From Candidatus Methanomethylicia archaeon (GTDB taxonomy: Archaea; Thermoproteota; Methanomethylicia; CALHIW01): a stretch of DNA of 49,272 nucleotides. How positions within the stretch are numbered: the stretch's first letter is position 1; the number at the start of each line of letters is the position of its first letter. The translations under genes were made by a program, and so were the position numbers. Location of the stretch: assembly GCA_038845975.1 (NCBI GenBank), contig JAWBQF010000019.1, positions 1-49,272 on the forward strand, given 5' to 3'. The notes under the pieces were generated by a model. The model saw nothing but the letters and a program-made list of their open reading frames with translations. It ran no database searches and was not told the DNA's origin. Of the stretch, positions 1-49,272 are shown piece after piece.

Positions 1-236
1 GTTAAGAATCTAATGGAGAGAATAATACAATACATTAAGGATAGAACTAAGCTATTCGATAACTACATACCGTGCATGAAGGATAAATGCGATAATGAGC
101 ATGCATTAATGCTTATAAAATCAATAATATACATACTAAACAAACATGGATTAACAGGAAAATAAAAGCTAAGGAATTCATAGAAAACACAATACCAAAA
201 ATAGAGGTAATAAAACATGCTTAAGTTAACAAAGCC
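1..236 (+). mobile_element. IS6-family element, right-end fragment (cut by window start)
   Basis: Near-identical to about 27522-27753. Ends in ...TTAAGTTAACAAAGCC, the right TIR. Encodes the transposase C-terminus (NLMERIIQYIKDRT). Confidence 0.85.
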
Positions 237-272
237 GATTCAATAAACCAAAAATTAATTAAGCCACAAAGC
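237..272. mobile_element. Right terminus of an element of the GCTTTGTGGCTTAAT-TIR family, apparently interrupted by the IS6 copy
   Basis: AATTAAGCCACAAAGC at 257-272 is identical to the right end of the MITE at 9909-10037. Confidence 0.6.
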
Positions 273-534
273 TAAAATTTTCGGTGAGGATATCGTGGAG
301 CGCTCTAGGAAAAATATCATAAATATAATTGTAAAACACTTTATAGAAAGTAAAGCAAGGGATCCAGAGAACATGATAGATTATTTCTTACTTAAAAATC
401 ACGCTATAAATTACATAATCTTAGGCTCAGTACTTACAAGACCCTATGTCGAAGATGTAGAATTAACATTTGATGATAGACTAATAGATCTTTATTTAAA
501 AACTCATCCAGCCCTAAGACTAAAGGGAATAGCT

Positions 535-750
535 GGTTCTGTCCGGATAAGCATGTAAGATGAAGGCTGTCTTAATATTTCCCTCTATCTTAGGAGGTCG
601 TAGTAGTATTTGAAATCAGCTAGAGCTTAACCTAAGCTCAATAGGCTTCCTACTCCTCCTAAATATTTCAATCTCCTAACCAAATCTAATAATTAAGCTA
701 ATATATCCATAATATCAATTTACCAGCTCATTTCTTATCCGGACAGAACC
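535..750. mobile_element. 216-bp MITE, IS6-type ends
   Basis: Perfect 17-bp TIR GGTTCTGTCCGGATAAG (535-551 / 734-750). 8-bp TSD GAATAGCT (527-534 / 751-758). No internal ORF. GGTTCTGT ends with an 8-bp TSD are typical of IS6. Confidence 0.9.
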
Positions 751-972
751 GAATAGCTTATGCGAAAGCATTAAAATTGCTAAATAGGAATTTAGTAAAA
801 ATACTGTTAATTCATACGTTAACAAATCCTTTATCACCATTTCGTAAACATGGAGGATTATTAGTAAAAGCTTACACTAAGATGTCATGGATATTATTAT
901 GTAAAAGTAAGGGTAAAATAGATATGAGAAACATAATTCCATTAGCATATATAGATCCAGAAAATTTTCTAA

Positions 973-1824
973 GAACTTATCTCAAAACTCTCTAATATAT
1001 CATGATATATGCTATTTGTATGAAGCCTAGGAAGGTTAATGCGGGTCTTTCCCATCTGAGGGCGAGTCTTCTGAAGCCTCCTGTTAGCCAGGCGAAGAAC
1101 CTCTCTACGCTGCTTCTCATATGCTTGTAGGCTTCTCTGTTGAGCCTGTACGGTCTTCCAGGTTTGGGTTTACATCTATTCCTAGGGTTAACATCTATGT
1201 TCGCCCTTATGCTCCTATGCTTAAGGTAAGTCCTTATCTCCTTCGCGTCGTATGCTGAGTCGCCTACAACCTCTTTAGGCCTGCTTATGGGCTTACCTAC
1301 ACCACGCTTAATCCTTAAATCCTCCAGGAGCGGTATGAAGCGGTTAGAATCATGCTCATTACCTAGACCTATTTGAACGCCTAATGGTAGGGCTTCACGT
1401 GATACAACAGCATGTATCTTTGTACCCTTAACGTGCTTATATCCGTCATAGCTAACTAGCTTCCCCTTTCCTAGCCTTAATGGTGATACTATCCACAGCT
1501 ACCTCTTCTAAGCCTGCCCATAGCATACCCCTTGGAAGCTAAGGTCTTAAGGATACTGGCCCATACATCCTCCCTACTCCATTCCTTAAGCCTCCTCCAA
1601 CAAGTCTTATACGAGCCGTACCTTCTAGGCATATCCATCCACCTACAACCGTAATGAGCACGTACAACATGCCGTTTACGGTCCTCCTATCATCAGCCCT
1701 AGGCCTACCGGTTCTAGCCCTTGGAGGAAGTAAAGGCTCTACGAACTTCCACTCCTCATCACTTAACTCCCTAAACCTCATAGCAGAACCTATAAGCAAG
1801 CTTAAATAGTTTTGAGACGAGTTC
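973..1824 (-). mobile_element. IS5-family insertion sequence (IS427/IS1031-like), 852 bp
   Basis: TIRs GAACTTATCTCAAAACT / GAACTCGTCTCAAAACT and 3-bp TSD TAA (970-972, 1825-1827). Visibly more GC-rich than the flanks. Confidence 0.9.
993..1781 (-). pseudogene. IS5-family transposase, frameshifted
   Basis: N-terminus MRFRELSDEEWKFVEPLLP..GRPR. After a 1-nt shift near 1650 it reads GCRWMDMPRRYGSYKTCWRR. Further shifts give VAVDS, GTKIHAVV, VGDSAYD and RSSVERFFAWL (DDE motifs). Confidence 0.85.
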
Positions 1825-2119
1825 TAAGAAAAATAATATGGAAGAGTTCTATAAAACAGAATAAGCTAAGAGATGATGTAGCTGAGTTTAATTTAGGAAA
1901 ATATACTCATTGTAGATTACCAAAAACAATGCTCATGATTTTGAAGAAATATTTAAACTTTGATCAAAATATAACTTTTAGGGAAGCTTATATTTCCTTT
2001 TCATTGTTAAAGCTATATGAAAACTTCAATATATCAAAACTTATTTCTAGTGCACTTTAGCCTTATGCTCATGGAGTTTCCTAGTTTTTGCTTGATTTTT
2101 CATATACTGCATACTGATT

Positions 2120-2262
2120 AGCCGAACCCTTTAATGGTTTCATAATTTTATTAACAAAAATCTCGTGGTTAGGCATTCCTTATTGTAAACACTTGAGAGC
2201 CAAGACAAATTTCCTCCTTAACGTCGACAACAGCATAGATATAAACCTTTTACCATTTGATT
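2120..2262 (-). pseudogene. IS6-family transposase internal fragment
   Basis: Minus strand gives NGK/VYIYAVVDV...VFTIRNA across a frameshift, matching the IS6 DDE core. Boundaries are approximate. Confidence 0.5.
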
Positions 2263-2263
2263 T

Positions 2264-2640
2264 GATACTGTTACGTTTAGATTTTTGAGAGGGCTTTGAG
2301 AAGTTATTCTTTGGAGGTGATCTTAATAGATAATCTTCTCAAAGCCCTAAGAGATAAAGGAGTTTTCAGGCGTAATAAGGTTTCGCTTAAAAAGAAGGAT
2401 ACTGTTACGTTTAAGTTTTTGAGGTAGGCTTTGCCATCTTTTGGAGGTAATTTTCATCGATAGACTCCTCAAAGCCCTTAGGTCTTTCAGGTGTAGTAAG
2501 GTTGCGCTCCGAAAGAAGTTGAATGCATCTTATACATGGTTAGACTCAGCTACAGGAACATACGTCTGTCGGGTCATGATGCAAGCCATGTATCCATATA
2601 GCGTTGGGGTAAAGAGGCTTGAAGGCTTAAGGAGTAGAAA
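2264..2640 (+). mobile_element. Two tandem, truncated IS6-family left ends
   Basis: GATACTGTTACGTTTA at 2264 and 2398. Each is followed by GGAGGT and a transposase-like N-terminus (LLKALR..F R.NKVSLKKK; LY....SYRNI in a shifted frame). Confidence 0.65.
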
Positions 2641-2784
2641 AAGTTTAATTAACTTTACTTCTTGTCATAAGCTTTTAAATTACAGCTTAAACCTTATAGA
2701 TTTAAATAGTTTTAGATAAGTTCCTTAATGGAGTTCTAAACAGTCTTCATGGCTTCATTAATCATTCTAACAATAAAGAAAGTG

Positions 2785-3660
2785 CTAAACTGGGTTTCTG
2801 GATAATTGTAAATATTTCTTCCAGCCTATATATCCTTGGAACTTACCTATTTCTACACCTAAAGCGTAAGGGATTATCAGTGGAGTACCTGTATTAATTG
2901 ATGCCAGCACTGCTTTTACCATATTTCTAATCACTGATTTATAGATTATTTTATTATTGAGAAATCCTATAGCTCTACCTCCAGCAGCATTCCATCTGGA
3001 CTTCTTAAATGCGCTAATTATTGATCGGGAAGTATAATGTTTTACAGTTAAATTAAGCAGCATTCTCCATTTATATCCTTGAGAAACTACGTGTCTAAGT
3101 AGGTGGTGATCTTCATAGCTTGTAAGCCATAAAGGTGGATTCCAGCTTTTCAGCAGTTTTGTCATTAAAAACGTGTTGGTAGTATATCCTCTTATATTGA
3201 GGTTTTTCAATGTTAAATCAACAATTCCACCTGGATATAATTTACGTATTCTTCTTAAATTCCAGTAAGAATATTTATAGATATGATCTAAATTTATGTC
3301 TATGTGTATTCCATGAATTGCTCCTACATTACCTTCTATCATGTTTGCAATTCTATTAAACCATCCATGGCAAAGTTCAATATCATCATCTATAAAGCAG
3401 AACCATTCAGTATCAACATGCATTATAGCATTCTTTCTTGCTCTACCAAGATTAAGCTTACTCTTTACCACTATGGCTTCAGGAAAAATCTTTCTTATAG
3501 CTTCAACGGTTCCATCACTACTAAACCGATCTACGACTATAAAATGGCAAATAGGGATTTCATTCTTTATAGAATTTAAACATCTTCTAAACCATGGCTT
3601 ATTACTATTCCATGTACACATCACCACATCAACTTTACTAAGCCTACTGTTATTCAACAT
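2785..3660 (-). CDS. Glycosyltransferase family 2
   Basis: VDVVMCTWNS, VVDRFSSDGT, FIDDD (DxD) and ED motif. Confidence 0.9.
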   Translation of the reverse strand: MLNNSRLSKVDVVMCTWNSNKPWFRRCLNSIKNEIPICHFIVVDRFSSDGTVEAIRKIFPEAIVVKSKLNLGRARKNAIMHVDTEWFCFIDDDIELCHGWFNRIANMIEGNVGAIHGIHIDINLDHIYKYSYWNLRRIRKLYPGGIVDLTLKNLNIRGYTTNTFLMTKLLKSWNPPLWLTSYEDHHLLRHVVSQGYKWRMLLNLTVKHYTSRSIISAFKKSRWNAAGGRAIGFLNNKIIYKSVIRNMVKAVLASINTGTPLIIPYALGVEIGKFQGYIGWKKYLQLSRNPV

Positions 3661-3755
3661 TTACTCACTAAAATATCAACCTACTCATATAACTTAAGCT
3701 TTTCTGAAGTGAAAAATTAAACAATATAGAGGCTCCAACATGAAGACTAGCTAAT

Positions 3756-3845
3756 GAATTTGTCTGAAAACTCCATAGTTAATTAGTAGTTAACAAATTA
3801 ACCTATTAAGTCTTAGCAACATTTAAAGAGTTTTCAGACGAATTC
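3756..3845. mobile_element. 90-bp MITE with IS5-like ends
   Basis: TIRs GAATTTGTCTGAAAACTC / GAATTCGTCTGAAAACTC (17/18 match). 3-bp TSD AAT (3753-3755, 3846-3848). TIR resembles that of the IS5 at 973-1824. Confidence 0.8.
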
Positions 3846-4141
3846 AATGTTAACATCTAATATGTCTCCTGTATTTTGCTTAACCTAAACATTAAAAGCC
3901 TAATCAATAAATTCCATCTTAAGTTTTCAAGCATATTATTATGCTAGTCATATGATGTCTAGTGAAATGTTCATCTTAGCTTCGCTTTATTCATACCGTA
4001 AAGAAATCTTACCTATTGCAATAAATAGTGATTTAGAAGAGACGTTTAAGTATATTTTAATTTCTTCTTATAGATGCTATTTAACCTAGAGTTTAAAGTT
4101 ATAAAGCTAAAAGTGAAAATTTATAAGTTTAGATCTGTTTT

Positions 4142-5296
4142 ATGATTATGATTGTTCTTGAGTTTTATGCTAATTTTTTACCTAAAATTGGTGGTGTTCA
4201 AATTCATATAAGGGATCTATGTAAATGTCTACAGGGAAGAGGACATAAAGTATATGTATTAACGTTTCTTATGCGAGGTTTAAAGTTTAAATTTATTGAT
4301 GGTATACCAGTTTATAATATATTGATCCCTCATATTTTGTATAGGCTTCGTTATCCCTTCGTATTACTTTATGGGTTACTCCTATACTTCTTAATTAAAT
4401 GGTTAAAGATTGATGTTGTTCATGCTCATGATTATTTACCTGGATTAACTGCTGCTTTTGCTGGAATGCTTAGTGGTAAACGTGTTTTTATTACATTTCA
4501 TCTTCCTATTCAGTATACATCTGGGAAACCTTTACCTGGAACTAAGCATATTGAGGCAATTATTAGATCCTTTTTGCTACGATATGTAAGTAAGATAATA
4601 TGTGTTTGTAAATATACATTTAATGAGGCTTTAAAAATGGGTATACCTACCTATAAAATGATGGTAATATATAATTGGGTACCCTTAAATGTACTGGAAT
4701 TAGCGAAAAAGATGAATTTTAAACCTAGTTTTAGCGATATTGCTGAAACTGTAGGTAATGAGAGAATTATAGTCTCTGTTGGTGCGCTTGAAAGGAGGAA
4801 GGGATTTGATATTTTAATTAAAGTAATAAAGCTTCTACGTGATGAAGGATTAAACGTAACTCTCTTCATCATTGGTGAAGGAAAGGAAAGAGAGAATCTT
4901 ATTAAGATGGCTGAAAGATATTTGGTTAAAGATAAGGTATTATTTTTAGGAAAGGTTTCTGATGAGGAGAAGATTAAAAGGATTTTAATGGCTGATATTT
5001 TTGTTATTTCCTCGAAAGTTGAGGGTTTACCTCTGACGTTGCTGGAGGCTATGGTTTTAGGTAAAGCTATCATTGCGCCTAGCGCAGGCGGTATACCTGA
5101 GGTCATTAAGAATGGGTATAATGGCATTCTCATAAATATTAGAGATAGTTTGATTGTAAAATCACTAAAAACATTGATTCATAATGAGGAGTTACGTAGG
5201 AGACTTGGGATTAATGCTTACCATACGGTTTACGAGGATTTCGCATATGAAAATTGTATTAAAACTGTAAAAACACTTGAAGAATTAGTAGAATAA
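4142..5296 (+). CDS. Glycosyltransferase family 4
   Basis: PKIGGVQIH, DVVHAH, RKGFD and EGLPLTLLEAM (EX7E). Confidence 0.92.
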   Translation: MIMIVLEFYANFLPKIGGVQIHIRDLCKCLQGRGHKVYVLTFLMRGLKFKFIDGIPVYNILIPHILYRLRYPFVLLYGLLLYFLIKWLKIDVVHAHDYLPGLTAAFAGMLSGKRVFITFHLPIQYTSGKPLPGTKHIEAIIRSFLLRYVSKIICVCKYTFNEALKMGIPTYKMMVIYNWVPLNVLELAKKMNFKPSFSDIAETVGNERIIVSVGALERRKGFDILIKVIKLLRDEGLNVTLFIIGEGKERENLIKMAERYLVKDKVLFLGKVSDEEKIKRILMADIFVISSKVEGLPLTLLEAMVLGKAIIAPSAGGIPEVIKNGYNGILINIRDSLIVKSLKTLIHNEELRRRLGINAYHTVYEDFAYENCIKTVKTLEELVE

Positions 5297-5317
5297 AACT
5301 TTGATCTACTTTTCACT

Positions 5318-6340
5318 ATGACTAATATAGTTTATATTATTGATTCGTTATCTTCATTTAAACTGTACGATTATAGGATACTTAAGGAGATGGGATTTAA
5401 AATAAAGATTATAGAGGCGCAGTCGCTTACTAAGTTAGTAAGTAAAGGTTTTATTAATGGGTTTAGGGGAGGACTTTTTTATGCATGGTATGCTACCTCG
5501 CCTGGTTTTGTAACAGTAATTCTAAGTAAATTTTTCCGGAAACCAAGTATTATAAATGTTGCAGGATTTGAAGTTTGTAAACAGGAAGATATTAAATATG
5601 GTCTAAGAATAACCAATCCTGAAAAAGTTAAATATGTAAGGTATACTTTACGGAATGCTACAAGGGTTATTGCTATTTCTCGGCATGTAGCTGAAATGAT
5701 TAATGAAGTTGAGCCTAAATCAAATATTGAAATTATATATAATAGTGTTGATACCTCTAAGTTTTCCCCTTCACAAATCTTAACTAAGGAAAAGCTGCTT
5801 GTAAGCATTGGATTTCTATCTAAGGGAAATATTATTAAAAAGGGTTTCCATACTCTACTTAATGCTATGCCAACCATTTTAAAACATGATAGAAATATTA
5901 AGTTAATAATTATTGGAAAGAAGGGTGAAGGTTATCCGGTACTACTTGAAATGACGAAAAAATTAGGAATTGAGAATAATGTTATCTTCACAGGATTCGT
6001 TGATGAAGAGATGTTAATATCTCTTCTAAGAAAGGCAATGATATATGTACATCCAGCTGGTCATGAAAGCTTCGGTATTTCCATAGCTGAGGCTATGAGT
6101 TGTGGTTTACCAGTTATAACAACTAGAAGGGGAGCTATACCAGAAGTGGTTGGTGATGCTGGGCTATATGTCCCATTCAATGATGAAAACTCATTAGCTG
6201 AAAACATTTTAACACTATTAAACAATGAAGAGCTTAGAAGAGAATTATCTATGAAAGCTAGGGAGAGAGTTGTTAAAATGTTCGATGTAAGAATTAGAGC
6301 TAGAAGATTAAAGGAGTTAATCAATAAGATTACAGCTTAA
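5318..6340 (+). CDS. Glycosyltransferase family 4
   Basis: IYNSVD, KKG, ESFGISIAEAMSCGLPV and GAIPEVVG. Confidence 0.92.
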   Translation: MTNIVYIIDSLSSFKLYDYRILKEMGFKIKIIEAQSLTKLVSKGFINGFRGGLFYAWYATSPGFVTVILSKFFRKPSIINVAGFEVCKQEDIKYGLRITNPEKVKYVRYTLRNATRVIAISRHVAEMINEVEPKSNIEIIYNSVDTSKFSPSQILTKEKLLVSIGFLSKGNIIKKGFHTLLNAMPTILKHDRNIKLIIIGKKGEGYPVLLEMTKKLGIENNVIFTGFVDEEMLISLLRKAMIYVHPAGHESFGISIAEAMSCGLPVITTRRGAIPEVVGDAGLYVPFNDENSLAENILTLLNNEELRRELSMKARERVVKMFDVRIRARRLKELINKITA

Positions 6341-7428
6341 AGATTTTCTTTAACTATATTAACCACTCTTTCATAGGCTTTTCCATCACCAAATGGTGAG
6401 GAATATGGAAGTTTTGGTGGTTCATTAAGTACTTTTCTCATCTCTACTAATACTACAATAGGATTTGTTCCTACTACTTTAGCGAATCCAGCTTCTACAG
6501 CTTCAGGTCTTTCAGTGGATGTTCTTAGAATCAATACTGGTTTACGTATATATGGATGTGTTGCTTCTTCCTGTAAACCCCCTGAATCAGTAAGTATTAT
6601 TGATGCATTCCTCATTAATGCTAAGAACTTAAAGTATCCTTGGGGTGACATTAGCTGAACATTATTTAGGTTTCTAACTATATCTAGCATACCATACTCT
6701 TCAAGTCTATTTTGAGTCCTAGGATGTATTGGAAAAACAATAGGTATAGGGGATTCTCGTAATATTTTAGTAAGGTCTTTAAGCACCTCTGGATTATCAA
6801 CATTTTCAGCTCTGTGAAAAGTTACTAGAGCATAATTCTCAAACTTTATCTGTTCTAGTACTTCATCCTCTACTTCTTTAATCTTATTTACATATATGTT
6901 TATTGCATCTATTACTGTATTTCCAGTAACAAATATTTCTCCGAACACTTTTTCATTCTGAAGATTTCGTTTTGCGAGTTCTGTAGGTGCGAAAAGATAA
7001 TCTGAAATGTGATCAATCATTCTTCTATTATGTTCTTCAGGCATTCTCCAATCATGACTTCTTAATCCAGCTTCAACATGTCCTATTCTTACATTTAGTC
7101 TAATAGAGGTCAGTCCGGCTGCAAGCATACTATTTGTATCTCCTTGAATAAGTGAAATTTTAGGTTGACTTCTTAATGATGAAAGAGCTTTTTCAAGCTT
7201 AATCATCATTTCCCCTATTTGTGAGGCTGGCTTCCTACTTTCAAGCTGAAAACTGAAATTAGGTTCTGGTAATTCAAGCTCGTTTATAAATAGTCTACTT
7301 AAATTATAATCATAATGCTGCCCAGTATGAATAAATATGAAATCAATATTTCTACTTTCAAGCTCTTTAATCACTGGAGCCATCTTGATAACTTCCGGTC
7401 TTGTTCCAACAATAACTGCAACGCTCAT
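6337..7428 (-). CDS. wecB: UDP-N-acetylglucosamine 2-epimerase (non-hydrolysing)
   Basis: GTRPEVIKMAP, HTGQHYD, HVEAGLRS, MPEEHNR, TDSGGLQEEA and TERPEAVEAG. Confidence 0.95.
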   Translation of the reverse strand: MSVAVIVGTRPEVIKMAPVIKELESRNIDFIFIHTGQHYDYNLSRLFINELELPEPNFSFQLESRKPASQIGEMMIKLEKALSSLRSQPKISLIQGDTNSMLAAGLTSIRLNVRIGHVEAGLRSHDWRMPEEHNRRMIDHISDYLFAPTELAKRNLQNEKVFGEIFVTGNTVIDAINIYVNKIKEVEDEVLEQIKFENYALVTFHRAENVDNPEVLKDLTKILRESPIPIVFPIHPRTQNRLEEYGMLDIVRNLNNVQLMSPQGYFKFLALMRNASIILTDSGGLQEEATHPYIRKPVLILRTSTERPEAVEAGFAKVVGTNPIVVLVEMRKVLNEPPKLPYSSPFGDGKAYERVVNIVKENL

Positions 7429-8726
7429 AAAATCTTTCCGAATCCTACTCCATAATATTTGAATCCATGCTTAATGACAATATATGGATCTAATATTCTC
7501 CTACCATCAACTATTATTGGATTTCTCATTAGCGAGTATATTTTAGCTAGATTTAACTCTTTAAACTCCGGATGATCAGTAACTATAACTAATACGTCGG
7601 AGCCTTTTACTGCATCCTCAATACTTAATGCTTTCGCAGCATTAAACGTTTCCTCAGTATATGGATCAAAAACTACAACATTAATTCCTCTTTCAGTAAT
7701 CATATCTATTATTGTTTTCGCAGGGGAGCTTCTTATATCATCTACACCTCCCTTATATGCAACACCCAAAATCGCAACTTTAGCTTTATCAAGCTTTAAG
7801 CCGCTTTTTTCTAGTAATTCAATAATGATTTTCACGATATGTGTAGGCATGTAATCATTTAGGGATCTGGCTAAAGCTATCATTTCGGAGCCGGGAATGT
7901 TCCTGCAAATCTCGTAGAGAACATATGGATCCTTAGTAAGACATGGACCACCTACACCAGCGCCGGGCTTATGGATGAATACTCTACTATGTGTATTTGC
8001 CAAGCGAATAGCTTCATCAACATCTACACCTATTTTTTCAGATATTAATGCTAAAAGATTAGCATACGCAATATTTAAGTCTCTAAATGTATTCTCAATA
8101 AGCTTAACAAATTCAGCTGTAGTAGCATCTGTTACTATTAGATTTGGATTAACTCTACTATATAATTTAAAGGCTTCTTCAGAGGACTTAGAACCTGCTC
8201 CACCTATAATTCTAGGCATAGTTAAAAGCTCATTAATAGCATTTCCAGGACTTAATCTCTCAGGAACATATGCAAGATAGATGTCCTCCTCTATTTTTAA
8301 TCCAGATTCTTCAAGAAATGGCTTAACAAATTTATTTATAGTACCGACAGGTATTGTAGATTCAATAACAATAAGCTTTCCTCTACTTAGCTCTAATCTT
8401 ATTTTCTCTAGGGCGTTCTTAAGAAAACTAAAATCAACACTATGGTCTTTCAAAGGAGTTTGAACTGTAACTATGATAGCATCGCACTCTTTAATAATAT
8501 TATAATCAGATGTAACTTTAAATAAGTTACTACAAATAACATTCTTTAAGAGTGAAGTAAGCCCAGGCTCTCTAATATAGCACTCACATTTATTAATCAT
8601 TTCAATTTTTTCCTTATCAGTGTCAATACCTACTACTTGAAGACCCTTACTGGCAAAAACTACAGCTACTGGAAGACCTACATGTCCTAAACCTATTACA
8701 GCCACTTTGGAATACTTCGTAGCCAT
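7425..8726 (-). CDS. wecC: UDP-N-acetyl-mannosamine/glucosamine dehydrogenase (WecC/WbpA family)
   Basis: GLGHVG, IESTIPVGT, PERLSPG, KLIENTFRDLNIA and GVGGPCLTKDP. Overlaps wecB by 4 nt. Confidence 0.85.
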   Translation of the reverse strand: MATKYSKVAVIGLGHVGLPVAVVFASKGLQVVGIDTDKEKIEMINKCECYIREPGLTSLLKNVICSNLFKVTSDYNIIKECDAIIVTVQTPLKDHSVDFSFLKNALEKIRLELSRGKLIVIESTIPVGTINKFVKPFLEESGLKIEEDIYLAYVPERLSPGNAINELLTMPRIIGGAGSKSSEEAFKLYSRVNPNLIVTDATTAEFVKLIENTFRDLNIAYANLLALISEKIGVDVDEAIRLANTHSRVFIHKPGAGVGGPCLTKDPYVLYEICRNIPGSEMIALARSLNDYMPTHIVKIIIELLEKSGLKLDKAKVAILGVAYKGGVDDIRSSPAKTIIDMITERGINVVVFDPYTEETFNAAKALSIEDAVKGSDVLVIVTDHPEFKELNLAKIYSLMRNPIIVDGRRILDPYIVIKHGFKYYGVGFGKIL

Positions 8727-8773
8727 AAATTTTGTTCTGTTAAGCTTATATATATTTTTGCTTATAGGAATGC

Positions 8774-9832
8774 GTGAAGGTAACTCTTATAGGAGCTAAT
8801 CCTCGGAGAATGACTAGGTTAAAGCTTATAGCTAAATCTCTAGTAAAGCATGGATTTGATGTTAATGTCTTTATACCTAAAGTTAATGTAAGGTTTAAAC
8901 CGGTAGCCGCATCAGCATTTCTGAGATATTCAGCATTTATTATTCAGGAGTTATCTGTGAGTTCAAGTATAATTCACTTCTTCAATATCCCGGACATATA
9001 TGGGTTAGTACCGCTCTTAAAGAAGAGTTTTGGAAAAACTAAACTAATCTACGATGTTAGAAGTCCTTGGGGTGATGAATTAATAGAGTTTGGCTATAAA
9101 TCATTACATGGTTTAGCTGAAAGCATAGAAAGAATGCTGACAGTTAAGGCTTCACTGGTTACTACAGTTAATAGCATACTTGCTGAGAGGGCTAAGAAAT
9201 GGGGGGCCAGAAAAGTATATATTATCCCTAACTATCCAAGTATAGATTTTAAGCCCTCAGTTAACCCTTTAGAGTTTAAACGTAAACTGGGTTTGGAAGG
9301 TAGAGTATTGCTTTTTGTTGGTTCATTTACAAATATTGAATGTGCTTTAGACGTTGTATTCATTTTTTATAGAGTTCATAAAAGGATGCCTGATGTTAAA
9401 TTGGTGATGGTTGGAGATGGAGATTTAATGCCTGAAATTAGGAGGAATATTTTAAAGCTAGGGATAAAAGATAAAGTAATACTAACAGGATGGATTCCTC
9501 ATAAAGATGTTGCAAACTGGATTTCTATAGCTGACCTCTGCCTCCTACCTAGAAAGGAGGGAGGAGAAGCATCAAGATTTTTCGCTCCTGAATCTATATT
9601 GAAAGTTAATGAATACTTAGCCTTAGGTAAACCTGTGGTTGTTACTCCTGTTGGAGGCTTTAAGAATGCGCCATCACCACCATTCATTATAGCTCCATTT
9701 AATAGACTTAGTGATGCTATAATTAAAGCTTTAGAGGAACCTATTAGAGTTGAGGACCAATTAAGATATACATGGAATACGTCGGAAGAAATACTTATCA
9801 AGGCATATAATGAGTTACTTGAAGAAAGTTAA
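8774..9832 (+). CDS. Glycosyltransferase family 4-like
   Basis: IPNYP, FVGSF, MVGDG and KVNEYLALGKPVV. Confidence 0.88.
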   Translation: MKVTLIGANPRRMTRLKLIAKSLVKHGFDVNVFIPKVNVRFKPVAASAFLRYSAFIIQELSVSSSIIHFFNIPDIYGLVPLLKKSFGKTKLIYDVRSPWGDELIEFGYKSLHGLAESIERMLTVKASLVTTVNSILAERAKKWGARKVYIIPNYPSIDFKPSVNPLEFKRKLGLEGRVLLFVGSFTNIECALDVVFIFYRVHKRMPDVKLVMVGDGDLMPEIRRNILKLGIKDKVILTGWIPHKDVANWISIADLCLLPRKEGGEASRFFAPESILKVNEYLALGKPVVVTPVGGFKNAPSPPFIIAPFNRLSDAIIKALEEPIRVEDQLRYTWNTSEEILIKAYNELLEES

Positions 9833-9908
9833 TACATGTAGTATACAAATCTGATAGCTGATTTAAACATAATTATAATAAGCATTTTAATGAAAAATTA
9901 TTATTTAA

Positions 9909-10037
9909 GCTTTGTGGCTTAATATTCATTTCTCGTAATCTATATCATTAAATACTATGGTTATAGGAATGTTTATTAAGCTTTTCGTAATTTATGTAAA
10001 CTTGAATTTGCAAAATTTCGGAATTAAGCCACAAAGC
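9909..10037. mobile_element. 129-bp MITE
   Basis: Perfect 15-bp TIR GCTTTGTGGCTTAAT. 9-bp TSD ATTATTTAA (9900-9908 / 10038-10046). Confidence 0.88.
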
Positions 10038-10110
10038 ATTATTTAACTAAAATAAGTTTCAATATGGCTGGTATATGGATTAGCTTAACATAACATAGGT
10101 AAATTGATGA

Positions 10111-12060
10111 TTATCGATAAGTTCTAAATATTCTGAAGTTGTAGACTACATCGATTAAGCTAATATTAATATATTCTGAATTAAGCTTAATAATCCCACC
10201 TTTAAGAATGGGTTTAGCCTCGATGGGGAGGTCGTCAATATTCAGAATTAAAACTGTAGCGTTGTATTTCTTAATAATACTATAGATGCCTGTTAAATTC
10301 GTATTTCTTGGAATTGCTACTATTTTCCTATCAGTTATCCAGGCGAAGGCTCTTGATGGACCATGGATGGCTATGATTTCCTCATTATCAATGCTACTCA
10401 TTACCTTATTAGCTAAATCCGTTAGCTGCCTTGTTGATGATTGATTTATTGTTTTTAATACGTCTTGGTATTGATGTGTATGGTATGTTAGGGTTAGAAG
10501 AGCTATGATGAATATAGCTAGCAGTAGATTTAAACCTTTAATTCTGAATGTTCTGGATCCTCTAGTGATTTTAATTCTTACTTGAAGTTTTGAAGATGCT
10601 ATGTTAATTATTGATGATGATGTTAACGTCATCATTATGAATGCTGAGAGGAGAAATCTTCTTTCAAGCCAGCCAAGCGGGAAGTATAATGAGTATAGTA
10701 GCATATGCGAAACTATAAATATTAATGGTATAGCTTTAATCACACTATTTACTTGGGTTAAGTATAGTATTGTTAGTATCATGAATGGAGGGGTTATCCA
10801 TAAATTTACATTCGATATATAGTAGCTTAGTCTATCTACAACATCGATATTAATACTTGAAAGAAAATAGAGAGCAGAAGCTGCCTCCTCTAATGCTAAT
10901 GGATGCTCAAGAAGACCTCTAATGAGAAATAGCTGGGATGCTAGAATTGCAGTAATATAGAATGTTAGAATATACTTATTTTTGCTTCCCCTACTATATT
11001 TAAGGATTGATATGGATAGAATTACTAGAGGAATCCATAAGTGAATTAATCTATAAAACCAGAAACATACGAATATCGATGGGAAAACAATAATTGGAGT
11101 CATAGCATTCATGATTCCATCTCTCCTTAAAAGAATAACGGATGTAATAAGTAGTACTAGTAATGTTATTGATGTCTCAGGACCCCAACATGTATTAAGA
11201 GAATTTAAAGATAAGCCTGCAAGAACGGATTTTCCAATACTGTTTTCGTGAATGGCGTCGATAAGAAATATTATGGTTATAAGCGTGTATAGAATACTTA
11301 GTATTTCAGGACCGAAAAGCATACTTGAAAATAGAGTAAACATCGGATGTACTATATATAGAATGCTTGAAACTATACTTAACCCATTCTTAACAATTCT
11401 CCTCTCAAAATCGATAAGGGGATATATGGTTAGAGTTGATATGAATAAAGCAGTTATATTAGCGGAGATCTGCGATACGCCGCCGAAAAGTAGGAATAAG
11501 GAGATTGTTATAGGTGTTCCTATATGTGCTAAAAAATCATTTAAGATATTTGTTTTGAAAACACCTCTTAAAACAATGTTTCTAGCTATATCACAGTATA
11601 ATGCTCCATCAACAGCAACTGATGAATAGCTGAAGTTCAATATGTAGTAGAGTGATAATGTTATAGATACGATATAGAGTATGGATATAGGCTTCCTGAA
11701 GCTTAAACATAAATCCTTTAAAACCGATATAAGCCTAATTTTGGTTAGAGATAGTGCTAGAAATATTAATGTAGATATTAAAACATATATTTGCATATTG
11801 AATATATTCATCCAAGCCATATATCCGAAACCAATAAGTACGAGTTGTAGTGAAAGCCCGATAATAGCTGAGTAGCCATAGAAAAGATCATTGGGAACAT
11901 TTACATTAAGAATTCTGATTAAAACTCCACCTGGAATAACAATAAATATTAAAACTCCAATAATCATACATAGTGATGATAGCTGAATAAATTGTAAAGT
12001 TATATAGAGAAGCAATAGTGAAAACAATATCAATATATTTTCTAGATATCTATTCACCAT
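10111..12060 (-). CDS. Polytopic membrane protein, probable GT-C fold (ArnT/PMT-like) glycosyltransferase
   Basis: Many hydrophobic helices, DGALYCDIARNI loop motif, ERRFLL and a soluble C-terminal domain. Lies in a glycosylation cluster. Confidence 0.65.
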   Translation of the reverse strand: MVNRYLENILILFSLLLLYITLQFIQLSSLCMIIGVLIFIVIPGGVLIRILNVNVPNDLFYGYSAIIGLSLQLVLIGFGYMAWMNIFNMQIYVLISTLIFLALSLTKIRLISVLKDLCLSFRKPISILYIVSITLSLYYILNFSYSSVAVDGALYCDIARNIVLRGVFKTNILNDFLAHIGTPITISLFLLFGGVSQISANITALFISTLTIYPLIDFERRIVKNGLSIVSSILYIVHPMFTLFSSMLFGPEILSILYTLITIIFLIDAIHENSIGKSVLAGLSLNSLNTCWGPETSITLLVLLITSVILLRRDGIMNAMTPIIVFPSIFVCFWFYRLIHLWIPLVILSISILKYSRGSKNKYILTFYITAILASQLFLIRGLLEHPLALEEAASALYFLSSINIDVVDRLSYYISNVNLWITPPFMILTILYLTQVNSVIKAIPLIFIVSHMLLYSLYFPLGWLERRFLLSAFIMMTLTSSSIINIASSKLQVRIKITRGSRTFRIKGLNLLLAIFIIALLTLTYHTHQYQDVLKTINQSSTRQLTDLANKVMSSIDNEEIIAIHGPSRAFAWITDRKIVAIPRNTNLTGIYSIIKKYNATVLILNIDDLPIEAKPILKGGIIKLNSEYINISLIDVVYNFRIFRTYR

Positions 12061-14407
12061 ATACCACTCTGTAAATTATGTAGTTTGTTTTCCCCTTAAA
12101 ATCAAGCATTTCCAGAAAGCCTACATGTGTATATAGCATTACTTGACCATCCTCATCCTCTCTAACAATAATATCTGTATTCAAACCTCTAAAATATATG
12201 CTGAGGATGTTGTCCCTCTGGCTAAGCGGCACCATAACGGAAACGCTTAACCTAGAATATTTATGGTTAAATACTATATCCGTATGAAAGCCATTACTGA
12301 AAAACACTTCGATACTGAAATCTCTAAACTCGTAAATAGCTCTATTATCTTTAATTATCCAGTTTTTTAAGCTACTTAATGCTACTTCATAGCTTAATAT
12401 TATAAAATTTAACGTGGAGTTCTTAGACTTCACATCATAAACTATACTATTATTAAGTACATTCCTAGCAACTATAAAATCACTAGTTTCTATCCTTCTG
12501 CTCTCCGGTACTTCTTGAATAAATTGAATTCCATTTCTAGAACCTACTATCTTTACTGAGACGTTACCTACAAGTATTATTTCTCTACGTTGAAGCTGCT
12601 TAAGAAAGCTACTTGGCTTTTCATCAACTATATAGCTAACATTAAGATCCCTCAGTAAACTTCTTAAGGACCCCATCCACGGCTTATACTGTGATTTCCT
12701 AGCTGATGAAATTGTTAGTATAATCTCGATATCTAGAGGTTTTACCGAGGTGGATGATATGTTAAGTATGTTACCCAAAGGTTTAACATCTACATTCCCG
12801 CTGGATCTAACCATTAAACTAACCGTATGTTTACCCGTCATCATCATAATGTTACCGTCTTCAACTAGTAGCTCAAAATCACCATGGACCACTAATGGTA
12901 TTTCAATTCTTAATGTAGAGCTAGTATTTGCTGAGTATGTAATGCTTAATGTTGGACTCCATTTACTTAAGGATTCAACCTTTTTTACGGTTAGTAATGG
13001 ATGTTTATAAATTGTCGTTAATAGGAGGAAATCGCTGGTTTCATTTCCATAAACATCAATAATATAGCTATTATGAAGATTTATTGTATTATTAGATATT
13101 GATAATGATATTTCACCATCATTAACGGAAATTAAATTTATATATTCATAACCATCATAGACCTTAACTTTAGATGTGTATTGATATGATATTGGATTCG
13201 TATCATCAACTATAATGTAGCTATTCATAAGCCTATGGTTTGTTGATGTTATTGTATTCATATCAATATCGTAACTATAAATACTCAACATATCCATGCC
13301 TGTTAAAGCCTCAATCCATACGGATAAATTTAATGGAGCAATAACACGGCTACCTATAGGAATTAAATCCCTAATTTCTCTAGATAATTCACGTATACGT
13401 AAACTCTCACTAGAATACAATTTGTAAGATGATGTGAAAACATATGTATTGTATATTGAGGAGAATATGAGGATTGCGATTAGAAGTATTGGTGTTAATC
13501 TATCCAAATCAATATTTACCTCATAAACATCATCCATAACCCTAATACTCTGAATAGATCCTCTATGAAGGGTGGATAGAAGTGAGATTAACGGTATGGC
13601 TGGAATAAGTAGAAGATGATTAATTGTAATTGGAAGAAGTATAATTACTGATATTAGTGGAATTACAGTATATGGTAGGGTATTTCTATAGCTTCTAAAA
13701 GCTAAATACATTCCAGCTATAGTGGAGATAGTAGCTAGTATTATTAATGGGTTGAGCATATTTAGATTTGGAGGCTCTATTATTAACTTATTAGTTAGGC
13801 TATAATATATTGTGAAGATATAGCTTAAAATAAGGCTTGGAAGAAGAATTAAGCTTTTCCTATAATTATAAACTATAAGTAATGTTAAAATAGCTGATGT
13901 TAGAAAACATATTTTTAAGTTGGATAGAAACATTAACAATAATGTAGCTATTAATACAGCTATATAGTGTTTAGATCTTGAAGCGTGTAATTTATAGAGA
14001 GATATTAATAATACTGGTAGTAATAAGAATAATGGAATTTCGCTAACATATTTTAATGGTGTGCTTAGCAGGTTTATTGTTAGAGTTGATGTAAGGAAGG
14101 CGGATATTAAAGCTGTAGATCTGCTCTTAAACAGGTTATACGTAAGGAAATACATTGATAATGGTATTAATGAGTAGAGTAGAGCTACGGTAAGCTTAAT
14201 TGATAATATTAAATTGTAAAATCTTAGAAAGATAGATGATAGAAGTATAATTGGGCTAAATAGGCTATACTCAATACTTTTCGTTAGGAATATAAGCTGT
14301 ATAACGTGGTCTTCAAGCCCAAACGGTAAATCAAGCTGAAAGATAGTTCTCCAGGCAAGAAAGGCTGAGATCAAGCATGGAATTAATGAAATACTATGAT
14401 TCCTCAA
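12050..14407 (-). CDS. Membrane protein with multi-TM N-terminus (GT-C-like) and large extracellular domain
   Basis: PFGLEDH after TM1, about 320 aa of hydrophobic segments, then a beta-rich soluble region. Overlaps the downstream gene by 11 nt. Confidence 0.55.
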   Translation of the reverse strand: MRNHSISLIPCLISAFLAWRTIFQLDLPFGLEDHVIQLIFLTKSIEYSLFSPIILLSSIFLRFYNLILSIKLTVALLYSLIPLSMYFLTYNLFKSRSTALISAFLTSTLTINLLSTPLKYVSEIPLFLLLPVLLISLYKLHASRSKHYIAVLIATLLLMFLSNLKICFLTSAILTLLIVYNYRKSLILLPSLILSYIFTIYYSLTNKLIIEPPNLNMLNPLIILATISTIAGMYLAFRSYRNTLPYTVIPLISVIILLPITINHLLLIPAIPLISLLSTLHRGSIQSIRVMDDVYEVNIDLDRLTPILLIAILIFSSIYNTYVFTSSYKLYSSESLRIRELSREIRDLIPIGSRVIAPLNLSVWIEALTGMDMLSIYSYDIDMNTITSTNHRLMNSYIIVDDTNPISYQYTSKVKVYDGYEYINLISVNDGEISLSISNNTINLHNSYIIDVYGNETSDFLLLTTIYKHPLLTVKKVESLSKWSPTLSITYSANTSSTLRIEIPLVVHGDFELLVEDGNIMMMTGKHTVSLMVRSSGNVDVKPLGNILNISSTSVKPLDIEIILTISSARKSQYKPWMGSLRSLLRDLNVSYIVDEKPSSFLKQLQRREIILVGNVSVKIVGSRNGIQFIQEVPESRRIETSDFIVARNVLNNSIVYDVKSKNSTLNFIILSYEVALSSLKNWIIKDNRAIYEFRDFSIEVFFSNGFHTDIVFNHKYSRLSVSVMVPLSQRDNILSIYFRGLNTDIIVREDEDGQVMLYTHVGFLEMLDFKGKTNYIIYRVVYGE

Positions 14408-14460
14408 TTTAAATGCACCAGAACTAAGTTAGTTAAGATGCTTATAAAAATTGGTGGAAA

Positions 14461-15300
14461 TTAATGGGTATTAACTGCTTTCTGAATATCTAGAAATATT
14501 TTCTCCGCTCTCCTCATAGATGCTTCTAAAGCCTCCATTATGCCTGCTTTCAATCTGTATTTTTCAAGTATGAATAGCCCCTCTATTGTTGTTCCTGCAG
14601 GAGTTGTTATGAGATCGCGTATTTTAGCTGGATGTTCATTAAGCTCAAGAATAAGTTTAGCTGTACCAAGCATTACATATGCTGATATTTTAAGAGCTAA
14701 GTCACCAGGTAACCCTATCTTTAAGCCAGCATCTTTAAGTGCTTCAAGAACTAAAAGAACATATGCTGGACCACTACCATTTAAAGCCGTTAAAGCATTC
14801 ATCAAACACTCATCAACAACAATACATTCACCGACAAGCCTGAACAATTCATAAACAGCCTCAACATCCTTATCGCTAACTCCAGGACCTGGAGATATAG
14901 CCGTAAATGATGAGTTTAACTTAGCAGCTATATTCGGCATCGCACGGAAAATTCTTGCACCAGGAAACATCTCCATAAGGCTACTAATAGATACACCTGC
15001 AGCCACAGATACAAGTATTTTACCGTTTACGAATTCACTAATATCTCTAGCTACAGCTGGAATCTGTAATGGCTTTACAGCTAATATTATAATACCGGAT
15101 TTCCCTACAGCCTCCCTATTGTTTCTTGTAGCTTCAATGTTTAGAAAATGACTAATATAGTCTACTCTAGACTTGGAACGGGCAGTAGCTATAAATCTAC
15201 TATTTGGTAGATGTTTAAGAAAGCCTTTTACAAGAGCTTCCCCAATCTTACCACAACCGATAACAGATATTTTAAGATCCTCACTACATCCTATCTGGAA
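14461..15300 (-). CDS. proC: Pyrroline-5-carboxylate reductase (start codon uncertain)
   Basis: Frame is open from 15300: KISVIGCGKIG, LAVKP, SVAAG, RAMPN, GSGPAY and TPAGTT. The ORF-track start at 15006 omits the Rossmann fold. Confidence 0.9.
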   Translation of the reverse strand, partial: FQIGCSEDLKISVIGCGKIGEALVKGFLKHLPNSRFIATARSKSRVDYISHFLNIEATRNNREAVGKSGIIILAVKPLQIPAVARDISEFVNGKILVSVAAGVSISSLMEMFPGARIFRAMPNIAAKLNSSFTAISPGPGVSDKDVEAVYELFRLVGECIVVDECLMNALTALNGSGPAYVLLVLEALKDAGLKIGLPGDLALKISAYVMLGTAKLILELNEHPAKIRDLITTPAGTTIEGLFILEKYRLKAGIMEALEASMRRAEKIFLDIQKAVNTH

Positions 15301-15534
15301 TCATAACACCTACCAAGCAGAAATCTATATAGCCTAATATAAAGCTTACTATTAGGTTGGTATTAATTTGTAATATGGTAAGCTTAAACTACTAAACATA
15401 GTAAAATAACTTGAATGAAAAATAGCTTGAAGCTATAGTAAACTTTCTACTCAAGTATCTTGTTTATTCATTGATTCCTCATTATAACACGTTTTTGATT
15501 AAAGCAATCAAAATATATACTACTAGAATTTAGA

Positions 15535-16641
15535 TTGTTTGTGGGTAGAGTTTGGTTTGATCTTGTTGCCCCTAAGGATGTATTATATTTTGAAAGGGCT
15601 ATTAATAAGTTGAAGCTGAATGGATGTGAGGTATTGGTAACATCTAGAAGATATTATGAATTGCTTCAGTTATGTAGGTTAAGAAGGATTAAAAGCATAG
15701 TTATTGGAAGACATGGAGGACCTGAACTAATAGGTAAGCTGTTAGCTAGTACTAGGAGGATTTTAAAGCTTACAGATGTTGTTTACAGGTTTAAGCCTAA
15801 AGTAGCGGTTTCATTCGCATCACCTGAAGCTGCAAGAGTAGCATTTGGACTTAATATTCCACATATATGTGTTAATGATACGCCCAATGCTGAAGCCGTT
15901 GCTAGACTTACTCTTCCACTATCATCAAAGCTTATCACACCATCAATAATAAGTAGGGATGTTTGGGTTAGATATGGGATAAGTGGGGAGAATATAGTAT
16001 CCTATAATTCGCTGGATCCTATTGCATGGATTAAGACATTTAAACCTAAAAAGACAGTTCTAAAAGCTCTTGGGTTGGATATGAGTAAGCCAATAATCAT
16101 ATTAAGACCTGAGGAAACGTTTGCGTCCTACCTTATTGGGATTGTGGACTTGAAAAATATTTACTTAGCTCCATTAATAAGGGATCTTCTGGAAAGGCTT
16201 AGTAGTATACAGGTAGTGGTTATTCCAAGATATCCTGAACAAAGAGAAGCATACTGTAAGCTTATTAATAGATTAACATTAGGTAAAGGGAATAGAATTA
16301 TAATTACTGATAGGGTTCTAGATGCTCAGAGCCTCATATACTATTCTAGTGTTTTTATAGGTGCTGGTGGAACGATGAGTTGTGAATCATCACTTCTAGG
16401 AACACCTACAATTTCATGCTATCCAGCAGAGCCGACAATAATTGATAAATACCTAATAGATTTAGGGCTACTTAAAAGGACTTCTGTAGTCGAGGCTGTA
16501 GATCATGTTGAAAAGATGTTTTCAGAGGATATAGTTAAAGTTAAGAGGAAACTTAGGATTAAGGCTAGAAGGATAATATTGGAAATGGAGGATCCTATTG
16601 AGGCTCTCTTAAAATGTATTCATCAATACTTAAACCATTAA
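15535..16641 (+). CDS. DUF354 / COG1817 predicted glycosyltransferase
   Basis: [24 protein letters not shown] and [16 protein letters not shown]. Confidence 0.85.
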
Positions 16642-16717
16642 GAACACCGTAGAGTTCATATTTGTAATTTCAGGTTCTTATTTAAAGCTTATAAGATCTT
16701 ATCCTATTACTTCCAGT

Positions 16718-18856
16718 ATGGCTGGAGAAGTAAAGTTAATTGTTAGTGAAGCTTACCAACGGGATGTTGGTAGGAAGATTGTTAGGATTCCATATAACGT
16801 TATGGAGAAGCTTAATATTAGTAGCGGAGATATTGTTGAAATTAAGGGTAAGAAGACAACATGTGCTATTGCCTGGCCTCTAAGCTCTGGGGAGGTAGGC
16901 GATAATATTATACGTATGGATGGAGGATTAAGGAAGAATGCAGGCGTGGCTTTAAATGAGTATGTTTCAATTAGAAGAGCTGATGTTAAAAATGCATCTG
17001 TAATCTCCCTAGCTCCTACTGATGTTAGGTTAAGCTATGTTGATGATGAGTTTATAAGTTATGTTAGAGATAAACTACTAGATAAACCAATAGTAGCTGG
17101 GGAAATCGTACCAATTCAGGTTTTTGGGGGTGAGACACTACATTTAACAGTTGTTCAAACAAGACCTGGAGGAGTTGTTATTGTTAGGGAGGATACTAAG
17201 CTTGAAATAGAGGAGAAGCCTACAGAAGCTAGAGTTGTTCCAAGAGTTACTTATGAGGATATCGGTGGGCTTAAAGAGGCAATACAGAGAATTAGGGAGA
17301 TGGTTGAGCTTCCATTAAGACATCCCGAGCTTTTTGAGAGACTTGGTATAGAGCCTCCTAAGGGCGTACTATTATATGGTCCTCCTGGATGTGGGAAGAC
17401 TCTTCTAGCTAAGGCTGTTGCTAACGAGGCTGATGCTAACTTCCTAACTATTAATGGACCTGAAATAATGAGTAAATTCTATGGTGAAAGCGAGGAAAGG
17501 CTAAGACAAGTATTTAAGGAAGCACAGGAGAAGGCACCAAGCATTGTGTTTATTGATGAAGTTGATGCGATAGCTCCTAAGAGGGAGGAGGTTCATGGAG
17601 AAGTTGAGAGGAGAGTTGTTGCTCAGCTATTAACATTAATGGATGGTTTACAGTCTAGGGGACAAGTTATTGTTATAGCAGCAACAAATGTACCGAATAT
17701 ACTTGATCCAGCATTAAGGAGACCTGGAAGATTTGATAGAGAGATTGAAATTGGAATTCCTGATAAGAATGGAAGGCTTGAAATCTTACAGATACATACA
17801 AGAGGTATGCCTCTAGCTCAGGATGTTGATTTAAAACATCTTGCTGAGATAACTCATGGCTATACTGGAGCTGATTTGGCGGCATTATGTAGGGAGGCAG
17901 CTATGAAGGCTTTAAGAAGATACTTACCTGAAATAAATCTTGAGGAGAAAAGAATACCGCAACATATACTTGAGAAGATGGAGGTCAGAATGGATGATTT
18001 CATGAATGCATATAGAGAAATAATTCCAACAGCTATGAGGGAGGTTTACGTAGAAGTTCCAGCAGTACATTGGGATGATGTTGGAGGACTTGAGGATGTT
18101 AAACAGCAATTAAGGGAAATGGTTGAATGGCCATTAAAGAAGCCGGAGAAATTCAAGAGAATGGGGATAAAACCACCTAAAGGCGTACTATTATATGGTC
18201 CTCCTGGATGTGGGAAAACATTAATTGCAAGAGCTGTAGCAACTGAAAGTGAGGCGAACTTCATATCTATTAAGGGACCTGAAGTATTTAGTAAGTGGGT
18301 TGGTGAAAGTGAGAGAGCTATACGTGAAGTATTTAGAAAGGCTAGAATGGCGGCTCCAGTAGTAGTATTTATTGATGAAGTAGATTCCATAGCTCCTAGA
18401 AGAGGATTTGGATACTCAGATTCTGGAGTTACTGAAAGAGTTGTAAGTCAGCTACTAACTGAAATGGACGGTCTTATAGCTATGGAGAACATAGTTGTAC
18501 TAGCAGCAACAAATAAACCTGAAATACTTGATCCAGCATTAATGAGACCTGGAAGATTTGATAGATTAATTTATATTCCACCACCAGATGAAAATGCAAG
18601 ACTACAAATACTTAAAGTACATACTAGAAATATGCCTTTAAACAATGTAGATCTTGAAGAAATAGCTAAAAACACTAATGGATATTCTGGAGCTGATCTT
18701 GAAGCATTATGTCGCGAAGCAGCTATGAATGCATTAAGAAGAGATTCTGAAAAAATTGAAGTAAAAGACTTTAATGAAGCCTTAAAGAAAATAAAGCCAA
18801 GTATTAAAAGAGAAGATTTAGAGAGATACAAAAGATTTATTGAGGAAGTTGGTTAG
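16718..18856 (+). CDS. cdc48: CDC48/VAT-family AAA+ ATPase
   Basis: N-domain ([10 protein letters not shown]), two AAA modules with [14 protein letters not shown] and RPGRFDR. Confidence 0.97.
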
Positions 18857-18973
18857 TAACTATTAAAATATTTTAACATTCTATTAATACTTAATGGAGA
18901 TGAATAAAGGAAACTAAAAATAGTTTAAAGTATAGACCATTAGAATATATATGAATGAATTACTAATAATTCT

Positions 18974-19672
18974 TTAGCTACATATTAAACCAGTACTAAT
19001 TATTTTCTCTACTTCCTCAATATCTTTATGTGTATCTATACTTTTCCATATTACTTCATGATATTTAACTGCTTTAAGCTTATTTTCACGTGCAAGCTGC
19101 GGAAAAGCTGTCTTTTCAATATCTCCCTTATTGGGTAGATAGTTAAAAATATCTGGTTTAAATACATAAACTCCAGCATTTATCCAGTAATCTAATATTT
19201 GAGGTTTCTCACTAAAGGATTTTACAAAATTACCATTATTAACCTTAACAATACCGTAAGGAGACGGTAGAGGTATAAGAGCAATTACTCCTACCGTAGA
19301 GCTATCAAATACTTTAAGAAGCTCTATTGGGTTTAAATTTGTGATTACATCACCATTTACAACATAGAAAAATTCCTCACCCTTAAGAAGATACTCAGCA
19401 TTTTTTAAACCACCACCAGTTCCTAGAGGCTCATCTTCAACAACATATGCAACCTTAACCATAAAGCTTCTACCACTTCCAATCTCCTCAATAAATTTCT
19501 CCTTTAAATGACTTACACATATTATGAATTCCTCAACACCGAATTTTTTAAGCCACTCCATTTGATAAGCTATAATTGGCTTACTATGAATTCTAATTAG
19601 AGGTTTAGGTATTGTTTCAGTAATTGGCCTTAAACGTTTACCTTGACCGCCAGCAAGAATAACAGCTTTCAC
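18974..19672 (-). CDS. Sugar-phosphate nucleotidyltransferase
   Basis: Probable GTG start at VKAVILAGGQGKRLRP..PKPL. Also EPLGTGG, VNGD and INAGVY. The ORF-track N-terminal extension looks spurious. Confidence 0.9.
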   Translation of the reverse strand: MKAVILAGGQGKRLRPITETIPKPLIRIHSKPIIAYQMEWLKKFGVEEFIICVSHLKEKFIEEIGSGRSFMVKVAYVVEDEPLGTGGGLKNAEYLLKGEEFFYVVNGDVITNLNPIELLKVFDSSTVGVIALIPLPSPYGIVKVNNGNFVKSFSEKPQILDYWINAGVYVFKPDIFNYLPNKGDIEKTAFPQLARENKLKAVKYHEVIWKSIDTHKDIEEVEKIISTGLICS

Positions 19673-20008
19673 ATAAATAAGATACAATAGATACTTAAAT
19701 TTATTTAGCTTCAGGTAAATAATTCTGAATATTAGTTTCAAGATAATGTAAAGCATTAATAATTGAGATTGTTTAAAGCCTAAACTAAATTTAGTCATTT
19801 AAATGTTATGTAAGAATTAAAGAAACTACAATTCTTACAGTATTCTACTATTAGATGTAAGACCTAGAAATGTTATATACTGTAAAGCTATTTCCTCTAT
19901 ATACATTCAGAGATATAATGTTTCTGTATTTATGTTTAAATGCTAAGGAGGAAATGCAGAGAATTAAACTAATCGAAACCTATATATTACTAATGCTTTA
20001 AATATTTT

Positions 20009-20446
20009 ATGGAGGGAAGGCAGGGAAGTTATGTATGTCCATACTGTGGCTTTACATGTTTTAGTAGTACTGTTCTTAAAACACACTTAAAGGGGCATGG
20101 ATTTAAAGAAGAAGTCAATTTGAAAATGAATGAATATGAATTGGAAAAACATTGGAAAGCCTCTCTTGATGTTTTAACAATTTTTCGAGATATGACTGTA
20201 CATTTAACAACAGTTGATGGTGTAGAATATATTGGAGTACTCACATCAATTGGTAAAGATACAGTTATACTTAGTACAGCATATTTAAAGAGAAATAATG
20301 AACTATATAAGGCTGGAAAATTAAAAATTGAGAAGAATAGGATTTCACATATAGGTTTCTATAATGGAGAAGCAAAGATAAAAGCAGATAGGAATAGCTT
20401 TCTACATAGAATAGTTAATCTATTTAGAAGTATTTTTAGATCGTGA
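20009..20446 (+). CDS. Hypothetical protein: C2H2 zinc finger plus Sm/LSm-like domain
   Basis: YVCPYCGFTCFSSTVLKTHLKGH, then VHLTTVDGVEYIGVLTSIGKDTVILSTA...KLKIEKNRISHI (Sm1/Sm2-like). Confidence 0.6.
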   Translation: MEGRQGSYVCPYCGFTCFSSTVLKTHLKGHGFKEEVNLKMNEYELEKHWKASLDVLTIFRDMTVHLTTVDGVEYIGVLTSIGKDTVILSTAYLKRNNELYKAGKLKIEKNRISHIGFYNGEAKIKADRNSFLHRIVNLFRSIFRS

Positions 20447-22339
20447 ATATAAATATACTACAGCTATTGATAGAATTAGTAGAATTATAGCAATTACAGT
20501 AATTATTTGCTGAATACTTTCCCTACTTAAACTATTCTGTACTATAGTTAATGTTTTAGGATGTGGAGTTGATGTTTGGGGATTTGGTTCTCCAATATAC
20601 GTAACTATAGGTATTGAAGCTGTTGTATTAGTAGTTCTCGATATTATGAGAGCCGTTTTTGAGTATGTTGCTGAGAGTATGTAGTAGTATAGCTTCTCCG
20701 TATTGCTTACTGATGACTGGGCAAGTTCAAGATAGCTTAAAGATAAAACCGGATCTAGATCTGCTTCAATAGCATTTCCGATAGCATTATTTGCAATAGA
20801 TGATGAAGCATCAATAATTGCTTCAATACTACTTGTAAATGCTAAATGTATAGCTATTGTTGAATATGCTACTGATTCTATTGAGTATCCAATTGTTAAA
20901 TAGTAGTCTCTAGATATGAATGCTTGTTTTGCCTTATTATATATTTCAGAGGCTTTATTAACAATTTGAGAGGATTGTCCTATATCACTATATAGTGAGG
21001 AAACATAGCCTAAAACACTTTGAGCTTCATAGAGAAGTATTGATGAAGACTTCATCAAGGTGGTTAGATTAACAGACACTCCAGCTATATTAAATTCAAG
21101 CCAAGACCTAGCTGAAATAGCTCTCTGTCTTGAATATGCAAGATAATATAAACACCCGTCATACATATTTAATATAGCACCACTACTCATAGCGTTTAAA
21201 GCATTATTCAACATTTCTAATGCTTCAGCATATCTTATTTTAGCTCCAATATATGCTTCAATACATTTAATACTTGGAATCGTAGAGTTTAAAATAGATC
21301 CAATTTCAATTATGGTTTTATTTATATTACCTATTAAATCACTAATATATTTCTCCTTATTACTGGATTTAAGATATTCGTCAGCATACTTAACATAATA
21401 CATTATACATAAGGCTGAAAATGCCCGGCTAGCAGATACGTATGGAGAAGTATCAATCATACTTCTAGCTTCACTAGCTAGCTTTGAAGCTTCATTTACT
21501 GCATTTGAAAGCCTGGAATCATACTTGTAAGATATTAAACTATCATATTCTCCTAGAAGACTGATACTCCATGATTTAAGCTTCTCCCTAACCTCTACAG
21601 GCATGAATACAATATATTTCTTAGTTTTAAACTCATAGCCTGTAAGATATTTAAATACATCATATATTGTTAATGCTTCAACAACCTTAACTCCAAGCTT
21701 TTCACCCTCACCAACTAGATCTACCTTCTCCTTTACAGTTCGAATAATTCTAAGTGGACCTCTCTGTTCAACAATTGTTTTCTCAACATAATCTATGGAC
21801 TGTCCGTAGGGTACTATGAATACTTTATATCCCTTCTCAGCGGCTGCCTTCATCTTAGCATATAAACCTCCTACAGGACCAATAGTTCCATCAGGATTTA
21901 TCATACCCGTAAGCGTTACATTACTTCTAACAGTAACTTCTTGACCTTTAATATTTAACATAGCAACCATCATAGCTGCCGCTATCGCAGCACCAGCTGA
22001 GGGGCCACCTATAATTAATGATTCGGATTCAAGACTTACAAAGAAATCATATCTTAAGTACTCATCTCCAAGAACTGAGGAGGAAACTAAAGCAGCTATT
22101 CTAGCTGTTGCTTGTGTATCAAGCTCAGTTAGTGGAGTAGCACTAAAGTAGACTCTACCACTGCCAGGATAAGCTACTACAACATTTAATCTAGATAAAA
22201 CTCCTATCAACCCATTAGAAGTTTGAGATACTGCAGGAACATCTAGATTAACTTCTCTAACAATATCATACTTAAAAGCATTTACATGAATAGCTGAAAG
22301 TATAGTTATCAAAATAAGTACTATACATAGCTTCCTCAT
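20420..22339 (-). CDS. Archaeal S16 (Lon-like) serine protease, secreted and membrane-anchored
   Basis: Signal peptide, GGPSAGAA catalytic Ser, TGMINPDGTIGPVGGLYAK (Lys) and a C-terminal TM helix. Confidence 0.9.
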   Translation of the reverse strand: MRKLCIVLILITILSAIHVNAFKYDIVREVNLDVPAVSQTSNGLIGVLSRLNVVVAYPGSGRVYFSATPLTELDTQATARIAALVSSSVLGDEYLRYDFFVSLESESLIIGGPSAGAAIAAAMMVAMLNIKGQEVTVRSNVTLTGMINPDGTIGPVGGLYAKMKAAAEKGYKVFIVPYGQSIDYVEKTIVEQRGPLRIIRTVKEKVDLVGEGEKLGVKVVEALTIYDVFKYLTGYEFKTKKYIVFMPVEVREKLKSWSISLLGEYDSLISYKYDSRLSNAVNEASKLASEARSMIDTSPYVSASRAFSALCIMYYVKYADEYLKSSNKEKYISDLIGNINKTIIEIGSILNSTIPSIKCIEAYIGAKIRYAEALEMLNNALNAMSSGAILNMYDGCLYYLAYSRQRAISARSWLEFNIAGVSVNLTTLMKSSSILLYEAQSVLGYVSSLYSDIGQSSQIVNKASEIYNKAKQAFISRDYYLTIGYSIESVAYSTIAIHLAFTSSIEAIIDASSSIANNAIGNAIEADLDPVLSLSYLELAQSSVSNTEKLYYYILSATYSKTALIISRTTNTTASIPIVTYIGEPNPQTSTPHPKTLTIVQNSLSRESIQQIITVIAIILLILSIAVVYLYSRSKNTSK

Positions 22340-22479
22340 AAAATCTGAAGGTAGTACTAAAATTTAAACTTTTAGCACAGATAGTATATCTTCATGTATT
22401 ACTAAGAAATCAAAGCTTTAAACAACTAAAGTCTTATGCTGGCCTTAGTGGATGTGGTAACTTAAGATCACTTTCTAGA

Positions 22480-22990
22480 TGGTTGTAGTATAGATAATTT
22501 TATGAATAGGTTCTATTCAATTCCTCTCTTATCGTTTGGGATATTGCCCATTGTTGAGAATACTATTGTTCTTTGCTGAATGATAACGTATTATTCTATT
22601 ATTCTCTTGGTTTCCACATAATGTTTTAATACTTCACAAGAATTGTTAAATATCGCGATGTTCCTCATATGCTTTCATAGCCATCATCTCATTTCTATCA
22701 ACATCCATAACTACATAAACCTAGTAATTCTACCATTAACCCTAATCCCAGTATTATTTATAGCTCTACCAGGATTCTGATTAATACTTATCCTTCCCAA
22801 GCTTATCTACCTACTTACTAACAGTATTTAGAAACCTTATGAATCTCAAACTCTAGAAAACTCCCAAACTAGACATCTGAATATAGAAAGCTAACCAGAA
22901 TCTTAATCTAATAGTATTACTCTCTTAAAACTCCAAGATCTCTACTAAACTCCTAATGCTAACATGAACAATAAACAACAAATTCATATA
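22480..22990 (-). pseudogene. Heavily degraded IS6-family transposase remnant
   Basis: Minus strand gives AINNTGIRVNG / VYVVMDVDRNEMMAMKAY across frameshifts. No intact TIR seen; boundaries are approximate. Confidence 0.5.
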
Positions 22991-23353
22991 GCTTATTGAG
23001 TTGCTAGGTCCGTTTTAGTAGCATATGTATGATGAATTATTTCCAAATGCTTCTACCTCACTATATAAGATCAGTAAACTCTTAATACCTTAAGTTTATG
23101 TTGAAAATGTCTAGGTAAACATCATTAAAATACTTTATGAAAAGTAGAATTAAACTCCATTATATATTATGGATTGAATAGTGTATGTTAGGTCTATTCT
23201 GAATCTATTATGAATTAAGTATTAAGAATTACTGTTAAAGCTTATGTTTATGGATTTCACTTATAAATGTGGTAGCTTAACATATTATAGCTTTCTTCTT
23301 AGTCGCTAAACCTTACTTATAGATTGTAGGAATAGAATGCTAATAGATGAAGT

Positions 23354-24250
23354 TTAGGGATATGAGTATTTAATAGTGAAGGAACCTGTTTCAACATTAC
23401 TATCATTAACGATGTGGTGGAAGCTATATCCTCTTCTTGAAACTGAGGCTAAACTATTCAAACCCATATACTTTATATGGTATAGAATATCACTAAATCT
23501 TATTTCAAGTATATGGATATAAACATGATATAGATTATTATCTATCCTGCTTACAGAGGCTTTTAGCACTACATCGAATCCAAAGTATTTATTCTTTAAA
23601 TTGTTTTCTGAAAAGCTTTTAAGAAAAATAAGTATTTTACTTGATAACATATTTATGGAAGTATTTGTTAAAATATAGGATTTAATAGTACTGCTTAATT
23701 GTTCATTAAACTTATTAAGAAGTGAAATTAATGAATACATTCTCGCTGGATGAATAGCTTTCAAATTAAAAGAATGATTAATAGTGAAGTTATCCTTTAT
23801 AATTATTACTTCTAGCTTTAAATTATAGTTTATTGCACCAGTTAATATGTTGGAATATGTATTTAGTGATGAAGTTAAAATAGGATCAAGATCACCTCCA
23901 ATATATTCATTTAAAACCACATCAGTTACATAAACATTAACATGTAAACTCCCTGGAAAATAGCTTTTAACAATACTAATAACATCATCATTAATCTTTA
24001 TGACTCCAGGTACTTCATTAATTTCACTTAATGTAAGCTTTAACACAACATCTCTTTCAATCATCCAGAAAACCTCTTCATTTAATGTAAACAGAGAAAT
24101 GTAGCATTCATCATCAAGAAATCTTAAAAACCACCCTTCATACACACTATTAACCTCATATTTAACATTATTTATAACACTAACATAGAAGAGAAGAGAT
24201 ACTACTAAGAGAGAGGTTGTACATACAGATATTAAAGCTTTACGATTCAT
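23354..24250 (-). CDS. Hypothetical exported protein, pilin-like N-terminus
   Basis: MNRKA followed by a hydrophobic stretch. Last gene of a four-gene coupled cassette. Confidence 0.6.
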   Translation of the reverse strand: MNRKALISVCTTSLLVVSLLFYVSVINNVKYEVNSVYEGWFLRFLDDECYISLFTLNEEVFWMIERDVVLKLTLSEINEVPGVIKINDDVISIVKSYFPGSLHVNVYVTDVVLNEYIGGDLDPILTSSLNTYSNILTGAINYNLKLEVIIIKDNFTINHSFNLKAIHPARMYSLISLLNKFNEQLSSTIKSYILTNTSINMLSSKILIFLKSFSENNLKNKYFGFDVVLKASVSRIDNNLYHVYIHILEIRFSDILYHIKYMGLNSLASVSRRGYSFHHIVNDSNVETGSFTIKYSYP

Positions 24251-24662
24251 AACTAACGGTAACCACCAATTTCAATACACCACGAGAAGTAGTAAGTAGA
24301 GTATAGGCAGCTCCATAGGTTCTAGATTTAAATCCGTAATTAGCAATAGAATCATTGTTTAAATACAGTTCAATTCTACATTTATACTGTTTAGGACATA
24401 TTGAAGCAATACTGTTTAAAACTGTACTCAATGAATCTATTGAGTTAAGCTCAATAAGCTCAGAAACTCTATGTATATATCCCTTTGAGTAGGAGATAAG
24501 AATCATTTTACGGGCAACTTCATTTAAAAACTGTTTAAACTCGTAGCTTCTTAACTCCTCCTGAACCCTACATAAATTCTGCATATTAGCAATCAGTATT
24601 AGAATTGTTACTAGAGCTAATACTACAGCTATTGTTGAATCCCATGAGGATATTGAAGACAA
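24240..24662 (-). CDS. Hypothetical small protein with N-terminal TM helix (pilin-like)
   Basis: SWDSTIAVVLALVTILILIA. Abuts or overlaps both neighbours. Confidence 0.6.
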   Translation of the reverse strand: MSSISSWDSTIAVVLALVTILILIANMQNLCRVQEELRSYEFKQFLNEVARKMILISYSKGYIHRVSELIELNSIDSLSTVLNSIASICPKQYKCRIELYLNNDSIANYGFKSRTYGAAYTLLTTSRGVLKLVVTVSYES

Positions 24663-24968
24663 CTAATCACCTAAACCAATAATTACGATATCTAAACCAC
24701 TACTTGAAAATTTAAGCATAGGAACTGTAAAGTTACTATGAGTATTATTCATGAAGTCTGTAAGAATAAAGTTATACCTATTAGAAGATGTAAGAAATCT
24801 GCTTGAGGAGTATGTTTTTAGAAGCTTATCAAGTATTGTACTACTTGAAATCAATGCTTTAACTTCATTATTTATAATTGCTTTAGCTCCTATGTAGACT
24901 CCGAGAACAATCATAAATAGAATAACTGTTAATGTTAGGCTTAAAATATCGCCACGACTATTCATCAT
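24663..24968 (-). CDS. Hypothetical small protein with class III-like signal peptide
   Basis: MMNSRG|DILSLTLTVILFMIVLGV. Confidence 0.6.
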   Translation of the reverse strand: MMNSRGDILSLTLTVILFMIVLGVYIGAKAIINNEVKALISSSTILDKLLKTYSSSRFLTSSNRYNFILTDFMNNTHSNFTVPMLKFSSSGLDIVIIGLGD

Positions 24969-25336
24969 AATACCTCCTTGAAGGCTATAGCTTCACCATT
25001 AAGATAGATAATGTAACTTTTACCGCCGATTAGTACTGTATTGACTAATGGAAGCAGATATGAAATGTTTTCAGTATAATTCCTATAGCTAATATAAATA
25101 CCTTCACCAGTTACATTGATTAAAAATCCTGGTTCAAGATTGAAAACAGTTTTTAAACCTTCTAGACAATATACATTTAATACAGTTCTAGTAAATTTAC
25201 TAGCTACATCTCTAACCTTTAAAGCATCTATCGAGTACGTTGTAAACATGTTTAACGTGTAGGTTAATGTAGCAATTAAGGATCCAATAGCAATCCATAC
25301 TATAAGCTCAAAGCTAAACTCAACTATACGATTCAT
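24965..25336 (-). CDS. Hypothetical small protein with N-terminal TM helix (pilin-like)
   Basis: MNRIVEFSFELIVWIAIGSLIA. ATGA overlap with the next gene. Confidence 0.6.
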   Translation of the reverse strand: MNRIVEFSFELIVWIAIGSLIATLTYTLNMFTTYSIDALKVRDVASKFTRTVLNVYCLEGLKTVFNLEPGFLINVTGEGIYISYRNYTENISYLLPLVNTVLIGGKSYIIYLNGEAIAFKEVL

Positions 25337-25391
25337 ATTCTCTAATAGTTAAGTCTTTAAAATAATATTTTAAGATAAAAAATATATTGAT

Positions 25392-26012
25392 TTAAATTAT
25401 CCTACTTAAAGCCTTTTTTAGAAAGTATTCATGTAGTCTTAGATCACTTGTAAGTTCGGGATGGAAAACAGATGCTAACATATTATTCTGCTGAGCTAAA
25501 ACAATTTTATCTTCAAGTTTAGCTAGAACCTCAACATCACTACTTAAAACAGCTTCAATTACAGGTGCTCTAATAAATACTGCATGGAATGGTTCCCTAC
25601 CTATTCTTGGTATGACTATATCGACTTCAAAAGATTCTCTTTGACGTCCAAAAGCATTTCTTAAAACCTTAATATCCATAACGCCAAGAATTGGCTGATT
25701 TGTTACACCAATTTTTGCATCATGAACCTCCCTAGCAAGCATTACTACACCGGCACAAGTTCCGAAAACAGGTAATCCATTTAGAATAGCGATTCTTAAG
25801 CTACTTAGTAGCCCAGATTTCTCTGCTAAGCGACCTATAACTGTTGATTCACCACCTGGAATAATTATACCGTTTATGGATTTTATATCACTAGCCTTCT
25901 TAACGATTAAGACTTCACTCTCAACCTTAATGTTTTCCAAAGCTCTACTTACAGCTTCAACATGTTCAGTAACAGAGCCTTGAAATCCTAAAACACCAAT
26001 TCTAGCCTTCAA
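25392..26012 (-). CDS. pdxT: PLP synthase glutaminase subunit
   Basis: GFQGSVTEH, IPGGEST, GTCAG, RNAFGRQRESF, FIRAP and FHPEL. Confidence 0.97.
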   Translation of the reverse strand: MKARIGVLGFQGSVTEHVEAVSRALENIKVESEVLIVKKASDIKSINGIIIPGGESTVIGRLAEKSGLLSSLRIAILNGLPVFGTCAGVVMLAREVHDAKIGVTNQPILGVMDIKVLRNAFGRQRESFEVDIVIPRIGREPFHAVFIRAPVIEAVLSSDVEVLAKLEDKIVLAQQNNMLASVFHPELTSDLRLHEYFLKKALSRII

Positions 26013-26023
26013 TATTTCAGCCT

Positions 26024-26950
26024 CTACACACCTCTAAGCTGCATTAATTGTTCAGATTTTAGAGCTCTTATATCAATACCACGCATACTCTTAACTTCAC
26101 TACATATTCTACATGCCTCAGCAACAATTTCAACATCATCCCAGTATGCAGTTGCCAAAACTATTGCTTCAGCTCTCTGCTCAGGATCTGCTGACTTAAA
26201 TATTCCTGAACCTACAAAAACACCATCACATCCAAGCCACATCATCAGTGCAGCATCTGCAGGTGTAGCAATACCTCCAGCTGCGAAATTAACTACTGGA
26301 AGACGTCCAAGTCTAGCTGTCTCCCTAACAAGTTCAAGCGGAACCTTAAACTCCCTGGAAACATCTAAAAGCTGTTCATCACTCATTGCTTTAAGCTTTC
26401 TTATCTCACCCATAACAGCTTTAACATGCTTAACTGCTTCAGCAACATTACCAGTACCAGCTTCACCCTTAGTACGTATCATAGATGCCCCCTCATAGAT
26501 TCTCCTTAAAGCCTCTCCAAGATCTCTACATCCATTAACAAATGGAACCTTAAACTCCCATTTATTAATATGATGATGCTCATCTGCAGGAGTTAAAACC
26601 TCACTTTCATCAATCATATCGACACCAATAGCTTCAAGAATCTTAGCCTCCATATAGTGTCCAATCCTACACTTAGCCATTACAGGTATTGTTACATGAT
26701 CCATAACATCCTCAATAACTTTAACATCACACATTCTAGCAACACCGCCAGCAGCTCTAACATCAGCTGGAAGCTTATCAAGAACCATAACAGCAACAGC
26801 ACCAGCATCCTCAGCTATTTGAGCCTGTTCAACACTGGTGACATCCATTATAACACCACCCTTCTGCATTTGAGCAAAACCACGTTTAACAGTAATAGTG
26901 CCCTTAACATAAGAGTTGGCAATACTATAGATGGATTTCAGTTCAGACAT
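26024..26950 (-). CDS. pdxS: PLP synthase lyase subunit
   Basis: [41 protein letters not shown] and [14 protein letters not shown] at 26950 is preceded by the SD AGGTGA. Confidence 0.97.
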
Positions 26951-26973
26951 TAACTTCACCTATTAAAGTTTAA

Positions 26974-27013
26974 ACTTGTATACTAGAGACTACTTGTATA
27001 CTTACATATAAAT
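26974..27013 (-). promoter_or_regulatory. pdxST promoter: TATA box plus two ACTTGTATAC operator-like sites
   Basis: ACTTGTATACTAG (26974-26986) and ACTTGTATAC (26992-27001). Minus-strand TTTATAT at 27013-27007. Confidence 0.65.
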
Positions 27014-27030
27014 CTTATCCCAACTAGATG

Positions 27031-27753
27031 GGCTTTGTTAACTTTAGATTTATTTGGGAGTTCTCTCCCTTGTTTACGGTGAATCTATGGTTAAAGTTGT
27101 TAAGTTTGTTAGGTAGAGAACTCCATTTACTTTAGTTGTTATGTTGCTTATATATGTTTTCGTTCTTCTAGGATGGCTTCGGATATTTAGTTTTATTGTT
27201 TTAGGTTATGTATCTATATTATTGTGGTTTATCTTAAGCTTCTATTGATTTTGATAGGAGGGATGTTAGGATTTATGTTGATGATACTATTATAAGTGTA
27301 GGTTCTAAGAGTAAGGTTATTTATGTTGTGTTTGAGCCATTATTAAGAAGGATTCTATATGTATGGGTTTGCGATGTTGCAAACATAATTACATCACTAA
27401 AATTCCTTAAAAAGGTTAAAACTACCTATGGTTCTAATATAATTGTATTAAGTGATGGAGCTCATTATTATAAAGCATCATGTAGAATATTAAAATTAAA
27501 ACATGAATTGTATGGTTTAGAGGTTAGAAATCTAATGGAGAGAATAATACAGTATATTAAGGATAGAACTAGATTATTCGATAACTATATACCGTGCATG
27601 AAAAATAAATGCGATAATGAGCATGCATTAATGCTTATGAAGTCAATAGCATACATACTAAACAAACATGGATAAGGAAAATAAAAGCTAAGAATTCATA
27701 GAAGATACAATACCAAAATAGAGGTGATAAAACATGCTTAAGTTAACAAAGCC
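27031..27753 (+). mobile_element. Full-length but degenerate IS6-family element, 723 bp
   Basis: TIR GGCTTTGTTAACTT at both ends and 8-bp TSD ACTAGATG (27023-27030 / 27754-27761). Transposase remnant IYVDDT..., SDGAHYY and RNLMERIIQYIKDRT, with the 5' part broken by stops and frameshifts. Confidence 0.92.
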
Positions 27754-28553
27754 ACTAGATGTAACGTAGTAACTTAAGTTCACCTTTAGATGATTGTAGA
27801 TGAAATGTTATTGTTAAAAGTATAGTTATACTGAATGATGAGTATTCACTATAATTCTCTTACTGAAAGTTTTAATGTATAATGTTTAAGTTATCAAAAG
27901 TTTAGAAAGCTATGATGTACTATCAATAAGAATACTGATTCCCATCACAATACTTTAAACCCCATCGAGAATTCTGATACCATAATATTCCTCATAGAAT
28001 AGGATTTTAACTATCTAATCTATCAATATCTAAGCATAAGCCAACAATCATACCGTTATTCCATACCATATAGAATTCATCCATATTCTTCGATCTCCTA
28101 TGAAAACACAATATATTTTAGAGGTTATCTTCATAAACACTAATATTTAAACAAAGTCTACTATATGAGTTTAAGGCTACAAATAGTATATTAATTCTAA
28201 CTTAGCTACTGAGCCTACTCCTCTTAATGTTACAATGTTACTATTCCAATATTTTCTTAGATTCATCAATAATAATATTTTACTGGTCTCTATTAACTCT
28301 CTAATTTCTAAATTTACTCCACCTATCAAATTCAGCCTTACAATACTCTAAACCTAATTAAACTATCAACAACTCCTAAATAGTATTTACTTTTCAACTT
28401 TAAATATTACACAGTAACCTTAATAGCTTAACATTAGAATCATATTCTTAACCCTGGAATACACTCTACATAGTATATCACTAAATTCACAGTAGAATAT
28501 ATAAAAGGGTAGAGAACTACTTAGAATATTAGGACATAATATCAGTTACAACA

Positions 28554-29246
28554 TTAAAGATATTTAGGATTGCATAGTGTAACCTCTAATATTCTAAATA
28601 TTCCATGATTTCCATACCATTCCCTCTTACCATTAACTATTTGAATGCTCTTCTTAAACATTGGAGCATCAATACAGAATGTTTCAAATTCCCCACCTTC
28701 ACCACAAGGATTAATACCATATTTTAAACTTAGATTTTTTATTTCATTAATACATTTATCATCTATAACTCTACCAAGCCACTTCTCATTAAACCCAAAT
28801 GCAAAAACACCTGTAATTATGCTTTTAATACCGTTTTTCAATTCATCACTTAACACTTTATCAGGTTCCATCCCCCATAACGGAGTTATAGACTTCAAAT
28901 TCAGCTCTCTACATATATTATCAATTCTAGTTTTCTGGTAGTTTGAGCTTATAGCTCCAGATATAACTGCTTCAACACCATATTTTCTCCAAGCATGTCT
29001 TAATGCAAGCCTTAAATCTTTAAGTTCAAATTCCTTAACACCGTAAGTAAATCTACGAATAATAGGTTTACCCATAAGATATGCTTGTAAAGGTACCCAG
29101 TCAATATTTGGATAATGAAACATGTAGGATTCACTAGATAATGGAGATACCACTACAAGACATGATAAATCGAAACCATCTCTTAATCCAATATATATAG
29201 CATATGCTGAATCTTTACCTCCAGAAAATAGAGCTGCACACCTCAT
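28554..29246 (-). CDS. dph6: Diphthine--ammonia ligase
   Basis: LFSGGKDS, SYMFH, GAISSNYQ, PLW and GEGGEFET. Confidence 0.9.
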   Translation of the reverse strand: MRCAALFSGGKDSAYAIYIGLRDGFDLSCLVVVSPLSSESYMFHYPNIDWVPLQAYLMGKPIIRRFTYGVKEFELKDLRLALRHAWRKYGVEAVISGAISSNYQKTRIDNICRELNLKSITPLWGMEPDKVLSDELKNGIKSIITGVFAFGFNEKWLGRVIDDKCINEIKNLSLKYGINPCGEGGEFETFCIDAPMFKKSIQIVNGKREWYGNHGIFRILEVTLCNPKYL

Positions 29247-29489
29247 AACTATTCTTAACCAAACCAGTAGATAAAAGCTACTACTTACGTTTCGGTTAAA
29301 CTCAAAGTCTCTATCTGGGAGAAACTAAGACTCTAACATTTATACATTAACAGTATTACTAATTTCTAATAGCTTAGATGGTATGACTGCAAGTTTAAAA
29401 TATTATTACTTCATCTAGGTCTGCATGACCATAGTATACTGAAAAACTTATATTAAGTAATACTATTTATAACGTAGTTAGTGTCTACT

Positions 29490-30116
29490 ATGAGTAGTAA
29501 ATACGTAGAAATGGAGGAGGTAATTAGAGAGATAGTAAATTGCCGTAAATGTGAATTATGGAGAGCTAGAAATAATCCTGTTCCAGGTGAGGGAAGCTTA
29601 AATGCTGAGGTAATGTTTATTGGTGAAGCCCCGGGATACAATGAAGATATTCAGGGAAGACCATTTGTAGGGGCAGCTGGAAAACTACTTGATACATTAA
29701 TAAGTGAATTCTTAAATCTTACAAGGAGTAATGTATACATAGCTAATGTATTGAAATGTAGACCACCGGGAAATAGAGATCCTCTTCCAGAGGAGGTTGA
29801 ATTATGTACGCCATACTTAGATAGACAGCTACTTATAATAAGACCTAAAGTAATAGTTACTCTAGGAAGACATTCAACAATATATTTAATGCAGAAAGCA
29901 GGAATAAAAGTAGGGGAAATATCGTCGGTTAGAGGTAGACTTTATAGGGTTAATATTTTAGGGTTAAGTATTAATTTAATACCAACATTTCATCCTGCAG
30001 CAGCATTATACAATCCTAAACTTAGAGGAATACTTGAGGAGGATTTTAGAAGGATAAGAGATGCTCTTCAAGTAAGAGGAGTGAAACAACTAGGTATTGA
30101 GGAGTTTCTTAGCTAA
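29490..30116 (+). CDS. udg: Family 4 uracil-DNA glycosylase
   Basis: CRKCEL, GEAPG, GRPFVG, KCRPPGNR and FHPAA. Confidence 0.95.
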   Translation: MSSKYVEMEEVIREIVNCRKCELWRARNNPVPGEGSLNAEVMFIGEAPGYNEDIQGRPFVGAAGKLLDTLISEFLNLTRSNVYIANVLKCRPPGNRDPLPEEVELCTPYLDRQLLIIRPKVIVTLGRHSTIYLMQKAGIKVGEISSVRGRLYRVNILGLSINLIPTFHPAAALYNPKLRGILEEDFRRIRDALQVRGVKQLGIEEFLS

Positions 30117-31429
30117 CTACTAATATTTAGAATTCTAGGAATAATCATTGGCATTAAAATCATTACAACTACTACTAGTGTAATAAAGTATGCTGCCTTT
30201 AACGCAATAATACTTCTCTCCTCAATAGACTTCTTTGAAGATATTTTCCCAAGAATAACCTCAATAGTTTCCTTAACGATTAAACCTCCATCAAGAGGAA
30301 CTATAGGTAAAACATTTGTTAATCCAATCATTAAGTTTAACCAGAAAATCCAGTAAGCAGTATTTAGTAGAGGCCAGAAAATATTTGATGGAATGGGGGT
30401 ACTGTAGAATTCAGGATATGGAGGCTGGATTACTGCTAGCCCTATAAATGGTAGTCTTAAAAGCTCAAGAAAGGATTCTGGAAGAGTACTAAATGGATTA
30501 GCTAGAGAGTATATTATGCTAATCCACCTATTAGCAACACCTAGAAATGGCTTATCTCTATCGCTTTCAACTCCTGTATATTTAAATCTCTCATCAAGTG
30601 TTATATTTAAAATAATCTCAGCTGTACTATTACGAACAAGTAGCTTAACAGTATCGTTAGGCTTAAACCTAGACATTAACTGGAAGAATTCATCCCAGCT
30701 CTTCACGTAATCACTATTAACAGCTACAATCACCATACCGGGTCTAATACCAGCATTATATGCTGGTGAATCCCTAAAAACAGTATCTACAGCAACCCCT
30801 ATAGGAGCAAAGCTAACCATAGATATTGAAGAGGTAAAGATAAGAAGAAATATTAGTGAAGACATTATATTTACTGCTGGTCCCGAAACATAGACTCTAA
30901 CTCTACTAAGTCTTGAAGTCTTCTTTAACTCCTCATCATCAGGCTCAACAAAAGCACCTAGTGGAACAATAAGGAAGAGAATTCCCATAGACTTAATTCT
31001 TATATTACCAACTCTTGAAGCAATTCCATGACTGAATTCATGGAAGAATACAGAGAAGATAAGCCCTACAATACCATACCATAATGGTATGAATGGATTA
31101 ACACCTGGAATACCGATTAGCATTTGAGGTGTTGGAGCAGCGCTTGCAGGAATTCTAAAGCTAGCAATAGCGCTATTAATTATAAGCCATAATGCAATAA
31201 TGAATGATAAAATATAGATAGCTATAAAAATATTCATAGCTATAATCCATGGAAACTTATACCTTGATATTCTATCTATTATCTGATTTCCCCTACTTGT
31301 TTTCAACATTATAAAGGGGCCGTAGAAAGATACATTTCTACACTTACTAAGAAGCTTTTTATAACTAGCAATACTTACCAGTATAGTATATATAATTATT
31401 AGAGTCAGTACAAGCGTTAACAAATCCAT
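30113..31429 (-). CDS. Site-2 protease (M50) with PDZ domain
   Basis: HEFSH, GAFVEP, DSPAYNAGIRPG (PDZ) and NVLPIVPLDGG. Confidence 0.93.
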   Translation of the reverse strand: MDLLTLVLTLIIIYTILVSIASYKKLLSKCRNVSFYGPFIMLKTSRGNQIIDRISRYKFPWIIAMNIFIAIYILSFIIALWLIINSAIASFRIPASAAPTPQMLIGIPGVNPFIPLWYGIVGLIFSVFFHEFSHGIASRVGNIRIKSMGILFLIVPLGAFVEPDDEELKKTSRLSRVRVYVSGPAVNIMSSLIFLLIFTSSISMVSFAPIGVAVDTVFRDSPAYNAGIRPGMVIVAVNSDYVKSWDEFFQLMSRFKPNDTVKLLVRNSTAEIILNITLDERFKYTGVESDRDKPFLGVANRWISIIYSLANPFSTLPESFLELLRLPFIGLAVIQPPYPEFYSTPIPSNIFWPLLNTAYWIFWLNLMIGLTNVLPIVPLDGGLIVKETIEVILGKISSKKSIEERSIIALKAAYFITLVVVVMILMPMIIPRILNISS

Positions 31430-31659
31430 TCAGCCATTCACTTAGCAATCTAGAGAAGCACACTATTAAACTTTATGGTTAGCATGATGTAGTCTATCGA
31501 CTTTAAATGTTAAGTATTGTGTTTCTACTTATACTATAGGTATGTTCATTGTCATGGTTTCTTGTAAAGGTAAGAAAACCATTCATATTTTATGTTATAC
31601 TCTTTACTAACTTCTATTAAATGTAGCTTCAAGTAAATTTAGCTATTAACTGTAGAGAC

Positions 31660-31938
31660 TGTACGTAGATGAATTCATAAACTCAGTGATTTAACATCAT
31701 TTATTCGTATTGGTTAGGAAATGTATGTTGATGAATATAATATCATTTACTATATGATATGGATGATTTAATAGAAAAAGATAGTTTATATTCATTTATC
31801 AGTCTAACATAAAATCTTTTGAGGAATACTTATTCTTCAAAAGATTTTAAGGAGAAGTATACAGTCAATTTCAACCCTAATTGAGACTTATCGGAAAACA
31901 TAGTTGGAGACGGTAAGCATGTCTAAGTTTACAAAGCC
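31660..31938 (+). mobile_element. Eroded IS6 remnant (right end)
   Basis: CATGTCTAAGTTTACAAAGCC ending at 31938 resembles the IS6 right end CATGCTTAAGTTAACAAAGCC. A YVDE-like segment lies near 31660. The left boundary is unresolved. Confidence 0.45.
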
Positions 31939-31992
31939 TCTTAATTTAGTAAAAAATAAATATTAGTGTATGTATTATTATTTCGGTTTTGT

Positions 31993-32226
31993 ATGAGTGT
32001 TCATGCTTACATATTCATACATACTGATACAGGTAGAGCTGTTGAAGTTATGCTTGAAGCTAGGAAAATTGACAAGGTTAAGGAAGCACATGTTATAACT
32101 GGGGTTTACGATGTTATTATTAAAGTTGAAGCTGAAAGCATTGAGGATTTGGAAAATATTGTTATTAAGAAAATACAGGGAATTAAGGGTGTGAGAGGAA
32201 CAGTAACATCGCTTGTAATTCATTAA
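31993..32226 (+). CDS. Stand-alone Lrp/AsnC ligand-binding (RAM) domain protein
   Basis: AYIFI, ITGVYDVIIKV and GVRGTVTSLV. No HTH. Confidence 0.88.
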   Translation: MSVHAYIFIHTDTGRAVEVMLEARKIDKVKEAHVITGVYDVIIKVEAESIEDLENIVIKKIQGIKGVRGTVTSLVIH

Positions 32227-32425
32227 TACACCAGTAGATAAATGCAAGCAGCCTACAATTAAATATTATACTAAATCGTAAACATTTATTCTTTCTATTT
32301 TGTAAATTGAGATATTAATTGATCCAAATCTTCATATACTTTCAACATGGAGATACATATTTACAGCTAAGCTAAATACATAGATGTAAAATATAAGGAT
32401 CTATAGTCTAATATTCTGTGATTAT

Positions 32426-33112
32426 ATGGATAGGCTGGTAGCTGAAAAAATTCTTAAAGCTTTAAGAGTGGAGTTTGAAAAATTTAATGTTGAAGAGTTT
32501 ATAGCGTTAAAGGCTATACAGTCTAAAAACCCATTTCAACTACTTATAGCTGTAGTTCTAAGTCAAAATACAAGTGATAGAAATAGTTTAAAAGCCTTTG
32601 AAAATCTTACTAATAATCTGGTTGATATAACTCCCTGGAAAATTATAGAGACACCAATAGAAAAACTAGAAGAAATCATAAAACCTGCAGGAATCCATAA
32701 AAGAAGAGCTGAAGCATTAAGGAGAATATCGATGGAAATCATTGAGAAATATGATGGAGATCTCAGTAAAATACTTGAACTTCCACCTGAAGAGGCTAGA
32801 AGAGAACTTATGAAGTTACCTCAAGTAGGAGCGAAAACAGCGGATGTTTTAATACTATTCTTAAAGGGGGGATATACAATACCCATAGATACACATTTAA
32901 TGAGAGTGGCAAAGAGGATTGGTTACGCTAATAGTAAAGCAGATTATGAGGAAATCAGAGGAAAACTCATAGATTTATTTAAACCGGAGGAATATCTTGA
33001 AGTACATCTACTACACATACTTCTCGGTAGAAAATACTGTAAAGCTAGAAAACCTAAGTGTAAAGCATGTCCTATAGCAAGATATTGTGAATATGAATTT
33101 AAGGTGCTTTAA
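32426..33112 (+). CDS. nth: Endonuclease III
   Basis: LSQNTSD, HhH LPQVGAKTADV, PIDTH and C-x6-C-x2-C-x5-C. Confidence 0.93.
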   Translation: MDRLVAEKILKALRVEFEKFNVEEFIALKAIQSKNPFQLLIAVVLSQNTSDRNSLKAFENLTNNLVDITPWKIIETPIEKLEEIIKPAGIHKRRAEALRRISMEIIEKYDGDLSKILELPPEEARRELMKLPQVGAKTADVLILFLKGGYTIPIDTHLMRVAKRIGYANSKADYEEIRGKLIDLFKPEEYLEVHLLHILLGRKYCKARKPKCKACPIARYCEYEFKVL

Positions 33113-33411
33113 TGGCTTCCCCATATATTAAAGGTAGAGCGTTTGAACATTATGTTAAACGTAAACTTGAAGCTAGAGAATGGATTGTTACACGTAGTAG
33201 AGGAAGTAGAGGAGTTTTTGATCTATTAGCTGTTAGAAATGGAGAAATAATGCTAATACAGTGTAAATGGAATAACTTCATTGATGAGGAGGAGAGGAGA
33301 AATCTATTAGTTAAGGCATTAAAAGCTGGGGGTATACCAGTATTAGCAACACATATTAACGGTAAAGTTAAACTCATTGATATTAGAAATGGAAAACAGA
33401 TTAAAATCTAG
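33112..33411 (+). CDS. hjc: Hjc-like PD-(D/E)xK nuclease (Holliday junction resolvase family)
   Basis: KGRAFE, RSRGS, FDLLA and IQCK. TAATG overlap with nth. Confidence 0.75.
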   Translation: MASPYIKGRAFEHYVKRKLEAREWIVTRSRGSRGVFDLLAVRNGEIMLIQCKWNNFIDEEERRNLLVKALKAGGIPVLATHINGKVKLIDIRNGKQIKI

Positions 33412-33492
33412 CAGTAACGTACTATATCTATTTTAAGTTGCTCCACTATAACCTACATGGACAATTATAATACCTACAAGTTAAAAATCAAA

Positions 33493-34605
33493 CTAATCCT
33501 TAAATCCACTAACTAGTGGAATTATAAGTAATGCTAGAAAGCCAATTATAATGTATGATAGTTCAGGATTAAAAATATCTGCTACCATACCATTTAGTAA
33601 AGGACCTATTGTAAAGCCAAAGCCAAAAATCGCTTCATAAAGTCCAACTCCAAAACCAAGACCTCTTAAAGGTAATCTATTTGAAATCATGTTAAGAGTT
33701 AATGGGAAAAATGATCCTAAGGAAAATCCAAGCATAAATAATGAAATAATAAATATAGAAGTTCTAGGAAGTAAACCTATAAGCATCATTGATCCAAACA
33801 TAAGTAGTGATATGATAAGTAGAAGTTTAGATAGATTAAATTTAGCGATGTATGGTGTAAGATAGTAAGAAATCATTCTAGCTAGTCCGAAAATAGTAAA
33901 TAATACACCTATTTGAAATTCGTTTAATCCATGTAGATTAGCATATCCGGGAAAAATGTAGACAGTAGATGCGTAAACCATACTATATGGAATGATTGAA
34001 CAATATATTCTAGTAAGACTAAGATTAAAGCCAAGTCCACTACTATGTAAAGTCCTTATGGACCTATATCTTCCACTAATCATAACAACAAGTATTGTAG
34101 ATAATACGATTATCAAGCATGAAAACATGAACAAGTCTTTAAGATTTAAAAACTGTGTTAAAACACCACCTATAAGTGGGCCTATAAGGAAGGCTGAAGA
34201 CCATGAAATATTATACTGACTATATGCTCTAATCCTCTCTTCAGAATCATTAATTTCAGAAAGAATGGTTTCGGCAATAGGCCAGAAGAAGGATATACCA
34301 ATACCTCCAAGTATCTGAGCAACATATATGTATGTTAATGTTTTTGAAAACGATAAGATAAGCATCGATAATGAGTTTACAGCTATACTAATAAAATATA
34401 TGAAAATCCTATTAAGTCTATCTGAAAAGTAGCCTGCAACTAGGGGTATTACCATGTAGGGTAATGAGCGGGTAAGACCTAAAAATCCGAGATCAGAATA
34501 GGATGCACCGAAATACTGAGCGTAAATCGGTATCATATACATACTCATTGCAAGACCTAGTGAAACCACAAATACTGAAGCATTTAAATAATGAATCCAA
34601 GACAT
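33493..34605 (-). CDS. MFS transporter
   Basis: About 12 TM helices. Motif A (GYFSDRLNR) and GPLIGG. Confidence 0.9.
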   Translation of the reverse strand: MSWIHYLNASVFVVSLGLAMSMYMIPIYAQYFGASYSDLGFLGLTRSLPYMVIPLVAGYFSDRLNRIFIYFISIAVNSLSMLILSFSKTLTYIYVAQILGGIGISFFWPIAETILSEINDSEERIRAYSQYNISWSSAFLIGPLIGGVLTQFLNLKDLFMFSCLIIVLSTILVVMISGRYRSIRTLHSSGLGFNLSLTRIYCSIIPYSMVYASTVYIFPGYANLHGLNEFQIGVLFTIFGLARMISYYLTPYIAKFNLSKLLLIISLLMFGSMMLIGLLPRTSIFIISLFMLGFSLGSFFPLTLNMISNRLPLRGLGFGVGLYEAIFGFGFTIGPLLNGMVADIFNPELSYIIIGFLALLIIPLVSGFKD

Positions 34606-34707
34606 ACCATTACTAATTAAGCTAAAACCATACTGTTAAACTTTACTATAGCTGTACATTAATGAGTAGATTTATAATCCCTGTAGAATAAATAATTTAG
34701 TGATGTT

Positions 34708-35940
34708 ATGAATAGGGAGGAGGCATTTTATGTTGGGGAGGCTCTTATAGGTATTGGTGATGAAGTAGCACATATAGATTTAATTATTGGACATAAAAAT
34801 GGGCCTGCAGGTATAGCTTTTACAAATGCTTTAACAAACATTTCAGCTGGACATACACCACTCCTAGCTGTTATTAGACCTAATCTAGCTGTTAAACCAA
34901 GCACCATAGTAATCCCGAAGGTGACTGTTAAAAGCCTTGAGGATGCCAATAAGATATTCGGTCCAGCACAAGCAGCAGTTGCAAAGGCTGTTGCTGATGC
35001 TGTTGAGGAGGGGATTATACCCATGGATAAGTGTGAAGACTGGGTTATTATAGCATCTGTATTTGTACATCCTAAAGCTAAAGACTATAGGAAGATATAT
35101 CAATATAACTATGGAGCAGCAAAACTAGCTATTAGAAGAGCACTTCAAGGATATCCTGATGCATTAAAAGTTCTTAGAGAAAAGGATAGAGCTATTCATC
35201 CAATAATGGGATTCAAAATTTCGAAACTATGGAATCCACCGTATCTTCAAGTAGCATTAGATATAGACTCACTGGAGCAGGTTGAAAAAATCATTAAAGA
35301 GCTTCCAGTAAGAGAGAGAATCATATATGAAGCCGGAACCCCGTTGATTAAGGCTTATGGAGTATATAGTGTTGTTGATAAAATAAGAGAGTATAGAAGA
35401 GATGCATTTATAATAGCTGATCTTAAAACAATGGATGTTGGAAGAATGGAGGTTAAAGAGGCAGCTGATGCTACAGCTAATGCTGTATGTATTTTAGGAG
35501 TAGCTTCAAAAGCAACTATTGAAAGAGCAATACAAGAAGCAAAGAAGCAGGGGATATATGCTGTTTTAGATATGATGGAGGTTAAAAACGTAAAAGCTAG
35601 ACTTGAAACATTATCAATAAAGCCTGATATAGTTGTTTTACATAGAAGTGTTGATGTTGAAAGGGAAATAGCTGAGAGAGGATTAAAACCTGAAACAGAA
35701 TGGGGTGATATTAAAGGTATTAAGGATGAGTTTAAATGTAAAGTTGCTGTTGCAGGAGGCATAACACCTGAAACAGCTATAAAAGCACTTAATGGAGGAG
35801 CAGACATAATAGTTGTTGGGAGATATATAGTGAGAAGTCATGACCCAAGGAGAGCAGCAGAACAATTTCTCGATCAAATGCCTCCCGATGCGGATACGAT
35901 GAGGCTAATACTTGATGAAGATGAAGTAATTGGAGAATAG
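34708..35940 (+). CDS. fae-hps: Bifunctional formaldehyde-activating enzyme / 3-hexulose-6-phosphate synthase
   Basis: Fae part: [19 protein letters not shown] and [15 protein letters not shown] part: [20 protein letters not shown] and VAGGI. Confidence 0.95.
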
Positions 35941-35943
35941 AAT

Positions 35944-37320
35944 CTATACTATCGATATTATCTTAACGTAATGTATTGGAGTATCACGTAATCCATAAGT
36001 TAATATTACCATATCTCCTCTTGAAACATAGCCTAGCTCATTCAGCTTCTTCAATGAAATTTCCAATCCATCTTCATAATCCTTAGCTTCAACATAGAAT
36101 GGTTTAACATTATGTAGTATATTAAGCTGTCTTATGGTCTTTAGACTTGATGATGAAGCATAAATTTCAGCTTTAGACTTAAATCTAGCCATTCTAAAAG
36201 CTGTTAACCCTGTTTTAGTATATATTAATACTTTAGCATTTATATCCTCAGCAAGCCTAATAACACCTAGAGCAAACCTATCCTTAACACTTTCCAGACT
36301 TAAATTTTCCCTATTAATAGTTTGAAGTCCAGCATCGGATTTTTCAGATATTTTTCTAAGCCATTTCACAGCCTCCACCGGATATTTCCCTACAGCAGTT
36401 TCCCCAGTTAGTAGTAGGGCATCAACCCCATCAAGAACAGCATTATATATATCTACAACCTCAGCTCTAGTTGGTATAGGGTTTTCAATCATTGATTCAA
36501 GAAGTTGGGTTGCAACCATTACTGGCTTACCGTAGTAAATGCTTTTATCGATTATTAGCTTCTGTATGCTTGGAATATCTTCAAGGTTAAAGTGAAGTCC
36601 AAGATCACCTCTAGCTACAAGAACATAGTCACATTCATTAATGATTCCATCAATATTTAATATAGCCATCCTTGTTTCAATCTTAGCAATAACCTTAACA
36701 TTTAGTGAATTAAGCTTACTAAGAATTTCCCTAATACATTTAATATCCTCTGGAGACTTAACATAGCTTGCAGCAATATAGTCTAAATCCTTATTAACAG
36801 CAAATTTTAACGAATTATAGTCCTTCTCAGTAATTGATGGGAAACTATACTCCTTACCCTTAACTACAAGAACCTTCCCCCTCTTCAGGAAACCGCTTGT
36901 TAAAGCTAATGCTTCAACGCCGCTTCCATTAATTCTCTTAACCTCTAACTGAAGACGGCCATCATCAGTTAACACTATATCTCCAGGCTGAATAACATCG
37001 AAAAACTCACGGTTTGGAACAGGTACTCCATCACTACAGTTACTACAATACTTAAAATACACAATACTATTACTTGAAACCTGTAATGTATTCATTAATC
37101 CTATTCTAACACTAGGACCTTGAAGATCCCCAATAATTGTAAAATGCTTTCTAAGCTTATCTTCAAGACTTCTAATAGTATCAATATATTTACTCCACTC
37201 ATCCTCACAGCCATGTGAAAAGTTGATTCTAAAACCATCAACATATAGAGCAACTCTACCTAAAACCTCAACATCACTAGTAGCTGGACCTAAAGTTGCA
37301 ATACATTTAACTCTACCCAT
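35944..37320 (-). CDS. pyk: Pyruvate kinase
   Basis: ATLGPA, RINFSHG, DLQGP, AKIET, VARGDLG, ATQLLESM, PTRAEV and GETAVGKYP. Confidence 0.97.
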   Translation of the reverse strand: MGRVKCIATLGPATSDVEVLGRVALYVDGFRINFSHGCEDEWSKYIDTIRSLEDKLRKHFTIIGDLQGPSVRIGLMNTLQVSSNSIVYFKYCSNCSDGVPVPNREFFDVIQPGDIVLTDDGRLQLEVKRINGSGVEALALTSGFLKRGKVLVVKGKEYSFPSITEKDYNSLKFAVNKDLDYIAASYVKSPEDIKCIREILSKLNSLNVKVIAKIETRMAILNIDGIINECDYVLVARGDLGLHFNLEDIPSIQKLIIDKSIYYGKPVMVATQLLESMIENPIPTRAEVVDIYNAVLDGVDALLLTGETAVGKYPVEAVKWLRKISEKSDAGLQTINRENLSLESVKDRFALGVIRLAEDINAKVLIYTKTGLTAFRMARFKSKAEIYASSSSLKTIRQLNILHNVKPFYVEAKDYEDGLEISLKKLNELGYVSRGDMVILTYGLRDTPIHYVKIISIV

Positions 37321-37636
37321 AAAATACTAAGTTGGAGCATTTATTTAAAGATTTAAATTCTACTAGTAAATGGCTGCTTCAGCGATTTCTAATATGGATT
37401 AAATCTTTAAGTATTAGAATATTTCAGTTGTACTAAGTATGTGTTGTAGGACTAACTAAATATAAACAGATAATCCAGGAGTTCGCCGATTACCTATTTG
37501 AAGATATTATCCTCTAAAATCATGGTTGATTAAGTGAAGAGATTTTAATAGTATTATCTTAATGTAAGCATTTAATGAGTTGACTAGGAAGGTTAAATGG
37601 GGTAATACCGAATTTTAAGTCTAAAAATAATTAATA

Positions 37637-38170
37637 CTAATATGCTCTAGTCTCTTCCTTAGCTTTCTGTATTGAAAGTATATCTGAAGGCTTTAAAACA
37701 GATACTCCAGTAGTACTACCAATAATTTCTATCTGAACTATTTTATCTGGATTTTTAAGATCAACTTTACGATCTACTACTTCAGCAACATACCTTATTA
37801 AACTCATAGTATCAATATCGCTTATTCTCTTATTAACAGTTATCCTGAAGGTTTCATTCCTATCAATTTTTGAGGTAAGTTTTGAAACAGCCTCCTTAAT
37901 CTTATCCTGATCGGTTTCAACACATAAATCTATAGGTACTACTTTAAGAGTGTAACGCAGCTCCCAAGGTCTTTCATCAAGAATTTCTCTAAATTTCCTA
38001 ACAACGAGAAACGGATCTAAACTAGTTTTCACAGTAACTAATCCTGGTGGACCTGCAGGTCTTATTTCAGCATCTTCATCACCAAACTCTCTAAGAAAAG
38101 CCCAAAGTTCACTGCAACATTCATCCTCCCGTCTACGAATAGTAGAAACAAGTAAATTAAATATTCTCAT
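37637..38170 (-). CDS. Stand-alone THUMP domain protein
   Basis: KVVPID, TFRITVNKR and KVDLKNPDKIVQIEII. Confidence 0.9.
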   Translation of the reverse strand: MRIFNLLVSTIRRREDECCSELWAFLREFGDEDAEIRPAGPPGLVTVKTSLDPFLVVRKFREILDERPWELRYTLKVVPIDLCVETDQDKIKEAVSKLTSKIDRNETFRITVNKRISDIDTMSLIRYVAEVVDRKVDLKNPDKIVQIEIIGSTTGVSVLKPSDILSIQKAKEETRAY

Positions 38171-38298
38171 AACATATTTTAAGCAAAGCTTTTAATAAGC
38201 TTTACCTAGATTAAAATATCTAATCAATCTAGTACTCCACTACACTATTAGAATATTTAAGGTTAGCATAATACTATATATGTGACTGGAGGATTAAT

Positions 38299-41200
38299 GT
38301 GAATAGAAGACTAGATTCATCATTAATACTTAAAGGCTTAGGATTTGAATATTACTCCTATACTGAGGAGAGAGTTAGTCCACCTCTCACTAATGTATCG
38401 TTTAGGGATTTAATTCCTGAATTTAATGGATTACCAATATGTAACAGCTTACTCTATAAGCATCAGCTTGAAGCATACAATCACTTAAGCTCTGGAAAGA
38501 ATATTATATTAAAATCTGGAACAGGCTCAGGTAAAACTGAGGCATGGCTTCTCTATACATTTAAACATAGAATTACAACAATGGTAATATATCCAACTCT
38601 CGCCTTAGCTAATGATCAAATTAGAAGAATTAATGAATACTCTAGGATTCTTAACTATAAAGCTATGGCTATTGACTCTATGAGGAGAACTGAACTTGTT
38701 AAAATCCATGGTAGAAGCAAGTTGAGATCAACCCTGTCAATACAGAATATCCTAATTACAAATCCTGCCTTTCTAATGCATGAAATTAAGAAAATAGCTA
38801 CATATAGTAAAGGAATACTTCTAGATGGATTTATATCTAGAATGGAGCTTCTAGTTATTGATGATATTGATTTTTACGGTCCTAGAGAAATAGCTTTACT
38901 CCTTTCTCTAATTAAAATTTTAATACTGATTTCTGAAAGGAAATTTCAAATAGCTACCCTAACAGCTACTATTGAGAATCCTGAGGAGCTTGCAAGATTC
39001 CTCAATAGTATTAATAATAGAGAAACAATAATCGTTAGTGGATTACCGTTCAGGGTTGAAAATAGAGTATATGTTGTACTAGGTAGAAACCTTAAAGCCC
39101 TATGGGAGAAGCTAAAACTTGAAAGAAGTCGACTTATTAGAGAGGGAGTTGGGGAGGATATTCTAAAAGCGCTAGACAACTACAGCATATTTAAAGAACA
39201 ATACTATAAAGTTATTGAGGTAGCGCAGGCACTAAATATTAATATAGGATCATTAGAAGTAGATCCATTAGAAATAATTCAGCAATACATTAATGATTCA
39301 GGTGTAACTCTTATCTTTACTAAGAGTATAGCTAGAGCAGAAGAAATAGCTAGAAGACTAAGAAATAACTTACCAGATAGTTTAAAAGACTGTATTGCAG
39401 CTCATCACCATCTACTGTTAAGGGATTTAAGAAGGAGAATAGAGGATGAAGCTAGAGTAGGTAAAATTAAGATACTAATCTCACCGAGAACTTTAAGCCA
39501 GGGAATTGATATTGGAGATATTGTAAGAATAGTTCATGTTGGATTACCTGAAAGCCTTAGAGAATTTTACCAGAGAGAGGGACGTAAAGGTAGAAGAGGA
39601 AGTATTGAATTCTCTGAAACAGTAATTCTACCAGGTAGTAGATGGGATAGAGATATTCTCTCTAGAGGTGTGGAGTCATTAAGATCATGGCTTCAACTAC
39701 CATTAGAAAAGGTAATTATAAACCCTAAAAACAAGTACATAATGCTATTTGAAGCATTATTAAAATACATATCTCCAAAATTTAAGCATAAGCTTAGCTT
39801 GGAGGAGTATAAATTTCTTGAAGATATGAATATAATACATAATGGCGAACTTACAGTAAAGGGTAGAGAAACATGGATAAATCTAAACTTTTATGAGTTT
39901 GCACCACCCTACGGTATTAATAGAGCTATGATTAGCGACAATGGAGAACACTACCTAGAGGAAATATCGCACTGCGATCTCGTTGAGAAGTTTCAGCCAG
40001 GATGTATAGACTATACATCTGATGGAATTATTACTGAACATAGAATTGGTGGAAGAACTGGAAGAACTGTAACAGCAGTTGTTGAAGAGAAGATTAGTGA
40101 AAAAACATTATGGAAAAGAGATCAGCTAGCTCAAGCCTTAGAGGAATATGAGGAAGCAAAAATTAAATGGGGTGAAGAACCATCAATAACTAGAGACTAC
40201 GCTCATGGTAGAATACATTCAGAAGTTATATGTGTAGTCTACCCTCCTAGAAAAGGATTTGGAAGATATATTAAGATACCTAATAGAGTTATCTGGAGAG
40301 TTATAAGTAGTAAACCGAGAATTAAAAGAATAAATGATAAAACCTTGACATTTAGAGATTATAAAACCATATTGGTTCCAACAGCAACCTACGGTAAATA
40401 TTCTGACTTCACTTATGGATCGCTCTACGAGCTTGAACCAGATGAAAACCTGACATTACTAAGAATAGGATTAGCATTGGTAATGGTTGTATTAAGGAAG
40501 AAACTAAGGATACCGTTTGAAACTATAATGTACGATTTAGGTAAGATTGGAGAGAAAAAGCTTATGAGTCTACACGAACCTGAAAGTGCAGGATTAATAG
40601 AGAGTATAGATTGGCTTAACATTAGGAGAATTATTGAAGAATATAGACCTGAAGACCTAGACGAGGTTTTAATAAAGCTATTTGACGAGTATGCATACTC
40701 AGACCTTATAACCCAAGGATTTAACTGGGAGCAAATTAAGAGAGCTGCATTAAAAGCCATAGACTACATATTGGTTAAGGAAAGAATACCAATAAAGTTT
40801 AAAGACTTAGAATTAACAATCCCAAAACCATCAAAAGCATTAAGAAAAGCATCAATAGATATAAACTATATACCATTAATTGAAGATGCAAATACAGGAC
40901 TTATAAGTATAGGGTTATTCAATGGTGAGGATGAAGTATCAATAGTAATAGATAGAGACTTCAGCCACTTAGAAGATACGTATCAGCTTGATATAGAAGT
41001 TTCAAAGATAGTTAATGAGGACTATACAGTACTAGTATATGACTGGAACTCAATACTTAAAGCACTTCTAAATTCAGGATTGAAAACATTAAACCTTATA
41101 CTGAAATCCCTACATTTAGAAGGAAAAATTATTGATGTAAAGAAAAACATAATAGAAACTCTAAACATTCAGCCAGCGCCACTAGAGGAAGTTGAAAAAG

Positions 41201-41409
41201 CTATAGGTATAAATAGGGAAGTAACAATAGGAGATTTAAGGTTTGAAGTTGAAAACTCAATAAGGAAAATATCTGAAACCCCTCCAGGTGAATGGAAGAA
41301 ATATACAAAATATCTTAGAGAAAAACTTAAAAAACACCAACTAGAAAACTGTAAATCAACATATATTCTTTATCTCGTAATGGAAGAATATAAAAGAACT
41401 CTAAATTAG
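38299..41409 (+). CDS. SF2 helicase, Hrq1/MrfA/SftH-like, with C-terminal extension
   Basis: LYKHQLEA, GTGSGKT, YPTLALANDQ, ITNP, motif II DDID, TAT, QGIDIG and QREGRKGR. Confidence 0.88.
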   Translation: MNRRLDSSLILKGLGFEYYSYTEERVSPPLTNVSFRDLIPEFNGLPICNSLLYKHQLEAYNHLSSGKNIILKSGTGSGKTEAWLLYTFKHRITTMVIYPTLALANDQIRRINEYSRILNYKAMAIDSMRRTELVKIHGRSKLRSTLSIQNILITNPAFLMHEIKKIATYSKGILLDGFISRMELLVIDDIDFYGPREIALLLSLIKILILISERKFQIATLTATIENPEELARFLNSINNRETIIVSGLPFRVENRVYVVLGRNLKALWEKLKLERSRLIREGVGEDILKALDNYSIFKEQYYKVIEVAQALNINIGSLEVDPLEIIQQYINDSGVTLIFTKSIARAEEIARRLRNNLPDSLKDCIAAHHHLLLRDLRRRIEDEARVGKIKILISPRTLSQGIDIGDIVRIVHVGLPESLREFYQREGRKGRRGSIEFSETVILPGSRWDRDILSRGVESLRSWLQLPLEKVIINPKNKYIMLFEALLKYISPKFKHKLSLEEYKFLEDMNIIHNGELTVKGRETWINLNFYEFAPPYGINRAMISDNGEHYLEEISHCDLVEKFQPGCIDYTSDGIITEHRIGGRTGRTVTAVVEEKISEKTLWKRDQLAQALEEYEEAKIKWGEEPSITRDYAHGRIHSEVICVVYPPRKGFGRYIKIPNRVIWRVISSKPRIKRINDKTLTFRDYKTILVPTATYGKYSDFTYGSLYELEPDENLTLLRIGLALVMVVLRKKLRIPFETIMYDLGKIGEKKLMSLHEPESAGLIESIDWLNIRRIIEEYRPEDLDEVLIKLFDEYAYSDLITQGFNWEQIKRAALKAIDYILVKERIPIKFKDLELTIPKPSKALRKASIDINYIPLIEDANTGLISIGLFNGEDEVSIVIDRDFSHLEDTYQLDIEVSKIVNEDYTVLVYDWNSILKALLNSGLKTLNLILKSLHLEGKIIDVKKNIIETLNIQPAPLEEVEKAIGINREVTIGDLRFEVENSIRKISETPPGEWKKYTKYLREKLKKHQLENCKSTYILYLVMEEYKRTLN

Positions 41410-41439
41410 CAATCAACATTCCACTATAAATATTTAATT

Positions 41440-42138
41440 CTACTTTAGCATTTCATCAACTCTATCAGGATACCCTACATATATACGCTTAGCAAGACCT
41501 ACAAATAAACCACATTCAACAACGCCAGCTATAGAATTTATTCTATATTCTAACTCTTCAGGATCATTTATTACACCAAAGTAGGCGTCAACTATAAAGT
41601 TTCCATTATCAGTTACTATTGGGCCATCCTTATACTCCCCCCCACTTCTTAAATATGGTTTACCGTTAAGCTTCTCAATTTTCTTCATAACATAACGCCA
41701 AGCATACGGAAGAACCTCAATTGGTACGGGTTTCTTCTCACCAATTTTACTTGAAAGCTTACTATAATCCACTATTACAATATATTCCTTAGCCATAGAT
41801 GCTACTACCTTCTCCCTTGTTAGGGCTGCACCACCACCCTTTATTAAGACCATTCTACTATCAACTTCATCAGCTCCATCAACAGCTAAATCTATACAGC
41901 TAAACGATTCAAGGGGGAGTACATTTAAGCCAAAATCTACAGCTAAATGTTCAGATTGATAAGAGGTAGCTACACATTTAATATTTAAACCAGTACTCTT
42001 AACCATTTTTGCTAGAAGCTCAATAAATACCGCTACTGTTGATCCTGTACCAAGACCCAAAACAATACCATTCTTTACATGGTTTAAAGCTTTCTGAGCG
42101 GCTTGAAACCTACAAATATCTAACATATTCACAACCAT
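41440..42138 (-). CDS. rpiA: Ribose-5-phosphate isomerase A
   Basis: GLGTGST, DGADEVD, IKGGGAALTREK and TDNGN. Confidence 0.97.
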   Translation of the reverse strand: MVVNMLDICRFQAAQKALNHVKNGIVLGLGTGSTVAVFIELLAKMVKSTGLNIKCVATSYQSEHLAVDFGLNVLPLESFSCIDLAVDGADEVDSRMVLIKGGGAALTREKVVASMAKEYIVIVDYSKLSSKIGEKKPVPIEVLPYAWRYVMKKIEKLNGKPYLRSGGEYKDGPIVTDNGNFIVDAYFGVINDPEELEYRINSIAGVVECGLFVGLAKRIYVGYPDRVDEMLK

Positions 42139-42256
42139 ACTTAAACATACAGATATATATGTTTGGTTCTGTAAACTTAGATGAGGTAACGGAAATATTA
42201 AAAAATCATTACAATGGAAGATAACTAATAGCTTAAATTTACAAGATGCTTATAAA

Positions 42257-43534
42257 TTATAGAGAGCTACTAACTGAACCGTATGGGGAGCCGTACTTTT
42301 TAACGTTTTCAATAATTTGCCTAATACTTTCAGGTATTAGTTTAATACTATGTAGATTCTCTCTAAGTTTAAGAACCATTTTTGGGGTATCTATGTTCAT
42401 TGGACATTTAACCTTACATCTTCCACATAAAGTACATGTAAACGCTATTAGAGATGCATAGTTAAGCTCTCTATCTATAAAGGCTGTCCATATAGCTCCT
42501 ATTCCTCCAAAATATGTATATCCAAAGTTACCTGCTACAATTTGATATATTGGACACTCGTAAAGACATGCCCCACATCTTATACAGTATAGTGCTTGAC
42601 GGAATAACGAATCTTTAGCAACTTCACTCCTACCATTATCTAGAAGTATAATATGAACTTCTCTTGGTCCATGTACACCTAAAACCTGTGTCTTCTCAAT
42701 ATCGCCGGTTTTGCTTGGACCGGAAATTATTGAAACAAAACTTGGCATATAGTAGCTTGCATATCTACTTACAACCTCAACTAACATTGTTGCATCAATA
42801 AGTGTTGGAAGAATTTTCTCTAACCCAGCAATAACAACGTATTTTGGAGGTGCATTAGAAACATATCTTACATTTCCCTCATTCTCAATAAGTACTATAG
42901 ATCCTGTATTTGCAACAATAGCATTAGCACCGCTTATTCCAATATCTGCTTTAAAGAATTTATCTCTCAAAAAGCTTCTAGCAAACATAGTTAACTTAGG
43001 TATATCTGGTTGTAGGTTTTCACCAGATATCTTTGAGAACAATTCAGCAACCTTCTCCTTAGGAACATGAATTGCTGGACTTAAAATATGCATTGGCTTC
43101 GAACCTAAAAGCTGTATTATTAGCTCGCCAAGATCAGTTTCATAAATAGTGTTTCCCTTAAGCTCAAGATAGTGGTTTAAATTCAGCTCTTCAGATGTTA
43201 TCGACTTAGACTTTACAATCACCTTATCTGATCCAACAATTTCATCTAAAATCTTCAATACATCACCAGCACTTCTAGCATAGTATGCATAGCTATTATT
43301 AGACTCTATAGACTCCATTGTTTGCTTAACATAGCTATTAAGATTTGATAAAACATGTTCCTTAACCTCTATAAGCTTTAAACGCTTATCCTCAACATCA
43401 CTATATCGTTTAAGAGCTTTATCCCTATTAATCCTGAAGGAGTCAACAGCTCTCCTTAAAGCAGTTCTAATAAAGCTATTATCCATAGCCTCATAGAGTC
43501 TTAGCTTATAAGTCTGGAAAACATCATCAAGCAT
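42257..43534 (-). CDS. LutB/LldF-family LUD-domain iron-sulfur protein
   Basis: KSKSITSEE, ETDLGE, ENEGN, GPSKTGDIE, CIRCGACLYECP and CTLCGRCKVKCP. Confidence 0.88.
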   Translation of the reverse strand: MLDDVFQTYKLRLYEAMDNSFIRTALRRAVDSFRINRDKALKRYSDVEDKRLKLIEVKEHVLSNLNSYVKQTMESIESNNSYAYYARSAGDVLKILDEIVGSDKVIVKSKSITSEELNLNHYLELKGNTIYETDLGELIIQLLGSKPMHILSPAIHVPKEKVAELFSKISGENLQPDIPKLTMFARSFLRDKFFKADIGISGANAIVANTGSIVLIENEGNVRYVSNAPPKYVVIAGLEKILPTLIDATMLVEVVSRYASYYMPSFVSIISGPSKTGDIEKTQVLGVHGPREVHIILLDNGRSEVAKDSLFRQALYCIRCGACLYECPIYQIVAGNFGYTYFGGIGAIWTAFIDRELNYASLIAFTCTLCGRCKVKCPMNIDTPKMVLKLRENLHSIKLIPESIRQIIENVKKYGSPYGSVSSSL

Positions 43535-44214
43535 TATAAGACACCTAAAGCCATACCTAATACATGAATAATATCATACACCCTAATATTTAGACTATAA
43601 ATTGAGGAAGAATCTTTAAAGTTAAGATAGCAGAAAGGACAGGAGGAAACTATGGCATCAACATCTTGAGGAATCTCTCTTAAAATCTTTTCATAAGCAA
43701 CTTCAACAGCTAAACTTGGAAAGACAGCTTTAACCAATCCTCCACCACCACAACATGTTGAAGATCCCCTATTAAGTCTAAATTCGAAGAGAGTTAATCC
43801 AGGTATTCTCTTCAATAATTCCCTAGGCTCCTCAGTAACCCCACAATGTATAAGTTCACATGGATCATGATATATAGCCTTTAAATTAACCTTACATGGA
43901 AAACTACTAAGCCCTAAATCCAAAATAAACTGTGATAAATGCTTAACCATGAAGCCACTATAGTGCTCTCTAAAAACCCTAAAACATCCAGCACAACTAG
44001 TAATCAATACCGATACATTTCTGAAGTGGTCAGTATTACTCTTAATAACTTCTCTAAAACCTTCACTATCCCCTGAAAGAAGTAGGGGCATACCACAACA
44101 TCTACTACCTAAATCAATCCATTCAATACCTAAATACTCTAAAATCCTAATTAACGGTTCCTTTAACTCACTACTATACTTCTCCAGGGTGCATCCTGGG
44201 AATACAGCAAACAT
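43534..44214 (-). CDS. CCG-domain Fe-S protein (LutA/HdrD/GlcF-like)
   Basis: FPGC, CCG, SCAGC, YHDPC, CCGGGG and SCPFC. Probable ATG at 44214; TAATG overlap with the LutB-like gene. Confidence 0.85.
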   Translation of the reverse strand: MFAVFPGCTLEKYSSELKEPLIRILEYLGIEWIDLGSRCCGMPLLLSGDSEGFREVIKSNTDHFRNVSVLITSCAGCFRVFREHYSGFMVKHLSQFILDLGLSSFPCKVNLKAIYHDPCELIHCGVTEEPRELLKRIPGLTLFEFRLNRGSSTCCGGGGLVKAVFPSLAVEVAYEKILREIPQDVDAIVSSCPFCYLNFKDSSSIYSLNIRVYDIIHVLGMALGVL

Positions 44215-44338
44215 TTCAAATCCTATCCATCTCAGCAGGACATACTTATAAACACTCCTATAACAACTAGGTAAAAAATTCAAATTTGGCATGCATAAAT
44301 GTATAAATTACATTTTGAATGATTTAGAAGTATGGAAA

Positions 44339-45715
44339 TCATAGAATACTTTTAAATCTATCTTTATACTCAACATATTTCTTAATTGCTATTAGAGATT
44401 TAGCAGCATCTTCAGGCATGAAGTATACAGGTATTTTAGCTTCTCCAAGCCTCCTAAAAGCCTCCTCAATATCACTTCTCATAAAACTCCAGACAATAAT
44501 AAAGGGTTTCCAAACATCATTCTTTAACCTTATCATCAAATCTGTAAACTCACCAACTCTAAAAAGCCCTGGAGCACCTATAATAACAGCATCTACATTA
44601 TCATCCTCCATAACTATTTTCACACATTCACTATAAAGCTTAATATCTTCAACAACCGCAAGCGTCATATCTATAGGATTTGAAACACTAGCAAACCATG
44701 GTAGAGCTTCTCTTAGCCTTCTCCTTGTCTCCATACATAGCTCAGGTATTTTAAACCCTACAGCTTCACATGAATCAACAATACTTACACCAATACCTCC
44801 AGGACCTGTAACTACACCAATATTGACTCCTCTAAAATCTGGAATTGTTAATGAAGCTATAATGTAGTTTACAAGATCTCTTAAGCTATAAGCTCTTATA
44901 GCGCCTACCTGCTTGAAAACAGCATTATATATCTCATCAGAGCCAGCAAGAGCACCAGTATGTGAGTAAACAGCCTTTTTACCTGACTCATGTATTCCAG
45001 CCTTCCATAAAACTAGAGGCTTTAAAAATGAAGTCCTCTTAGCAACATCAATAAATCTTCTAGGACTTCTTATCTGCTCAACATATCCTCCAATAACACG
45101 TGTTGTATCATCACTTTCGAAATATTCAAGATAGTCTACAAATTTTAAGTCACATTCATTACCTGAACTTACAATCTTTGATAGTCCGTAGCCTCTACTA
45201 GATAGTAAGGATGCAAAGGCAATACCTAATCCTCCACTCTGAGATATAAATGATGTTTCACCTTTAATTCTCGGTAGATTTGGATCATACGATATTCCAG
45301 AGTATGAACAGTAAATACCCATACAATTCGGACCTATAATTCTAGTACTGGATCCACAAATGGCTTTAACAAGTTCAGCCTCTAGAGCAGCTCCCTCACT
45401 ACTAGCTTCACTAAAACCAGCAGTTACAATAACAACTCCCTTAACCCCTTTTAAAACACAAGCCTTAACAGAATCTAAAACCATATGTGTAGGTATTGTA
45501 ATAATAGCTAAATCAATACTTTCAGGTATGCTTAAAACATTTGAATAACATTTAAACCCTAAGATTTCACTATAGTTTGGATTAACAGGATATATTTTTC
45601 CATTAAAGTTAGATTCGATTAAAGCCTTCAAAGCAATGTTTCCAGGCTTACCAGGATTTGAGGAAGCTCCAATAACAGCAATACTCTCCGGGTAGAATAT
45701 TGGATTGAGATCCAT
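44339..45715 (-). CDS. acdA: ADP-forming acetate/acyl-CoA ligase alpha subunit
   Basis: AVIGAS, TAGFSE, GPNCMG, SQSGG, SHTGALAG (phospho-His) and NPIDM. Confidence 0.9.
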   Translation of the reverse strand: MDLNPIFYPESIAVIGASSNPGKPGNIALKALIESNFNGKIYPVNPNYSEILGFKCYSNVLSIPESIDLAIITIPTHMVLDSVKACVLKGVKGVVIVTAGFSEASSEGAALEAELVKAICGSSTRIIGPNCMGIYCSYSGISYDPNLPRIKGETSFISQSGGLGIAFASLLSSRGYGLSKIVSSGNECDLKFVDYLEYFESDDTTRVIGGYVEQIRSPRRFIDVAKRTSFLKPLVLWKAGIHESGKKAVYSHTGALAGSDEIYNAVFKQVGAIRAYSLRDLVNYIIASLTIPDFRGVNIGVVTGPGGIGVSIVDSCEAVGFKIPELCMETRRRLREALPWFASVSNPIDMTLAVVEDIKLYSECVKIVMEDDNVDAVIIGAPGLFRVGEFTDLMIRLKNDVWKPFIIVWSFMRSDIEEAFRRLGEAKIPVYFMPEDAAKSLIAIKKYVEYKDRFKSIL

Positions 45716-45804
45716 ATTAATACACTAACAGCATCTGTAGAAATAGTTAATAAATCTTAACATAGCATATTAAGCTATTTATAAATATAGCTAAACTTAA
45801 TATA

Positions 45805-46485
45805 CTAAACTGTTAGGGCTTTGGGACAATATGTATTGAATAGATATATTATTAGAAAGGCTGTTAATGGAACTGTTACATTATCATCTATAAACCTCCA
45901 CTCAAAATGCTCAATAACACTACATATAATACTTGCAATAATGCCAGCGTAGCCAAATACAGCTCCAATTGGTAGAGTTACTGTAAGCATTGCTAAATTA
46001 CCCCACCAAGATTTAGTTCTCCTTTTAAAAAGCATATTTCTAACAATTCCAGTAACACCATCACCGACAGCCATAAAAAGTACTGGAACAATACCGAACC
46101 AGTAATTTCTAAAAACAATCCATGCTAACGCTATTGTTAAGCCCCATGTAATGCAGAAATGAACTTCATAAACGTTATCTCTAGTTTGAAACCAGTAAAA
46201 TAGCTTACCCCTTCTATGTGGGAGATAGGTAAATACAGCTAAAACTATTGAGAATATAAATGGTAGTATAGGTGTTGTGAAGAGATAAGGTACAAGAACA
46301 GCTACTAAAGCACCAGTAAGAATATGTATAAGCTTCCTATTATAGTATACAGCAACGCTATGTGAAACCCTACCTACAATAGCTTCATAAAACCTCTTCG
46401 ATACTAGTAAAACCACAGCAGCAACCCAAACAAACAGTATTACTGCATAGAGCAACTCGTAAATTAAGCTAGTAAATATATTCAT
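45805..46485 (-). CDS. Dolichol/phytol kinase-like (CTP-dependent polyprenol kinase family) membrane protein
   Basis: RKLIH, GDGVTGIV, KSWWG and DDNVTVP. Confidence 0.8.
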   Translation of the reverse strand: MNIFTSLIYELLYAVILFVWVAAVVLLVSKRFYEAIVGRVSHSVAVYYNRKLIHILTGALVAVLVPYLFTTPILPFIFSIVLAVFTYLPHRRGKLFYWFQTRDNVYEVHFCITWGLTIALAWIVFRNYWFGIVPVLFMAVGDGVTGIVRNMLFKRRTKSWWGNLAMLTVTLPIGAVFGYAGIIASIICSVIEHFEWRFIDDNVTVPLTAFLIIYLFNTYCPKALTV

Positions 46486-46579
46486 GCATTAATAAAACTA
46501 AAGGAGTTAAATAAATTTAACATTTAAAAGTTAACTAGATATTAGTTAACAATAAATAATTGTATTTTATAGTAAACTT

Positions 46580-47104
46580 ATGACTTTAAAGTCTAGATAT
46601 GTATATAGAGGTAAAATCATTAATGTTAGAGTAGATGAATTTGAAACTGTTAGTAAACAATATATGAAGGAAATAGTTGAGCATCCTGGAGCAGTAGCAA
46701 TTATACCAATTTTAGATAGTGGAAAAATCATAATGATTAAGCAATATAGATATGCTGTTAAACGTGAACTTATTGAAGTTCCAGCAGGAACAATAGAGAA
46801 TGGAGAGAAACCTGAGGAATGTGCCTATAGAGAGCTAATAGAGGAAACAGGTTACATTGCGGGTGAAATATTTAAAATCGCTGAATTCTACCTTGCACCT
46901 GGATATAGTGAGGAAGTTTTACATCTATTCATAGCTAGGAAGCTTGTAAAAGGGGGAGCTAAACCAGAAATAGGTGAAAAAATAGAGAGTGTAATGGCCA
47001 TTAGTCTTAATGAGGCTATTGAGATGGTGAGGAGGGGAGAAATAAGGGATGCAAAAACAATATGTGCACTATACTACTTACTACTAAACAAATTTAAACA
47101 TTAG
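46580..47104 (+). CDS. Nudix hydrolase (ADP-ribose pyrophosphatase-like)
   Basis: HPGAV, QYRY and Nudix box GTIENGEKPEECAYRELIEETG. Confidence 0.92.
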   Translation: MTLKSRYVYRGKIINVRVDEFETVSKQYMKEIVEHPGAVAIIPILDSGKIIMIKQYRYAVKRELIEVPAGTIENGEKPEECAYRELIEETGYIAGEIFKIAEFYLAPGYSEEVLHLFIARKLVKGGAKPEIGEKIESVMAISLNEAIEMVRRGEIRDAKTICALYYLLLNKFKH

Positions 47105-48122
47105 TGAACTCTACCACCTTATATAGCTGCTCTTCCAACTGATTATTGAGATTTAAAATTTCACCATTAATCCTCTTCACTACCCTAATATTGGGGTTAT
47201 CTATTAGCTCACCTATTATTGATGACTCAATACCCTCATCCATTAAATCCTTAACAATAGATTCAGCATAATTCCTTTTCGCAGCTATCAAAAGAGCTCC
47301 AGACCCTATAAGCATAAGTGGATCTATTTTAAGAGCTTTACATATTTCAGCTGTTTCACGCTTTATTATCATTTTATCTTCATAAGCTATAACTCCAAGA
47401 TTAGATGCTAAAGCCATCTCCTGAATACATGTAGCAACACCTCCTTCAGTAACATCATGCATCGCCGTAACCCCACCAGAACCTACAGCTTTCAGGGCCT
47501 CCTTAACAACACTTATATAGTTGAAGAATGTTTTCCCGTTTTCAACAATATCTAGACCGATAAGATTTTTCAACTTATATTCAAGCTCATAAGATAATAT
47601 AGCTGTTCCCTCAATTCCACATCCCTTCGTTAGTATAAGCTTATCTCCAGCTCTACCACCACCAGTTTTAACAAAGTTTTTTCTCAATCCTTCACCAATA
47701 ACAGTACATATAATTACTGGTCTTGAAAACCCTAATGTAACCTCAGTATGCCCACCGATTACTGTTAAACCTATGTACCTGCATGCACGATCAATATCCC
47801 TCATTATGTCCTCAAGATCACTAAGTAAGCATCCTTCAGGTAGAAGTAACGTTAGTGAAAGCCAACGTGGACTAATACCTCTAGAAGCTATATCATTAGC
47901 AGCTATATTAACAGCAAGCCACCCAATATGTTTAACAGCACCAGTTATAGGATCACTATGTACAGCAAGAACATGGTCACCAAGATCAATTATGGCTGCA
48001 TCTTCACCAATAGATGGACCAACAAGAACTCTATAATCTTCAACTCCAAGATACTTATAGACAACATCTCTAATAATATTTAGTGGTGGCTTACCAATAC
48101 TTAACCTCAAGTAAAACACCAT
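47094..48122 (-). CDS. AIR-synthase-related protein (PurM/ThiL/HypE/SelD fold)
   Basis: GPSIGEDAA, HSDPITG, NDIA, GGHTE, HDVTEGG and GSGALL. Confidence 0.85.
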   Translation of the reverse strand: MVFYLRLSIGKPPLNIIRDVVYKYLGVEDYRVLVGPSIGEDAAIIDLGDHVLAVHSDPITGAVKHIGWLAVNIAANDIASRGISPRWLSLTLLLPEGCLLSDLEDIMRDIDRACRYIGLTVIGGHTEVTLGFSRPVIICTVIGEGLRKNFVKTGGGRAGDKLILTKGCGIEGTAILSYELEYKLKNLIGLDIVENGKTFFNYISVVKEALKAVGSGGVTAMHDVTEGGVATCIQEMALASNLGVIAYEDKMIIKRETAEICKALKIDPLMLIGSGALLIAAKRNYAESIVKDLMDEGIESSIIGELIDNPNIRVVKRINGEILNLNNQLEEQLYKVVEFTNV

Positions 48123-48868
48123 TAACCCGCTTTCAAAGCCCTTATTAAAGGTTTTGAAAATATTACAGCTATAGATAATCCAACTATTACTTGAGCTATA
48201 TTAAATGGAACTTCTACAATAGAGGCCCATCCATATCCTAAAATATAGAACTCATAGAGGAAGTAGCCTAAAACCATTAATGAACCACCAACTAGGCAGC
48301 TAAGAACTATAACCCATGTTACAGGTTCAATGTTAAACCCAAGATACAGAAGAGCTAGAAATATGGCTATTGAAAGCATAAGCCATGCATACCATGGAAA
48401 GCTAAGGCTTAAAGTTGATAATGGCTGAACTACTCCAAAACCTAAACTGTTAAAGTTAAGCTCCAATACATCACCATAATAGATTAAGCTTGCTGTAAGA
48501 AGTACTAGTGATGGAATAATTGAAAACGTAAACACAACAGTTCGATGAGAAACTTTACTTAGCGATTTAAGCTTCACATAAATTAATCCAGCAATAAAAC
48601 CCTCAACAGATTTAATTATAAAAGTACCTGGAGCAAAATAGTAATATCCTGAAAATACATCAGCTAAAAATGAGCCGAAACCACCAGCAAACCCACCTAA
48701 ATATGGTCCAAGAAGAATCGCGGATAGATAAACCATAGCTTCACCAACATTAAAATATCCTTTAGTTGCTGGAATATATATCTGAATAGTTAATGTTAAA
48801 ATCATAGTTAAAGCAGCAAACAGAGCTACTAGGGATATTTTTAATGTTTTCCTCAACTCAAACCCCAA
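48122..48868 (-). CDS. ECF transporter S component (HmpT/PdxU-like N-terminal motif)
   Basis: ALFAAL, IPATKGYFNVGE, GGFGSFLAD, APGTFIIK and NIAQ. TAATG overlap with the downstream gene. Confidence 0.85.
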   Translation of the reverse strand: MGFELRKTLKISLVALFAALTMILTLTIQIYIPATKGYFNVGEAMVYLSAILLGPYLGGFAGGFGSFLADVFSGYYYFAPGTFIIKSVEGFIAGLIYVKLKSLSKVSHRTVVFTFSIIPSLVLLTASLIYYGDVLELNFNSLGFGVVQPLSTLSLSFPWYAWLMLSIAIFLALLYLGFNIEPVTWVIVLSCLVGGSLMVLGYFLYEFYILGYGWASIVEVPFNIAQVIVGLSIAVIFSKPLIRALKAG

Positions 48869-48900
48869 CTTGTATACAAGTACAAGCTTAAATATCTTTT
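48868..48900 (-). promoter_or_regulatory. Promoter with a perfect 14-bp palindromic operator
   Basis: ACTTGTATACAAGT (48868-48881) lies between the minus-strand AAAAGATA-TTTAAG (BRE/TATA-like, 48900-48887) and the TTG start. Confidence 0.65.
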
Positions 48901-49069
48901 GTCAACCAGTAGACTAGTTCATAGCTATTCTGTTTAATCACTAAGATACTAGAAAGCAGTATCTATATTGTGACTTAGGTTCATCAGCTATATATGCTTT
49001 CACATCTAGAGTTCGTAGAGTTGTAGTACCGGTATTAAAGCTTTTAAGCTTTAGTATCTAGGTAACTAT

Positions 49070-49137
49070 GGTTAAACCCAATGAATTAAGGGTACGCTGC
49101 TGAAAAATGATGAGTTAGCCCTTTAATGAGGGTAACT
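49070..49137 (+). ncRNA. Candidate C/D box sRNA
   Basis: Degenerate C box (ATGAATT), 12-nt guide, CTGA (49100-49103), ATGATGA (49107-49113), 12-nt guide, ATGA. Terminal ACCC/GGGT stem and an upstream TTTTAA near 49042. Confidence 0.4.
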
Positions 49138-49164
49138 CTGCATTAATTAAAATAGATAAAGATG

Positions 49165-49272
49165 GGCTTTGTTAACTTAATCATGTTTTATTACCTCTAT
49201 TTTGGTATTGTATCTTCTATGAATTCTTAGCTTTTATTTTCCTTATCCATGTTTGTTTAGTATGTATATTAT
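49165..49272 (-). mobile_element. IS6-family element, right-end fragment (cut by window end)
   Basis: Begins GGCTTTGTTAACTTAA and is a near-exact reverse complement of about 27646-27753. Confidence 0.88.

Follow-up and report, generated by a model that had tools for sequence, protein, structure and literature searches.

A 22-bp element shared by the pdxST and S-component promoters of a Methanomethylicia archaeon points to a candidate PadR-type regulator of vitamin B6 genes

Overlapping copies of a 22-bp element, two at each promoter, precede pdxST and a predicted B6-vitamer transporter gene in a Candidatus Methanomethylicia archaeon. We consider it fairly probable that they belong to a B6-responsive PadR-type repressor regulon, resembling PdxR in its working but unrelated to it.

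Results

The shared word and the 22-bp element

The features of the two loci in the window, i.e. the whole 49,272-nt stretch of DNA that was analysed, are as follows.

25392..26012, minus strand: pdxT, glutaminase subunit (TIGR03800, 217.6 bits against a cut-off of 105.55)
26024..26950, minus strand: pdxS, PLP synthase lyase subunit (NF003215, 494.9 bits against a cut-off of 395; PF01680)
26961..26982, minus strand: pdxS-proximal predicted operator copy, TATACAAG-TTTAAA-CTTTAATA in gene orientation (the 22-mer recurs elsewhere)
26979..27000, minus strand: pdxS-distal predicted operator copy, TATACAAG-TAGTCT-CTAGTATA (15 of the 16 specified positions of the ideal palindrome)
27006..27013, minus strand: TATA-like box of pdxST, ATTTATAT in gene orientation (putative promoter, assigned by position only)
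47094..48122, minus strand: AIR-synthase-related (PurM-superfamily) protein with no assigned function (below the cut-offs for HypE, ThiL and SelD)
48122..48868, minus strand: ECF-type S component, predicted B6-vitamer transporter (PF07155, 98.9 bits against a cut-off of 26.7)
48855..48876, minus strand: weak S-component proximal copy, TATACAAG-TTGGGG-TTTGAGTT (12/16; 13/16 in sister genome G001)
48868..48881, no strand: perfect palindrome ACTTGTATACAAGT, junction CTTGTA/TACAAG of two overlapping copies (unique in the genome)
48873..48894, minus strand: S-component distal predicted operator copy, TATTTAAG-CTTGTA-CTTGTATA (14/16; four mismatches to the pdxS 22-mer)

A sequence-only reading had placed a 10-mer twice before pdxS and, as a palindrome, before the S-component gene, and these positions were confirmed. 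ACTTGTATAC lies on the plus strand at 26974-26983 and 26992-27001, and at 48868-48877 (plus) and 48872-48881 (minus), the latter pair together forming the perfect palindrome; both sites are 5' of minus-strand genes. The window holds no further copy besides these two promoters, as had been judged by eye (four matches against 0.12 expected; none of 100 dinucleotide shuffles reaches four). Genome-wide, the perfect 14-mer ACTTGTATACAAGT has a single occurrence, while the 10-mer stays at chance level: eight occurrences were counted on both strands of the 2.77-Mb genome against about 11 expected from base composition, and it is therefore not over-represented. Three of the four copies outside the two promoters are within ORFs and one is in a long non-coding AT-rich stretch. 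Local 10-mer pairs with a distant intergenic copy are not rare either (33 k-mer rows in the genome), so the bare sharing of a word is weak evidence; only for ACTTGTATAC is the distant copy doubled into a palindrome. The significance of ACTTGTATAC lies in its arrangement and in the comparative data, not in word-sharing itself.

ACTTGTATAC forms the core of a 22-bp element, TAT[AT][CA]AAG-N6-CTT[GT][AT]ATA, which is composed of two 6-8-bp arms (cores TACAAG/CTTGTA) and a 6-bp spacer. The arm and spacer comparison and the recurrence of the 22-mer suggest that this element, and not the 14-bp palindrome originally taken as the operator, is probably the functional unit, the palindrome being the junction of two overlapping copies.

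At pdxST the copies are arranged in tandem between the TATA box and the gene start (ATG at 26950, preceded by GGTGA at 26956-26960; pdxT begins 12 nt past pdxS), and together they span the expected transcription start, reaching from just past the box to the leader. The distal copy begins 6 nt past the TATA box, overlaps the proximal copy by 4 bp and takes in most of the second 10-mer (26992-27001); the first (26974-26983) sits inside the proximal copy. At the S-component gene, the left arm of the distal copy lies over the TATA-like box (ATATTTAA, 48888-48895). The proximal copy has a poor right arm and extends into the ORF start, and it is doubtful as an independent site. The distal copy has its two arms intact in sister genome G001, whose S component shares 93% identity, and the two local differences there are confined to the 6-bp spacer. 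A degenerate 16-position model gave 10 matches of at least 15/16 in the source genome (three in the two promoters, four intragenic and three in other intergenic regions). It is thus not unique in this AT-rich genome, which counts against the reading. A separate enrichment count is partly circular, some of the sites counted having served to refine the model.

Conservation in distant archaea

The pdxS 22-mer was used as a query over 1.30 Mb of retrieved loci. Four matches with at most three mismatches came from outside the copies of the source genome, and each lies no further than 75 nt upstream of an orthologous S-component gene.

L114, Baldrarchaeota: 1 mismatch
L125, Baldrarchaeota: 2 mismatches
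L083, Bathyarchaeota: 2 mismatches
L142, Asgardarchaeum: 3 mismatches

Identity to the source-genome proteins at these loci is about 40% for the S component, 41-47% for the candidate regulator described below and 75% for PdxS (L114); in L114 the element precedes the Pfam-confirmed row S component-pdxS-pdxT. The element is conserved without regional homology, and its predicted presence upstream of orthologues was borne out at the S-component genes of these four archaea. A whole-genome scan of the genomes of these loci and of L104 (about 10.8 Mb in total) returned, at up to three mismatches, only those promoter sites, at five places; two of these, at contig ends of one genome, are probably the same site. 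A reversed-pattern control over the same 10.8 Mb gave no matches. The fifth scanned genome, G066, had no match at this threshold, its sites having four mismatches.

Three other class members that have PdxS as well as the S component (G045, G055, G056) count against the reading: they show no shared motif, and the palindrome in their pdxS promoters is a different one. A search of G001 (62% complete) found no PdxS, leaving no diverged sister pdxS promoter for comparison, and read alignment and a metagenome scan for such promoters returned nothing but unrelated lineages and strains of 98-100% identity.

The S component and its link to vitamin B6

The start of the AIR-synthase-like gene overlaps the stop of the S-component gene, so that the two are taken as one operon; they adjoin each other in 9/29 and 18/80 loci of two locus sets. 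Neither EcfA nor EcfT is encoded in this operon, EcfT homologues being found elsewhere in the genome, and its earlier description as an ECF-transporter operon is replaced accordingly. The sole PDB sequence match of the S component is 4HZU_S (HmpT/PdxU2; E 8e-12). PF07155 is the Pfam family of PdxU and PdxU2/HmpT (PMC9997740), and HmpT is reported with pyridoxamine (PMC4860826). Of six residues named as conserved in HmpT, four are identical here (E43, Y202, N223, Q226), and H84 and Q87 of HmpT correspond to K86 and E89. Unlike PdxU2/HmpT, a member of the same family, the protein has about 90 further residues inserted, a stretch that is probably embedded in the membrane, and no EcfA/EcfT in its operon; its B6 substrate is a prediction.

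The phyletic pattern is consistent with this prediction. Among 62 genomes of the class, with the S component scored as present at E < 1e-30, 16 were PdxS+/S-, 36 PdxS-/S+, 4 had both and 6 neither; exactly one of the two was thus found in 52/62. The six genomes with neither are 45, 59, 85, 85, 92 and 93% complete. Riboflavin and thiamine fit poorly as the S-component vitamin in the same 62-genome comparison (17 genomes DMRL synthase-/S-; 15 ThiC+/S+).

A ThrC-like/PadR fusion as candidate regulator

In 15/80 loci a gene fusing PF00291 to PF03551 lies no more than 4 kb from the S-component gene, and one further copy is truncated at a contig end; the fusion gene is immediately divergent from the S-component gene in 10 of those loci. 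In the source genome (G000) the fusion is encoded on another contig (C1:65933-67348; 471 aa; PALP 5e-66; PadR 40.3 bits against a cut-off of 27), unlinked to both targets and with no element copy upstream. The protein starts with a zinc ribbon, followed by a threonine-synthase-fold domain, and a flexible linker joins these to the PadR winged helix at its C-terminus. A search for a co-occurring winged-helix regulator had been suggested, and a full-length, Pfam-confirmed fusion is encoded in 5/5 genomes with the element at the S-component promoter. Within the class, it was found only in families with such palindromes at S-component promoters: in f4, f5 and g3 the fusion was not found and only unfused ThrC-like genes matched, as was also the case for G045, G055 and G056 with the query used.

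The Schiff-base lysine of the motif NPTGSF-K-DR is present in 5/5 unfused ThrC-like proteins and missing from 24/24 fused ones, the source-genome fusion having Arg107 in its place; the fused proteins retain their Gly-rich loops and GN motif. The AF2 model of this protein (pLDDT 89) best matches threonine synthases in the PDB (TM 0.84-0.86). Homodimer prediction gave a score of 0.76 against 0.00 for the best of three controls, with contact agreement between runs of at least 45% and partner pLDDT of at least 84; the mark was reached by 20/30 proteins solved as one-chain pairs and 1/23 solved as single chains. The predicted interface lies in the ThrC-like domain, and since ThrC dimers are solved, the pass may only mirror ThrC likeness.

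Across 38 sequences, the winged-helix residues Tyr410 and Tyr426 do not vary. Three positions ahead of the alpha3 tyrosine, 7/7 genomes with TA[CTA]AAG arms (G000, G001, G062-G066) have Gln, and most of 13 subgroup-ii fusions have Pro; six Pro-bearing loci have TATAGG arms in the same 8-6-8 frame. In these alignments the recognition-helix residue appears to covary with arm sequence.

A GntR-type regulator had been the initial guess. No GntR-family match in the genome reaches the Pfam cut-off, and MocR is "not present in Archaea" according to a published survey (PMC5320631); a GntR/MocR regulator thus finds no support, and the fusion is the better candidate for operator binding.

Discussion

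We propose that the dimeric fusion (C1:65933-67348) is the most likely binder of the 22-bp elements. By reversible binding of PLP or another B6 vitamer, its lysine-less domain would report the free B6 pool. The liganded dimer would occupy the operators at the pdxST and S-component promoters, where hindrance of TBP/TFB or RNA polymerase would turn off uptake as well as de novo PLP synthesis. Seen in silico are the element, where it lies and how it is conserved, the gene link that joins transporter, pdxST and regulator, the domain make-up and the lysine loss; the identity of the binding protein, its ligand and the direction of control are inferred. The earlier idea of one trans-acting repressor, encoded outside the window and co-controlling pdxST and B6-type uptake, gains comparative support and falls short of proof. 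The literature searches gave no archaeal precedent for a B6-responsive regulator, in agreement with what had been supposed.

The element may be a genuine B6-regulon operator bound by a different factor, the fusion neighbouring S-component genes for other reasons or acting elsewhere. We regard this as unlikely, although the fusion is encoded away from both targets in the source genome and absent from the 4-kb flanks in L114, L125 and L083, its binding to the element is a sequence-based prediction, and the hexamer order is unlike that of the solved PadR operator. Against it stand the fusion in 5/5 element-bearing genomes, the lack of such palindromes in families lacking the fusion, the recognition-helix residue tracking the arm sequence, and the PadR-like hexamers and 6-bp spacing. 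Lysine loss could also mean that PLP binding is lost altogether, and therefore the ligand could be something else. A fusion sensing O-phosphohomoserine, threonine or an amino acid-PLP adduct would couple B6 supply to amino-acid status; the threonine-synthase origin of the sensor, with most of the active-site frame kept except the lysine, and its uncertain PLP affinity would suit this. The only targets found, however, are a PdxU/HmpT-like transporter and pdxST, with no threonine-pathway gene carrying the element among the matches listed, and we judge such a ligand distinctly unlikely.

It is very improbable that the element works in RNA, as an attenuator- or riboswitch-like hairpin of the 5' leader. 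The palindromic copies do fold as hairpins in silico (z = -6.1 for L142, z = -2.9 for the S-component region), and the proximal pdxS copy is probably in the leader. However, the stronger of the two S-component copies lies over the TATA box and should hence be upstream of the transcript; predicted folds vary between loci, the 38-nt pdxS leader folds no better than shuffles (z = -0.16), the arms are kept while the spacer varies freely, and there is no Rfam match in the window. That a chance AT-rich word stands in two promoters with no common function might seem to follow from the chance-level frequency of the 10-mer and the 33 comparable rows, but is scarcely credible given the 22-mer at the orthologous promoter position in four distant archaea and, at up to three mismatches, nowhere else in those genomes.

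The repressor regulon that we favour can be compared with that of bacterial PdxR, of the MocR subfamily of GntR regulators. Both PdxR and the fusion join a PLP-enzyme-like sensor domain to a winged helix, and both systems have operators of repeated boxes; the reconstructed PdxR regulon includes pdxST and the S component pdxU (PMC5320631). The sensor of PdxR is a fold-type-I aminotransferase, whereas that of the fusion is of fold type II (threonine synthase, PF00291) and has lost the Schiff-base lysine, and the DNA-binding domain is N-terminal GntR in PdxR and C-terminal PadR (PF03551) here. PdxR is described as mainly a pdxST activator with PLP as anti-activator (PMC5320631), whereas operator positions here suggest repression.

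The fusion belongs with the PadR family (Bacillus subtilis PadR, LmrR) by its Pfam match. B. subtilis PadR recognises a pair of palindromic 6-bp repeats set 6 bp apart, CNTGNA-N6-TNCANG, and the family is marked by two tyrosines together with a basic residue (PMC5728393). The tyrosines and basic wing residues also occur in the fusion, and the element has the same hexamers and spacer, with hexamer order swapped. The fusion differs from the family in its whole enzyme-derived ligand-sensing domain N-terminal to the winged helix, in the predicted dimer contact within that domain, in its archaeal lineage and in its predicted vitamin-gene targets.

The archaeal regulators ThiR (B1) and RbkR (B2) join a sensor derived from a pathway enzyme to a DNA-binding domain and control synthesis and transporter genes. 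The fusion would follow this logic with other domains and for another vitamin, its sensor coming from a vitamin-using enzyme, unlike those of ThiR and RbkR, which come from enzymes of their own pathway. The element points to an undescribed archaeal regulator, for which the candidate is a disabled threonine-synthase-like domain joined to a DNA-binding domain.

A 22-bp element at the pdxST and S-component promoters

The proposal made from the sequence alone was that a 10-mer and a related palindrome form a shared operator, bound by a single repressor, with GntR-type winged-helix regulators suggested by the motif pattern, linking pdxST to an ECF-transporter operon. Its coordinates proved exact: ACTTGTATAC occurs on the plus strand at 26974 and 26992, the palindrome ACTTGTATACAAGT lies at 48868–48881, and both sites are upstream of minus-strand genes (pdxS-pdxT and a PF07155 S component). 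The identity of pdxS and pdxT, the PLP synthase pair, is supported by equivalog-level NCBIfam matches (NF003215, 494.9 bits, cut-off 395; TIGR03800, 217.6 bits, cut-off 105.55). An ECF-transporter operon was not found, as EcfA and EcfT are absent beside the S component. Its neighbours are instead an AIR-synthase-like gene, the start of which overlaps the S-component stop, and then a convergent NUDIX gene; EcfT-like genes are located on other contigs of this genome (C24 and C6).

Genes at the S-component locus

48122–48868, minus strand: S component (PF07155, 98.9 bits, cut-off 26.7)
47094–48122, minus strand: AIR-synthase-like gene

In the window the 10-mer has four matches against 0.12 expected, and four or more were seen in none of 100 shuffles. 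Across the genome that holds the window (2.77 Mb, 33.7% G+C, 76 contigs, the window being contig C19) there are eight copies, both strands counted, against about 11 expected from our own composition arithmetic; three of the remaining four copies are intragenic and one lies in a long non-coding AT-rich stretch. Local 10-mer pairs with a further distant intergenic copy account for 33 k-mer rows in this genome and are hence not rare, so that word-sharing alone is insufficient for the claim. A scan of the 14-mer with up to three mismatches for other operons, for example an autoregulated transcription factor gene, returned 176 matches, 64 of them 'intergenic' by a crude gene call and none convincing.

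The sites are better described by a longer element. All of them conform to the 22-bp pattern TAT[AT][CA]AAG-N6-CTT[GT][AT]ATA, an 8-6-8 frame with 16 specified positions, and frequently two copies are present with an overlap of 2–4 bp. The palindrome noticed initially is the CTTGTA/TACAAG junction between two overlapping copies, and the 18-bp direct repeat is the distance between their left arms. In the sister genome G001 both arms of the better S-component copy are unchanged and both local substitutions fall within the 6-bp spacer. The 8-6-8 model therefore fits better than a 14-bp palindrome, since these changes hit the spacer and the first base of the palindrome.

Candidate operator copies in the window (score out of 16 specified positions)

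26979–27000: pdxS, distal copy, 15/16; starts 6 nt after a TATA-like box
26961–26982: pdxS, proximal copy, 14/16; ends just before GGTGA (26956–26960); TATACAAGTTTAAACTTTAATA in gene orientation
48873–48894: S component, better copy, 14/16; covers the TATA-like box
48855–48876: S component, weak copy, 12/16; extends into the ORF

In this AT-rich genome the degenerate 16-position model finds seven further places at 15/16 or better beyond the two promoters, four of them intragenic. The three other intergenic 15/16 sites (C2:10496–10517, C70:2314–2335 and C29:28290–28311) are just upstream of ORFs of 132, 366 and 201 amino acids; they could be additional regulon members or chance matches in AT-rich DNA. 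RNA folding revealed no common structure at the sites and the window contains no Rfam RNA families or tRNAs; an RNA-level role for the element is unlikely.

Both promoters are flanked by IS6-like element ends (27027–27400 and 49161–49272; terminal repeat GGGCTTTGTTAAC, 19 such ends in the genome), and the ORF at 27328–27675 is a weak IS6 transposase match. In sequencing run X12 the read depth rises at 27031 from about 24 to more than 1000. A 98%-identical contig from this run ceases to match at 27030, which makes the IS6-like insertion, lying about 17 nt ahead of the pdxS TATA box, a strain-specific one. On the transporter side, a stretch of about 70 nt (49060–49130), located 180–250 nt ahead of the S component, is almost the same in G001, unlike the DNA around it. 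This stretch includes the words ATGATGA and CTGA, like C/D-box RNAs, and has no Rfam match.

The element is conserved in distant archaea

As a clean conservation test, the 22 nt beside pdxS (TATACAAGTTTAAACTTTAATA, 26961–26982) were scanned over all fetched loci (1.30 Mb). Outside copies of the genome holding the window, four matches with up to three mismatches were obtained, all of them at S-component genes.

Matches to the pdxS 22-mer with up to three mismatches

L114, Baldrarchaeota MAG: 1 mismatch, 62 nt before the S component
L125, another Baldrarchaeota MAG: 2 mismatches, 50 nt before the S component
L083, Bathyarchaeota: 2 mismatches, at the S-component start
L142, Asgardarchaeum: 3 mismatches, perfectly palindromic, 10 nt upstream of the S component

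Allowing a fourth mismatch added the S-component promoter of the window (48873–48894) and its counterpart in G001, further sites ahead of the S component in L104 and L114, and a single site outside promoters (L137). When the five genomes concerned were scanned entirely (about 10.8 Mb), matches with up to three mismatches were solely these promoter sites, and a reversed-pattern control gave none. The flanking DNA of the sites is not conserved and the proteins are only about 40–47% identical (75% for the slowly evolving PdxS), so that the match reflects constraint on the element rather than regional shared ancestry. Ahead of S components the degenerate model scored 15/16 or better in eight windows, compared with none of 537,176 background windows, an enrichment that is partly circular as the model was refined on some of these sites.

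In the Baldrarchaeota MAG (L114:1–2442), S component, pdxS and pdxT stand in one row behind two overlapping copies of the element, an arrangement that resembles the regulon condensed into a single operon. Together with the pdxST promoter of the window, this row ties the element to pdxST in two unrelated lineages.

Within the class Methanomethylicia, GTATAC was found within 420 nt upstream of pdxS in none of 14 distinct relatives, which are too distant for this comparison and, where checked, lack the fusion regulator described below. The S-component promoters of family f4 and the pdxS promoters of family f5 and genera g3, g11 and g21 are without such palindromes. The palindromes of families f2, f3, f6 and f7, initially taken as back-to-back TATA boxes, mostly fit the 8-6-8 frame with different arms. 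Contigs from runs X12 and X17, about 98% identical, had no listed change at 26943–27030, which carries little information; a metagenome scan with PdxS gave, among the matches listed, two identical copies and otherwise lineages of at most 88% identity with unrelated promoters.

In the other three class genomes that encode PdxS as well as the S component (G045, G055, G056), the TATA box of pdxS is adjoined by another perfect palindrome, ATTGAACGTTCAAT, which is not shared by their S-component promoters. Its loci (L049–L051 and these genomes) belong to two Methanomethylicaceae genera, and in two genomes a one-mismatch copy precedes an ORF that, from its sequence, we take to be CoA-transferase-like. 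This points to a separate regulator in those genera.

A ThrC-PadR fusion as candidate regulator

An S-component alignment searched against one genome per species yielded 80 loci from Methanomethylicia, Bathyarchaeia, Nitrososphaeria, Thermofilaceae, Brockarchaeota, Korarchaeia-like and Asgard MAGs. At 15 of these loci a gene of about 460–575 codons is found within 4 kb of the S component, with one more copy truncated at a contig end; in ten cases it is immediately divergent. By Pfam it encodes a PLP-dependent enzyme domain (PF00291) followed by a C-terminal PadR winged helix (PF03551).

Candidate regulator in the genome holding the window

C1:65933–67348: fusion protein, 471 aa; PALP 5e-66; PadR 40.3 bits (cut-off 27), residues 398–460

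PadR scores in six relatives range from 37.4 to 44.6 bits, and the copy in G001 is 86% identical. The five genomes concerned in the element scan all encode a full-length fusion, 41–47% identical to this one. The gene is unlinked to both targets and no element is seen upstream of it. A regulator of the GntR/MocR type, as suspected earlier, finds no backing here, since the best PF00392 match in the genome (22.7 bits) remains below the cut-off of 27 and the candidate combines PF03551 with PF00291 in a ThrC fold.

The AlphaFold model (pLDDT 89, pTM 0.79, with a low-confidence linker at 374–392) has its top PDB matches in the threonine synthases 2ZSJ, 6NMX, 2D1F and 1UIM (target-normalised TM 0.84–0.86, 33–39% identity). 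The sensor domain thus shows the fold-type-II PLP enzyme fold of ThrC without being a threonine synthase: the Schiff-base lysine of NPTGSF-K-DR is absent in 24 of 24 fused proteins (Arg107 in the protein studied here) and present in all five unfused ThrC-like proteins, including one of the same genome (C1:92673–93818). The Gly-rich loops and GN motif, which contact PLP in ThrC structures, are retained in the fused proteins. The best 120 database homologues (P0121–P0240) all carry PadR and PALP domains and are named, where a name is given, almost always 'threonine synthase' and once 'transcriptional regulator'. With the catalytic lysine missing in all 24 fused sequences, the former label is probably a systematic misannotation.

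A homodimer through the ThrC-like domain was predicted (0.76, against 0.00 for the best of three controls; contact agreement between runs at least 45%, partner pLDDT at least 84), at a mark that was attained by 20 of 30 proteins whose solved structure is a homodimer and by one of 23 whose structure is a single chain. As ThrC dimers are among the solved structures, this may only mirror the likeness to ThrC.

The PadR family signature comprises tyrosines at the starts of α2 and α3 and a basic wing residue, Tyr20, Tyr42 and Lys67 in B. subtilis PadR (PMC5728393). Mapped onto that protein by position, the fusion shows this signature: Tyr410 and Tyr426, invariant in 38 family members, are at the starts of model helices 409–416 and 422–434, and R445-R446-K447 precede the wing strand. 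Three positions ahead of the second tyrosine, all seven genomes with TA[CTA]AAG arms have Gln, and most of a second subgroup (13 fusions) have Pro; six of the Pro loci carry TATAGG arms in the 8-6-8 frame. In f4, f5 and g3 only unfused ThrC-like matches were found. In family f6 (Culex-named MAGs; G020, G023, G029, G032) the fusion matches are interrupted in frame by one or two TAA codons; sensor and DNA-binding parts may be separate there, or the gene may be broken. In family f2 (G002:C1:590891–592752; G005:C112; G014:C4; G026:C43) the fusion stands beside a second, paralogous PF07155-like gene and not beside the S-component/AIR-synthase pair.

Substrate of the S component and the adjoining gene

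The sole PDB sequence match of the S component is 4HZU chain S (HmpT/PdxU2; E 8e-12). PdxU and PdxU2/HmpT are placed in PF07155 by a survey (PMC9997740), and PMC4860826 reports HmpT to carry pyridoxamine. Four of the six conserved HmpT residues given there are identical in the S component (E43, Y202, N223, Q226) and two differ (K86, E89).

Among 62 species genomes of the class, PdxS is encoded in 20 and the S component, counted at orthologue level (E < 1e-30), in 40: 16 have PdxS only, 36 the S component only, four both (the genome studied here included) and six neither, the latter being 45, 59, 85, 85, 92 and 93% complete. The complementarity is seen in at least three families, and as the genomes are related it is to be read as a pattern, not as a statistical test. 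Other vitamins fit this distribution poorly. For riboflavin, only seven of the 62 genomes contain DMRL synthase, and this enzyme and the S component are both missing from 17; for thiamine or HMP, ThiC and the S component are found together in 15. From the four HmpT residues, the pattern complementary to PdxS and the L114 row, the S component is predicted to be a B6-vitamer transporter. The genome holding the window (93% complete) likewise gave no match to DMRL synthase (PF00885), and many members of the class may be riboflavin auxotrophs.

The AIR-synthase-like gene, of the PurM superfamily, adjoins the S component in nine of 29 class loci and in 18 of the 80 loci from other archaea, covering several phyla. 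It is present in 48 of the 62 class genomes, some of them without the S component, and in family f4 it lies about 7 kb from it. ThiL, PurM and PurL are ruled out as its identity by separate genes that match those. HypE has a C-terminal cysteine; the C-terminus of this protein contains none. Nor is there a clean gap for a missing pyridoxal kinase, with a ThiD/PdxK-family gene in 59 of the 62 genomes, so that this idea remains speculation. The protein may catalyse an ATP-dependent step of vitamer salvage.

Discussion

The operator reported for B. subtilis PadR consists of two 6-bp palindromic repeats with a 6-bp spacer, CNTGNA-N6-TNCANG (PMC5728393). Our candidate operator has the same hexamers and spacing with the hexamer order swapped. 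The ThrC-like domains would hold the dimer together, with the two PadR domains on the two arms, the centres of which are 12 bp apart. The lysine-less pocket would bind PLP or a related vitamer reversibly, and with plentiful B6 the liganded protein would sit on the operators, competing with TBP/TFB at the S-component promoter and preventing recruitment or escape of the polymerase at pdxST. Co-repression was chosen as the direction since the genes concerned serve synthesis and uptake and core promoter elements are overlapped by the sites; we infer ligand, binding and direction of control alike.

This arrangement resembles PdxR of the MocR family, a PLP-enzyme-like sensor joined to a winged helix, for which PMC5320631 gives a reconstructed regulon with pdxST and pdxU. 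The candidate nevertheless lacks both defining MocR features, the GntR winged helix (PF00392) and the fold-type-I aminotransferase-like domain. MocR, a family of bacterial B6 regulators, is absent from Archaea according to PMC5320631. A literature search covering few subscription journals found no description of an archaeal B6 regulator, a ThrC-PadR fusion or the pair of AIR-synthase-like gene and S component. The design principle is already known; what is new lies in the parts, in the operator and in the domain of life.

Evenly poised, in our judgement, is the wider proposal that lysine-less ThrC-PadR fusions form a large unrecognised transcription factor family, the general B6 sensor and regulator across Thermoproteota and Asgard archaea, controlling pdxST and PdxU-like transporter genes by way of the 8-6-8 operator; the AIR-synthase-like protein, co-transcribed with the S component, may also be a new ATP-dependent B6-salvage enzyme. 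The present finding itself offers a testable triad of a defined operator, a candidate sensor-regulator and a candidate transporter, with reversible, non-covalent PLP binding by the lysine-less ThrC fold as its biochemical prediction. B6 transporters are a major gap in the field, as stated in PMC9997740, and the distribution of the candidate transporter predicts B6 auxotrophy in uncultivated lineages. If true, the finding would correct a widespread 'threonine synthase' misannotation and would represent a second, independent evolution of a B6 sensor from a PLP enzyme and a winged helix.
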